Notes: a model not told the origin generated them from the letters alone. 63,782 nt of DNA, filler included, from Asterionella formosa (GCA_002256025.1; 19 parts of 19 records of this genome joined end to end with filler, not necessarily neighbours in it); one strand, 5' to 3'; positions 1 to 63,782 are shown, numbered from the whole stretch's first letter. A program made the numbers and translations.

Positions 1-1054
1 CCAGCTGCCTCTTCAATGGAACAAATTTCTCCTCCCATTCAGATGAATTACCTAAGTAAGAAGCTTTGGAACTGCTGATAGTGTATTTCTTGTAACACAG
101 ATGCTATTATCTTTGTCTATCTTTGCCCTTTGTTTGATACTACTCATTTTGGAATATGCTCACCTTTTTGCCTCTAGAAATAATGACCTCGTTTGGTTCT
201 AAAGATTGGTTTGGAAACACCTTATTTAAATAGCTTATCAATCTAATAGTATCGAATTTGTATTATCATCGTAATATTCTTACTTTTCATGAAGATATTC
301 CCTAAATCGACCAACTAGCAACCAAGAACCATTTATGGCAGGGTTACTGACAGTGGCCATAACTGATACTGCTATAATTTTTTGAACATCATGTGAAAAG
401 TGATTCCCCAAAAGCATTCCACTCATGATATAATGAACAATTCTAAAAACCTCTCGGGGAATCACTTTTGCACACGAAACGACGGAGATCTTGAGTAACA
501 TGGTGAGCTGATTGAAGCAAACAAAATCATGGCGTGATGTTTAGTGCCGCACCTTCAAGGATAATATTTTGTACAGATCTACGTGGGCTACTATCATTCT
601 TTTTGGATGCATTCTTCACAACATCAGCCGTCACAAAACGCATCCTCCAGCATCATCCTCATGACGATAACCACAAAAGGTCCTGACTAGTTCGACTAGA
701 ATCAATGTTTGCTGCTACGACTAGTAGGGAGTGCGTTGTTGTTTCATGCATACTAGCTAATGTCACATTTTACCTACCAGTATGTGTGTACTGGTGCGTA
801 CCTGGTACCTGGTAGTCGTTGAGTGCTCCTGTGCATATTCTTGCTTGTTTTTTCTGCCTCATGCACAGTACCAAATACCTGATAATCAGCATGCATATAA
901 TATATGATCGTCATCAGAACTTTGCTTTGCTTGTTGACTCGCTTTTTGTTGTAAAATGCATTATTACATACACACACATGAATATTTTATTCGTTTTCGT
1001 ACTTGACTCTCCTATCGTCGTCGCTCCTCTAGCTGTGTAGTTGACTAATCTACA

Positions 1055-1666
1055 ATGACAGTCCGACCCCGCCGTGGCGGCCCTTCATCTCGTTCATCCA
1101 GTGAGGATACATCGCCTTCGTCATTCTCATCATCATTGTGGGTAACAGCAGCTCATCATCATGCTCATTCTCAAGCTCATCCTACTACTACTACTACTAC
1201 CAATGGCGGGAGTATTTCACTATTTGTGGATGACTTGACAGAGTCAATGTCATATGCTACTAATAATAAGTATGTAAATGAAGATACAGAAGTATCAAGT
1301 TGGCATGAAGAAGCTCATTGGATGTCATTTCGATTAGCTTTACAACAATTTGCTTCACTGAAATTAATCCTTTCAACAACAACAGATGATCCGAGTGTTG
1401 CTTATATTGCTACTAAAAATGATAATGATGATGATGATGATCATACCATTCAAGAGCAAGACATTAATTTTAGTAACAATAACGACGAAAGAAATATGGG
1501 TGTTTCTTCCACCAGAAAGAAGAGTGATTCGATCTTGTCAGATTTGGCAGAAACAAAAATGAGATTAGCACTAGCACAGGCAGAACGGGATGAGCTTGAG
1601 TTTACACTAATGCAACAACAATCACCAAAAGCAACCAACAACCATCTCAACACTGTGAGGCTATAA
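1055..1666 (+). CDS. Hypothetical 203-aa low-complexity protein with a C-terminal coiled coil
   Basis: Single open ORF with a caATG start, Ser/Thr/Asp/Asn runs and a helical tail LAETKMRLALAQAERDELEF. No family recognised. Confidence 0.55.
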   Translation: MTVRPRRGGPSSRSSSEDTSPSSFSSSLWVTAAHHHAHSQAHPTTTTTTNGGSISLFVDDLTESMSYATNNKYVNEDTEVSSWHEEAHWMSFRLALQQFASLKLILSTTTDDPSVAYIATKNDNDDDDDHTIQEQDINFSNNNDERNMGVSSTRKKSDSILSDLAETKMRLALAQAERDELEFTLMQQQSPKATNNHLNTVRL

Positions 1667-3274
1667 AGTGATGTATATATATTATGCAGGAAAGAGTGAT
1701 AGTCTCCATATAGCAAAATATAGTTGATTTATGAATAATAATTCATGTAGTCTTCTGCTGGTACATCAATATGATAACATGACAAGTAAAAAGACAGCAG
1801 CTTTGATTGTTCATATAAACCGGTAGTTGCTGTAAAAATGATAAAATACTCCATGTTGCAGAGCCTCAAATATTGGCGGTGCTTATTGGGGTGCACGGGG
1901 CCCAGAGGGCCAGGCTTGTGCTATGGGAGGCAGGCAAGGAGTCCATGCAGTGGATATTTGAGTGTGTTATGTGAATGAAATGCTGCAGTCAAAATGAATC
2001 TATTGCAGAAGGAATGCATGGTGGAAGCTTGTTGAAGGCATCATATTGGATTTGCCAGCAGCCTGGTCAAAAGGATGGAAGTGACACTGGCATAGAAGCA
2101 TGACATTGCTTGCTTGAAAGGTGGTTGTGGTATTCTTGACAGTACTTGCAACAACGGGTCTTCCTGTAAACAATGGGATAATAAGAGGGAAAGGTCTGTG
2201 GGGGGGGACTACTAGGCAGGCTCCTATTTGTAGGGTGAGAGAGGGCAAGGTCTAATGGAGGGGGAGTACTAGGCAGTCTCCAAATTGAAGAAAATGCTGT
2301 GGGAAGGTTGCATAGTATTTTTCTTGTGCGCATGGGATTTTCTGTGGAGGGACCATCAAGACTGGCAGAGTTACAAGTAGGGATCAGGAAGGGGAGAGGA
2401 AGAGTTGGCATTGGGAACAAAGGTTGAGTTGTGTCAAGCAAAATTAGACATTGTGAATGAGGAGGTGTCAGCAGTAGTGCTACGGTATGCCAATGGAGGG
2501 TTAGTAGACTACTAGGAAATAAATGGTTGATTGGATTGTAACTCGGAAAGCTCAATGTTGTAATGTTGAATCTTTATCAACTTCGATGTATATCTAGTAA
2601 ACATTAGATGTTCAAGCAAGCAATGTTACCATGATTGTTACAGACAAAGAAGTACTCATGATACCACCTAAAACAGTTTGATGCTTCATCTCAATTGTTA
2701 AGATTTCACATCAGATTGTTATTATTTTTTATTTCATGTACAACCACAATGATGCTAGTTGCTTCATCATGAATTTTGTTACTGGTGCATGAGCAATGAG
2801 CACTGTGATTTATGGCTGCAAGCGATACTGCCGTGTAAAACGGTATTGCTGCATACTAGAGTACTAGACATCAGTTTTCGTGGTGGATTTCCTTCCGCCT
2901 CGCCTGCCATTTGTTTGATATATATATATTCCGATACGGATATTTTTATGTTAAATATCATACCGGTAGCCGGAATGACACGCGCACCGTCATGTTTTGC
3001 TTTTCTGCAGCACCAGCTGAGGACGATGCTGGAATCTTTCATTTTGAATTATCCTTACTAGGTAGCTTGATCCACCTTCTCCAACAAAATTAGAAAACTA
3101 CCGGTACTGCCTCATTGGTATACATGCATGTATCATTGATAACAAGCAAACACAACTCTCCATGAAGAAGATCCTAGTTACAGTAGTTTTAACTTTCATC
3201 ATGATGCGACGATTTTGTTGTCCATTCACATTTTCAGTTTTGAACAAGAATGTTAAAAGCAACTACAACAAGAA

Positions 3275-3374
3275 NNNNNNNNNNNNNNNNNNNNNNNNNN
3301 NNNNNNNNNNNNNNNNNNTTAATTAATTAANNNNNNNNNNNNNNNNNNNNNNNNNNNNNNNNNNNNNNNNNNNN
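3275..3374. other. Artificial contig-joining linker N44-TTAATTAATTAA-N44 (first of 18)
   Basis: The identical 100-nt spacer, with stops in all frames, also lies at 6647, 10019, 13390, 16759, 20128, 23495, 26862, 30228, 33593, 36956, 40314, 43670, 47026, 50380, 53734, 57086 and 60435. Contig lengths step down from 3274 to 3248 and never increase. Confidence 0.98.
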
Positions 3375-3561
3375 CCGTGTCCTTGAGTTCAACTGCTAAC
3401 GCTGGCTTCGATTCTTGGTACTCGATCAAAACTTTCGCCTTTTTCGTCGCTGGTTCATGACCAGTCGGATGGCTAGTAAAGGCTCCTGGTGGAATAGGTA
3501 AATCGTCTTCACTGCTATCAATGACGATCGTGATACACCCTTCTTGGCCCTCTTGATTCAT
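3375..3561 (-). CDS. Possible N-terminus of a hypothetical protein, truncated by contig end
   Basis: ATG preceded by an A-run; open to the linker; protein-like composition (PATKKAK basic patch). Confidence 0.3.
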
Positions 3562-4823
3562 TTTTACGGACTTAGATTTATTTGACTGCTAGGTAATATT
3601 TTGGTCTGACCGTTGGGAACCTGGAAATTCCAAGCAGAAAAGGGTCAGAGTTGATAATTATTATTTTCTCGTTCTTGCTTGTTTCAATTACGGCTGCTTG
3701 GCAACTTATTCTTTCAAACACAGGAGAGTGCTTTTCACTCGGAAATAAAGAAGCGAGCTCAAGTTTCTTAGTTAATCAATGTCGAGCTTGGCATTGGTCG
3801 AAAGCATGAATTATAGTATTTTTTGTAACAAATTGTTGCTGCTGTTCGCTTTGAGATCCGTTGTTGCGCAGACAGATTGGTACTCCATCAGACAAACAAA
3901 CAAGATTACATCTAAGTAATACATAAAATATATCATCATTAATTATCACCTTTTGCATACTGTGCTACATGGAGACAAACATACATGAGCCCTCTTGGGG
4001 AATTTTTTAGAAAGAATTTTTCATTTTTCTTGCATGACTTCGACACTTTATGAAATGCTTAAATTTGAGCAGGGTGATTTTCAAAAAGGGCACTTTTGAT
4101 AAACAAGGGATCAAGAGCAAGTTTGTAGACAATGCTGAGCATGAGGAGATATCCAAAAAACTAGCCAGCAGAGCATTTCCTCATCATTAAACATATCTGA
4201 ATCCATGCATTGAGCCTGTAACTCGCACCCAGAGTAGCTAGCCATAAAAGTCCCTTTCAATATGATTAGTGTGTTCAGACAGATGGCATTTATCACATTG
4301 TTGAATTCAAACATAATGTTGTAGTGGTATTGCTGATAATTTCAAACATGAAGAAGCAACAACAAAGCTCATTGCAATATTAAGACTACTAATTGTACCC
4401 AGTTGGGCATGATACTCAACTAGTTGACAGATTCATCCTGGTAACTAGCCTCCTAGTACCGGTGCATAGACTAGTCTATCCTTGCGTAAGAAAAATATAT
4501 CATATGACATGTATATGCAATGTTAAGGACAGGAAAGTCTGTGACAACCATTATTGACTTGCAAAAACTAGTTCTAGCTTTATTGTTGAACCTTGTCAAC
4601 TCTCAACGAGGACTAGTTGATTTCAGCAAAAAGCAAAAACCTTGCAAAGCACGGAGTAATTACTTTTAGTAATTAGCAATTAACTCGTTTCTAAGACCTC
4701 GTGATTACATATGGCTTTTCATAGCATGGCCTGCTGCCAACAAGACTTGTGCCTCCCAAGTTTTGTTATCATAGGTGAGTCCCCAACCATCTTTCGCAAA
4801 AGGTGATTGGTATGGCCGCAACA

Positions 4824-5020
4824 TTAGGGGAAACTCCGACCGCCTAGCAAGGCGGCACATACTGCTTGTGGGGGGAAACCCACTTTTCCTGCCAAGACTG
4901 CGCAGGATTATGAGAAGTGTGGGAGTCGAACCCAACAATTGCTTCTCGAAAAAATCGCAAGCAACAAGCCACACAACTTCAGATCAAAGGTAGCATGCTC
5001 AACCAGCTAAGCCATTCTCC
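4824..5020 (-). mobile_element. tRNA-headed SINE-like repeat, family A, copy 1
   Basis: Minus strand begins GGAGAATGGCTTAGCTGG (A box) and has GGGTTCGACTCCC (B box). The 4824-4939 segment is homologous to 39523-39654 on another contig. The true 3' end is not defined. Confidence 0.6.
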
Positions 5021-5494
5021 TACTAAGTGTAATACTACATGGTCTTATAGACTTCACACCACTGTAGTAGTAGTAGTCAAATATAACTAGTTTCAAAATA
5101 TCATTTGCTCATTTCACACTAGTACTTATGTAATAAAATTATTTATAAAGCATATTAAGACTACTCTAAGTTTGTTGGGGAACCCATTTAGCACTTGTGT
5201 TTCATACTTCTCAAATGACATCATTGCAATCATCAATTTGATTTGAAATCAAATAAGTTCTTGGTAGGAAGCGGCAACGACAATAGGAGTAGAAGTACAC
5301 AGCTCAGTATGATAGCTTTCAAAGAATTAATGTGCAAGTTTGATGGCATAATTGGGTTTGAACTGCTGATTCAATGCACGATGAGATAATGAGCATGCCT
5401 TTGTTCTTGAAAATCAATTTCAACAGCAATATCACATCATGCTAGTAGACTGTACTGGTACCAGTACATGACCACTGGTAAATGTACAGAGGCA

Positions 5495-5734
5495 GGGGAA
5501 TGGCTTAGTGGTTAGTAGCACACACCTCATGAGGTGTGGTGGGTTTGATTCCTGCATTCTCCACCTGTCATTATTTTATGCAGTCCCTAGGGTTCTAGGG
5601 TGTGTGGCTGACAACAAAACAGGTCTTGTTGGAACATATGGATGAATAAAACTGGCACTAATTGTGTCCATTCATGTGGGCACAAGTGCGATTATTGGAT
5701 AGCTAACATACTATAAGATTTAATTGACTATTAT
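5495..5734 (+). mobile_element. tRNA-derived SINE, family B, copy 1, with target-site duplication
   Basis: Head GGGGAATGGCTTAGTGG (A box) ... GGTTTGATTCCTGCATTCTCC (B box and acceptor-like end), then an AT-rich tail. Flanked by an 18/19-nt direct repeat, TGGTAWATGTACAGAGGCA, at 5476-5494 and 5735-5753. Homologues at 42389-42626 and 62023-62223. Confidence 0.8.
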
Positions 5735-6375
5735 TGGTATATGTACAGAGGCATGAAGAAGCAATATTTGATATTTTTCGTTTTTGATGCTGTATCGAAC
5801 ATATTGGTAACATGCAACCATACAAGTATGTGAATAGGACACCTGGCTCACTATTATGAGAGCGAATTGCAAGGACTCAAACCTAAAAGCGATTGCTCAC
5901 ACTTAATAGGAGTATGTATAGTGAAGGGCAAATGTGCGTACAACCAAAAGCTCAGAGCAACAACAATGAGCAAAGAGAGAATAATTTTGCAAAGAAAATT
6001 CTCTGGTCACAAGACTGAAAAAACGTCAAATTGCAATTTACAGTTGTAATTGGTTTTCAATCAAATGATCAGCCATACATAGCAATTTTTTATGTTGCGA
6101 CGCTCGCCGGCTCAGTCGTGGCTTCGAAGCGCCGTATTAAACGATGGTGCAGTATTATCTTAGCCTTGCTTGGCGTAGGGGACTGTCACCTCTTTAGTGC
6201 AATGACGATTCTCATTTTGTCAGTATTGCCGACTGCCTACCGCTTCCTCCCTTTCTTGTGAAGCGGGAATAGCGTCATTGTTGCTATGCATTCACCACAC
6301 CCACGAATTGAAATCTTGTCATAAGGACACGATCAAAGTGACGCCAATTGTGTCAAGTGGGTCATATCATCAAAA

Positions 6376-6646
6376 ATGGAGGATCCGAAAATTCCTTGGA
6401 CTATCGCTGATCTTTCTTCCATTCCCTCTGCCAAGATGGGTGTTGTGTACCACGTCATGGGGACCCCATTCGACCTGTTTAATCCTACAGGAGCTGTTAT
6501 TGGCGGGTTACTGAGTTTCACAAGCTTTGGTAAGCGCGTTGGTGCAATTCCCATGATTGCCAATGGTGGTCTTTTGGCAGGTGGTGCAGGGATGTCACTT
6601 GGTTTGATGGCACTATATGGCGTGAGTCAAAAAGGCGAGCAAGCTT
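6376..6646 (+). CDS. Hypothetical Gly-rich membrane protein, N-terminal part
   Basis: aaaaATG start; open to the linker; two hydrophobic segments rich in GxxxG motifs. Confidence 0.5.
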
Positions 6647-6746
6647 NNNNNNNNNNNNNNNNNNNNNNNNNNNNNNNNNNNNNNNNNNNNTTAATTAATT
6701 AANNNNNNNNNNNNNNNNNNNNNNNNNNNNNNNNNNNNNNNNNNNN

Positions 6747-6979
6747 TGATTCTGACAAGAATAGAAATAGTGGGTGCGTCTGTGTGGTTCTGTTGGTAAA
6801 GGACTAGACCACCTAATTAAACAGAGACATTGCAGTATAGAATAGTGAGCAGGAGGAATGAGCACACTGCTGGCAACAACCTGAACAGATTGGTACATGG
6901 GGCAAATGGATGTACACCTGAACAGTTTCAGTTGAAGTGCTCGCATACCTTTGGAAATGATGGTCAAAGAGTCCAACAT
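6747..6979 (-). CDS. SRPRA: Signal recognition particle receptor alpha subunit, first two exons (partial)
   Basis: Exon 6979-6949, GT-AG intron 6948-6813, exon 6812-6747. The spliced product MLDSLTIISKGGLVLYQQ resembles the conserved SR-alpha start MLDxFxIFSKGGxVLW. The six-frame track misses this splice. Confidence 0.7.
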
Positions 6980-7771
6980 GGCGTGGCTTTCTCTACAAGC
7001 TGGGAAAGACACAGAGAGAGAGAGAACTGGTGAAGCTTCGCTGCTTCCTTGAATACCGTCGGTAGGATAGAGTGACCTTCTCGATATCGGGGCAGGTATG
7101 ATTCAATTATTTTCTTTTATCATTTGTTTTGTAAATAGGAATAGCATTGGATTTGGGTGTGGATGTGGATGTGGATGTGGATGTGCAGGAGCGATGATTT
7201 TTGTTTTGGGAAGGAAAAGCACAGACAAAGGAACGAAAGGAATCTTGCCACAGAATCACGACTTGTCATGCATCACATGTAGTATGATCATTGCTGCCTG
7301 CTTCTGCCAAAAGGAGCTCGTAGCAACGATCGAGACATGCATGTGAGGAAGAACTAAGAATGTGTCGTTGCTACAGATGTGTTACCAGGACTGCGTACTA
7401 AAAATGAATCAAGCAGAATGCATGAGTCGTGTTCCACATAACAAGCAAGCTTGCTTGTACTGGGGGAGGATTTGAGACGAAATGAAAATTAAAGCGAATA
7501 CATTTATGTATCATTTTGCATCATTCAACTTCAGTAAACCAATTGTTCTTAATCGCAAACAAAACACAAATTTGATTTTTGAGTCGTCGCTCAAGCATAG
7601 CAATCCTTCTTGATTCATTGCGGTAAGGGTATACTTTACAGTATCAATGCTATGTGGGATGATGTTTTTCACTGATTTGACTGTCAACCATCTCGCTGCA
7701 GCCAATAGCTACCACTGCCAAGCAGCTCTCTAACAACAAGTACTCTGCCAGTATTAGTGTAGCACTACACA

Positions 7772-10018
7772 ATGTTTTTAATAGGAACTATTCCACAGTC
7801 TCCTTCAGCTGAACAGATTCTTTCTGAGATGCGAGATCATCCCACATGTGCTAATGCTCAAAAAAGGGGTTGTGATGCACTTGACCGTGCCTCTTCTCAT
7901 GACAACTTTCGTGACAAAGTTGCTGAATTAGGAGGTATCGCTACAATTCTTTCTGCCATGCAAGAGCATTCCGCTAATGCTAATGTTCAATTAAGCTGTT
8001 GTCAAGTACTTTGGAACTTGTCTTTGAATGACAATAACAAGGTGGCTATTGCTGAAGCAGGTGCTATTGCTACAATTCTTTCTGCCATGCAAGAGCATTC
8101 CGCTAATGCTAATGTTCAATTAAGCTGCTGTCAAGTACTTTGGAACTTGTCTTTGAATGACAATAACAAGGTGGCTATTGCTGAAGCAGGTGCTATTGCT
8201 ACAATTCATTCTATCATGCGAGGAGTGCATTACGCAAATGCTAATGTTCAAAAATGGTGTTGTCAAGTACTTTGGAACTTGTCTTTGAATGACAATAACA
8301 AGGTGGCTATTGCTGAAGCAGAAGGTATTGCTAGGATTCTTTCTGCAATGCAAGTGCATTCGTTGAATGCTGCTATTCAAGAAATGGGTTGTAAATTACT
8401 TTGGAACTTATCTCGAATTGACTACATCAGAGTGGCTGTTGATAGAGCAGGATGTATTTCTACAATTCTTTTTGCCATGCGAGAGCATTTTACAAATGCT
8501 GTCATTCAAGAATGGGGATGTGAAGTACTAACGATCTGTTCTCATAACGGAAATTTTTGTGAGGATATTGCTAAAATGAAAGGCATTGCTGCAATTCTTT
8601 TTGCCATGCAAGAGCATTCTGCTAGTGCTAATGTTCAACTAAGCTGTTGTAAAGTACTCAAGATCTGTTCTCGTAATGACAAAGTCATGGTGGCTATTTC
8701 AGAAACAGGAGGTCTTTCTAAAGTTCTTTCTGCAATGCGAGAGCATTCCGCAAATGCTGCCATTCAAGAAATGTGTTGTAAAATACTTGACAACTGTTCT
8801 CGTAATGAAAACTTCACGATGGCTATTACTGAAGCAGGAGGTATTGCAACAATTTTTTCAGTAATGCATGAGCATTCCGCAAATGCTAACATTCAACTTA
8901 GCTCTTGTCAAGTACTTGAGATCTGTTATCTTAATGACAGCGTCAGTGTGGCTATTACTGAAGCAGGAGGAATTGCTGCAATTCTCTCTGCCATGCGAGA
9001 GCATTCCGCAAATGAGTATGTTCAACAAAGGTGTTGTGATGTACTTTCGCAAGTGTCTCTTAATGACAACGTCGCTGTAGCTTTTACTGAAGCAGGAGGT
9101 ATTGGTACGATTCTTTCTGTAATGAATAACCATTCCAAAAAATATGTTAGTGCTCAACAAAGCTGTTGTCAAGTACTAAAGATATGGTCTCTGAATGAAA
9201 ACTTCAGGTTGGCGTTTGCTGAAGCAGGAGGTATTGCTGCAATTGTTTCTGTAATGAATGAGCATTCCTCAAATGCAAACATTCAAGAAAAGGGGTGTGC
9301 ATCACTGTGGATCTTGGCTGCTAATGACAATGCATTTGTTGCTATTGCTGAAGCAGGTGGTATTAATAGGATCCTTTCTTCCATGGTATTGCATTCGAAA
9401 AATGCTGCCATTCAAGAACATGGTCTCAGAGTACTTCAGAACTTGGCTGCTAATGACAACAACCAGTTGTTCATTGCTGCAGCAGGAGGTATTTCTAGGA
9501 TTATTGCTGCAATGGGGGGAGATTTCTTTAATGCCACCATTCAAGAGCAGGGTTGTGCAGCACTTTGGAACTTGTCTTGTAATGACAATAACATGGTGGC
9601 TATTGCTAAGGCAGGAGGTATTGCTAGGATTCTTTCTGCAATGCGAGTGCATGCAATAAATGCTGCTGTTCAAGCAATGGGTTGTGGAGCACTTTGGACC
9701 TTGGCTTCTAATGACGACAACTGGGTAGCTATTGTTAACGGAGATGGCGTTCATACGATTTGTGATGCAATGCAAATGCATTCATCAAATGATTGTGTGC
9801 AACGTTTGGGTTGCGCAGTACTTGCCAACTTGGCTTATACTGATGACCATAACATTGTGGCTATTGCTAGGGCAGATGTTATTGCTGCAATTCTTACTGC
9901 AATGCAAATGCATTCCTCAGCTGCTAATGTTCAAGAACAGGGTTGTAGAGCACTTTCAAATTTGGCTGCTAATGCCAGGACACGGGAGATTATTTCTGAA
10001 TTAGGAGGTATTTCTATG
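7772..10018 (+). CDS. Armadillo (ARM)-repeat protein, aardvark-like, about 17 repeats, 3' truncated
   Basis: About 749 codons open to the linker. Recurring ~43-aa unit AGGIAxILSAMxxHSxNAxVQxxGCxxLWNLSxNDxN. Confidence 0.9.
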
Positions 10019-10244
10019 NNNNNNNNNNNNNNNNNNNNNNNNNNNNNNNNNNNNNNNNNNNNTTAATTAATTAANNNNNNNNNNNNNNNNNNNNNNNNNN
10101 NNNNNNNNNNNNNNNNNNTCATACCCTTAAATTATGTACGTAGCTAAATTCGTCATATTGGGCCACCCAAATAATTAATTTGGGTGATCATATTTGACTA
10201 GCGTTTTTTTTGTGGCGGCTGTACCAGTAATCGGCGTTGTAGAT

Positions 10245-11809
10245 GTATGCAGTACTAACACCCCCCTTAAGTGTGGAAGTTCCCGCTGGGTGGGACAACA
10301 GGAAGTGAGCATCGTCTTTGTGTTCTTTGGTGAACAGGTCGGCGACATTAGAGGTGCCCGGGAGATGGGTAACGAGAATTTCAGAGGAGCATTGAGCATC
10401 CCGGACAGCCATATTGCGGATATTGATGTGGCGCATTTTCTTGTTAGCGCAGTTATGGGACCACTCGCTCGACGGCACCTTTATTGTCATTCCATAAGGG
10501 GGTAGGATGATTAACATCAGGCATGTGGAGGTCGGTCAGAAGATGTCGGAGAAATTGAGTCATCTTGGTGCCCTCATCAGCGGATTTAATTTCGGATTCA
10601 CAAGTACTTCGGCTGACACGGGGCTCGCGGAGGACATACCAGGCTAGGGGGCCGCCGGTGCGGGTACTGATTGAGCCAAGGAGGGAGCAGCATTCAAGGA
10701 TGGAGATGGAATCAGAGGGGTTGGGTTTGGAGGCATCTTGGGGGATCCAGTTGGCATCGGTGTAGGTGTTAAGGAGGGGGTCCGCAGTGGGCCAGCCAAA
10801 GGTGGTAGAAAAGTAAGCAGAGGCAGACTGGGAGGTAAAGGCCAAGCCATGAGTGAGCGTACCGGCAAGGTATCATAAAACATATTTAGCGCCAAGGAGG
10901 TGAGCTGGGGTGGCAGTAGTATTGTACTGGGATAGAAGGGTGACAGAGACGGATAGGTCAGGGCGGGTACTCACAGCCATCCAGTTGAGGGCCCCAATGA
11001 GGGACTGGTACTGGTTGACAATGGCAGTCTGAGCAGCAGTGGAAAGGGTATCCCCATCAGGAACAATGCGGTCATAGACGAGGCCGGAACGGTAGGGAGT
11101 AGAGGCGGTGCGGCAACCAAGCATATCGAAATGCTCGAGGAGGATACAGAGACGAGGTATGCCTCCTGCGAAAGATGGACTGTGAGGTGATTGTGGGGAG
11201 TGGGATGGCAGACAAATGAAATTCCAAGGAACCAGGAAAGAGGGCCAAGAAAATCGACGCGAAGTGGATCACTTGGAGTGATAGTGTAGGAAGGATAGGG
11301 ACTCATGGTATGTGGTGCTGAATGGTGCAGAGGAGGCGCAGAACGATGGGAGGAGGATGCAATGAATTCTGGTGATGTGGAGAAGTAAACCGGGAAGTCG
11401 GGGGCCAAGGGAATGGAATAACCAGTGGGGACCGATGAAGCAGAAGGGCGCCAGTGGGCAGCAGAGATAGCGGTGGGATGTGGATGGGCGACACCCCCAT
11501 GATGCTGCGGTGGCGCAGTAGGCCACAAGGGCGTGGTTTCACCAATAAATGTGGCAGGAAGAGGGGCAAGATTGGTGTCGGTTGGCAATGGAGATTGCAT
11601 TGCTCTCCCAGGGATCAAGAGGGATCAATAACCTGTGGAGGAGCGATGGGAGACGAGTGCGTGCAATCGGGTCGAGGACAACGTAATTACAAGTAACTGA
11701 GGATTTAATTATATTATCTATTTCTGTTGTGTATCGGATATACCGGGATCTGCGCACTTACGTGGATATTAGTAGAGTATACTGAAGTAACTGGTATGCA
11801 GTACTAACA
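10245..11809 (-). mobile_element. Internally deleted Ty1/Copia LTR retrotransposon (RT C-terminus and RNase H, pseudogenised)
   Basis: Motifs LGPLSWFLGI, LSQEAY, YQSLIGALNW-TRPDLS, YTDANW, SRSTCESEI, WNDNKGA, KMRHINIR, NVADLFTK. A PPT (AAGGGGGG) precedes TGTTAGTACTGCATAC at 10260. The same 16-mer starts a putative TG...CA 5' LTR at 11809-11634. Confidence 0.88.
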
Positions 11810-13490
11810 TAACGCAGTACACCGGTTTTACCGCTACCTGTATGGTGATATACCGGTATGTTTATTTACCGTCATTTGCTTACCGGTACCTTGGATCAGT
11901 TACCGGGAATTAAGGTGAAGATCTCGTTTACTGGACTTTCCGTGCCTGGTTGTCTTCGTACATAAATGTATGTACTCTCCAGTAAACTCAACAGATGTAC
12001 TCTGGAGCACGTTACCTGGTAACGTTTTGGGGATTTTTCGATTTTCACTTTTAGCTTTCTCGAGCAAAATGTAGATGCATCATGAGGACCCATTTTTCTT
12101 CGAACCATCTATTCTCAACATACGTACAAAGTACGATATAACAGTAGAACAACTGCAACCTGCGTTCAATTATGGAATGTGCAACCCCGAAAGTGGCGAT
12201 GATGGGAAGGAAGAAAACGACGGTATGCTCGTTCTGAGGATTGTAACCGTTAAACATACGGTGGCATGGTCCATGAAGGTGCAACAACCGTAGAAAGTAT
12301 ACCGAACGACAATTATTCTATTCAGGTTATAATTATGATAGTGGCTTGTTGTATTTGGTTTCCCGCAAATATTTGACTGGCCGGCCGATGTGAAACAGCA
12401 GTCGGCGGTATGTACATGCTTGCAACGAATATGCGTATGTTAAATTGGTTTCGATTATTATATTTACATGCTAAAACTTTAATTACAGAAACCGAGTATA
12501 TGTTCACATCTATGTAACTCATTAAAAAGGCATTTTTTAGAGTAAGCTGACCCTCACGTAGAAATATTTGGTATGTTGACTACATAATCCTTCATTTGCG
12601 AACAGTAAAGACATTGGTGGTGCCGGCGAATCGATGCAACTGTTACTAGACAGAGGGAGTACCTGGTAACGCGTACTAGGAACTACCTAGGCCGGGCTAC
12701 TAATTACATATGTACACCTGACCACTTGTTTTTACTTTGGTGGAAGCCCAAAAAAGAAATTTCAAACGATTGAAATGATCGTCCGATCTTCGCTTAGTCT
12801 ACCGGAACTATAGACTACTGGTACCTGGTACCACTATGTAGTAAGTATACATGGAGTTGCTTGTAGTACTAGTACCAGGTACCGTTACCGATACTCTAGC
12901 CAAGCAGTCGTGCCAGAATTGTATTGTTGCCGCCGATGGATGTGGCATACATGAAAAAAATAATTGTGTGGATCTTCGGCTCTGTTTTCACTTATTATGC
13001 ATGACTCCAAATTTTTGTCACCAGCCCATCACTTAATCATTCATAGATTCACATACCGGTATTACGAGCCGCTGTGTCAATTCATTTTTTGTTGGAGCAA
13101 ACGTTCCAAAAAAACATGGATCTTGACATGCTCACCTCTTGAGAACTGCAAATCTCAATTGAACTCCGAAATCGATGCAGTGGCAAATTCTTCGACAGCT
13201 TGCAGCGAGAAGGGCTGTGGTCGCTCACAACGAACGAAAACGTCAAGAAGTACCTTTCGCTGCCACTGAGCGTTCCACGCGACGACTCGATCGTGCAAAT
13301 GATGACTGTGATCAAATATCAGGCCATGTCCAATCGAGAACAACAACAACTGAACGAATGCTGAGGAGATGGAATTCTTGTTTCTGGTTNNNNNNNNNNN
13401 NNNNNNNNNNNNNNNNNNNNNNNNNNNNNNNNNTTAATTAATTAANNNNNNNNNNNNNNNNNNNNNNNNNNNNNNNNNNNNNNNNNNNNA

Positions 13491-14015
13491 ATATTGCGAA
13501 GCATGGGTGTCACCGACGCATCGAGACATGTTGCTCGGAAAGTACTGGAAAAGGGAAACTCATTGGGTATTTCCACTGGAGGCGTTGCTGAAGTATTTGA
13601 AACAAATGCGGGAGATAAGTGCATTGTGCTGAGAGAGCGTGTGGGACTGATCAAACTAGCTATTCGAACAGGGGCAGACTTGGTGCCCTGTTATTTATTC
13701 GGAAATACTAAAGTCTTGAGCTGCTGGGCTGGAGAAGGCATTCCCGGTGGAAGGGATATTTTGGAGAAAGTATCAAGAAAGATTGGATTTGCTTTAATTC
13801 TGATATTTGGACGGTGGGGATTACCCATACCGTATCGTGTGCCTGTCCTTGGCGTGGCTGGGAAATCGATTTCGACAAAACATATGCAATGTGAAGAGCC
13901 CACCGCTGAACAAGTCAAGGAAATTCAAGAACAGCTATTGAAGGGAATGGACGATGTCTTTGAGAGGAACAAAAAAATTTATGGATGGGAAAACAAGAAG
14001 CTCGTTATTAAATAG
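13491..14015 (+). CDS. DGAT2: Diacylglycerol acyltransferase type 2 (DGAT2/MOGAT family), C-terminal part
   Basis: GGVAE block; RVGLIKLAIRTGADLVPCYLFG matches RxGFxKLAxxxGxxLVPxYxFG; GRWGLPIPYR; ends LVIK-stop. Confidence 0.9.
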   Translation: MLRSMGVTDASRHVARKVLEKGNSLGISTGGVAEVFETNAGDKCIVLRERVGLIKLAIRTGADLVPCYLFGNTKVLSCWAGEGIPGGRDILEKVSRKIGFALILIFGRWGLPIPYRVPVLGVAGKSISTKHMQCEEPTAEQVKEIQEQLLKGMDDVFERNKKIYGWENKKLVIK

Positions 14016-14283
14016 GTTTGACATCATTGTTAACTTATCTGGGTTGCATCCAATGTGAGGGTGCATGTGTTCATCACATAAAAATTCAACTAAGCAACAC
14101 TTTTTCCTTGCACCTTTTAATATCTCACATTTTCCCTCCTAGTTCCCTCCTAGTTTGTTGACTAAGGGAAATCATTTTGTCACAAGCAAGCTATACATGA
14201 CTGAACAATGTATATATAAATGAAAAACATTTGTTTTCCAGTTGGGACTCACACCCTGTGAGCAATAAAATGAACAAGGCAAG

Positions 14284-14472
14284 AAAGTTGCTCTCTCCAA
14301 AGCAAAAAGCCAGGCAGTAGTCACATTCTAGCTAAAACAAGGAACTACAAGCAAAAATCGACAAAATTCTGTCAATATACACTCTGCAATAAAGTTGCTC
14401 TCTCCAAAGCAAAAAGCCAGGCCGCAGTCACATTCTAGCTAAGACAAGAAACTACCAGCAAAAATCGACAAA
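14284..14472 (+). repeat. Two-copy direct repeat (~82-bp unit, ~107-bp period)
   Basis: AAAGTTGCTCTCTCCAAAGCAAAAAGCCAGGC...AAAAATCGACAAA at 14284 and 14391. Confidence 0.85.
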
Positions 14473-15084
14473 GATATTATCAATCAGAGTGTATGTTGGA
14501 ACATTTGATACTAGAAAACAAACGAAAACAAGATGATGACTTTTTGCAAACAGCGTTCATAGTACAGCTATGTTGTATTAGATTAGTATATTCAGAAAAT
14601 ATCAAGGGCATGCAAAGTGGCAGGTTGCACTAGGCTGTTGCTGACAGGGCGGACATGCAGCATAATGATACATAGCAATAGTAACTTATACTGGAGTACT
14701 GGTACATGGCAACGACGACATGTTACTTCAGTTCTGATGAAGGCTAGAATTCGCTCAGCAGAAATTAGATGAGCTAATGAGATCTTGTGAATATCAGTAA
14801 TGAATTGTTCTTTGCATTGAACTATAGCTCATAGCATACATTTTCCACTTGAATGACCCTTTATATGTAGGATAACTAATTCCTTTCTATGACGACATGA
14901 ATATATGCATATATTGGGGTATATACATATATATATATAATAAAAAGCACTTTTTCAACAACACAACATTGAACTTTCCGGATTACTTGCCCGAAATTAA
15001 TTATTCTACTCTGGTATACGACCTACAGCCGTTCCCACGGCGCTACTGCTGCTTTATTAATCACCGTCAACCTCCCTCCTTATA

Positions 15085-16094
15085 GAATTGTTCATATGCA
15101 AGCATGGCATCTTCTGCCATGACTGAAAGCAGCAACTATGACACTCTATTTGAACACCATTTTGTCGCCCATTCCACTTCCAAATTTATTGGGGAATGTC
15201 TCGTTGCATTATGATTGTCAACTGCATGCCAAAACTTATAGTGGCTGGTTGTAGAAAACCACTGTAAATGTCATCTTTTTCTGTTATTTATGATCTGCGC
15301 ACACTTTCCCCTCCACCATTCTCATTCCACCATTTTTTCAATCCATCTGAGTGGCCACAGGTTTGCCCTCAACCTTTTGATCAATGATAAACATAATTGA
15401 ATCATTCCAGAGCTCCGAAGGAAAGATTAAATGAAATAACTGGAAGGCAGTCGACTTCAAATGAATTGGAAATGATGAAAATATTGGATGCTCTGCCTTT
15501 GATCCATTCAACTGGCTCCTGTCGCGAACTCCTGACATATCTCACTCATTGCCAAACAAATTGTTTGCAACTTCATTATGAAAAAACCTTTTCAGATGCT
15601 GGGGCATTGTCAACACCAATATCAACAAATCCGGCTGGGATGGCAATATTGTCAGTGTCGAGAACTGCGCCAGTAGTACACTTTACAAGTTTGAGAAGCT
15701 CTGAAGGCATCGATTCACCTTCAGTTGCCTCCTCAAGTACATTATCGCCTTCATCATAGTAAATGGTGTCTGGATCACCATCGGAAATGATCTAGAAGTG
15801 ATTTTCAAGGGCATACAGCTCAGTCGTATCAACATCATCTACAGTCCCGGGAGCAGTGACCATAATGGCCATCGCATCCTTACCTCTGATTTCCTTGAGC
15901 TCCCTCTGCCAAAATGTCATTCTTTCAAGTCGATGGTCTTTTGAGATGTTCACATGATGATTTCGGACCCACAGAGATGGGTGAATGTACTTGTAAAGGC
16001 ATGAAACGATGGCACCTTTGCCCATTGTCAAATTTTGATTTCGCGCCATCCCGCACAGATATTTTTCAGATTTTTTGGCAGGCAGACTTCTCAT
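15085..16094 (-). mobile_element. Degenerate, internally deleted piggyBac-like transposase remnant
   Basis: Fragments read LFHLIFPSELW (start of the DDE_Tnp_1_7-like region) and HAVDNHNATRHSPINLEVEWATKWCSNRV (third-Asp motif of stramenopile piggyBac-like proteins). Stops and frameshifts present; termini not found. Confidence 0.55.
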
Positions 16095-16858
16095 TTATCT
16101 GAAATTTTTTAAACCTATATATATATATATAAGCTTATTGCCATTCATACCTCCAAAAACATCAGTTCTGTAGGTTTAGATTAACTTTTCAGAAACAAAA
16201 TATCCATTGAATTGAGCTAGGGGCAAGGGATTGAAAACCCAGACTGAATCCAGTCTATTAGACTCAAATCAGTCTAGCCGGAAAGAATCCGTATGTAGAA
16301 CGAGAAGGTTGCGTATGATGAATTGCGTCAGTTCGGCCATGACGTACTTGCGTTCGACAGCCTTCTGATGTATCTGGTACCAGGTACAAGGTATAGTAGT
16401 ACTCTGTGACTCCCAGGTACGTACTCCCCATCCGGTAGCCTGGTACCAGGTACCTAGCGGAGTACCATTTGGTATTACCTGGTACCGTAACCAGGTAACT
16501 GGCACTCCTGCTTTCCATCGAGGTCATTGTATTCCCATTTACCGGTAATTGCCGGTAAATACCACAATGTAGTACGTACTACAGCACTAAAGGCTCTAGA
16601 ATGTCGTACCAATGATTATTTTAGGAGAAAGATGATATTTAGAGGTTATTAAAACTCGTAAGTATGCATTTCAAGCCAGGGAAGCAACATGTATAACAAC
16701 ATTGACACCGAAAATAGACCTCCAGTTCGGTTTACATAGATTGATGTCAGAACAAGGANNNNNNNNNNNNNNNNNNNNNNNNNNNNNNNNNNNNNNNNNN
16801 NNTTAATTAATTAANNNNNNNNNNNNNNNNNNNNNNNNNNNNNNNNNNNNNNNNNNNN

Positions 16859-17473
16859 CCCTAATCACATTGTTAAGACAAATCTGAACACTGACCAACT
16901 CTTCAGGAGACAATTTCTTTCGAGGCAAGACATTGCCTTGTCGAGGCGCTTTCGAGGTCATGATGTTGGTATTGTGATGGGTGATGGGTGACTGTTGTGT
17001 GTTTGCATTTAATTTTTGTACTCATAATTCGGGCGCGCCAGGAATTCCTATTTGACGTTTTCCATTAGTGAATTTATCTCTTTATTATGGCGCACGAGCG
17101 AAAGCGCAATGACGTCGTAGCCATATTAAATAAATTTTAGAGGATACTAAATTAGTTTTCTAGCGGAGGAATATTGTCATAGCTGGATACGTATATAAAA
17201 GGTGATGCTTGCTCAATCGAGTAAACGTGAAAATATCCAATTTTCGCAATTTCACGTCGACAGCAACCTTTGGGCGATAATACCTAATTAACAATGTACA
17301 CAATGCAACAAGACAAGTACGGAAGTATTTACTCGCTATATAAATCTGAACAACTCGTTCGTGACAATAAATAGCGTATCTTGTAAAATAAGTTCAAACC
17401 GTGCGTTTACTCCGTTTAGCGGTGGCTTACAGTTCAAAAGTGGCCGTAGCGGTGGCTTACAGTTTTTAAGTGG
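16859..17473 (-). mobile_element. Putative end of a TA-targeting DNA transposon with subterminal direct repeats and an ORF start
   Basis: Minus strand begins TA|CCACTTAAAAACTGTAAGCCACCGCTA. A 27-bp unit is repeated at 17417-17443 and 17447-17473. An ORF, MTSKAPRQGNVLPRKKLSPEE, starts at 16961 and runs off the contig. Confidence 0.4.
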
Positions 17474-17519
17474 TACCTGGTAATATGGAGTGTACTCCAT
17501 ACTTGAGTACCTTGTCTAA

Positions 17520-17760
17520 GGGCTGTTTTTATCATTTTTCATTGTTTATCTCACTTAATTTGAAATTTTTTGAAAATGTATCAGCAGTGGTCACTTGATT
17601 TGAACTGAACTTCATTCATTCCAAACTTGACACTGTATCACTAATTTGTGATCACAGTGTATCATGGTGTAACATGGATTGTTAGCAGCAACAGGTCAGC
17701 AACAAACATCTAAATATGTATTTGCATAACCTAAATAAAATAAAAGGTATTTAATAACAA
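17520..17760 (+). mobile_element. Putative PIF/Harbinger-like non-autonomous element end
   Basis: TAA|GGGCTGTTTTTATCATTTTTCATT resembles TTA|GGGCCATTCTTATCATTCTGTCATT at 28436. Both are followed by TGTATCA-rich sequence. Confidence 0.3.
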
Positions 17761-18720
17761 ATATATCATGTGACAGAGCCTGCATATACATGCAACCAAT
17801 ACTGGGAGACTTGTCAACATATTGTCATCAACACACATTGACCATGTTGATAATCAATCATTTCTCAACAAAATTATTCACAGAATTTTGGTGAGTGCTC
17901 ATATTATTTCAGCTGAATTAAAAAAAGTTCAGCTAAGATGACGGAACAGATCATGATTTTTCTAGTACCTGGTAATGTTCCTTTATCATGTAGAACACTC
18001 TATCAGGTACATGTTGAAATTCTGCACATACTAGAATACCAGTGTTGAGATCTTAGGGTCATACTGTACCGCTGTGCGCCTAGATAGCGAGCTCGAACCT
18101 GTTTGGCATTTATCAGTTGTTTTTTTGCTTGCTTTTTGTTTACCGGTATTTACTGTGGCTACGTGGTGTACATAGTAGTGTAGGTTTTACTGCGAATCTT
18201 CGATGCTGCTCCTACAATGCTGCCGCGAACGAACATGGAAGATTCCTGATGTTCTGAGAGCTTGGCGGAAGATACAGATTTGCGCTGCTCTTGCACGACC
18301 TAAATCAAACAACATTATCATGGCTGGTGTCAGCTCGTCAGCTTCCTCCCCAGCCCGAGCATGTTGCACCACCTTAAAAAATATACCAGTGTATCCTCAT
18401 TAAAATCCAATTTGATGTCATAAAAACTTGACGATTTGGAAATACATTTATTAGCATTATTCAACATTTCAATGAGTAGCATTACCATCAGCAAGATCCC
18501 AGTGCATAAAGCATACTTCTTTCATCAGTGGGAACGCCCCGTCCTTCTGACTGTGCTTCTTTCGTTGATTTCTATGCAAGGTTACATGAAATGTAAGAAT
18601 ATCGTCATGGCCGGCTTTTTCACACAGCCTTTTGCTACAATCTGACATCCACTACCATTTTACACCGGAATGCATGATGGTATACAGCTCACTAACATGT
18701 AACCATGCTTCTTCTTGCAG

Positions 18721-20127
18721 TCGTTCGTTCCGATGGACAAGTATACATTTATCCACCAAAGACCATCAGTGTATGGAAGGTCGATCGTGTGTTGCACTCC
18801 TACTGTGCCCCCGATTTCTTCGTCCTGTGCAGATATCAATCCTCGGCTCAAAAAATTCGGGATGGACCGCTTTGGCAACTCTGGTCTAAAAGAGAAATGT
18901 GGCAAACCTCTGACGACGAGGAGGGAGAAGTGGACAAATACACAAGCAACTTTGTGTTTTCAGAAACAGCCTTTCCCAATCTCATGTCATATTCTGGAAA
19001 TTCACCCGATATACCTGCATGGTTGAAGACAATCAACAATGCTGTGTTGGCAGAGCAATACAACAATTCTGTGTTTGGAGTCTCGACCAGTTCTCTATTG
19101 ATGGACTATCATTCGAATGATGCCAACAAAGATATTTCCTGGTATTATGCCAACAAAGAATTAGTGGAAAAGAAATGTTCCTTCGAGTTCCATAATGTTG
19201 TCGCCCGTAAGCTTGTCAATTGCTCCACAAGGACGTTCTACCAGACAGATGAATCGTTTTATAAGGTCCATGAAACAAATAACACTGCTGGTTTCAACCT
19301 CCACTATCAGGAATTAATCCACTACTTTGATGCTGATTGGGGGGACAAAAATAATTCTGTGGACCCTGTTGGTGACCGACACAAAGAGCTGATTGACAAT
19401 CCCATTGGCGAACAATTAGAATGGCTAATTATCACAAATTCCAGCACAAGGACATTACATTTAAGGTGCTGTAGTGATTATGATTTGTATGGTTTTGGAA
19501 ACGACACAAAGAACAACAGATTTGTCCAATGGGATTACAATGGTCACAGCTTATATATATGTTCTCCGGCCATGTGCAACCCTACACCTAAATCCATGAA
19601 TGAGATTGCCAATATTTTATCATTTACTTGGAAGCGCGCCCTCAAGAAACTCATTGATTCAACTGCCTCAGAATTAAACAGATATCTACACTACTTCCAA
19701 CCGAGTTCTAGAACAAATTGGTTTTCTTCTGCTTTGGAGTCTTCTGTTTACAATATCACAGAGCTTCTTTCTCTCTTTGGTGGTGGAACTGGCAACCGAA
19801 CAGTGCAAAATCTTGTGGACTACTTTGCCATACGAGATAATAGTACCTCCGACACTTTCGTGACTATGGATTCCAGTGCCAATAAAAATCAATTCACAAG
19901 ACTACCAAATCATTTGTGGGATATCGACACCTTCATGGAGATTATCGAACGAGCAACATTGGAATTTCATGAGGACTTAATTGTTACCGGTATTGCCATA
20001 GATACTGCTGATCAGCTACAACAGCTAATCGTGAATGCTGTTCTGGAATCTATTGTCCTCCGTCGACAGAATGGTTGGAATGTTCCTGACATCAATAGTT
20101 CCTTAAGTAAAATTGATACGCCCGTTT
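18721..20127 (+). CDS. Large exon of an unknown, probably secreted or membrane glycoprotein (3' truncated)
   Basis: About 469 open codons, preceded by a CTAAC branch point, a pyrimidine tract and CAG at 18718-18720. About ten N-x-S/T sequons. A possible upstream hydrophobic exon starts at ATG 18472. Confidence 0.75.
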
Positions 20128-20227
20128 NNNNNNNNNNNNNNNNNNNNNNNNNNNNNNNNNNNNNNNNNNNNTTAATTAATTAANNNNNNNNNNNNNNNNN
20201 NNNNNNNNNNNNNNNNNNNNNNNNNNN

Positions 20228-20370
20228 GGCGGAATATGTGTGCCTCAGCCAATCTCTTCGGGACACCATTCCGCTTATGAATTTGCTGGCTGAGGTCAGG
20301 GACAAGCTTGATAAAGATGTGATATCGGTTCCAGCTGTCCGCTGCACCTTGTTCGAGGATAATTCCGGTA
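20228..20370 (+). mobile_element. Copia RNase H fragment
   Basis: AEYVCLSQSLRDTIPLMNLLAEV...CTLFEDNSG matches Copia RNase H EAEYxALS...FEDNxG. Confidence 0.8.
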
Positions 20371-23260
20371 GCAGCGATAGGAATCCACGGCATGGCCAAC
20401 ATACCAACCATCGAGAGCATGCGGAGCCCATGTTGTTAGGTGTTGGGGCTTGGCATGAACAAGGACCCAAAAGCCAGGTGGAGCAAGGGGGACACGGTTG
20501 TAATCATATGTTCCATTGACCTGTGACCAAGCAGACAGTTTGGGGTTGATGCGTGAGCCACAGAGGAGATTAAGAGTAAGTTCAGCTTGAACTAATAGTT
20601 GGTCCCACAAGTGGAGAGGAAAGTGTTTGTTGACACTGCATAGACCGGCAATGAAATGATTTTGAAAGGTGTGAATTGCATGTTCAGTGGCATTGCAACA
20701 ATGGACAGCCGGCGGGACCAACTGAAAGTCAATAGCTTCGGCGTCCAAGAACTCTTTGAGGAGTGTAGAACACTCATTGTCAAGGCGTTGAAGTTTGGGA
20801 CGTAGGCCAGCTTTGCACAAACGTTGATTTAATGTTTTATATGCTGCAAGGAGGCAGGAAGCGGTTCGGTTATGAAAGGGCTGAACGAAAATGTAGTTGC
20901 TGTCATAATCATATAAAATCATAATGTAGTTGTTTCCAGTGCTGGAGGGGAGTATGAATTTTCCGGTTTGATCAGTGTAAATTTGGCCTGTGGGTGCAAT
21001 AATGGACGCAAAACACATATGGGTAGGGGTTGCAAGACCCTCAGGGTGGCAATCAGCATCACCAAGCACATTGGTAGGAATGGATGCAAGAAGTTCAGGC
21101 TCAATGATAGTTGGGGGCACACGTGTGGATTGTACATTTTGACGTGTTTGATTGAGGTGGCCTTTGATGGTTGCGATGGAATGAGGGGGATGTTTGCGTA
21201 GTGTATTTAAGGTTAGACCTGGAAAATTGACAACATACCCACAGAGTAATGCGCTTTCCAAAGTGGAGATAACAGGAGAAAAGAGGGCCGCATGGGCAAA
21301 GGCATCAAGGGCTGGTGCATTGGGACTGCCAATTGCGGTAGCAGCGTAGTGGGTAGGGGTAGGCAATGGTGGATAAATAGTGGCAGTGGTGACATGCCAT
21401 AATTGAGTGGTGGTGGAGCGATGGCCCTGAAGGATGCAATGACCATCGGATAAGACAGACATGTGTAGTTTGGTGAAGAGTACCTCGTAGCCAGAATCAC
21501 ATAGTTGTCCAATGCTCAATAAAGAGCAATTGTGTAGACCAGGGACAATGTGTACATGACGAGCAGCAGGTAATAGCATAGGTAAAGATAATTCGGCCTC
21601 ATGTGTAGATTTAACATGGTTGCTGTTAGGAAGTTGAAAAGTGATAGGGTTGGTGGTAGGTCGTTTGTTGATGACAGGTAAATCAACAGTGGAGTAATTG
21701 CCAGAACTACCAGAATCAGCAATGAGTGTGACAGGGGGACAAGTGATGGGAGATAAGTTTGTGTTAATAGTATTATCGACAGCAACTTGCTCCCCTCCAC
21801 ATCAAGCAAGTGGTGAAGGTGGCGGTGAAACACGGGGTGGCCGGGTAGGACAGGTACCATCACTGAAAATACAGACGCTGCCACCCAGACATTGATCAAG
21901 GGTGGCATTGAGTTGATGGCCAGAAGCTGGATGATTGCAAGTTGCACTGGTATGGTCAGGGTTTTTGGTAAGACCATGAGTCCAACAATAGCCTAATTGG
22001 ACATTGTTGTAAGTGTATCCAGAAGGGACAGCACGAGCAGCTGCAGCAATACCTGGCAATGGCGGAGGGCCACTGGTTTGAATGGCAGCATGGGCACCAT
22101 GATAACCGGCAGTGGTGGCGGTGGCAAGGCGCAATCATTCCTTATCAGCATGCATGAAATGCGGGCAAAAATTAACCCATGTAAGGTCCATCTCAGCGCA
22201 ATCACGCCAAGTTTGAATGCTATGAGAATATACACCGCAATCACGCCAAGTTTGAATGCTATGAGAATATACACCAGCCTGTTCTAAAGCAGAAAGAGTC
22301 AATCGCATGACAGTACTGTCAGAGAAAGGTTCCCCACCAGCATCGGCAATGGCACGAAGATGTTTGATGCGGATCCATAAATGCTCAATAGGTTCCTCTG
22401 GTGTCCAAGCATCGGCCAAGCGCATGCGATTGAGTTCTAAATCATCCGCACTCAATGTTGCATATGTAGATTCTAAGTGAGCAAGCAAGGTCAGAACAGT
22501 GATATCTGCATATCCAAATGTAGCATCTTCCAGAACGTTGTAGAAAGTTGGGTCAATGGCTGCGAGAATTTGTTGGCGGAGAATTTCACGGATTTGGGAG
22601 TAACGGCGGAATGCGTCAAGGGAGGTTTCAAAGAGACGGTTGGCAGCAGTGATTTGGGACTGTGTTGCAGTAGAACTGTGTGGCGGCTGGATGCCGGGAT
22701 GTTCGGGCAGTAAAAAGGGTTCACCAGCACGTACAAGATAAGGAGCAGCAGCCATGACAATACCAAGGAAACCATTGGCACCACCACCACTGATACAGTG
22801 GACAGAGCGAGCGTTGGCAAAGAGTTCCTTGCGAAGGCGGGTTACAGTGAAGGCTGTAGGTTTGCCCTCGATCGGCGTAAAAAGCGGATGAGGGAATGGA
22901 AAAACAGCGGAAACGATTGGAGTTGTCATGATGGAAGAAGGCCTGAGAGACAGGGACAGCAAACGGGCAAGCGGTGCTGGACGGTTGGTTGTTGAGACCA
23001 GTGCTGGTTTGCACTGTCGACAAGAGCCACAAAGTCACAGGTGCAGACAAGAGAGAGAGAACAGATATTGTAGTTCTGTTGAGGGGAACCTTGTCGTGAA
23101 TAAAGGTGAACTACAATATTATGACTATTCTATTGCTGTTTCGAGTACATCGTTGTTAGCACTCATGCATGTACCTAATCTGGTGGCTGCGCCGGTATGG
23201 TTCGCACGGCGCATGTATGGAGCATCATATGCAGATATTAACACAAGGGACCGTGTTACA
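20371..23260 (-). mobile_element. Diatom CoDi-type Copia retrotransposon, 5' half (putative LTR, gag, protease, integrase)
   Basis: Gag FPHPLFTPIEGKPT...ELFANARSV...GGGANGFLG; knuckle YCWTHG...HTSATC...GH; protease IADSGSSGNY; integrase IYTDQTGKF, YDYDSNYI, RLDNECS. A putative LTR starts TGTAACA at 23260. Several stops. Confidence 0.9.
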
Positions 23261-24129
23261 AAATACTGGTAGACAACCTACTCCGAGTACGGGTAATTGT
23301 TATATATACCGGTAGCACTTTAAGTGAGTACCTAGAATAGACCTAGAAAACCGGTACTGGTACCAGTAGGTCTATGGTGGTGCAATGTGGTGCAGCGATG
23401 ACATGACGTCACGAAGTCATTTTGAAATATTATTGTTGCGCATGTGCAGCTTTTCAATATTCATCTCCAACGTTGCATCATGCACATCACCACANNNNNN
23501 NNNNNNNNNNNNNNNNNNNNNNNNNNNNNNNNNNNNNNTTAATTAATTAANNNNNNNNNNNNNNNNNNNNNNNNNNNNNNNNNNNNNNNNNNNNCAAGGA
23601 AGGCTGAAGAGTTCACCCAGCATGAAAGCATGTTACACAACGTTTTCAAATACCAAGGAAGCTAAAGAGTTAGCATCCAATCTTGCAGGTTGATGGTTCG
23701 ACAAGAGACCATTGAGAGTGGCATTTGCTGAGTCGATACCTGGAATTGTACAAGCGTAGACCGAGACAGGCTTTAGGTAGAAGCGACTATGGAGAGAAGG
23801 TGACAATAGTACGTTCATGGTGAGGGAGTAGGTGGGAACGCATGCAAATACCGAACATTCTTGTCTTTTCCTTGTGTTCAACCTTGTAGGTGGTTTGACT
23901 GGGAAAGGGGATACTTTTGAATATGAACGCTGCAAAAGGTCTGTGAATATCTAGGGTGGTGAAGATAAGAAAGGAACGAGAGCATAGACAATGGTAAGGA
24001 ATCTGCTCATGTCACAAAGGACTGCCACCAAATGATGTCTCTCCCCTTTTTCTTTTCCTTTCAACGAATTTCAGGGAAACAATTTACTTCGTATTCCTAA
24101 TCTTTTTTTTGTAGAAGTGCTTTGCACAA

Positions 24130-25790
24130 AATCATTCTGGTATATTCGTCTGTAAATAAAAAATATCATGAAAATATGATCAAGGGTATCATATGCTAAG
24201 TGGCACAGGATTTTCAAATATATGATAGTTTTTCGATCAAAAATATTGTCAATGTATCATATAATTATGATCATGCAGTAAACTTTTACCAAGCTTGAAG
24301 TTTGATGAGACTATCATAGTTATAATACCATTGCATCATATAATTAGTTAAACATAGTCATATGATGTGTATACTTTTGTCATACATCTATCTTAGCATG
24401 ATCATAATTCTCATCGATATCACTGTCTAAAATAGGATGAAATCGATCGAAATTTAGAACTATATTTAGCTAAGAATGGTTCTATGATTCTAGTATATCT
24501 TAAGTGGCTACAGAATGTTCTACAATGCTCACATCGCAATGATTACTGGTGCCGCTTTCACTTCCACCTTCCCCCCCCATCCAATTCTGAAGGTTGTTGT
24601 ACTGGTTGCCTTGCCGTTGTTCCCCTGCTTGCTTTGTTCCATTTACTCCTGATGGATCTGAGTTTGCATTCACGCACTATTATTGAATCCGTTTCGTTGT
24701 TCCAATCAGCCATACTAACAAAGAGAAGCAATTCATTGTTAGCCTGTTCATGTTTTGCTTACACAACAAAATTCATGTCGCTTCTATCTGCCTTCACTTA
24801 CCACAAATTGAGGAAGTAACTGATGCATATTTCTGTAGAAGAATGTGTCGGTCGAAGATTGAATGAGAAGCAAAGTATCGATCAATTAATGGGCTCCAAC
24901 ACTGCTGTTTGTAACTTACAATTACTACTGATTGTCTACCATTATCCTAAAAGAAGCAACACATATGTGTCAGTTTTTCTAACAGTTGTGGATTGATCCA
25001 AAGATGGCTGATAGGCAGCACATATTGATTTCTTTTGTCCACAGCCATTGATGGTTGGCCAGTCACCAAATCGAAAAGGAGCTATTGAATCACTGAAAGG
25101 GGACGAGTCATTCCGTAATTGTAATCCCAGAAATTGATCATCTTGGCATTTGCTCTTGACAAACCGTGATGCTATGCACAGCTTGTTGATTCCGCCCTTC
25201 TCTATCATATTCACTCATTCTTATCATGCTGTACTGTCACTTCAGTTTTTCGCATCATGTGTTGCTTGAGATCCTTCATTTGAGGAAGTGGATGCAGCAT
25301 GGCAAGGAACGACATGAAAGGCATTTGCTCTTGACTTACCATCAATTGATTCCGCCCTTCTCTTCTAAGCCGCAAGTATCATTGTGCTGTATTATCACTT
25401 TCGTTTTCGGCGTCATCATCTGTGTTAATCCTTCAATTCAGGAGCAAAGTGTATGCATGACAAGGAACATGAAAACATGATTTCAAATGTTTCAGCCATG
25501 AATACATATGTATAAAGATTTGTAAGAAGTTTAAATGTATATAAAGTTGAACATTTGCATAGTTTGAAACACGCTCATTATACGGCACATCCTGTGTATA
25601 CTTTCATCAATTTTGATTATACATAATTCAAATATATACAATGCATGATGAGTTCATAGTTTTCCACGACCTGTTGAGTTTTTTCAATTTGCGTTGTGTC
25701 AATTCTTGTACCTACAAGTCAGTGGCTGATTAAATTAAGCCCCTTAATAAACGGGAGTCATCACAAATTTTTCAAATTGTCGAAATCATA
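24130..25790 (-). repeat. Dispersed ~1.6-kb AT-rich repeat, homologous in inverted orientation to 51470-52960
   Basis: Collinear shared blocks such as ATGACTCCCG.TTATT.A.GGGCTTAATT, TGTAGGTACAAGAATTGA, CATGCATTGTATATATTTGAATTAT, CTTGCGGCTTAGAAG and ATGATACCC.TGATC. Confidence 0.7.
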
Positions 25791-26961
25791 CATTTATGTA
25801 TAAAGACATAATGGCCAAAATTCATATGGCCTACCGGTAGTACTGTATAATTGCTGGTAATTACTTCCATCATGGAAATACCACAATAGTGCAGAGAAAA
25901 ACTGAATATGCTCATGTGTTTAGGATCATTTGATCATATTTCTAAGATCAATTGATCCTGATCCTTGAAAATAAATGTTGATCATTCATTTTCTCATCAT
26001 CGAGACCGTTCATCATATGATCAATATGTTACAATCAAAGTTATAGGATAAATGAATCTAAATTCATTGATTAAAGATCATAGTTTATACCATAGTATTT
26101 GATGCTCATGCATGCAACCCCTTCCCCCCCTGTGTACAGTCCGGAAGTGATAACCCCCAAGCTACCAAATTTTTATGTCTTGTAAGAATTATCGCAGCAT
26201 GCATGCATACATGGTGACTCCTACTGGTATATACAATGCGGAAATGATGACCACCAGACTACCAATCCTATAGGTCCTGTAAAATTATCGCAATATGGCT
26301 GCATATCTAATGAAAGGGCGGGAGGAGTCATCCATGCACCTGTATAGTATGAAATATGGAAATGATCAAATGTAGCTAGTCTACACAAGGAGCAGTGTAT
26401 CAGCATATATGCCCTGCTGTTGATTTTTTACTTTTGTGCACCCTCTCTTGTTGTGTTTGTACTTGACTTGGCAGCTGTCAGCCAAGCAAGAGCAGCCATG
26501 GTATTCCACCATTTATTGTCTATACAAGTTTCAAATGCATTCAGCTATGAAATCTTTAGCTCCCCCCTCCTCCTAAACACTATCTCACCACCCTTGTCGT
26601 AGATTTTTCTTCATCCTTTGGCTTCACAGGCCCAGTTTACTACTCAACGCCTTCATCTGCAAGGAGTTCAGCCAAGCAGGTCCACGTTGGCGTCAAGAAA
26701 ACCTCAACCCCGATTTTCCTCACATGCTCCACCCATTGACTTCTTCATTGATGAAGTCGAGGTAGCTATATTGACGACATCAGGTGGCGCAGGCTTGTGT
26801 ATAGCTAGATTGATGATGCTGAAAGCATTGCTTCCTTTTCCCGTAGGTACCTATTTGTCAANNNNNNNNNNNNNNNNNNNNNNNNNNNNNNNNNNNNNNN
26901 NNNNNTTAATTAATTAANNNNNNNNNNNNNNNNNNNNNNNNNNNNNNNNNNNNNNNNNNNN

Positions 26962-27246
26962 GGGGCCACCAGAAACGGAGGGATTGATTTCTGGAATGAG
27001 AGAGTATTCTCGAATAGTAAGTGAATCAAAGGACACGGACTTTTTCAAAAGAGATTGTTTTGGTTTTGCTGTCAGACAGGAGCGCGTACGAGGAGGAGGA
27101 GGAGCGGATGTCAGAGACCTAACCAGTTCGGATACTTCAATTTTAGAATCTAACGAAGACGTTATCGTTGCTGCTTTATCATGTCGACGCAGTTGAGGCA
27201 GAGAGAGGCTCCGGCGGTCAGAGTTGATCAAGGTAACTGGCATCAT
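26962..27246 (-). CDS. Diatom-type hypothetical protein with KxVSF...IREY...NPSVSxGP motif (N-terminal part)
   Basis: LKKSVSFDSLTIREYSLIPEINPSVSGGP; contains an RVxF-type motif; acaATG start; runs into the linker. Confidence 0.7.
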
Positions 27247-27355
27247 TGTGAAACAAATGTATCGGAAGAGGGAATCAGAGTTAGGTTCTATTCAGTTGTG
27301 CAACATGTAGTTAATGATTGGAAGGTAACATGAACAATGATTGGTATGAAATCAT

Positions 27356-28437
27356 TGTTCATTCGCATGTTTTGATTTCTCGGGTGGTACCTGGTACCTG
27401 GTACTAATACCACGTCAGACATCTACATATAGAAAGTGGTATGACATCTTTGTTCATTCGCATTTCCGATTTCTCGAGTACCGCTACCAGGTCAGACAAA
27501 AACATTAGCAAAAGTGGTATGACATCCCGCAGCATACAAAATTACGTATCTTAGATCATGAATCTATGTAGAGCCGAAGTACATAGGGCGGACACATTTA
27601 CGTAAATAATGAATGATTACGAGTACCGGTGAAAGAAGTATTGAAAATCTGATGTGCTTCATGTTACCCTGGTACCAGTACCAGTACTGCTTCGAAGATA
27701 TATGCACATGCATTTCTCTTCATCATACGTAAGTCAATCCTATGTCCAATGTACATAGCTTACCTTCCGGTCTAATGAACGAACAAAAATTTCACGACCA
27801 AAGCCGTCAATGTTCCGTTGTTCGAAGGGAACATATGAAAAAGAAATGAATAAACTGCTCTTCTGTTTTGTAACCTGGTACAACATGGTACCAAGGGACA
27901 GGTAACTTGTACGCCGTGATCCCTTAGGTAAATTGATAAGAATGGTGAGTAAACTACTCCTTGCTATTGATATCAGCTAAAGAAATATGTAAATGCTACG
28001 TTGCCGGCATTTGCATTTTGGAAATGAGAACACAAACAAATTTATTCGAATCATCATCATGACGAGTGATTATGTCATACTAAATACAAGTGCAAAATGT
28101 AGATACCGGTAGTCCACTTCTAAACAAATGACAATGATCAATATACGTACCGGTAGCATGCATGGTAGGTAATAATTCCAGGTCGTGTACCTGGTTCTCT
28201 TGGATGCATTAAAAGTAGTGAGTAAATTCATGTACTACCTGGTACATACAATGTATTTATTTCAGCTAAAGAAATACCGAGATGCAATTGCTTCATTGGC
28301 GGCATTTGCAAGAAAAATTATGTCATAGATACAAGTCCAAAAGGTAGACTACTTCCAGATAATGATCATCATATGTAGTAAACATACAAGGTACCAGGTA
28401 ATGGTTCCAGGTTGTGTACCTGGTACCTGTTTCTCTT
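27356..28437 (+). repeat. Two pairs of diverged local direct duplications (~95-bp and ~270-bp periods)
   Basis: TTGTTCATTCGCAT...AAAGTGGTATGACATC at 27356 and 27451. GTGAGTAAA...TCAGCTAAAGAAATA...GGCATTTGCA...TTCCAGGT.GTGTACCTGG at ~27945 and ~28218. Confidence 0.75.
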
Positions 28438-28438
28438 A

Positions 28439-30227
28439 GGGCCATTCTTATCATTCTGTCATTAGTCGTCATTGGTGTTTCATCTCTGCAATATGATACA
28501 AAAATGGCGGTTTGGTTTTTTGGTGTATCACCAACAGTTTTTTTGATCTGATCACCGGTCTATCATGGGTGTATCACTGATAAAGTTTTTTGACCCCTGA
28601 TCAATGCTGTATCAGTAATACAGCTGTTGATTGCTGTGTATCCTGTCCATTGTTGTCACCCATAAAATAACTGTAAATATTCAAACACAACACTAATAAA
28701 TATTGCATCAACTAATTTTTTTTGTTAGATATCTGCTCTGTATACACTACCTTTCAGCTTTGTCCTCAGTCAAACAAGAATCAGTAGTCCACTCATCTCT
28801 ATACCTGTCTTCCAACATCAACTACGATATCTCGATTAATTGGCGCAATGAGCAGCAAAGTAGTGGTTATAGCTGAAACTGCTACCAATATTCCTATTTT
28901 GGTGAATAATCAATGCCATGTAGCTGATGATGAAGACATCGAAAATATTGTTGAGTCATCTACTGCTGTTCCAGCCAATATTGATGAGATGGGTCCACCT
29001 GAAAAGAGGAAACCTTCAACTGCTGGAACACTCAACATCGACAAGATGGGTCTTGTTGAAAAGAAAACACCTCTAAATGCTGATACAGTTGACATTGACA
29101 AGCTAGGTCCGCCTGAAAAGAGGAAACCTCAACAGGGCTCAGCCCTGTTGGAGGTTTCAATAATGATGAATCTTTTATTGAAGATGAAGAAAAGAGTCAT
29201 GCTGGTAATGTTGATATGGACTCTGATTCACAGAGAGAAAACCCAGATGAAGTATACAAAGACACTAACTTTGTTCTTAATTCGAATACTAGCAGTGATG
29301 AAGATGATAGAATCATTTCCTCTTCCTTCTCCTGTTGCAAAGAAGGCAACAAAAAAGAAAAATGCTGTACTTACAAAAACAATTCCTCATAGCAGTTTCA
29401 CTTGTGACAACGCATATTTTCGTGTCATCAATGTGTACATGTCTGAGCAACACAGAAGTGATGTGTTGATGCTTGGTCAGCCTCCAACTATGGCCGGACT
29501 GGATACAAGAAAATTCAGCAGGCACAAATACATTTTCGATAGACTCAACTACATTCCTTGATGATGACAATGATGACAGCAATGTTTGTGCTTCTTCACA
29601 GATCCTTGTTGGAAACAAATGGGAATATGCAGTTGTTACCCAAAGACTTATGATGCTCTGTCCTCTGTCGAATCTTCTATGGCATTGGGGTACTTTAATT
29701 CTCATAACCACATTGCTTACAAGAACAACAAAAAACAGGAAGTCATGATGACTTTATTAACTTTGTTGGAAGCCAAACGTATAAATAACACTACCATTTA
29801 TGGTTTTGCCAAGTTCCTCACTTCTCAATTTTGCCATTCCATTGCTTCCAACATCATCTTTCCGTGAAAGTACTGATAGTGCGAAATCGTCGTTGTTATC
29901 ATCAAAGACTGTTGGCTCAAAAAAAAATGTACATCTCCTTCATCCGAAAAATTCCTTGTCTATGCTACAAATGGCAAATGCATTAGTGTTTTGAACGAGC
30001 AAATGCAGTCAAACTTAAAGTGCTTCAGTCTTCAGCAGCACCAAGATGCGAAAAAGAGATCCTAGATGTTCTTGATTGCCATAAATTCGTCTCAGGATTG
30101 AGTATCCAACCTTTCGTATGCGATCGGAAATCCCAGAAGTGGCGGTCGAAGTTTCCCTGCAGCCATGGAGGAACTACAAGACAGACGGATGCATCTTGTT
30201 TAGTGATATTTTGACGCCATTGCCAGG
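28439..30227 (+). mobile_element. Degenerate Harbinger-like element: left end and frameshifted accessory ORF
   Basis: TTA|GGGCC start. Broken ORF from 28848 containing YFRVINVYMSE...PTMAGLD, which recalls the FRLxNVxF...TxxELD motif of stramenopile Harbinger accessory proteins. Confidence 0.4.
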
Positions 30228-30483
30228 NNNNNNNNNNNNNNNNNNNNNNNNNNNNNNNNNNNNNNNNNNNNTTAATTAATTAANNNNNNNNNNNNNNNNN
30301 NNNNNNNNNNNNNNNNNNNNNNNNNNNTACCGGTAAGTGTGAGTTCTTCATGTGATGTGTACAACCGTAAAACTTTGATCTCAGATGGATGACATTAGAC
30401 ACCACAAATATCCTTACTATTTCATTAAGTAAAATGCGTGTTGCGAATGTATTAGCCTCAAGAGCAGGATCTTAGTTGAACTT

Positions 30484-30881
30484 TCAAATGAATTATTTGA
30501 AACATCAACTAATTCAGTCTCGCGTTCAAAATTCATTGTGAAAACTTCACATGAAACAGTTAAAACTTCACATGAAACCGTTAAAAGTAACCTTTTTACG
30601 TGAAGAGTGGCATTAATGCATGTGAAGTACCACATAATTAACACTCGTACGTAAACGAAATTTCGAAAAGTCAAATGAATTATTTGAAACATCAACTAAT
30701 TCAGTCTCGCGTTCAAAATTCATTGTGAAAACTTCACATGAAACAGTTAAAACTTCACATGAAACCGTTAAAAGTAATCTTTTTTACGTGAAGAGTGGCA
30801 TTTATGCATGTGAAGTACCACATAATTAACACTCATACGTAGACGAAATTTCGAAAAGTGGCGTATTTCGCGTCTTAGATG
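30484..30881 (+). mobile_element. DNA-element end with a 187-bp tandem duplication and 21-bp subrepeats
   Basis: Units start at 30484 and 30671, each containing AAAACTTCACATGAAAC.GTT twice. The end TTCGAAAAGTGGCGTATTTCGCGTCTTAGATG is shared with 44800-44833. Confidence 0.6.
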
Positions 30882-30979
30882 AAGGGTGCTGGCCCCTGCC
30901 GGGTTCCGTTCCATCTGGCTACCGTCCCCATCGGATGATGAGCTTTCAACCGAAGAGTCAAAGTTTTGCTGTGCTGTGA
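30882..30979 (-). mobile_element. Second partial copy of the adjacent LINE ORF 3' region
   Basis: 98 bp nearly identical to 32146-32243 (TAQQNxDSSVxSSSSxGDGSQMERNPAGA). Confidence 0.85.
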
Positions 30980-31469
30980 GCGTTTCTGGCAGAATCTCCA
31001 GTCTCCTGCACAAATTCAGCTGTCCCAATTTCTTGGTTCAGCCCCCGAGGAGCTGCAGGTGGAACGACACTCCGTCGATTCCTATAATTTGTCGAAGCAC
31101 GTGTTTGTTTTGGCACTTTTTTGGTCTCCCTTTGCCCGGAACCGCATCTCGACCTGCCAGGCTTAGAGAGAGGTCCCGCAAGTAGTCATGATAGTGAATA
31201 CTCAGGTGGGAGTGGGGTAGGAGACAGAACTCCAGTGCATGCCACCCATAGCATCAAGAATCCTATCCCCTCTCCGTTGTTCGGTGGGGGAGGTAGTGGC
31301 AATCACTTCACTGTTGAGCACCAAACAGTACTAAGTTGTGTTGTTACTTGCCATTTCCCTCCCAGGGCCGGGTTCCTTTTCTTCCCTCTTTTTTATTTTA
31401 TTTTTTAACTTATTTTTTCAATTTTTATTTTTTTTTTCCTATTTTTTTATAACTCTTTTCGCACCCATT

Positions 31470-31490
31470 GTTAGGGTTAGGGTTAGGGTT
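31470..31490 (+). repeat. Telomere-type repeat (TTAGGG)3
   Basis: GTTAGGGTTAGGGTTAGGGTT, next to a ~85-nt T-rich tract. Confidence 0.8.
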
Positions 31491-31741
31491 GCATTTGTAC
31501 CCAATCTTCTTCGCCCCAGGCTAGGCTTCCACCTAGTTTAACCACATTTCGGTGAGAAAGTTGATGAACCACATTTCCGGTGGCTTGGCGCCCCAGGCAC
31601 CCACCTAGTTTTGCCACATTTTGGTGAGATAGTTTAACCACGTGAGGAGAGGGGGGCCAAGTTGAAGTATGGCAAGGCACACATTGGCAACATCCGTGCC
31701 TCCTTCCACAGGCCTACTGATGGCATATCCACTGCCCTCCA

Positions 31742-33592
31742 TTTTTTTTTGGCTGTTCCAAGGCGCCAGGAGAAAACCTATCCGGCCGCTTTGCCCGCCT
31801 GCCCCATCGATGTGGGGTGCTTGGGGGGCATCATGGGAGGATTCGAACTCCTCCCACCAGTTCATGTGTTCAGGAATGTTTTTGAGGCACCCCGTCATCC
31901 AATCATGTCCCAGTGTCCGGTGAGGCACCCCGCCCCTCTCACCTGGGCGAGGTAGTGTGAGACTTTCACTCACTAAAAACCTGTGTGCAGCCCCAGTCTT
32001 GACCAGTACGCGGTCTGCCCTACCCGTCGGGGCGTTGGCCCGTGGAGGTGTGTGGGACCCCGTCAAATGCCTCACTTGCGTAAGACCCCCAACGGGACCT
32101 GATTATGTTAGCACGAAGGCTAACAACGCTCATCAGGAACCTGGCAAGGGTGGTGGCCCCTGCCGGGTTCCGTTCCATCTGGCTACCGTCCCCATTGGAT
32201 GATGAGCTGTCAACCGAAGAGTCACAGTTTTGCTGTGCTGTGACTCCGGTTGGTTCACCCATCATCCATCCATGTACCCAGCGGTTGTCACAACTCCCTC
32301 CGAGGAGCCATGCCAACCGTTGTTGGTCAAAACCGAGGGCGAAATTCGGCCCTAACGTCCGAACTTTCGCGATCAATTCTGCCATGTGTGGCTCGGTACG
32401 TAGACCACGCCACCGACCACACGTGAACACTAAGTGTTCCAGCGTTTCTGGTTCATCCATACCACAGAATGGACACTTCCTCAAATACCTATGAGGCATT
32501 CGCTTCCACCCCACCAAGGTGGGGACAGTTACAAATGCCCCAATCCGACACCGAACTATCAAAGCCAGTCCTGCTTGGTCTTTGGGACTGCCCCCCACAC
32601 GTGACCGTGTGAGTGGATGCTTGTCAAATCCGGCTCCCTCATACCACACTGTGCGGGCCCCCGACGGACGAGTCAAGTTCCGTCGGATCCCACACTCTCT
32701 CTCCAAAATGCATGCTTTCACTACCTCAGCCAGTACCTTTGGTTCCAGGCTCTGCCATCCAGCACCCAAGTACCTCTCCACAATAGACACCGGTGCATGG
32801 GGGAGCGCATAGCGTTTCAGCCAGCGCGGAACCCCCGAGCACCATGTCCATTTCTGACTTCGGAATGGTCTTAGGACCAATTCCTGAAGCCAGGTTTTGA
32901 GACCCGAGGCCTTGGCATAAGCTCTGGCCCGTCGGGCACCCGCCAAGGCACACATTGGCAACATCCGTGCCTCCTTCCAAAGGCCTACTGATGGCACATC
33001 CCCTGCCCTCCTGGCTCCAATGCTAGCCCTAAGGCATCGGTTCAGAAGAACCTGCATTTTGTCCGTAAGGTGACGGTTCATACCATACAGCTCAGCCCCA
33101 AAAAGGAGGCGGGGGGCAACTACTCCTGCAACAGTCAGCAAACGCATGGCCATTGGTACCACCGGGCACCGTAGAAACGGTACCAAGGTGGCAACTGTGG
33201 CCCGCCCTTGCTTGACTCTATGGTCCACCATAGACGAGATAGACAGACCTGGTGTCATGAGGACACCCAGATACATATATCTGTCCACAACAGGGAGTGG
33301 AAGTCCCTCCAGTTCCAGTCCGGCCACATCTTGTCCAGGGACAAGCGGTTCGGTGGCCGGGTCTGGGTCTGGCGGTAGGAATTCCATCAGCCCACACTTC
33401 CCTATGCCCACACTCATCTCGTTAGCTGTAACCCAGTTGGTAACGTGCGTACAGAACCGTTTGGCCGCCTCCAGGGAGGGGCAGATTCCGGCCGCATCAT
33501 CAGCAAAAAGGGTACATCCCACTGTCAGTGTGGGTGTGGAGTTCCGCCATGTGCGACTGTCCCCAGTTGGTACCAGGGCACCGCTCTCCTCC
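31742..33592 (-). mobile_element. Non-LTR retrotransposon 3' part: RT C-terminus, CCHC zinc finger, 3' UTR and A9 tail
   Basis: ORF open from the contig edge to the stop at 32020, with LFADD, YMYLGV, FGAELYG and CPFC-x8-H-x4-C (CPFCGMDEPETLEHLVFTC). A9 at 31742-31750. GC-rich. Confidence 0.9.
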
Positions 33593-33692
33593 NNNNNNNN
33601 NNNNNNNNNNNNNNNNNNNNNNNNNNNNNNNNNNNNTTAATTAATTAANNNNNNNNNNNNNNNNNNNNNNNNNNNNNNNNNNNNNNNNNNNN

Positions 33693-35830
33693 TCAGACGT
33701 GAGGTACTCAGGTGCTCCGTAATCACGAATGAATTGTCGGAGCGCCAAACCCGCGCCAGACTTCTTCTCCATCGGGTACGCTTTTACGAAATACGCTTCA
33801 TTTGCAAAGATTTGAGCACATGTGTTGTTAGTCAGTGATTTACATTTCCCGAAAATGGTGTCAGTGTAGAACCGTTGGTTCCGTAACTTCCGCTGGCCAT
33901 ACATCCTATCTGTTCGGTACCGCCTGCTCAATGGGAGTATTGCTGACCGAATGCCCTTCTGAGTGGTGACCTCTAGGGTCTGTTTCGCTTGAGTCAATCC
34001 GATATTCCACCTTTCGCTGAGTGTCTCATAATTCACTTGAGCATGCCGGTCTGACGAAACAAAAGTCCTGGTGGCCGGTACGTCCACTTGGGTTGATTTA
34101 AGGTATCGAACATCTCGTAGAGCCTCTGCCATCTCCTTAAAGCAGTAGATGGACGATATTTGGGACAAGAAAGGCTCGACGCCGATCATGTCCTCCGCCT
34201 CCACAGATTGTATGAGGGAAAGGTTGACAGTCTGTGGATTCCATTCGGTGTCGCAGGTTAAATGAATGTGAGTACAAGTATCAAGTTCACGCTGGGTGGG
34301 AGTGGTAGTCTCCAAGAAGATGTTTGTTCCGCTGATCTGCAGCGGAATATCGATTTCCGTTGTCGAGATTAACTGCGGTGCCGCTTTATCAAAAGGATTG
34401 TTGTTGACAACCACCCCGGAAAATCGCAATTGGTTAAGGTTGAGGAGGCTGTGTTCAAGCTTGTCGCCAAAATAAAGTCCCTCATTGATAATTAAAATGA
34501 AAGTCTCTCCGCTTTGTTGGCAAGTAAATGCTGTTGCTCCGCAAACAATAGAGATGTCTCGTTCTGGTTCGTAAGCACCTGCGTTGTATGGAATGACATC
34601 GCAGGCACGTCCTGTAAAGTAATGAGGTACAAAATTACAGCCAAGAGCACAGGTGTCAGCGTGTGAGTCAAGTTCACATTTTGCAGCGGGCTGGGTTAGT
34701 TGTGTAAGTGCAGATATAGATAATTGGTGAGGCGGGAGCGGCTTCTGATGAGAAGAACGATATGCCGCTATCTCAAGTCGATCGCTTTTGCTTCGTTTTG
34801 CGCTTTCATGCCCACCAAAAGAATTACCGGCGTTTGACTTCTTCGTTGTTTCCGACTTGTCGTCATCACATGTTCCGGAGTCGCTAACTGCTACTGCCTT
34901 GATAGAACTGATGATGGGGAAAGCAAGTTGCTTTGTTGTCATCTCGGAAATGGTACGCTTTGATCCGCCTTGCTCTCCTTTCTTGTCGCGTTCCTTTCGG
35001 ACTCGATCACGCTCCTCATATGAAAGCTTTTCCCATTCTGTTGTTGAGTAGTAAGTGGTTTTCTGTGGAGTGGTTCCGCGCCCGCCGCGACCTTCGCGAC
35101 TCTGGAAGCCACGACCGTCGCCGTGGCCTCCGCCACGATGTCCGCCACGGCCGGTTGTGTTTGTTGCGTTAATTCGTCTGGATAGCTGATAATCAGGCGT
35201 CTGTGACACCTCAGAGTTTAAATGGTTCGCTGCGATGGTAAAGGTAATACCGGTTGTATTGAGCTGGTATCTGAGTTGGGCGACTGCGGCAGATAAGCCG
35301 GAGCACTGCACTTTGGACAATAGCTCGTCTACTTTTGCTCTTTCGGACAAAGGCTCGTTCTCTTCTTCGAAGATCATGAACATACGTTGTAGTGAATCCA
35401 AGAACTTGTTAAAAGGTCACAAACGCTCTGTCTTGTAGTGGAGGGACAATTGAATCTTCTTGGCGTCAGCAATCCTACGTGTGGAATTTCCTTCGCCAGC
35501 ATAGTGCCGCCTCAACGCGACCATGTCCCTACGACCGTCCTGATAACGAGAGATGGAACGAATCCAATTTTCTGTCTGTTCGCCCTGTAGAAAACCAAGT
35601 AACAGTGTATGCACACGTCTCGCATCCACAATGTAATACTGACCGTTAAGTGGGGCACGATGGATCATGCGCTTGTTGAATGAGCCATAATCGGCCTCAG
35701 CTTTGGGATCCTCCGCTTCTCATACCACATAATACAACGGTATACCGCTAACGCCGGGAATGACAGCCAAGTAGTTGATAAAGGCCTTTTCCCACTCAGG
35801 CCACTTCCTCTCATCTTTGAATTTTCCCAG
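33693..35830 (-). mobile_element. Diatom CoDi-type Copia gag-protease-integrase (partial)
   Basis: GKFKDERKWPEWE, GIPLYYVV, DGRRDMVALRRHYAGEGN, RGG-rich segment, protease ELDSHADTC, LSERWNIGLTQAKQTLEVTTQKGIR, integrase FYTDT. Two in-frame TGA codons (35720-35722, 35417-35419). Confidence 0.9.
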
Positions 35831-36765
35831 ATGACCTAGAAGTAGTTGCGCAATTCCTTGATCAGTCCATGTGTCTGTGAAACCATATGCTCCCAGCTCA
35901 GGAGGTCAGAAAAATAGTAAACGCTTAGTTGTCTTGTTGAAGCCCATGCAAGATAAAAATGTGGGAAGATATGATCTATCTATCTGATTGCATTGTTCAA
36001 TAGAAAATGTGGAGCTGCATAATGGATACTTCATGGCTGGTTGAAGCATATGCTAGCAGCACCTCATGTCGTAATAACTTCGATGTGGATATATTCATGC
36101 TCATTGTTTTTCCTGTGTGAATCAATTTTTTGAATTCATCCTGATTATTCCCTTGCAGTGCTAGCATGGCACCCAGATTTCGTGGACCCTTGCAAACATC
36201 CTTCTGTGGTATCTCTTTGATAGTACTATAGTCAGCACCTGATGTCAATGCAATTGTGACCTGCATCTCCTCCCTGGTTTTGAGGGTGTATTGGTCGTTT
36301 TTAAAATTTCAATCCATTGCTACAAAGAAGCATTTTTCCAATGCCAGAGCCCCACCTGTTGTATACAGAAGTTGCTCCCAAAATTGTTGCCATCCATGCA
36401 TTTCTTTTGCCAGCTCCTCCAAAGGTGTCTGTTCCATGGACAGAACCAGTTCCGTGTCATCATCGACATATGTCTCCGCAGATCTTGTCTGGGACCTAGC
36501 CCTTCTTGGGTCTATCAAGGTTAATCCTGATGATTGTTTTGATATGGCCCCTAATAATACGCATGTAATGGCCAACCACAAGCATGGAGATGCACCTGAA
36601 CCCTGTAATGTACCCAATACCCAGTCTTTAACACTTGAGTATGCTTGATCTGATATACCCAATGCGGTGCAAACTTTGTATTTCATCTGCTGTAAAATCT
36701 GTTGGAGTGCGGAGACCGCGTTTTCACTGGAAGGTATCATCCTATCGAATGCTGCTTTCCCATCA
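35831..36765 (-). mobile_element. Degenerate non-LTR (Ambal-like) reverse transcriptase fragment
   Basis: GTLQGSGASPCLW, YVDD, WEQLLYTTGGALALEKC, RNLG, MGFNKTTKRLL..PPELGAYG. Stops and frameshifts present. Confidence 0.75.
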
Positions 36766-37512
36766 TTATTAAAAAAAATTGCGACCTTCTTACAGATGTT
36801 GATGCCATCGTAAGTTCTTGTTCAAAAATTCGCATTTCTTGTTCAAAAATTCTTTCTTATGAGCTTTAGCATTGTCCTGGACCAAAGTAAGTTTTGTCCA
36901 TGCATCGTCTAGTTTATTTGGTAGAATTTCTGTTCCTTCTTCAGGTTCTGTATGCNNNNNNNNNNNNNNNNNNNNNNNNNNNNNNNNNNNNNNNNNNNNT
37001 TAATTAATTAANNNNNNNNNNNNNNNNNNNNNNNNNNNNNNNNNNNNNNNNNNNNTCCATACAAAAAATCCGGGTGCTAAATGTATTGAAATCTGCAACT
37101 CAATTGCATTTCGCATGTTGTGTCTGTTGTCATGCCAGTACCGAACATTTAAGTATTCTACACTTGTGCTATGACTTGGTAGTGGGATGGTCGAATACTA
37201 ATGACAACAATCAAAAGCAAATAAAGTTTTGGACGGACCAACTCAAACGTGCTCACATGGTGCGTTACGGGAAATTAGGTAACAATTTGGAAGCACTGAG
37301 GTCGTGCATGGTTCATACAAAATTAGTTTTGAGAAACTTGAATGGGTTAGAAAAGAGTGAATATGCTTTTCTATAGAGTAATAATAATACCATAAACAAC
37401 AAACTAGTATACATTCGTATTTATTTAATAATAAAGTTACAGGCTACTACTATATAGAGAAAGAGTTATAGAATGGATGTTTTACTTTTATTTGTTACTA
37501 AAAATTATGTCC

Positions 37513-38478
37513 TTAACTTGTTTTTGTCATTTTACGCATTTGAAAGCCAGATGTATCATGAGTATTCACTGGAGGGGCCATTCTCTGCCATTTAGGTTTT
37601 CGTCGATTGGCACGTCGGCGTTCGGAATTCAAGGCGTGTTTGTGGGCAGTACTGGTAGCAGCATCGCCACCAACACCATTCTGGACGCGTCGTTCGGCAG
37701 CTTCTTGTTGTTTTCGCTGTTGATCTTGTCGTCGCATTCGTTCTTCTGGAGTTAATGTGCTCCAATCGACCTTTCGCTTTTTGCCTTTTGGTTCGGGTTC
37801 TGGTGGTGTAACTGCTATTACTGATGGCTTTTCTGCTTCGGCCAATTTGAGGGCTTCTTCTTGAATGGCAGCAAGTGCCGAAGGGCCCTCGCGTTCCAAC
37901 TGACGGGTTAGTTTCCTACGATTCTTAGAGTTGAGACTCTGAATGAGTTTTTTGATTTCTTCTTCGTCAATGAAATTGCTGCCTCCAACTGATACTGGTT
38001 CAGCATTCACATTATCCGTAACTTCGGTACTCTCAGCAAGGGCAGCAGCGTGAGGTGTGGCTGCTTGCTTATCCGAACATTTGAATTTTTCAATTTTCAC
38101 TTTTTTGGCTGGAGAGGGTAGAATTTCCTTTACTTCTGGACGGTCGTCGTCGTCATCGTCGCTTTCAGACGATTCTGATTCTAAATCTCCCTGTTGTGAC
38201 TGTTGTTCTTCCACCTTTGCAGTTTCTCCCTTCCCGTCATTCGTTTCTGTTACAGCAATCACTAATGGTCGATCATTATCATCACAGTGCACCACTTCAT
38301 CTGTTCCATCCATTCGTTCCTCGTATCTCTTAATCATTCGACGCTGTTTGGCATTCAGAGTAGTAGGATCTTTCGTCAATAGATCCAAGGCAACCTTGTC
38401 AGCCTCACTGATTAATGCAAGTTTGGCAGCTTCTTCAGCCGTGACGGCCTTTTTTGTTCGTTTGGCAAATAACTTCAT
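37513..38478 (-). CDS. Hypothetical 321-aa highly charged protein (possibly nuclear or nucleolar)
   Basis: Complete ORF with an acidic centre and basic ends. Related motifs LNAKQRRMIKR, LNSKNRRKLTR and LNSERRRANRRK occur three times. Confidence 0.75.
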   Translation of the reverse strand: MKLFAKRTKKAVTAEEAAKLALISEADKVALDLLTKDPTTLNAKQRRMIKRYEERMDGTDEVVHCDDNDRPLVIAVTETNDGKGETAKVEEQQSQQGDLESESSESDDDDDDRPEVKEILPSPAKKVKIEKFKCSDKQAATPHAAALAESTEVTDNVNAEPVSVGGSNFIDEEEIKKLIQSLNSKNRRKLTRQLEREGPSALAAIQEEALKLAEAEKPSVIAVTPPEPEPKGKKRKVDWSTLTPEERMRRQDQQRKQQEAAERRVQNGVGGDAATSTAHKHALNSERRRANRRKPKWQRMAPPVNTHDTSGFQMRKMTKTS

Positions 38479-38869
38479 AATGATGATGAAACACAGTCGA
38501 TTCTCCTGTTAATTTATGATATTTATTCTTGATATGTTACTCTCTCGCTAGAGCCACACTCAATCGTCGTGTTTCTTTCGAAAAATGATTGGGACGCTTT
38601 GTTTATTCGTTTTTTGTTCGGAGTCGTTGCTGGATAGTACATATAATTTTTTTGTATTACGACCAAGCCAAGAATCGTTCTGATGATCACATGCACCGCG
38701 GTGTACCGGTATTTATTTTGTTTTATTTGTTGGCTGTGGCTGATCGTACATACGTACGTACCGGTATATTCATTCAGCTGAGACCACAGCCATTCGGGCA
38801 TCCATGCATGGGTCTTGATCAGAACCATTTTCTGGCCATATGATACGGTAAGCGGTGGGGTGCCAGATA

Positions 38870-38965
38870 CCAGCAAGTTGCGGTCATTTTGCTTAAACTA
38901 ACATTTCAATCTAGGATAAAAATAGCTAAATCTTTAGTTTCAGCAAAATTACCGCAACTTGCAGG
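38870..38965. mobile_element. 96-bp MITE with ~32-bp terminal inverted repeats, CC(A/T)GCAAGTTGCGG termini
   Basis: Left end TA|CCAGCAAGTTGCGGTCATTTTGCTTAAACTAA; right end reverse complement CCTGCAAGTTGCGGTAATTTTGCTGAAACTAA. Related copies at 43179-43256 and 62400-62419. Confidence 0.75.
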
Positions 38966-39522
38966 TGCCTGGTACCGGGGTGTTGCGAAGTCACACTTAG
39001 TATCAGCTACATATTCATCACCGAATATTTTTATGATGTGTTATGCTCCTGCAAGGAGAAACAAAGTCGTCGAGAAGAAATTTCATAGTGGAATAAGGGA
39101 CATTGACTGGCTGAACAGAATCAAGCTCATATCCTTTCAATCCCCTTCTATGCAATCAAGAAAGTGTCAAAGCTAAAATACCGTAGCTCCTTTCCAGCAT
39201 GTACGGGGGGCCCTAATAGACCCCCCCATCATAGCAACATTCAGAAATTGTTTTTTTCTGAAAATCATTCTGTAAAATTTCATTCTGAAAGGAATGTGGC
39301 ACTGGCAGGCATTCAAAAATTTGAGTCCTCCGGTGATGATATTAATTCAACATTTAAAATTTCTAATGGTTTTGTGCTGGCCCATTCATTTCAAGTTTAT
39401 CAAAATGCATTTTTACAGAATTTTTTCTGGAAAAAAACCAATTTCTCGAATTCCCCCCCCCCCAATCTCAGTTCTGAGTGTCAAAATTTCACATTTTGCG
39501 AAAGCTGTTCGTCTTAGGAGCT

Positions 39523-39680
39523 TTAGGGGAAACTCGTCCGAACGCCTGCTAGGAAGGCGGCACAAGCTGCTTGTAGTGGGGCAACCCACTATTTCTTGCA
39601 CACCAGGCAAGACCGTGCGGGACGGTAAGGAGTGTGGGAGTCGAACCCAACAATAGATTAAAGGCAAGGTGCTATGCCCT
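39523..39680 (-). mobile_element. tRNA-headed SINE-like repeat, family A, copy 2
   Basis: Shares AGTGTGGGAGTCGAACCCAACAAT exactly, and the hairpin body, with 4824-4939. The A box is degraded. Confidence 0.6.
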
Positions 39681-41236
39681 ACTACGGTTGTCAGGATAAA
39701 AGGAGGTTCTTGGTTATTATGAGTTTTTACAATTAGTGCATCTATATTAACTCATAGTTAAAGGGAGCGATTCACAAAGACCTGAATGCAAAGGTCATTA
39801 GATGTCATAACATTGGTATGGATAAACTAGAGGTGCATAAATACCAATAGTTATCACATTGCATATAGTTGTGGGTACATAACAATGTAACATGTACTAC
39901 AAGCTACAAACTACAAACTAGTAACTGTGTATTTAGCATCACCTACTAATCATCATCAATCCCGTGTACATGTATGTACTACATATGGGTACCATGGTAC
40001 CAGGTAGTAGTCTTGTGCGAAATGAAAAAGAGTACATCTTTCACTTATGGTACCAGGTAGTCATTGCTTGGATATGCAATGTGCACTCATTGGTGGTTAG
40101 TACTAGTAAAATGTTCTAGTAGACGCTCTGTGCTTGCCCTTGACCCTGACGGAATCTAGCTCACCAGTAAAGCCCCCAATTTTTTGGATTGGGGGAATGA
40201 GTTTCACCCTAAAATATTTCCTTACAAATCGAATTTCAGCATAATAGTATTCAAAACGATCATGCCACAGATGGAAGATAACTGCTGTCTGAGCTGGCCA
40301 GCATAGTATTTATNNNNNNNNNNNNNNNNNNNNNNNNNNNNNNNNNNNNNNNNNNNNTTAATTAATTAANNNNNNNNNNNNNNNNNNNNNNNNNNNNNNN
40401 NNNNNNNNNNNNNTTTGTTCCAACAGAAGTGAATAGGTCCAACGAGCGACAAGAGCACTTACGCAATTTGGTTTTGTTTTACATTGGTGCTCCCCAACAA
40501 GCGAAACGAGCTGTTGAATCAACTGAGAAAAAAGGAAATGTGGCTGCGTTTAGTTAACAATTTGTTGTTGTGCTGCCTGTCTCCCAACGATTGTCATCCA
40601 AGTACCACATTGATGGCTTCATTACCTTAAACATTATCCATCCTTCGAAGGCGCAATGTGTCGAAGTCACAATGTTTTTCGTTATGCATTGCATAAACTT
40701 TCTTTTCTTGTCATGTGCTTTACTATGACGTATCTTTTCATGAAGCAGCAGGCATTGTTTGTTAACATGACAGAACGATTTCAAAAATATATATGCCATG
40801 AATATAGTAATAAAATTTGTAAATATATTTTTATATATAGTGTTATACATTTATAAAATTCAAAGGCGCTCTCGATATGGAACATCTGATATGGTTAAAA
40901 TGATCATACTCGCATATACATAATTCGAAAATACTCAATGCACTATATGTCAATTGTTTTCCACGACTACATGTACCGGTATTATTTCTGAAATTTGTTT
41001 GTATCGATATTTTCTACGTCCGTTGAAACTAATAATTTAGACCATTCAATCGGTGTAAGTCATAACCGCCAGGGTTTTGGTAGCAAATTGTTTAAGCCCC
41101 TTTTTTGGTTGGGAGCTCTTCATGTGTACCGGCACATCATATGACAATAACAATATATCATATATATATATACAGAGTACCAGTAGCAGGTAGTAAGTGA
41201 TATACTGGGGGTAGTCGGAGTAGTAAACTAGCAACA

Positions 41237-41490
41237 GAACACAATATGTTCAGGACTGTTGCTACTGCAGTGAGACAGTAAATCATCATAGTTTTAGGAT
41301 CATATGATCTTAAAACTAAAACCCAATAGAACACCATATGTTCAGGACTGTTGCTACTGCTGTGGGACAGTAAATCATCATAGTTTTAGGATTGTGTGAT
41401 CGTGAAACTGAAAAGTGGTAGTCGGAGTAATAAGCAAGCAATAGAACACCATATGTCTATGACTGCTGCTACTGCAGCGGGACAGTAAAT
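41237..41490 (+). repeat. Three-copy tandem-like repeat
   Basis: AGAACAC.ATATGT...GACTG.TGCTACTGC...GACAGTAAAT at ~41237, ~41328 and ~41443. Confidence 0.8.
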
Positions 41491-41759
41491 GAATTTGAGA
41501 TCATCGAACTTTAAGGAAGACAACGACAACAGTTATTGGGAAGCAACTGTATTACAAAGGCATTTATCAAAATTATTACATGATATAACGAAATATTATG
41601 ATCAGATGATCACAATCCTATGATGCATCATGGAAATTTGATAGTTTTTATTTGCAGATGCATCCATGTTAGTAATTCCAGGCAAAACACAAAAGCTAAC
41701 TTAACACAATCTGACTCAGGACCATTCCGGATCACGCTACAGCAGGAGGGGAGGAAAGC

Positions 41760-42349
41760 CTGGTGCCGTTATGATTAGTTGTTGGGTGTGCGCAAAGTAT
41801 AATTGAGAGAAACCAAATGAATTAATTGCTGACTTAGCTAAGTGCCCCAGGGGATCAATACCAAATTTAACCACAAATGAGAAACAAGCTCGAGGCACCT
41901 CATATTGCTTTACCTTGACTTCATCAATGGAAAAGGTATGATGGGCAGAACATAGTGTTAAAAAAACTTGGAGTCAATGTTATGTTTAGTACTTCAAAGT
42001 GCCAGGCTGAACTCGAAGGGGAAGGATTTTGGCATCTATAAATGCACATACAGGAGCCTGTTTTTTTAGAACAGAGATGATGAGGCAAAGATAATTTTAT
42101 GAACAGTGCAAGACACTATTTGGGAAAGCAAGTTATTATGACAGGATACAAACAAAAGCACGACAACATTTGATGACCTAATATGCCATTGATACTGGGA
42201 AATTAGACTATGAAACACAACAAGACTGCACAAAGCAATCCAGACCCATAGCCGCCGCCATAGAGAAGCTGATACAAAGCTTCAAGAGTCACCATTGTGT
42301 CATGGACTTTGACTGTAGCTTCATTCGAAGCAAAACTGATTGGCAATGA
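41760..42349 (+). mobile_element. Degenerate IS630/Tc1-like DDE transposase C-terminal remnant
   Basis: TSKCQAELEGEG (compare TPKxHxELAGEGIE) and IEKLIQSFKSHHCVMDFDCSFI (compare IEKxxKxFKxHRxxxDFD). Many stops. Confidence 0.5.
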
Positions 42350-42388
42350 AATGAAAAGCTTTGAATAATAATATCATTGTAAAATTGA

Positions 42389-42626
42389 AATTAAATTTTA
42401 TAGTATATTAAGAAAGCTATCCAATAATTGCACTAAAACTAGTGCCCACATTTTCAATGGAAACAATTAATGCCGGTTTTGTTAGTCCCTACGTTACAAC
42501 GGGACCTTTCTTTTCTTCAGCTGTACCCCCGGAAACTCAGGGAATATATGAAAAAGACAGGCGGAGAATGCAGGAATCAAACTCGCCACCGCGCACAGTG
42601 GGTGTGCTAACCACTAAGCCATTCCC
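42389..42626 (-). mobile_element. tRNA-derived SINE, family B, copy 2
   Basis: GGGAATGGCTTAGTGGTTAG ... GTTTGATTCCTGCATTCTCC ... ATTATTGGATAGCT ... ATACTATAAAATTTAATT; collinear with 5495-5734. Confidence 0.8.
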
Positions 42627-43178
42627 TTGTACATGAATATCATTAGTGGGGGAACGGTATAATTTGAAAGCTGCTCTGATTAAGATTATATAGATATAAA
42701 ATCAGTGTACTAGGGTACTCTATAAACTGTATAGATATATACTAAGGCTACTTGGGTCACATTTAGTTTTCTGAGCTTGAAAATCCAGCCAGCCAGCATC
42801 ATAAGAAAAAAATATTTGATTTACCTGAGCCATCATGGCACCAAAGCATCATCATTTATATTATGATTTTAACCCATTGCTCACTGTGGTCAAAGCTACT
42901 TCGACTCACCAGGTACCCACTCGTTCAACTTCCTTTCATGCAATTATTTCCCTGCATTGCAATGATTGTTTTTAGGCTTGTTGTTGTTCTGCACCAACTA
43001 ATCTTCTTTAGGATCATAGTTCGACAAAGTGGCTTCTTTCAAGGCTGGTTTGAGGAATTTTGATCTTTGCAACTTGAAACGTTACCTGGTTCTTTGTTGG
43101 TTTCTGGACACTTCCATAACCTTGCATGGTTTACTGTCACCTGCTAGTATCATCAGGTACCAGGGTACCCTCCTGGCA

Positions 43179-43256
43179 CCAGCAAGTTGCAGTCATTTGG
43201 CTTAAACAAAGAATTTAATATAGGATAAAGATAGCTAAAGTTTTAGTTTCAACATA
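43179..43256 (+). mobile_element. Truncated copy of the 38870 MITE
   Basis: CCAGCAAGTTGCAGTCATTTGGCTTAAAC...TAGGATAAAGATAGCTAAA..TTTAGTTTCA, followed by TACCAGGTA. Confidence 0.7.
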
Positions 43257-43769
43257 ATACCAGGTACCCTCGAACTTCATCTTCGTTTTTCGGCTAGACT
43301 GACTTTCTAGTTCTCATGGTTGCTATCCCAGTCTCACCAGCCTGAATTTTCTCTATTTGGGTTTCAAGTGCGCGCTTCGTGCTCACACCCTGTTTCCGTG
43401 GTCTACACAGGTATCTGGTATCAGGTACCTGGAGTACTAATAATGAGGTAAAACGATAAACTACCTGGTATGTAGGGGTCGACAGCATACATACCCTAAG
43501 TCAAGAAAAGACATACCACGGGATACTGTTTGAATCGATTTTGATTGGCTGGATTTAGCAAGCATTGTAAGTGTTTGTCAAAAGTCATGACCATCAGGGC
43601 AATTGGATTTTCCATTTGGTGAGACTTTTTTACCCTTTGGATCAAACGACCTGAATTTATTCGCTACAGNNNNNNNNNNNNNNNNNNNNNNNNNNNNNNN
43701 NNNNNNNNNNNNNTTAATTAATTAANNNNNNNNNNNNNNNNNNNNNNNNNNNNNNNNNNNNNNNNNNNN

Positions 43770-44285
43770 CCTTTCCTTCTATTTCTATATTGTACTTGCT
43801 CGACTTATTGCTGTAGACTATTTGTAGCTGCTCCGAAACGGAGAAGGCCATTGCGGCACATCTCAATTTTGACTCACTACGGCGACATGCAAGGTTAAAA
43901 TATGCAACAGCTGTTTCTGAACGAAATAACGGATTCAATTCCTTATTGTCAGCTACTCAGCATCCTTTCCTTCTTTTTCTATATTGTACTTGCTAGAGTT
44001 ATCGCTGTAGACTATTTGTAGCTGCTCCGAAACGGAGAAGGCCATTGCGGCACATCTCAATTTTGACTCACTACGGCGACATCCAAGGTTGAAATATGCA
44101 ACAGCTGTTTCTTAACGAAATAACGGATTCAATTCCTTATTGTGAGCTACTCAGCATCCTTTCCTTCTTTTTCTATATTGTACTTGCTCGACTTATTGCT
44201 GCAGACTATTTGTAGCTGCTCCGAAACGGAAAAAGGCCATTGCGGCGCATCTCAATTTTGACTCACTAGCTACGGCGACATGCAA
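43770..44285 (+). repeat. 194-bp tandem repeat (satellite-like), ~2.6 copies, running off the contig
   Basis: Units start at 43770, 43964 and 44158 with few differences; the period is not a multiple of 3. Confidence 0.92.
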
Positions 44286-44702
44286 TGCTAAACGATGCTC
44301 AACGAGGACCAACAGTGCTTTATTTCCAATCTGGCAGGCTATTGTAATCTCTACAATCAACAATGACTTAATTATGTGTCTACAACATCAACTACTACTA
44401 CTACGTGTGCTGAATTCTACAGTGTGAATCTTCCTCTTGCATGTGTTATTCTTTGCCAGTTCAGATCAAAGTGATATGTCGGAGCGGAAAAAATAATAAG
44501 TGTATCGGAATTGGCGACTCTTTCGTTCATTATATGGTGAAAGCAGCATAATATTGCGGCAGAGCAGCATAATTTCGCTTTTAAACTGTTGCGATGGCTA
44601 GTTGGTCAACATATATTGTCACGAACACACATAATTATTGGTGTGATCACATAATTATTCGATAAGTGAAATAAATTTTTGTTTAACCCGAATAAATTAG
44701 GG

Positions 44703-44833
44703 AAAAAGTAGCATAATATTTCAAAAAAGTAACATAATATTTTAGAAAAGTAACATAATATTTTAAAAAAGTAGCATAAATACGTCACTTTACACATAAA
44801 TTCGAAAAAGTGCCGTAAACGGCGTCTTAGATG
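44703..44833 (+). mobile_element. DNA-element end with ~21-bp subterminal tandem repeats
   Basis: AAAAGTARCATAATATTT about four times, then TTCGAAAAAGTGCCGTAAACGGCGTCTTAGATG, matching 30850-30881. Confidence 0.55.
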
Positions 44834-45339
44834 TTGCAGAGGATGTTATTTCCATATATATCCAACGTCTGTGCGTCCTGCCATTATCTACTCATTACCT
44901 CAATCGTTTGTTCGACTGGTGGCATCGAGTAAAACATATGCGAGAATGTATGAATCGATGAGATTTTGATCACAAGCAGGAAGAAACATATTTTTTCCTG
45001 AGTGGTACTAGCTTGTACTATACTAGTACATCTAGTAATACCCCCTCCTTGTTTGACCGTGGTGGTGGTGAAAATATGGTATGGAGAAAGGCAAAAATTC
45101 TACCCAGTAGTACTGAATGTAGAATTTTTTTGACATTTTGGTAGAATATTCTACCAACAGAGCAGTGGAACCCTGCAGTATGCTATGGTATTGTCCAAGA
45201 AATTCTATCACAAAACAACATGGTATGAAATGGGATTGATGTTAATAATTGAACTAAATATCAAGATGGCGACAATGTCAACAAGAAGAGGAAATGAACC
45301 AACACACAATCCCCTGTTTACAAGAGTGTCCTTATTGCT

Positions 45340-46560
45340 ATGATGTCATACAGAGATGCATGGCATAGAATATTCTCAAAGCTACAAGTTTAGTCGAGAG
45401 GATCTTGGGGAAGTTACACCTGAGGATGTCTACAAATGGATGGCTATGAAAGTGTATGGCCGTCCTGAGGATCCAAAAAATGATGACAATCCAACACATG
45501 GCCAGTCTTCTTCCCTGGAATACTACAAAAAGGCATTGTCGTATTTTATGCCAAATCGACTCTCCGCTTGGAATGCTATTATGCACAGTGGCAATCCGGC
45601 GACAAGGTCTGTGCCTGGCAATAACCTCATCAAGGCAGTAAAAAAGAAGGAAGTGCACCACAGACAAGGGAAACCATCACAAGCAAGAAGGCGACCCCTA
45701 GAATCCCAAGAGTTCTCCAATACAATGAAGCATATCCTTCATTCATTCAAGGACAGTATCTGTTGGTATCAGTTGCCTGCACTGTGTGCCTTTCAATTAC
45801 ACAGCGCTGGCCGAATTGACGATTGTGTGCAATTAACAAAAATAAACCTAACTGCAAATCTTCGATTTACTTTCACTCTGATGGTCAAGCTGTGTTGGAC
45901 AAAAAACGCTAAAGAAGAGAGGGAGGCACCAAACTACTAGGTACTCATTGCATCCATGTCGCAAGACTATTGCATTCTCCTTGCCTTGGCCTTTCATCTT
46001 GAGACAGAATGTATGGAGCAAGGCGCATCACCCGAAAATCCATGGGTGTTTTCGCTACAAACCAACAATCCATCAAATGCTAAAAGAAAAGCCTATACAA
46101 TTCTGTGTGATGATGTTTGGGAAAGTAGTGAGTTCAAATGAATGAACAATGGTTTGACTAGCACACACAGCCTTCGGAAATACTCATCAACACATGCACA
46201 TCGAAATGGATGCTCCTGCTGGTGGGATGAGGTTGCCTTCTGTGGATGCTGGAAACGGCGCACAGAACAAGTTGATGGGCTACCTTATCCAGACGCCAAG
46301 GTTGCGGCAGCCCTTTGTATTGGCGGGGGCCCCCATGCAAGTATGAAGTTTTTAAATGAAGAAATCGATGTGAATGATGATTGGCTTCTGCAATATGTAG
46401 TGCCAAATATATGCATGGAGTTTCCACGATGTAATGTGGCACTAACGCTGGCATGTCCACTCCTTTGGGCGGTTTTTAAAGCCATGTCTACAGGGTTGCT
46501 TTCTTATTACCAGGCAAGCTGACACAACGGATACAGATGGTATATGCACTTGTACGTAAT
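45340..46560 (+). mobile_element. Crypton (CryptonS-like) tyrosine-recombinase transposon, pseudogenised
   Basis: SSSLEYYKKALSYFMP, GNP.TRS, GKPSQARR, GRIDD (catalytic R), WTKNAKEEREAP, HSLRKY (HxxR) and LPYPDAKVAAALCIGG. Internal stops and frameshifts. Confidence 0.85.
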
Positions 46561-47248
46561 CTCCTACCACCATGTACAATTCCTGTGTTGAAACGGCTAA
46601 TTGTTGTGAAGCAATGGTGCAAAGGCGGAACTCTACATTCTTGACGAAGATCTGGGATCCAGATGAATTTTAGGACAATGTGGGTGGTGAAGAAGTTACT
46701 GAAGTGTCAACAGGAGTAGCTGCAGTTTCAACAGCAAATATTGGAGCGCGGAGGAGGCGTACAGCATCACCACCACCAACACCAAGCAAGCTGTCAATGC
46801 ATTTGTTCAGAGGAGAGGAACCGGAACAAGAATAAATTCCTTGGGCTGTACTCACAGCAAAGGGAGATTCAACGAGAGGTGAAGGAGATTTAAACAAGCC
46901 AGATTGCCATCATCCTTACCAACACTGTTGTGAGCAAAGGAATGGGCAAGAGACGAAGCAGACAAGCTTGAATCGATTTTCCTGGCAGATGCCAGCATGA
47001 CAAATGCTCAGGGGGGGCAGTGTTTNNNNNNNNNNNNNNNNNNNNNNNNNNNNNNNNNNNNNNNNNNNNTTAATTAATTAANNNNNNNNNNNNNNNNNNN
47101 NNNNNNNNNNNNNNNNNNNNNNNNNGTTCTAGAAGAGGGAAGGTTTGATTTGTATTCAGGAAAATCAACAACTTTTTTTCTTGTTCTTGTTTTCTTTTTG
47201 TGAGGAAGAATTGGGAAAAATCAATCCATAAATGGCTGAACATGAGGG

Positions 47249-47386
47249 AAATCGTGAGTCATATAACCCAATATGTATATCATGACTTGTCGCGAAATCG
47301 TGAGTCATATAACACAATATGTATATCATAACTTGTCGCGAAATCGTGAGTCATGTAGCACAATATGTATATCAGGACTCGTCGCC
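47249..47386 (+). repeat. 46-bp tandem repeat, three copies
   Basis: AAATCGTGAGTCATATAAC.CAATATGTATATCATGACTTGTCGCG at 47249, 47295 and 47341. Confidence 0.92.
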
Positions 47387-47432
47387 ATAACAATAATCTC
47401 TCCAGTGAATACCGTGCCTGGCTGGTGCCAGG

Positions 47433-48076
47433 TATTCCGGAGTACATATCTATATGTGCAGGTAGCTTGTCTACCAGGGCTCTGGGGCACACCTGATACC
47501 TGGTACTGGTACACCAGTTTACGAGGTTACGAGGTTCCAGGTAGGCCCACGATGCATTATGACTCGAAATCAATACTATGCAATGGTAACCTGATGATGG
47601 TCTTGGTTGCCCTGCGATCGCAAGCAAGCAGGAAGTCAAGTCCAGTCATGATTTGCCGGTCGATTAGGAATGTAACTTACATACCGCTACTACTGTGCGT
47701 ATCATGCAAGGCAGTCGTGCAAATGTATCATTTACCTCGGACAAGGCGCGACAAGTCATGATATATAATGCGCACACTAGTATTTTGGGTTAAGTCGAAT
47801 ATGTAGTACTCCATAGTCCTCATCATTATATATCATGACTGCTAGTCGACCGGCAAATCATGACTGGACTCGACTTCCTGCTTGCTTGCGATCGCAGGGC
47901 GGACAAGACCATCATCAGGTTACCATTGCATAGTATTGATTTCGAGTCATAATGCATCGTGGGCCTACCTGGAACCTCGTAACCTCGTAAACTGGTGTAC
48001 CAGTACCAGGTATCAGGTGTGCCCCAGAGCCCTGGTAGACAAGCTACCTGCACATATAGATATGTACTCCGGAATA
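47433..48076. repeat. Long inverted repeat: 231-bp arms (47433-47663 and 47846-48076), 182-bp spacer
   Basis: The arms are reverse complements with about 4 mismatches; this explains the mirrored ORFs in the track. Confidence 0.95.
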
Positions 48077-48679
48077 TTATCAATGCAGTATTGTCATCAT
48101 TGATACCAAATTGATGCCGTTTTTGGACCCCTCCAAAAACGGTAGCAGTGATATTGATGAATTTAAGCGAGTATCAGTTCCATTATCACTGATAAAATAA
48201 CCGAAAATACGCCTACAGGGCACTATTTTTAATGACATACATATAAAATTCTGTTGTTGTGTGGGCATCAAAGAAAGCAACGCCATACACACATTGCGGC
48301 GGCTGTGTGCGGGAAATTGAGTCCAAAGTAGCTAGCTTGATAACTTATGCTAGATACTTATTTCCATCTACTGTAAAAAATGATGAGAAACATTGAGAAA
48401 ATGAAATCTTGGAAAGGGCGCAAGAGCTTAAAATGCAAGAAAATACCTCAACGTCTTTTTTTTTGTACTCATTTTTCATGTATGTACTTCATGTCGTGGT
48501 TCATATTCCAATGGAATCTTGATTAGGTTATCTAAAAGTTACATATACACAGCATACATACTATAGAAATGCAACAAGTAATACGCTGCTTGTTCTTGAG
48601 GCGACTAAAATTTCGATGCTAAAATGTTAACACTAATTCACCTGACTGAAAGTGTGTACATAAGACTGATAGGGCAAAG

Positions 48680-48875
48680 CTACAGTTTCACAGCACCAAC
48701 GTATTTATAGAATCATTTTCACAGTCGTACAAACGTCATAAACCTTATGGTAGGGCAATCCTAGCAGAGTTTCACAGTACCTGGTACCAATGACATGGTA
48801 GGTATAGTTTCACAGTATAAACGTCACTTTCCTGAATAAACAATTGGAAGCCTAGAGTTTTACAGTACCAACGTA
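48680..48875 (+). repeat. Degenerate short tandem repeat (AGTTTCACAGTACCAACGT-like, ~5 copies)
   Basis: Core TTTCACAG(T/C)A..AACGT recurs at ~48686, 48717, 48770, 48808 and 48858. Confidence 0.7.
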
Positions 48876-48884
48876 GTAGTACAT

Positions 48885-50379
48885 CTGCAAATAAAAACCA
48901 TCATATTTCCATGATGCATCATAGAATTATGATCATCTGATCATAATTTTTCGTTACATCATCTAATAATTTTGATAAATGACCTCGTAATTTAAATAGT
49001 AATCCTTTTGACTATGGAAATTTAATTATTATATCTATTGTTTCTTTTAGGTTCCTTTATATAAATTTCTTGGTAGGATAATGTACCAGTTAGAATAATG
49101 TGGTTTGGCTCATCATCCTTGCCAGTCCTCACTCTGATTTATTCTTGCAACAATGACAAACCAGCCTTGTCGAGAGGAACGAGTGTTTGTGATAAAATCT
49201 TCATTTGTCTTTCAAGTCATCATATGTCTTCGATGAATCATCATCTACAGTGTACAGTATGTTCGTCCTATGCAATCCGTTAAGAGCTTGAAAAGAAATC
49301 CTATGAAAACGAAATGGCTCATCACACAAGACGAATATTTCCGGTCGGTCGGTCACCAGAGCATCAATCAGTGTTACAACCTCAATCATAGCTAAACAAC
49401 ATCCATTATAGAACAGCACAATCTACTTCTCCGTAACATTGCCTCTGCTCTAACAAGAACGTAATACATCTAGAATTGAAATACAGCATAGCAGGCGATA
49501 TGCACAAAGAAGCATGAGACTGTCTATGTATAGTAACAGAGTGATTCTGGTTTCTTAATTTTCATGTCTCATTAGATTTTCTTTGTCATCGTTCTAGTTC
49601 CTTACCTTTAAAGACAGGAGCGTATTCTTTGATGTATCTGGAATATTTCAATGGATGGCAGCAGTTGGATTTAGACACAAACCTCGACAAAGGCACTAGT
49701 ACCTTGTAGATGTTCATGAAAAGCGAGACAATTCGTCTGCAAATAAAAACTATCATATTTCCATAATGCATCATAGGATTGTGATCATCTGATCATAATT
49801 TTTCGTTATATCATCTTTTAATTTTGATAAATGCCTTTGTAACTTAAATAGTAACCCCTTTGACTACATATATTTAATTATTATATGTATTGTTTCTATT
49901 TGATCCATGTATTCGAATTTCTTGGTAGGATAATGTACCAGTTCAAGTAATGTAATTTTGCTCGTGATTTTCATCCGTCATCACTCCGATTTTTCAACAA
50001 CAACGAAATACTAGCGATGACAAGCGGAATGAATGTTTGCGATAACGTCTTCAATTTGTTGGTCAAGTGATCTTTATATCTTCGAGTAATCGTCATGTGC
50101 AGTGAACGTTTGTTCATAATCATTCAATTAAGAGTTTACAGGAGAGAAGAAACCATTCGAACTCGTAATGTTTCCGCACACAGCGCACAAAGTATATCCG
50201 TTTTGTCCACTTCAGCATGACAATCTCGCCAATCAACCCGTAAACAAACACATTCTACTTGTTCTCGTTGACATTTTCAATTCTCACATGATACTACATC
50301 TACTATTGAGATTCAGCATAGAAGGAGATACGAAAATGTGCGTAACAGACTACTGTCCACATAGCTATAGTTATAGAAT
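48885..50379 (+). repeat. Diverged ~850-bp-period tandem duplication; its start also occurs inverted at ~41550-41660
   Basis: TCTGCAAATAAAAAC.ATCATATTTCCAT.ATGCATCATAG and AATTTCTTGGTAGGATAATGTACCAGTT occur in both units (48885, 49736). Confidence 0.85.
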
Positions 50380-50888
50380 NNNNNNNNNNNNNNNNNNNNN
50401 NNNNNNNNNNNNNNNNNNNNNNNTTAATTAATTAANNNNNNNNNNNNNNNNNNNNNNNNNNNNNNNNNNNNNNNNNNNNCCATCATTGTCAATAAGTAAA
50501 CATCTCCAGTCATTTGTCAATAAAAGTCGAAATGTTTTGGGTCTTGGTTTCTAATCACTACTAAAAATATTGATTCTCGATTCGTTGGATTCCATATATT
50601 TTATCATATATGTAGCACACATATTTTTGCATGTAGACGTACGTACCAGTATGCATACGATGCATTGATTTGAATTCAAATCATGCCCATCATAGTGACA
50701 CCTACATACTGGTATGTTGCACAGATATTTGTATGTAAACGCACTACGTGTACGATTGATTTGAATTTGAATCATGCCCATGATAGGAATAGGGTTAGGG
50801 AGTGACTTTGGTATACCGGTATCTAAAAAGGTGATTGAGGGTACGCAATATCACGTAGTCGTGCAACAATGTGGCACTGGTATCTGTT

Positions 50889-51417
50889 GGTGATGAAGAA
50901 GGGGACGCAATAACACTTTCTCGTACAAACAAGGTGACATTGGTATCTATTGTCACCTCGTACTCAGGCTACAACACATTCTTGTACAGACAACAAGGTG
51001 ACGACATTTGTATTGTCTATTGGTGATGGAGGGGACGCAATAACACGTTGTTCTCGTACAAACAAACTAGGTGACATTGATATCTATAGTCACCTCGTAC
51101 TTAGGTTAAAAGTAAGATCAAACGAGCTAAAATTTGTTATCTGTGTTCTTATTTATTGGCAATCATATCTAACCAGAAAGTATGACCTGTAATTATTTAG
51201 TAGTAAGATATATTCATTGTGAAAGTAAGATCAAAAAAGCTAAAAATTGTTTTTTCTGTGATCTTGTTTATTGGCAATCATATATAACCAAATTATGATC
51301 TGTATTTTTTTAGTAGTAAGATATATTCATGTTGAAAGTAAGATCAAAAAAGCTAAAAATTTTCATCTGTGATCTTGTTTATTGGTAATCATTTCTAACC
51401 AGGAGGTATGATCTGTG
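50889..51417 (+). repeat. Adjacent tandem arrays: ~133-bp unit twice, then ~114-bp unit three times
   Basis: GGGGACGCAATAACAC...TCTCGTACAAACAA...GTCACCTCGTACT twice; AAAGTAAGATCAAA..AGCTAAAA...TTTATTGG.AATCAT three times. Confidence 0.85.
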
Positions 51418-51469
51418 AATCATAAAGATTGATTTGAGCGATTCATCTACTGGTTAATATTTTATGATT

Positions 51470-52960
51470 TGTACCATATGAAATATTTTGTATGACTCCC
51501 GCTTATTGAAGGGCTTAATTGAATTACTTACGTGTAGGTACAAGAATTGAGGCAGAAAAATTCAAAGACAGTACATCAGGTCATGGAAAGCAATGATATC
51601 CTCATGCATTGTATATATTTGAATTATTTATAAGCTTAATTGATGATAGTATACAAATTATGTCTATATATTTATACGTTTTCAAATTTTTATAAATGTA
51701 TACATAGCCTATACATTTGAAATCATGTTTAGAGGTTCCTTGTTATGCCTACCGGTACAACATGATCCTGAACTGAAAGATAATCTCTGCCCTGTGACAA
51801 GCAAGGAAAACTGAAAGAACGACGCTTCAACGCACACAATGATGATAAACCTTGCGGCTTAGAAGCAAGGATTGAAAATGGAAGAGTGAATGGGATCTAG
51901 CTATGGTATGTCAAGAGTACATGCCAAGGTGATCAATTGTTGGATTCTCAAAGACAAAATGATTGCCTCCTTCCCTAGCAAATCAAAAGCACATTTCGCA
52001 TTCAGCGGGATACCACCAATGTCGACCAAAAACTTGTAAATGCTCTTGTTGAATCAATGAGCCACTGTTAGAATATCACTGACACATGTTTGTTTTTCAA
52101 TCTTTCAGGATAATTCTAATCAAAGAGTTTAGTTGTAAGTTATAAATGACATTGGTGGAACGGTTTGTTGATTTGTACTTATGTAATCATTGACTGACAC
52201 ATTATTTTACTGAATTATGCGAAAAGTTCATTGATTTCTGGTAAGTGGAGCATGCTAAGAAAATGGGACTGCAGTGTTTGAGACATAAACAAAACATGGA
52301 TAACGAGCAAGTAATTCCTTCTCATTGTTATTATAATCAGTAAATCAAAATAGATAAAACAGAATCGGATCAAAAGGAAATGGGATTTGCAGCTTGCAGT
52401 CAGATGAGTTTCAGAATCTGAGTGAAAGGGAGGCGGGAGGCATGCATCAAGAGATTTGCTTGAAGGCAGGAGGCAATGCATCCTCAAGAGCATTGAAGGG
52501 AAGCAGGGGAGAGGCAAGCATCCTCAAGAGCATTGAAGGGAGTTGGGGAAGACATGCATCCACACAAGCATTGAAGGGAGGCAGGAGGCATGCATCAAGA
52601 GCATTGAGACAAGAATAGAAAAGGGGAACATTGGCTGTTTAACCACACAAAATGTAGAAACATAAATTTTTTTCGTGATATAACAGTTAAATACAATCCA
52701 TTTCAACCTATTTTTAACAGCTATTTCAATTAGAGTTACCATCAAATAAGGCAGGATAGGTATATGATAAAAGAATATACATCATAGGATAATGTTTTGA
52801 TAACTATATGGTGGTTTGATTATTATGAGTTAGCTTAGCCTGTTCACTGTCATAGAATGCATTTATCATACATCTAACGAAATATGTATCATGCAAAGAA
52901 AAATTCTGTGCCAGTTATCGTATGATACCCCTGATCTTATAAGTATGATATTTTTTATTT
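51470..52960 (+). repeat. Second copy of the 24130-25790 dispersed repeat, containing a CAAGAGCATTGAAGGG minisatellite (52426-52607)
   Basis: Collinear homology with the reverse complement of 24130-25790; about 5 internal purine-rich units. Confidence 0.7.
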
Positions 52961-53835
52961 GTAGATGTAGGTTTGAAGGCAATCTGAGAATGCGAATGCC
53001 ATTGGGACCCAACTTTATGTCACTAAGTGACAAAGGGCCAATTCAAAAGCAACTACCAAATAGGCAGCACACTAGTGACTAACATATCGCCTGCAAATCG
53101 ACAAACTTGTTCATTGCAATCACTGGTCAATTTTTGGTCCTCACTTGAACAGCTTCCTTCGCCGTCTATCATGGTAAATCTCAGAACTGAAAGTCTATCC
53201 ACTTCACAAACGTTGAGAATCAGAATGCCACAATTGAATAGAAACGAAACTCCAGAACTTGGATGTGTGTCACAAAACAGAACTCATGAACAAACGACTA
53301 CTTCGGGCACTCACGGTCGACATAATTGACAGAGTTTCAATTCATATGTTGAGAGGGGTTTGTCAATCGAAGAGGAAGGCGTCAATACAACCGGTTCAAA
53401 AGGTCTACATCCAGTGTGCTTCTCTATTCCCCATCAAAGCCACCAAGTCCTGGAGGAAGGAGAAATAATACAACAGTCATGGCAACCATTGCACGCGCAA
53501 TATTGTGTTAGTCTACTTGAACATGAACTTGGAATGTGCAGGAGCTTCTATGGGTCATCAAACTCTAGGCACTTATATCTCAAGTCCAAACTGGAAATAA
53601 CATAACAATTGGATGGACTAGAAATGACAGTTGCTGACTAAACAGTGGCCTAACAACAATCACAAAGAAGCTTCCATCAGTGTTTCTTCAAGGGTTCCAT
53701 CACATCTTTTTCCAGGGAATTGGGTCATGGTAANNNNNNNNNNNNNNNNNNNNNNNNNNNNNNNNNNNNNNNNNNNNTTAATTAATTAANNNNNNNNNNN
53801 NNNNNNNNNNNNNNNNNNNNNNNNNNNNNNNNNCC

Positions 53836-54321
53836 TGGACAGATGCCAAAGATATGCCGTCCTGGTATCAAAAGGGTGCTGATGTTGATGCCCTCTTGGA
53901 CTGTGCAGATACTCTGGATTGGCTTGCTGATACCGGCGACCTACATGAAATATACGATCCCTCTAGTGGCCTTTCAATCCCTCAGTTTGTTGCTCTGTCG
54001 CCAGCGACTTCTTGCCTACCTTCCACATTGGAAGTTGAGCAAGATCCTCTTACAAAGAACTCGTCTGTCTCAAACATTGCCCATTACGCCATGGCAAGTG
54101 ACACCGATGTTGATGTTCCTCCCCTCCCTTCTCTGTTTGGCTCTGAACTGGCATCGAAGAGGCAACGAACTAGTGGTTGCATGCTCTCCACTTATGAATC
54201 CTATGCATCCATAGATACTTCTCTTGATGTCTTTGACACCCCAATGGAGGAGCATGCCTTTGTTTCTGCTCTTCTTGAGAACAATTGCGAATCCTCTGTC
54301 AGCTTGTCAGCACTTCAGTGA
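53836..54321 (+). CDS. C-terminal part of a protein, possibly a diatom Myb1R-type transcription factor
   Basis: Open from the contig edge. The motif PSWYQKGADVDALLDCADTLDWLADTG resembles a motif I recall from diatom Myb1R proteins (unverified). Acidic Ser/Pro-rich tail. Confidence 0.6.
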   Translation, partial: WTDAKDMPSWYQKGADVDALLDCADTLDWLADTGDLHEIYDPSSGLSIPQFVALSPATSCLPSTLEVEQDPLTKNSSVSNIAHYAMASDTDVDVPPLPSLFGSELASKRQRTSGCMLSTYESYASIDTSLDVFDTPMEEHAFVSALLENNCESSVSLSALQ

Positions 54322-57300
54322 GTACATCGGGGAGATTTTGGGAATTCATATGTGCACTACCAAGTGAGGTATATTTGCGACATCGCAAATACCAATAAAC
54401 ATAAACATGCATGAGAAGTGTGTTATAGTCATTGAACAACCATGTAAGAGTAGGACAATGATGACACTTAAAAAATTCTATTTTTTAATTGTAAACAGGG
54501 TACTTGCTGGCCTTTCTTGTTTATGGTTAAAACAACAATAACCTAATGGTTCTTGCATGTTTTGCCACTAGCATGTGTCTTGTGTACTGCACCTTTTCAA
54601 TTTCGACTCTTTCTGCATGATCTATGCAATGCCTGCTGGGCGAGATAACTGTGCAAGCTTGTGGTTTCAAACTTGCCCAAGAAATGTATGAAGCCAAAAT
54701 TCACATTGACAGATGACGATTTGTTGATTGATGGTTTCAAATTGTCTTCCAGTTGCTGAAACCAAAGTGGATTTGCTGAACTGCTGAACAGGTTTCAACA
54801 AACTGTGTTCTAGTTGCTGAAAGGGTAAAGGAATCTGCCACTTTCTTGAAATCATGAATTGCATCAAACAAATCAAATGCAAAGTAAAAAAATTGTGAAA
54901 ACCTAAAAAGAAATGATTCCATAGGAAATTACATGGGAAATTGGGGTTCCAGTTCTCCATTGATGGAATCAGGTATGTGATGACAGAGTAGCTCACACAT
55001 CAGCTCTGTGTGGTGGCCAAAATTAACACACCATGTCATCTAACAAATCATGCTCCTCATCAATCATGACCCTGACATCTTTGCTCAAACTTTTGTCTAT
55101 GAGATCTGTTATCTCCTAAACTGATATTTCAGACAGTATATCCTCTCACAGATTCCTGTATTAATGATTCCATACATCTAAGCTGCATATCATGTGAAGT
55201 GACAATGTAAATAGGCCTAGTTGATTTTGAATGGATCACATGAATTAGTTGAATACATCAAGATATGTACTTGGATATATCAACTACATCATCTGAATAC
55301 ATCATGTTCATTATTTTATCTGAGTATCATGCATGCATTCATAATCATCACTATTTTACGTAATCATCTTCACGTAATTATGTGATTTAGTTCACATAGC
55401 CTTCAAATTTCATTCACCTAATTCTGCTTTATAATTCATGTAACTTATCAATTCTGTTCATGTATTTGTTTAACTCAGTTCACATAATGTATTAATTCTA
55501 TTCACATAATTCATAATTCAGTAGTTCACTATATTTTCTTAAGTTCATTCAACTTATTATCTGGCGGCTGAATGATCATTCAACTCATAGCCAGAAAGTT
55601 GTTCAACTATTGATCTGATGGTTTTCAACTAATTTAAAGATTAAATCAAATAGCGTAGTTGACTGATTGTACTATTTAACTCTTCATGGGAAACAAATCT
55701 CGATGTGCAATCAAGGCAGTGCTTTTAGAATGGAATCTTCAGTTCTTGAGAAGGCAGGCAGTATGGGACATCTACATGGACAATGCAAAAAGTGAAGCCA
55801 TTCATTCAGAATGGAACAATTCTCAATCTTGAACAGGCATCATTTTGCTACATTGTTGCAGCAAGAATGCACCACACTGGCTTCCTTCTTGTCCTTGAAA
55901 TGCCTTCTTGTTCATTGATCTGCAAAGATTTGCATAGCAACAGTGTGTCAGGACGCAAATCATTTGATAGAACAACTACTACCGGTAGCTACAACAGAAA
56001 GCAGTACACACACACACACACATATGTGCCATTCAACTGTTTCATTGAGCCGTTCAAAATGACAGCAACAAACCAGCATTAGTCAGGTATCACCAAAACT
56101 CACTCACTTATTTAAAAGAACAGTCCTGTTCTGAAATGGCGCTAAAATGTCAAGTAATTAATGTAGAGATCAATAACAGGTAAGTGTGAGTTATCACTCC
56201 TCCCTTTGCTGATGTGATGACAAAAATCCTTTTGAATATTGGTGAATCAGGGTAGCCAATTTTCCTTTCTATGCATCTTCGTCATTTCCTGTGCGATTCA
56301 AAAATCTCTTGGCTAGGCAGTCTGGAGGGATATACACATGATCTTTGGCTGCTGCTTGCTTGTTGCCATTGAAGATCCCTGTTACACCATGATACACTGT
56401 GGCACAAATGAGTGATACAATTTTATGTGGAAAATGGAGGAAATTCAGTTCAAATCCAGTAACCTTGCTGATACATTTTTCAAAAACTTTCAAATGAAGT
56501 AATAACTGATGAAAAATTATAAGAATGGCCCTAAGCGCATTGCCACCGCATCGACCAAATACCAAGCCAATTGAAGTTGCGGGTCATTACACGAAATGAT
56601 GCGATACGACCAAGACCAAATATGCATTGGTCCTGGTCGAGAATGACCCCCCTTATCGACCAAATATCAGGTATTTGGTCGATTAGACTCCGACCGTAGC
56701 CAAAACAGATGAAGCGTTTCTATTGGTCTACATTGTGGCTCGCGCCGGCAACATAACTTCGATGGTTTGATTTGCTCACACATGCTGATTGCAATACCGG
56801 GTTATTCAATATACCTGGTATTCTGCCTTCTTGTAGATAAATACAATCATTATACAACCGGTGTGTCAGTTTTGTGTCGACAAGTACATATTCAGATTAA
56901 TTTTTAAACATCGTCAGGATGGGTTCAGGTTTAGGTTCAGCTGCGTGAGAGAAGGAAGAGGAAGAGGACGAGGCGCTCTCTCCGTCCTGGGTTTGGTCGT
57001 CGAAGGCGAAGTGGTGTGCCATTTGCAGAAACTTGCTTGGGCCTTTAACGGCCATTGTCCTCAGAAAGGGTTCCAGCAGTGACTTNNNNNNNNNNNNNNN
57101 NNNNNNNNNNNNNNNNNNNNNNNNNNNNNTTAATTAATTAANNNNNNNNNNNNNNNNNNNNNNNNNNNNNNNNNNNNNNNNNNNNATACATATATGACAT
57201 GAACTCTGAATTCTGAGTTGTGGAAATCAAACCCAAGTACCAGGAAGTAAGTTACGTGGACACCATGTTGGTACTTACTGTCCTTCCATGCTGTCATTGT

Positions 57301-57358
57301 TATTGCTCATCAGTTGAGGGTGCAACACATCAATACAAGTAACCATTTCTAAAAATTA

Positions 57359-58607
57359 ATGGCATTTACAACGATACGAGAGCGGATAATGCGAAAGTGC
57401 TGTGGATCCACCTTGGCAGTAAGTCATGGCAAACAGCAACAGCATGGGCTACAAATAATTCACAGTCAGTCGAATCGCAATCCAGATGATTGCTTCAATT
57501 CTAACAACATGAATCGTATAGGACCTACAATCATCATCATTATGGTCTTGACGCAAATCAATTTCTTACTACTCCTTCTCGAGTCTGCTGAACATTATAG
57601 CCACCTCAATTTCATTGTACCACAACAACAACGAATACATGCTCAAGTAACTAAACGACAACAACTACTCAATGGATCCACCACAATAGTGGAATATGAT
57701 GACCCATGGTGGGCACTATCGGGAGATCTTGAACGACAAAAACAGGGTCAATCCGTGTGGCAACAGAACCACATAGACGAGGAGGCTACAAAGGACCACG
57801 TAATCGTCTACAACGACACGATATTAATCATATCCTGCCATGTTATTACTCACCGATACTTAGGGGCCCTGTGGAGCTCTCTTGAGTGTATGGCACCCAT
57901 GTATGAACACGTACATTTGGCATTGCCGGAATGGAGTCGAAGCATGATGGAGGAATTTGTGCATCGTGTTCGGGCAGAATTACCACATCTGCACCTAACC
58001 CGACATTATGTTATGCTCACGAGGTGGGATATGGGCTTGTGGTGTGATGTATTGGAGATTTTAGATTATGAACATGCACTACCCAGATACATCATACTGC
58101 TGAGTGGCAACGTATTTACTATCCGACCATCCACCAAACTACTAGACAAGCTTCGGACGAATCGATACGACATGGTAGGAATGACATATTATCAACATCA
58201 GGAAGAATATTATGTGGAACAATTTATGAGGGGGTTCACGTCAGACTCCATCCAAACATTTCGCAATTTCTCCTGCTTGCCCATTTACGACCAATCCTAT
58301 GGCTTTCAGAGAGTGAACCTTGTTGTCAGAAATATGCATGTACAGAAAGAACATGAAATGAAACTGCACACCATTTTTTCAAGAGATCGTGTCACGGCAA
58401 TCTACCAAGCCAACCCATCCGAACGTTACGCGGCGATGGACCAAATGGCACAGGAAAAAACATGGGAAGCCACAGAAAATGGTCAGTATTGGGAACTATT
58501 GAGGGATACCGAGGATTTCCCATTTGCAAAGGCCGATCGTCCGTGGCAGGTCTCTTTCGACTTAAACAATTTGCATCTCCAGGCTTGTATGCAAAAGGTG
58601 AATGTTT
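57359..58607 (+). CDS. Type II membrane protein, RgpF (rhamnan synthesis F)-like putative glycosyltransferase; ends in a gap
   Basis: 416 open codons; hydrophobic anchor IIIIMVLTQINFLLLLL; motifs ALWSSLEC, RWDMGLWCDVL, IILLSGNVF and YVEQFMRGF, spaced like RgpF YDFGxW / LxNDSVF / HLQSYF. Confidence 0.65.
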
Positions 58608-58991
58608 NNNNNNNNNNNNNNNNNNNNNNNNNNNNNNNNNNNNNNNNNNNNNNNNNNNNNNNNNNNNNNNNNNNNNNNNNNNNNNNNNNNNNNNNNNNNN
58701 NNNNNNNNNNNNNNNNNNNNNNNNNNNNNNNNNNNNNNNNNNNNNNNNNNNNNNNNNNNNNNNNNNNNNNNNNNNNNNNNNNNNNNNNNNNNNNNNNNNN
58801 NNNNNNNNNNNNNNNNNNNNNNNNNNNNNNNNNNNNNNNNNNNNNNNNNNNNNNNNNNNNNNNNNNNNNNNNNNNNNNNNNNNNNNNNNNNNNNNNNNNN
58901 NNNNNNNNNNNNNNNNNNNNNNNNNNNNNNNNNNNNNNNNNNNNNNNNNNNNNNNNNNNNNNNNNNNNNNNNNNNNNNNNNNNNNNNNNNN
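58608..58991. other. Intra-scaffold assembly gap (384 N)
   Basis: N run without the TTAATTAATTAA linker. Confidence 0.95.
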
Positions 58992-59073
58992 CTAGGATAT
59001 TTCATCCATTGCAAATACATGAATGGCCAATATTGTAGGGTATTTTGTACCCAGGTTACAAATGGTGAAGTTT

Positions 59074-60252
59074 TCAATCAATCTTTTTGGCCCCAATATC
59101 CTTACTCCCCTCGAGCTTCCACTTGGGCAACCAATTCACTCTGAACCATTCAATGGTGGCCTTCCATGCTTCGTCATGCAAAAACAGTGGGTCATATTTG
59201 AGATCTCTTCTCGCGTTTTCAATGCTGAAATACCGGTGGATCGTGAGCATTTTGACATTAAACGGATTGAGCTTGAATTTCTTGTTCAACAAAAATCCAA
59301 TAAAATTGCAAAGGTATGCAATCGCCAACAACAAGAAAACGGGGAGATGAAATTTCTTCTCCAAGTCTGCAAATCCTAGTTCCACAGCCGCTTGGTTGAT
59401 AATCTTCCAAAACATTACGGGTTTTTCGTCAGTTATAATGTAGAACTTGCCAAGGGACGGACTGTTCATGGCCAGCGTATCTGCTCCACACATGAGTCCA
59501 TGACAATAATTATCAACATAGCACACCGAAATAATATTGTTTCCGTTTCCAAAGATCCGAAGTCGACCAGTCCCGCAAGTCTCCATCAAACTAGGAAAGA
59601 ACAATGTATCGTACGGTCCATAGACTTGATGAGGAGCAACATTTATGGTGAGCAATTCGTCGCAACACGCTCTGGTCACCTCCTTTTCCGCGTATGCTTT
59701 GGACTCCGCATAGGCAGCTAAGAATGTTTCTGGAATTACCAAGTCATCCTCGGATGCTCCTTCAATATCCTTGCCTGTGAATCGCGTCGACGGCGAACTG
59801 GAGTTGACCAACTTTGGCACCTTGTACGTTCTGCATGCGTCCAAAATATTCATTGTCCCGTCAAAGTTGACTTTCATGTAAAGGGAATGATCATGAAACG
59901 GCCCAACGAGCGCAGCAATGTGATAGACAACATCGATGTGGTCGACGCACGTAAAGGCGTTGTTGACGGAGTCCTTGTTGGTAATGTCCCCATCGGTTCC
60001 GGACTTGACGATGATCGTTCCGCCAGTCTTTTGTTGGACGTCTTTGAATCTCTGTCGCAAGACGTCATCAGGAGTCGCAATGTCGAAACAAATGACAGTT
60101 TTGGCACCTCGTTCCAAGAGCATTTCGACCAGGCGAGAGCCAACGAAGCCCGCCGAACCAGTGACAAGGCAAGTGCTGCCAGAGGCACTTTGGAAGCCGG
60201 GTTTGGCTTCCACTTTCGCCTGCTTCGATGGTGATTTGCCAAAGCCAAACAT
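59074..60252 (-). CDS. NSDHL: 3-beta-hydroxysteroid dehydrogenase/decarboxylase (NSDHL/ERG26-like, sterol C4 demethylation)
   Basis: TGSAGFVG Rossmann motif, VYHIAA, VNFDGT, SSSPS, catalytic YAESK, PHQVYGP, CYVDN, GKFYIITD and a C-terminal hydrophobic segment. First ATG at 60252. Confidence 0.88.
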   Translation of the reverse strand: MFGFGKSPSKQAKVEAKPGFQSASGSTCLVTGSAGFVGSRLVEMLLERGAKTVICFDIATPDDVLRQRFKDVQQKTGGTIIVKSGTDGDITNKDSVNNAFTCVDHIDVVYHIAALVGPFHDHSLYMKVNFDGTMNILDACRTYKVPKLVNSSSPSTRFTGKDIEGASEDDLVIPETFLAAYAESKAYAEKEVTRACCDELLTINVAPHQVYGPYDTLFFPSLMETCGTGRLRIFGNGNNIISVCYVDNYCHGLMCGADTLAMNSPSLGKFYIITDEKPVMFWKIINQAAVELGFADLEKKFHLPVFLLLAIAYLCNFIGFLLNKKFKLNPFNVKMLTIHRYFSIENARRDLKYDPLFLHDEAWKATIEWFRVNWLPKWKLEGSKDIGAKKID

Positions 60253-60534
60253 GCTGCCTTTGTGGTTTATACGCAAAGCAATGAATCGAAAATACTACCT
60301 GGTACCACCAGTTTCAAGTTTCATTTTACCAATGATTACGGAGATTACCAGGGAATTCCAGTTTGGCAGAGTGTACCAGCCAGCAAGGCAGTGGGGTAAA
60401 TCTGTGTTGTCAAGAATATTAGCCCGAGTCACAANNNNNNNNNNNNNNNNNNNNNNNNNNNNNNNNNNNNNNNNNNNNTTAATTAATTAANNNNNNNNNN
60501 NNNNNNNNNNNNNNNNNNNNNNNNNNNNNNNNNN

Positions 60535-60915
60535 TGGCTATCTTTTTTCCGCTTTATTTTTATGTTTTTGAATTAGCGGATGCCCTTAGTTCTTGGCGAG
60601 GTACGTTGGTTCAGAGGCCAAGGCCCCTGGGCTTCATATTTGGATCGATCGATAATATATCGAGGTATTCCTCTCCAACCAACTCCAACTCTCTCACACA
60701 CAAACTTCTTCTTTTCATATATAGTTCCTGCCATGGCGATTGCACATGCCAAATGCAAAGCCGAGATTTACAATGTCATTGTTACCCAATATTACATTTG
60801 GCCCATTACCAATTGGTGTAACTTTGCCTATGTACCTGAAAATCTCAGGGTGTTGTTTAGCAACATTATTTCCGTATTTTGGAATGCCTACCTGTGTTCC
60901 AGACTCGCAAAGTAA
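60535..60915 (+). CDS. Mpv17/PMP22 family membrane protein, last two exons
   Basis: Exon to 60600, GT-AG intron 60601-60724, then IWPITNWCNFAYVPENLRVLFSNIISVFWNAYL, matching WPxxxxxNFxxVPxxxRVLxxNxVxxxWNxYL. Confidence 0.88.
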
Positions 60916-62022
60916 AAAACATGAACGACGCGCTACATATAGGTATATACCGGGGCTTTGTAATTTAACAGAATACTAGTTGCCAGCAATTTTTCCTTTT
61001 TGTATCGTAGAGTTGACTACCAGGTACCAGTAACCGACTGTGTCCATGAGACAATGTATTAGGTATTCAAAAGGCACATTTGTCTAGGTAAATGCGCCTA
61101 CCGGTTCTAGAGCATTTCGTATTTTTCATAGGTAATGCTTGGGGTAGCTAAAACACGATGGATAACCCACTATATCGTTATTGCATGTTGTTGAATGTTT
61201 AATGGATGCACGAGTACAGGTAATAGTGATGTCCCTCATGTGGTAGCTTTAAACATGGAACATGGATTTATTACCAGTAGACTATTACTGGTAGCCAAGT
61301 ATATTCTGTGTAACTGATACTCACCCTGGCACTCCGGAGTCCCAGGTTCTAGTCAAAACATGTATATCTATCGGGAGCGACATGTCGTCCAATAGATGAG
61401 GTGAACCTGCCCAGCCAAACAAATAGCGGATGTACCTAGCTACTGGTGTACACTGTGATGCAGCATGACCTAACATATCATTTCGAGTTACATGGGCGGT
61501 GTTCCGGACTGCAGTAACACATACCAGGTGCACCCTGGAACAATACATCAATAGTGTTGGCAGAGTCTGGCCTTGTTTCTTGACTGAACCAGGATGATCT
61601 TTCTACACAAAGAGCTAAGTCTATCTTGTCGTAACAAGCAATGCATCAAAAGAAGTAAATTCATGACAGCTGGGAAGAATAAACATTCAGTTGAGAGGCG
61701 GGCGGGCTGTAGTCTCAAAGGGGAGGCGAGAACCAATAGAGCATCATCACTGGAAGCCAAGACAAGTCAAAGCCCCGCCATGAAGCTGTATATTTCAAGT
61801 GATATAAAAATTCTTGAATAATCAAAGGGTTGAAATTGAAGCGAGAGCCCATCGACCTTCAATCGAATCCGACCAATCCATGAAACTGAAAACGAAGCTC
61901 TGGTTACTAGTGAACTTGATCCTAATGAATGTTGTAGGAATCAACTCCTAGTGTTACTGCTCTGTATATAGATTATTTTACTAAATTCACTAGGATGCAT
62001 GATATAATGTCAATTCATTTTA

Positions 62023-62223
62023 AATAATCGCACTTAGGCCCAAATAAATGGACACAATTAGTACCGGTTTTATTCATCCATATGGTAAAATGGGACGAGT
62101 CTTTTCGTCAGCCACACACCCCGGAACCCTAGTGACTACATGAAAAAGACAGGTGGAGAATGCAGGAATCTAACCCGCCGCCGCACAAGATATGAAAACC
62201 AGCACTAAGCCATCATTCTCCCC
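62023..62223 (-). mobile_element. tRNA-derived SINE, family B, copy 3
   Basis: TGGCTTAGTG ... ATTCCTGCATTCTCCACCTGTC ... CTAGGGTTCCGGGGTGTGTGGCTGAC ... CATATGGATGAATAAAAC.GG.ACTAATTGTGTCCATT; collinear with 5495-5734. Confidence 0.8.
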
Positions 62224-63782
62224 ACTAGGATGCTTGATAGCATTACATGGATATTCATGATTTACGTTGACATTGGTGCTTAATTGATGATTTGGTGTAA
62301 AACTATATCATTTGTTAAAGAATAATAGTTGTCTACTGGTAAATGTTCTTTCACTGGTAAAAATGCGTTGAGACTACCAGTACACATAAATCATGCGCTC
62401 AGCAAGTTGCGGTAATTTTCCTATATCTAGTTCTAGGCCATGTATGACTTTGTACCGGCAATACTGATTCGAATTCCCAATTGATACATGTGTCTCTTCT
62501 TGGCATCCGTTTAATGAACCAAACTTGTCGGCTTGGTGTTCCAATATATTTTTAGCTTCAATCTGATTTAGCCAGAAATATTGAGACCAATCTGTTTTGC
62601 TTATTCTGCCATTTGCTTCCATTGGTTATGACCGTTTTAAGGAGCAATTTTGCTCATTGTGATGTCATCACCATTTCAACATAGCTGCTGTCACACCCAC
62701 CTTCGACCTATGTAATCATACTGTAGCTAATAATATTGAATATCTGTTAATAAATGAAAGATGAAGTGAACAATCTACATTTCATACCGGTATATATTAC
62801 AAGTATGGCTGGATTCATGCACAGGGTATGTAGTACCCGAGGTAGAATGCATTTGCTCTGGAATATAATTATTTAGCTGAAAAAATGCTATTCTTTTGCA
62901 TATACTAGAATACGCTATAGAATAGCAGTAGTCATAGTTGCAAGCGGCTGGAGAATCCTTCATCATCATGTCGTCACAGCGTTGACCGTGATGAAAATAG
63001 CGAATATCTCGACGAAAAATGAGAATGACGCTATCATCCTATTTGATACATATATCAAACACTACATAGAAAATACAATCGTAAAAGGATAATCTTAATA
63101 ACACTTATATAGACAACGAAAATTGAAGTCGCTGTAAATTTTTCATGTAATTTAGAGATGCGCAATTTTGAAACAATGATGCTACGAGCAGATACAACAC
63201 TTTTACTGTAGCTACGCAACAAATAAGGCTACGACTACAGCAACCAGTAACATGAATAATCGAAGCAAAAGATGTGAAAATAAGGCTATTAACTACTGAG
63301 AATTGATTGATTACGAATAGGCAATTTGTAGATAGTCCTCGTGGAAGCCGACAAAGAATGTGACGCTTATGCTCTGGTATGATGTCGTCAAAACTACCAG
63401 TAATGCCCTATAGTAGTAGTAGTAATGTGCAGCAGCCCATTCCTATATACCGCCACATATGAAAACCGGTCTACTGTGTCAAGTACTCAGATTTCCTTCC
63501 CATTGACTGCTATAGTGTCTCCTCTTCCTCAAAATCACGACATTTTCTCATCAACAACTTCAACAAAAATTATTTCTGGAAAAATCCAAATGCATCCTGC
63601 TTTCCATTCCATGTGTAGCTAGGCTACTATCCAATCTCATTTCATCAATAAATCCATGCTCCCAAAGTATCTGCAACAGATCCTTTGGTTTATTTTCCCA
63701 TACTTTGATAACTTTTGCTTTAGTTTCTTCCATTTGTAAGTTGTGTTCTTGTGCCTTTGACTGTTTTGCTAGTTTCTTAGTA

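Follow-up and report, generated by a model that had tools for sequence, protein, structure and literature searches.

The excision footprint of Sleeping Beauty is TA-C(A/T)G-TA, and the termini of Tc2-like elements read CCGTA. The Tc1 footprint taCATGta is described as rare in one published account (PMC3520976). Among the pogo superfamily groups with DD35D catalytic spacing, Passer and Fot/Fot-like elements are listed and Passer is reported from stramenopiles (PMC7386202); Passer, itself a DD35D element, is described as favouring TSS regions and as leaving footprints of 0-4 bp (PMC9976928). Short palindromes in the promoters of Phytophthora (motif-1, TACATGTA; motif-9, GTACCGGTA) and Plasmopara (streme-5, ATACCGGTAT) appear in the literature as candidate factor sites; a footprint origin was raised for motif-1 and then dismissed for its abundance and conservation (PMC3520976, PMC10031896). 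The cyanobacterial palindrome HIP1, over-represented 15-300-fold, is reported as conserved within coding regions and as a place where a small repeat inserts, and is thought to arise via a mutational ratchet (PMC5861425). We found no diatom paper on scars of the kind presented here in the open-access literature.

We have analyzed a window of 63,782 nucleotides from the diatom Asterionella formosa, composed of 19 contigs of ~3.25 kb each joined by N44-12 bp-N44 linkers. A preliminary description had noted an excess of TACCWGGTA and TACCGGTA over background. This excess is real and genome-wide; an order-2 Markov model derived from the window itself and a genome-wide control using the reversed motif sequences agree. 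The window contains 26 copies of TACCWGGTA (CCAGG 9, CCTGG 17) and 20 of TACCGGTA, along with 11 of TACTGGTA, 13 of TACCAGTA and one of TACCATGGTA. Counted on both strands, TACCAGGTA occurs 26 times against 0.6 expected and TACCGGTA 40 times against 1.2 expected; they are the top 9-mer and the top 8-mer of the window, respectively. In the 68.4 Mb assembly, TACCGGTA occurs 28,528 times (control 1,718) and TACCWGGTA 26,886 times (control 902), an excess of 17- to 30-fold. The chained dimer occurs 5,576 times, compared with 2 for its control and ~169 expected if units were placed independently on TAs, so that the units are clustered far beyond chance. The proposed parse of every variant as a prefix of CCA followed by a suffix of TGG fits the variants originally listed, but not other enriched forms: TA-CCG-TA (30 vs 15.6), TA-CCAGGG-TA (12 vs 0.4) and TA-CCCGG-TA (5 vs 0.7).

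The 71 units of the window form 61 single sites or chains between positions 775 and 63402, and 16 of the 19 contigs carry at least one. As had been suggested, the units lie almost only outside ORFs (68 of 70; binomial p 6e-4 relative to the TA share), ORFs being stop-free frames of at least 200 codons, which cover 24% of the window bases and 17% of its TAs. Within 600 bp of 40 ORFs, CCGG units number 32 upstream and 9 downstream and CCWGG units 31 and 6, a 3- to 5-fold upstream bias, against a TA background of 1,686 and 1,415 in the same flanks. Among the 16 window ORFs that were scanned, the only families recognised were ARM-repeat, DAGAT and 3-beta-HSD, and no transposase was found.

The six chains named in the preliminary description are all present: TA-CCTGG-TA-CCTGG-TA at 799..814 (~240 bp upstream of the ORF at 1055) and at 27388..27403, the palindromic TA-CTGG-TA-CCAG-TA at 5453..5466 and 23355..23368, TA-CTGG-TA-CCTGG-TA at 12816..12830, and TA-CCATGG-TA-CCAGG-TA at 39990..40006, which holds the sole CCATGG unit in the 383 kb examined. 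TA-CCAGG-TA-CCAG-TA lies at 61018..61032, and at 16378..16547 three CCWGG units and one CCGG unit form a cluster interspersed with decayed units. Two mirror copies of one chain (47497-47511 and 47998-48012) are not independent, because both belong to one foldback with 235-bp arms (47497..48012).

TACCGGTA is a 6-bp insertion at TA. Alignment of filled and empty sites in paralogues bears out the suggestion that motifs are gained by insertion with duplication of the TA: an empty TA was found for 10 of the 26 TACCGGTA sites that have a paralogue and for 1 of 427 other TA-N4-TA sites (Fisher p 6e-13). The filled site at 11881..11888 lacks 6 bases in a 91% identical paralogue, L078, where the TA reads TG; the same paralogue has CCGGTA at the TA that is empty at 12497..12500, and the empty TATA at 17337..17340 corresponds to a CCGG and a CTGG unit in L004. 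The site at 51750..51757 is also filled in L003, and ~6 bases are absent there in five more diverged copies (L065, L077, L079, L090 and the repeat copy in the window with an empty TA at 25452..25453, minus strand). After collapsing, 13 of the 14 gains with a 4-base core are independent CCGG gains, out of 85 events in all. Among the loci compared, L001-L012 were drawn from contigs on the chained-dimer list, and L170-L186 were picked for having a unit within MITE-A, a miniature element discussed below; the latter selection lifts both CCGG and CCWGG in the gain catalogue (2-3 of the 13 CCGG events, and all 3 CCWGG rows, which come from one family). None of the 13 CCGG gains is a tandem duplication and none copies its own flanks, and the CC and GG therefore come from outside. 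Most CCGG units stand alone (150 of 175), and their flanks resemble background sequence (CC comes next in 8% of cases, against 7.3%); compound insertions of CCGG with an adjoining second unit recur. Gains of other kinds that likewise duplicate TA, TA-S-TA (34 of the 85) and TA-GC-TA (12), equal or exceed the CCGG gains in number; some broader process directed at TA is therefore at work, a point against a pogo origin as the whole account.

These observations bear on a reading in which the units are transcription-factor sites under selection that arose through substitution and were retained upstream of genes, in the manner of the oomycete promoter palindromes. Such sites would account for an upstream bias of 3.5- to 5-fold; oomycete promoters hold similar motifs (PMC3520976, PMC10031896), and PsMyb37 is reported to bind TACATGTA (PMC11134190). 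However, the units are gained by insertion, even within dead repeats, in which one does not expect selection, and their one-base decay neighbours show an ordinary load at every position, and we consider this reading very improbable. The upstream enrichment taken by itself could equally reflect selection, and some units may later have been co-opted as cis-elements.

The genome contains a TA-targeting family with matching tips, as the preliminary description had anticipated, but it is pogo-type. A profile search identified 93 DDE_1 matches, and transposon ends were surveyed at 30 of these loci and in a catalogue of TA|C/G termini over 543 kb. In P1 (~2,460 bp, 115 termini), 39 of 42 ends start with CCG and 36 of the 42 have TA just outside; in P2 (~2,330 bp) the counts are 8 and 9 of 10 ends. 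A third family, P3, has the termini CAG...CTG. No copies of the three were found in the window. The presumed single CCA...TGG-ended source is not supported, the families found ending in CCG...CGG or CAG...CTG, and the core of TACCGGTA matches the terminal bases of P1 and P2. Like Passer and Fot, P1 has a DDE_1 catalytic domain (E 1e-21), DD35D spacing (35 in L095, L111 and L116), a TA TSD and TIRs below 40 bp (arms of 28-30 bp), features by which we assign it to the pogo superfamily. Its copies are 99.7-100% identical in different flanks, which marks the family as recently mobile. The best relatives are environmental proteins with 94-96%, 84% and then mostly 40-52% identity; related metagenome loci number only 2, both 94% identical and CCG-ended, too few for cross-species comparison. 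Of 49 TA-flanked element ends, 2 adjoin an exact CCWGG unit, 2 more a decayed one and 2 TACCGGTA-TA, which together with the clustering supports the proposed reuse of scars. The excess of TACWGTA expected from the CAG ends of P3 is not visible (34 vs 33.2). A young Harbinger family, with AGGG/GGG-type ends after T-N-A-like flanks, was judged unrelated.

The signal is two things, TACCGGTA scars and chained TACCWGGTA, and the single origin first proposed for all variants is not supported. Most CCWGG units belong to chains (100 of 174), their flanks read GG|...|CC, even the ends of chains continue into CC in 40-44%, and none of 13 single sites has an empty paralogue. CCWGG was seen to be gained in two settings only: next to a CCGG unit, within a single paralogue family, and once as a double unit, CCTGG-TA-CCAGG, at a TA left empty in three other loci. 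At one MITE-A site the paralogues have an empty TA, CCGG alone (L183, L185), or CCGG with 1, 3, 4 or 5 CCWGG units added in the same orientation; this is tandem-repeat variation, and slippage grows at least one chain. Comparison of the contigs of four runs with L009 gave substitutions and gap-rich records over the chains (67 gap letters in one), with no unit-sized indel among the rows listed, and speaks for neither side.

A transposon-independent process (hairpin opening, template switching or slippage at TA or GGTACC palindromes) could make and spread such units. It would explain the same-orientation repeat series, and it agrees with the inverted-duplication look of many TA-GC-TA gains, with the middle letter that is flipped (A for T) between the chain at 12816..12830 and L078, and with dimers of which 3,074 of 5,576 (55%) share orientation and T-then-A (1,500) exceeds A-then-T (1,002). 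Yet pure slippage predicts ~100% same orientation, no flip was found among 23 CCWGG contexts under stricter filters, and CCGG gains do not copy their flanks; the process accounts for chain growth, not for the seed, and is improbable as the whole explanation. An 8-bp hAT-type duplication at GGTACC was also considered; it cannot yield CCGG at ordinary TAs.

The near-random orientation of the dimers, the GG|...|CC flanks and the double unit are also what would be left by an older CC(A/T)-ended family preferring the TA in GGTACC, each scar of which creates two new targets; such a family could have made CCWGG, or one CCA...TGG-ended Tc1/mariner all variants. The one-by-one inspection took in 30 of the 93 DDE_1 matches, which leaves room for this source. 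Against it, no CCA/CCT-ended TA family occurs at those 30 loci or in the 543-kb terminus catalogue, and the Tc1 (PF13358) and mariner (PF01359) profiles matched nothing, both being weak tests, since P1 itself scores on PF13358 with hmmscan and the PF01359 control gave no signal anywhere. Moreover, CCATGG occurs once and CCAAGG never in 383 kb, CCWGG is no more decayed than CCGG, CCGG has a simpler source, and the sole apparent CC(A/T)G-ended MITE is a user of the target. We regard such a source as unlikely.

The variants TACTGGTA and TACCAGTA are partly products of CpG decay, a further departure from one origin. All 11 CTGG/CCAG sites for which a paralogue exists are distinguished from it by substitution, with no empty sites, and CpG transitions in paralogues are 3-6 times as frequent as other transitions. 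The excess of these variants, ~10 times that of other one-base neighbours, is above that CpG rate, and CTGG-TA-CCAG doubles would need two decays; some must therefore be primary.

The MITE in question, MITE-A (90 bp; 38873..38962), has GCAAGTTGCGG-type TIRs beginning GCAAG and the base A on either side; it interrupts a TACCAGGT-like site at its centre. Its TIR core has 845 matches genome-wide. It was first read as TA|CC(A/T)G-ended and hence as a motif source, and rejected as such: the two sides carry the same A or T, directly repeated irrespective of how the element is oriented. The adjoining base is identical on both sides in 23 of 24 rows (~20 independent elements) and never A on one side with T on the other, and the outer C and G are present in only 19 and 18 of 24. 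MITE-A inserts at the centre of the motif, probably duplicating a single base, and uses the motif rather than making it. NuwaI and other PIF-Harbinger-type elements are described with a CWG target duplication (PMC4482050). MITE-A similarly has a CWG-centred target with W repeated directly on both sides, but a one-base duplication fits better than CWG, its ends are GC (or C) rather than GGG, and no autonomous partner with its TIRs, two-ORF and NuwaI-like, was found in the best 20 of 150 DDE_Tnp_4 loci.

We favour, with a probability of roughly 0.7, an explanation in two layers, of pogo scars (CCGG) and CCWGG growth at or beside them. Pogo-type transposons ending in CCG...CGG would insert at TA and duplicate it, and excision would leave 2- or 3-nt CC(G) overhangs. 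End joining would give TA-CCGG-TA either way, from CC and GG or from CCG and CGG through a 2-bp CG overlap, with TA-CCG-TA and TA-CCSGG-TA as rarer products. Long repetition would have produced ~27,000 scars, mostly single and biased upstream of genes, some then decaying at CpG to CTGG/CCAG. In this first layer the paralogues show insertion, and we infer excision. In the second, existing scars and their immediate surroundings would be the main places where CCWGG is gained, probably through repeat hits and error-prone repair in palindromic GGTACC that put in one more A on either strand; slippage by 7 bp would then multiply the units, and the arrays would become the preferred landing site of the unrelated MITE. 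Against the pogo-scar account, CCG ends can yield CCWGG, which makes up half of the signal, only if one base is added. Since ~55,000 units stand against ~115 P1 termini (P2 uncounted), most scars must come from lost elements. The earlier interpretation is thus partly supported.

The mechanism is known and the scale is unusual. TACCGGTA resembles IS630-Tc1-mariner footprints in its duplicated TA, its core of terminal element bases and its single-TA empty allele; it differs in the ~28,500 copies of one scar, which is the most over-represented 8-mer of the window, in the concentration of scars upstream of genes and in a second, chained form without a matching element end. The likeness drawn to HIP1 extends to the strong fold excess and the use as insertion site by a small element; unlike HIP1, the diatom motifs are scarce in ORFs, are gained by insertion and undergo decay, whereas a motif of the HIP1 type would be expected to come about through substitution and in connection with a methyltransferase site. 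With the oomycete palindromes they share an abundant TA-N4-TA form upstream of genes in a stramenopile, and with Phytophthora motif-9 the same core, but the evidence presented here for insertion at TA, and for an element that matches, is from diatom DNA alone. One may speculate, tentatively and with more doubt than conviction, that a self-feeding scar ecology writes promoters: pogo scars would seed hot spots, repeat hits and slippage would grow CCWGG arrays to which a MITE that duplicates a single target base has become specialised, and the host would have begun to read scars as cis-elements, the oomycete TA-N4-TA 'factor sites' then having the same transposon origin.

Elements landing in scars can be mistaken for the source of the scars, as a warning to similar studies. 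Footprints are usually treated as rare, whereas here they would occupy ~55,000 sites and add ~0.36 Mb of DNA (28,528 x 6 + 26,886 x 7 bases), ~0.5% of the assembly. At such numbers past transposition would be countable well beyond the lifetime of the elements themselves, and mutation can be the origin of a genome's top promoter 'motif', which bears on the oomycete TA-N4-TA promoter palindromes, for which a footprint origin was set aside on grounds of abundance.

The 19 contigs of the window, each of ~3.25 kb and with a linker between, contain 26 copies of TACCWGGTA, 20 of TACCGGTA, 24 of TACTGGTA and TACCAGTA together, and one of TACCATGGTA. For TACCWGGTA and TACCGGTA alike, an order-2 model predicts about 0.6. 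The linkers (N44-12 bp-N44) are artificial, and ORFs listed across them are artefacts. The motif excess is real, in agreement with the preliminary description, and extends throughout the 68.4-Mb assembly: TACCGGTA occurs 28,528 times against 1,718 for a reversed control, and TACCWGGTA 26,886 times against 902. Dimers of the CCWGG unit number 5,576, compared with 2 for the control and ~169 expected if units were independent. The six chains (units joined through a shared TA) named earlier were all found in place, and the reported scarcity of units within ORFs holds, with 68 of 70 lying outside frames of at least 200 codons. For 40 ORFs of at least 250 codons whose flanks are complete, 32 CCGG and 31 CCWGG units fall in the upstream 600 bp, compared with 9 and 6 respectively in the downstream 600 bp. 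The 3-beta-HSD family gene at 59074-60276 has a CCTGG unit 20 bp upstream of its ORF. Other coding sequences include a 748-aa armadillo-repeat protein with near-identical internal repeats (7772-10018) and a diacylglycerol acyltransferase fragment (13494-14015). The proposed likeness to HIP1 holds for the fold excess but not for placement, since HIP1, in the part of the source available, is conserved in coding DNA (PMC5861425).

TACCGGTA arises by insertion, not by substitution. When the window and 149 loci were aligned all against all, 10 of 26 TACCGGTA sites with a paralogue had an empty TA in that paralogue (some of the 10 being copies of one event), compared with 1 of 427 other TA-N4-TA sites. 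Thus the suggestion that the motif is inserted at TA is borne out for this unit. The site at 51750 is filled and its counterparts at 25452 and in four other copies are empty; 11881 is filled relative to locus L078, while 12497 (against L078) and 17337 (against L004) are empty. A second alignment, of 205 sequences (689 kb), gave 85 filled/empty events after collapse. CCGG accounts for 13 of the 14 events with four-base cores, and none of these 13 copies its flanks. The commonest gains at TA are single bases, TA-C-TA or TA-G-TA (34 of 85 events); simple duplication does not account for 19 of the 34, compared with 6 for A/T. TA-GC-TA accounts for 12 events; one such gain lies in one of three tandem copies of a ~190-bp unit at 43770-44290. 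The single-base and TA-GC-TA gains, with examples at loci L137 and L146 and in the window contigs at 23595 and 47126, may represent a larger footprint class left by C...G-ended and G...C-ended elements.

A CpG transition turns CCGG into CTGG or CCAG. Paralogues were available for 11 CTGG/CCAG sites; each differs by substitution, no empty site was seen, and several are aligned with CCGG. Among paralogues, CpG transitions outnumber other transitions 3-6 times, and the CTGG/CCAG excess is ~10 times; therefore decay of CCGG explains these units only in part.

The genome has 93 DDE_1 matches, and the 30 loci fetched from these represent three families. P1 (~2,460 bp, DD35D) has ends in which TA is followed by CCGTAAAACC; its copies are up to 100% identical with differing flanks, and there are 115 P1 termini as well as 800-bp internal deletions. 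P2 (~2,330 bp, with a 646-bp derivative) has CCGTATAC after the TA, and P3 has CAGTG. No copy of the three was found in the window. P3 has left no visible excess of TACWGTA. If the ends are cut in the established Tc1/mariner manner, CCG tips would leave an overhang of CC or CCG on each flank. Joining of either would yield TA-CCGG-TA; two further forms with a smaller enrichment, TA-CCG-TA and TA-CCSGG-TA, would be the remaining joins of CCG-end overhangs. TACCGGTA is thus very probably a pogo excision scar. At loci L103 and L129, two P1 ends adjoining a chain have a changed second or third base (CGG or CAG for CCG), and these are perhaps abortive cut-and-rejoin events. In DD35D, TA duplication and short TIRs, P1 fits the pogo groups Passer and Fot, as far as the accessible text describes them (PMC7386202). 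A foldback at 47433-48076 has 235-bp arms and a TA outside one arm.

The origin of CCWGG is less clear-cut. Single CCGG units (150 of 175 in the 383 kb examined) have background flanks. Of the 174 CCWGG units, 100 belong to chains, and CCWGG unit ends continue into CC at five times background. No empty paralogue was found at 13 single CCWGG sites. Two gains were seen: a double unit at a TA that is empty in three loci, and a family of paralogues where 1, 3, 4 or 5 CCWGG units in the same orientation accompany a CCGG scar, the site being occupied in other copies by CCGG alone or left as an empty TA. Slippage therefore acts, but it is not the whole story, because only 55% of CCWGG dimers genome-wide are in the same orientation (A-A 1,485, T-T 1,589, T-A 1,500 and, by subtraction, A-T 1,002). 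Compound gains of CCGG plus a varied second unit recur. Of 49 element ends flanked by TA, 6 adjoin an intact unit, a decayed one or one with TA added. Both observations fit re-use of scars. The preliminary description derived all variants from a single CCA...TGG-ended element. Tips that match CCGG units exist as the CCG of P1 and P2, but neither the 30 of 93 DDE_1 loci nor a catalogue of TA-element termini in 543 kb yielded a CCA/CCT-ended family, and in 383 kb CCATGG occurs once and CCAAGG never. Our preferred account combines slippage with repeat hits that add one base; we rate it about as likely as its alternatives, a lost CC(A/T)-ended family or repair-templated growth, taken jointly. To the model overall we assign a probability of about 0.7.

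MITE-A, a 90-bp element at 38873-38962 with other copies at loci L021-L050 and 845 TIR-core matches in the genome, looks like a source of CCWGG, with TA followed by CC(A/T)G at its ends. This candidate was rejected: the flanking letter is a direct duplication, so the element lands inside the motif. Oriented by the interior, the flanking bases in 24 rows (~20 independent elements) are T/T in 12, A/A in 10, C/C in 1 and A/G in 1, and the empty-site consensus is GGTACC-W-GGTACC. MITE-A apparently makes a one-base target duplication with a strong preference for this site. NuwaI is defined by CWG duplications in the portion of the source available (PMC4482050); for MITE-A one base fits better than CWG, and its ends are not GGG. 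No partner with matching TIRs was found among the best 20 of 150 Harbinger-type loci. A PIF/Harbinger family at L150 and L159-L169 is very young (>30 copies scoring equally), and has ends AGGG/GGGTCG after T-N-A-like flanks. Related copies of a short repeat lie at ~5500-5720 (-), 42470-42620 and 62060-62220; part of the repeat is tRNA-like, and on visual inspection it resembles a SINE. Three TTAGGG telomere-like units (31472-31490) adjoin a retroelement-like ORF (32020-33522, -), for which there was no Pfam match.

Oomycete promoters carry TACATGTA and GTACCGGTA. Going by the available portions of these papers, a footprint origin of TACATGTA was raised and then dismissed (PMC3520976), a MYB factor binds it (PMC11134190), and the GTACCGGTA core has been reported (PMC10031896). 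In A. formosa the mechanism is that of an ordinary IS630-Tc1-mariner footprint; new to the literature searched are its scale, the promoter bias, the chains and a scar-seeking MITE.
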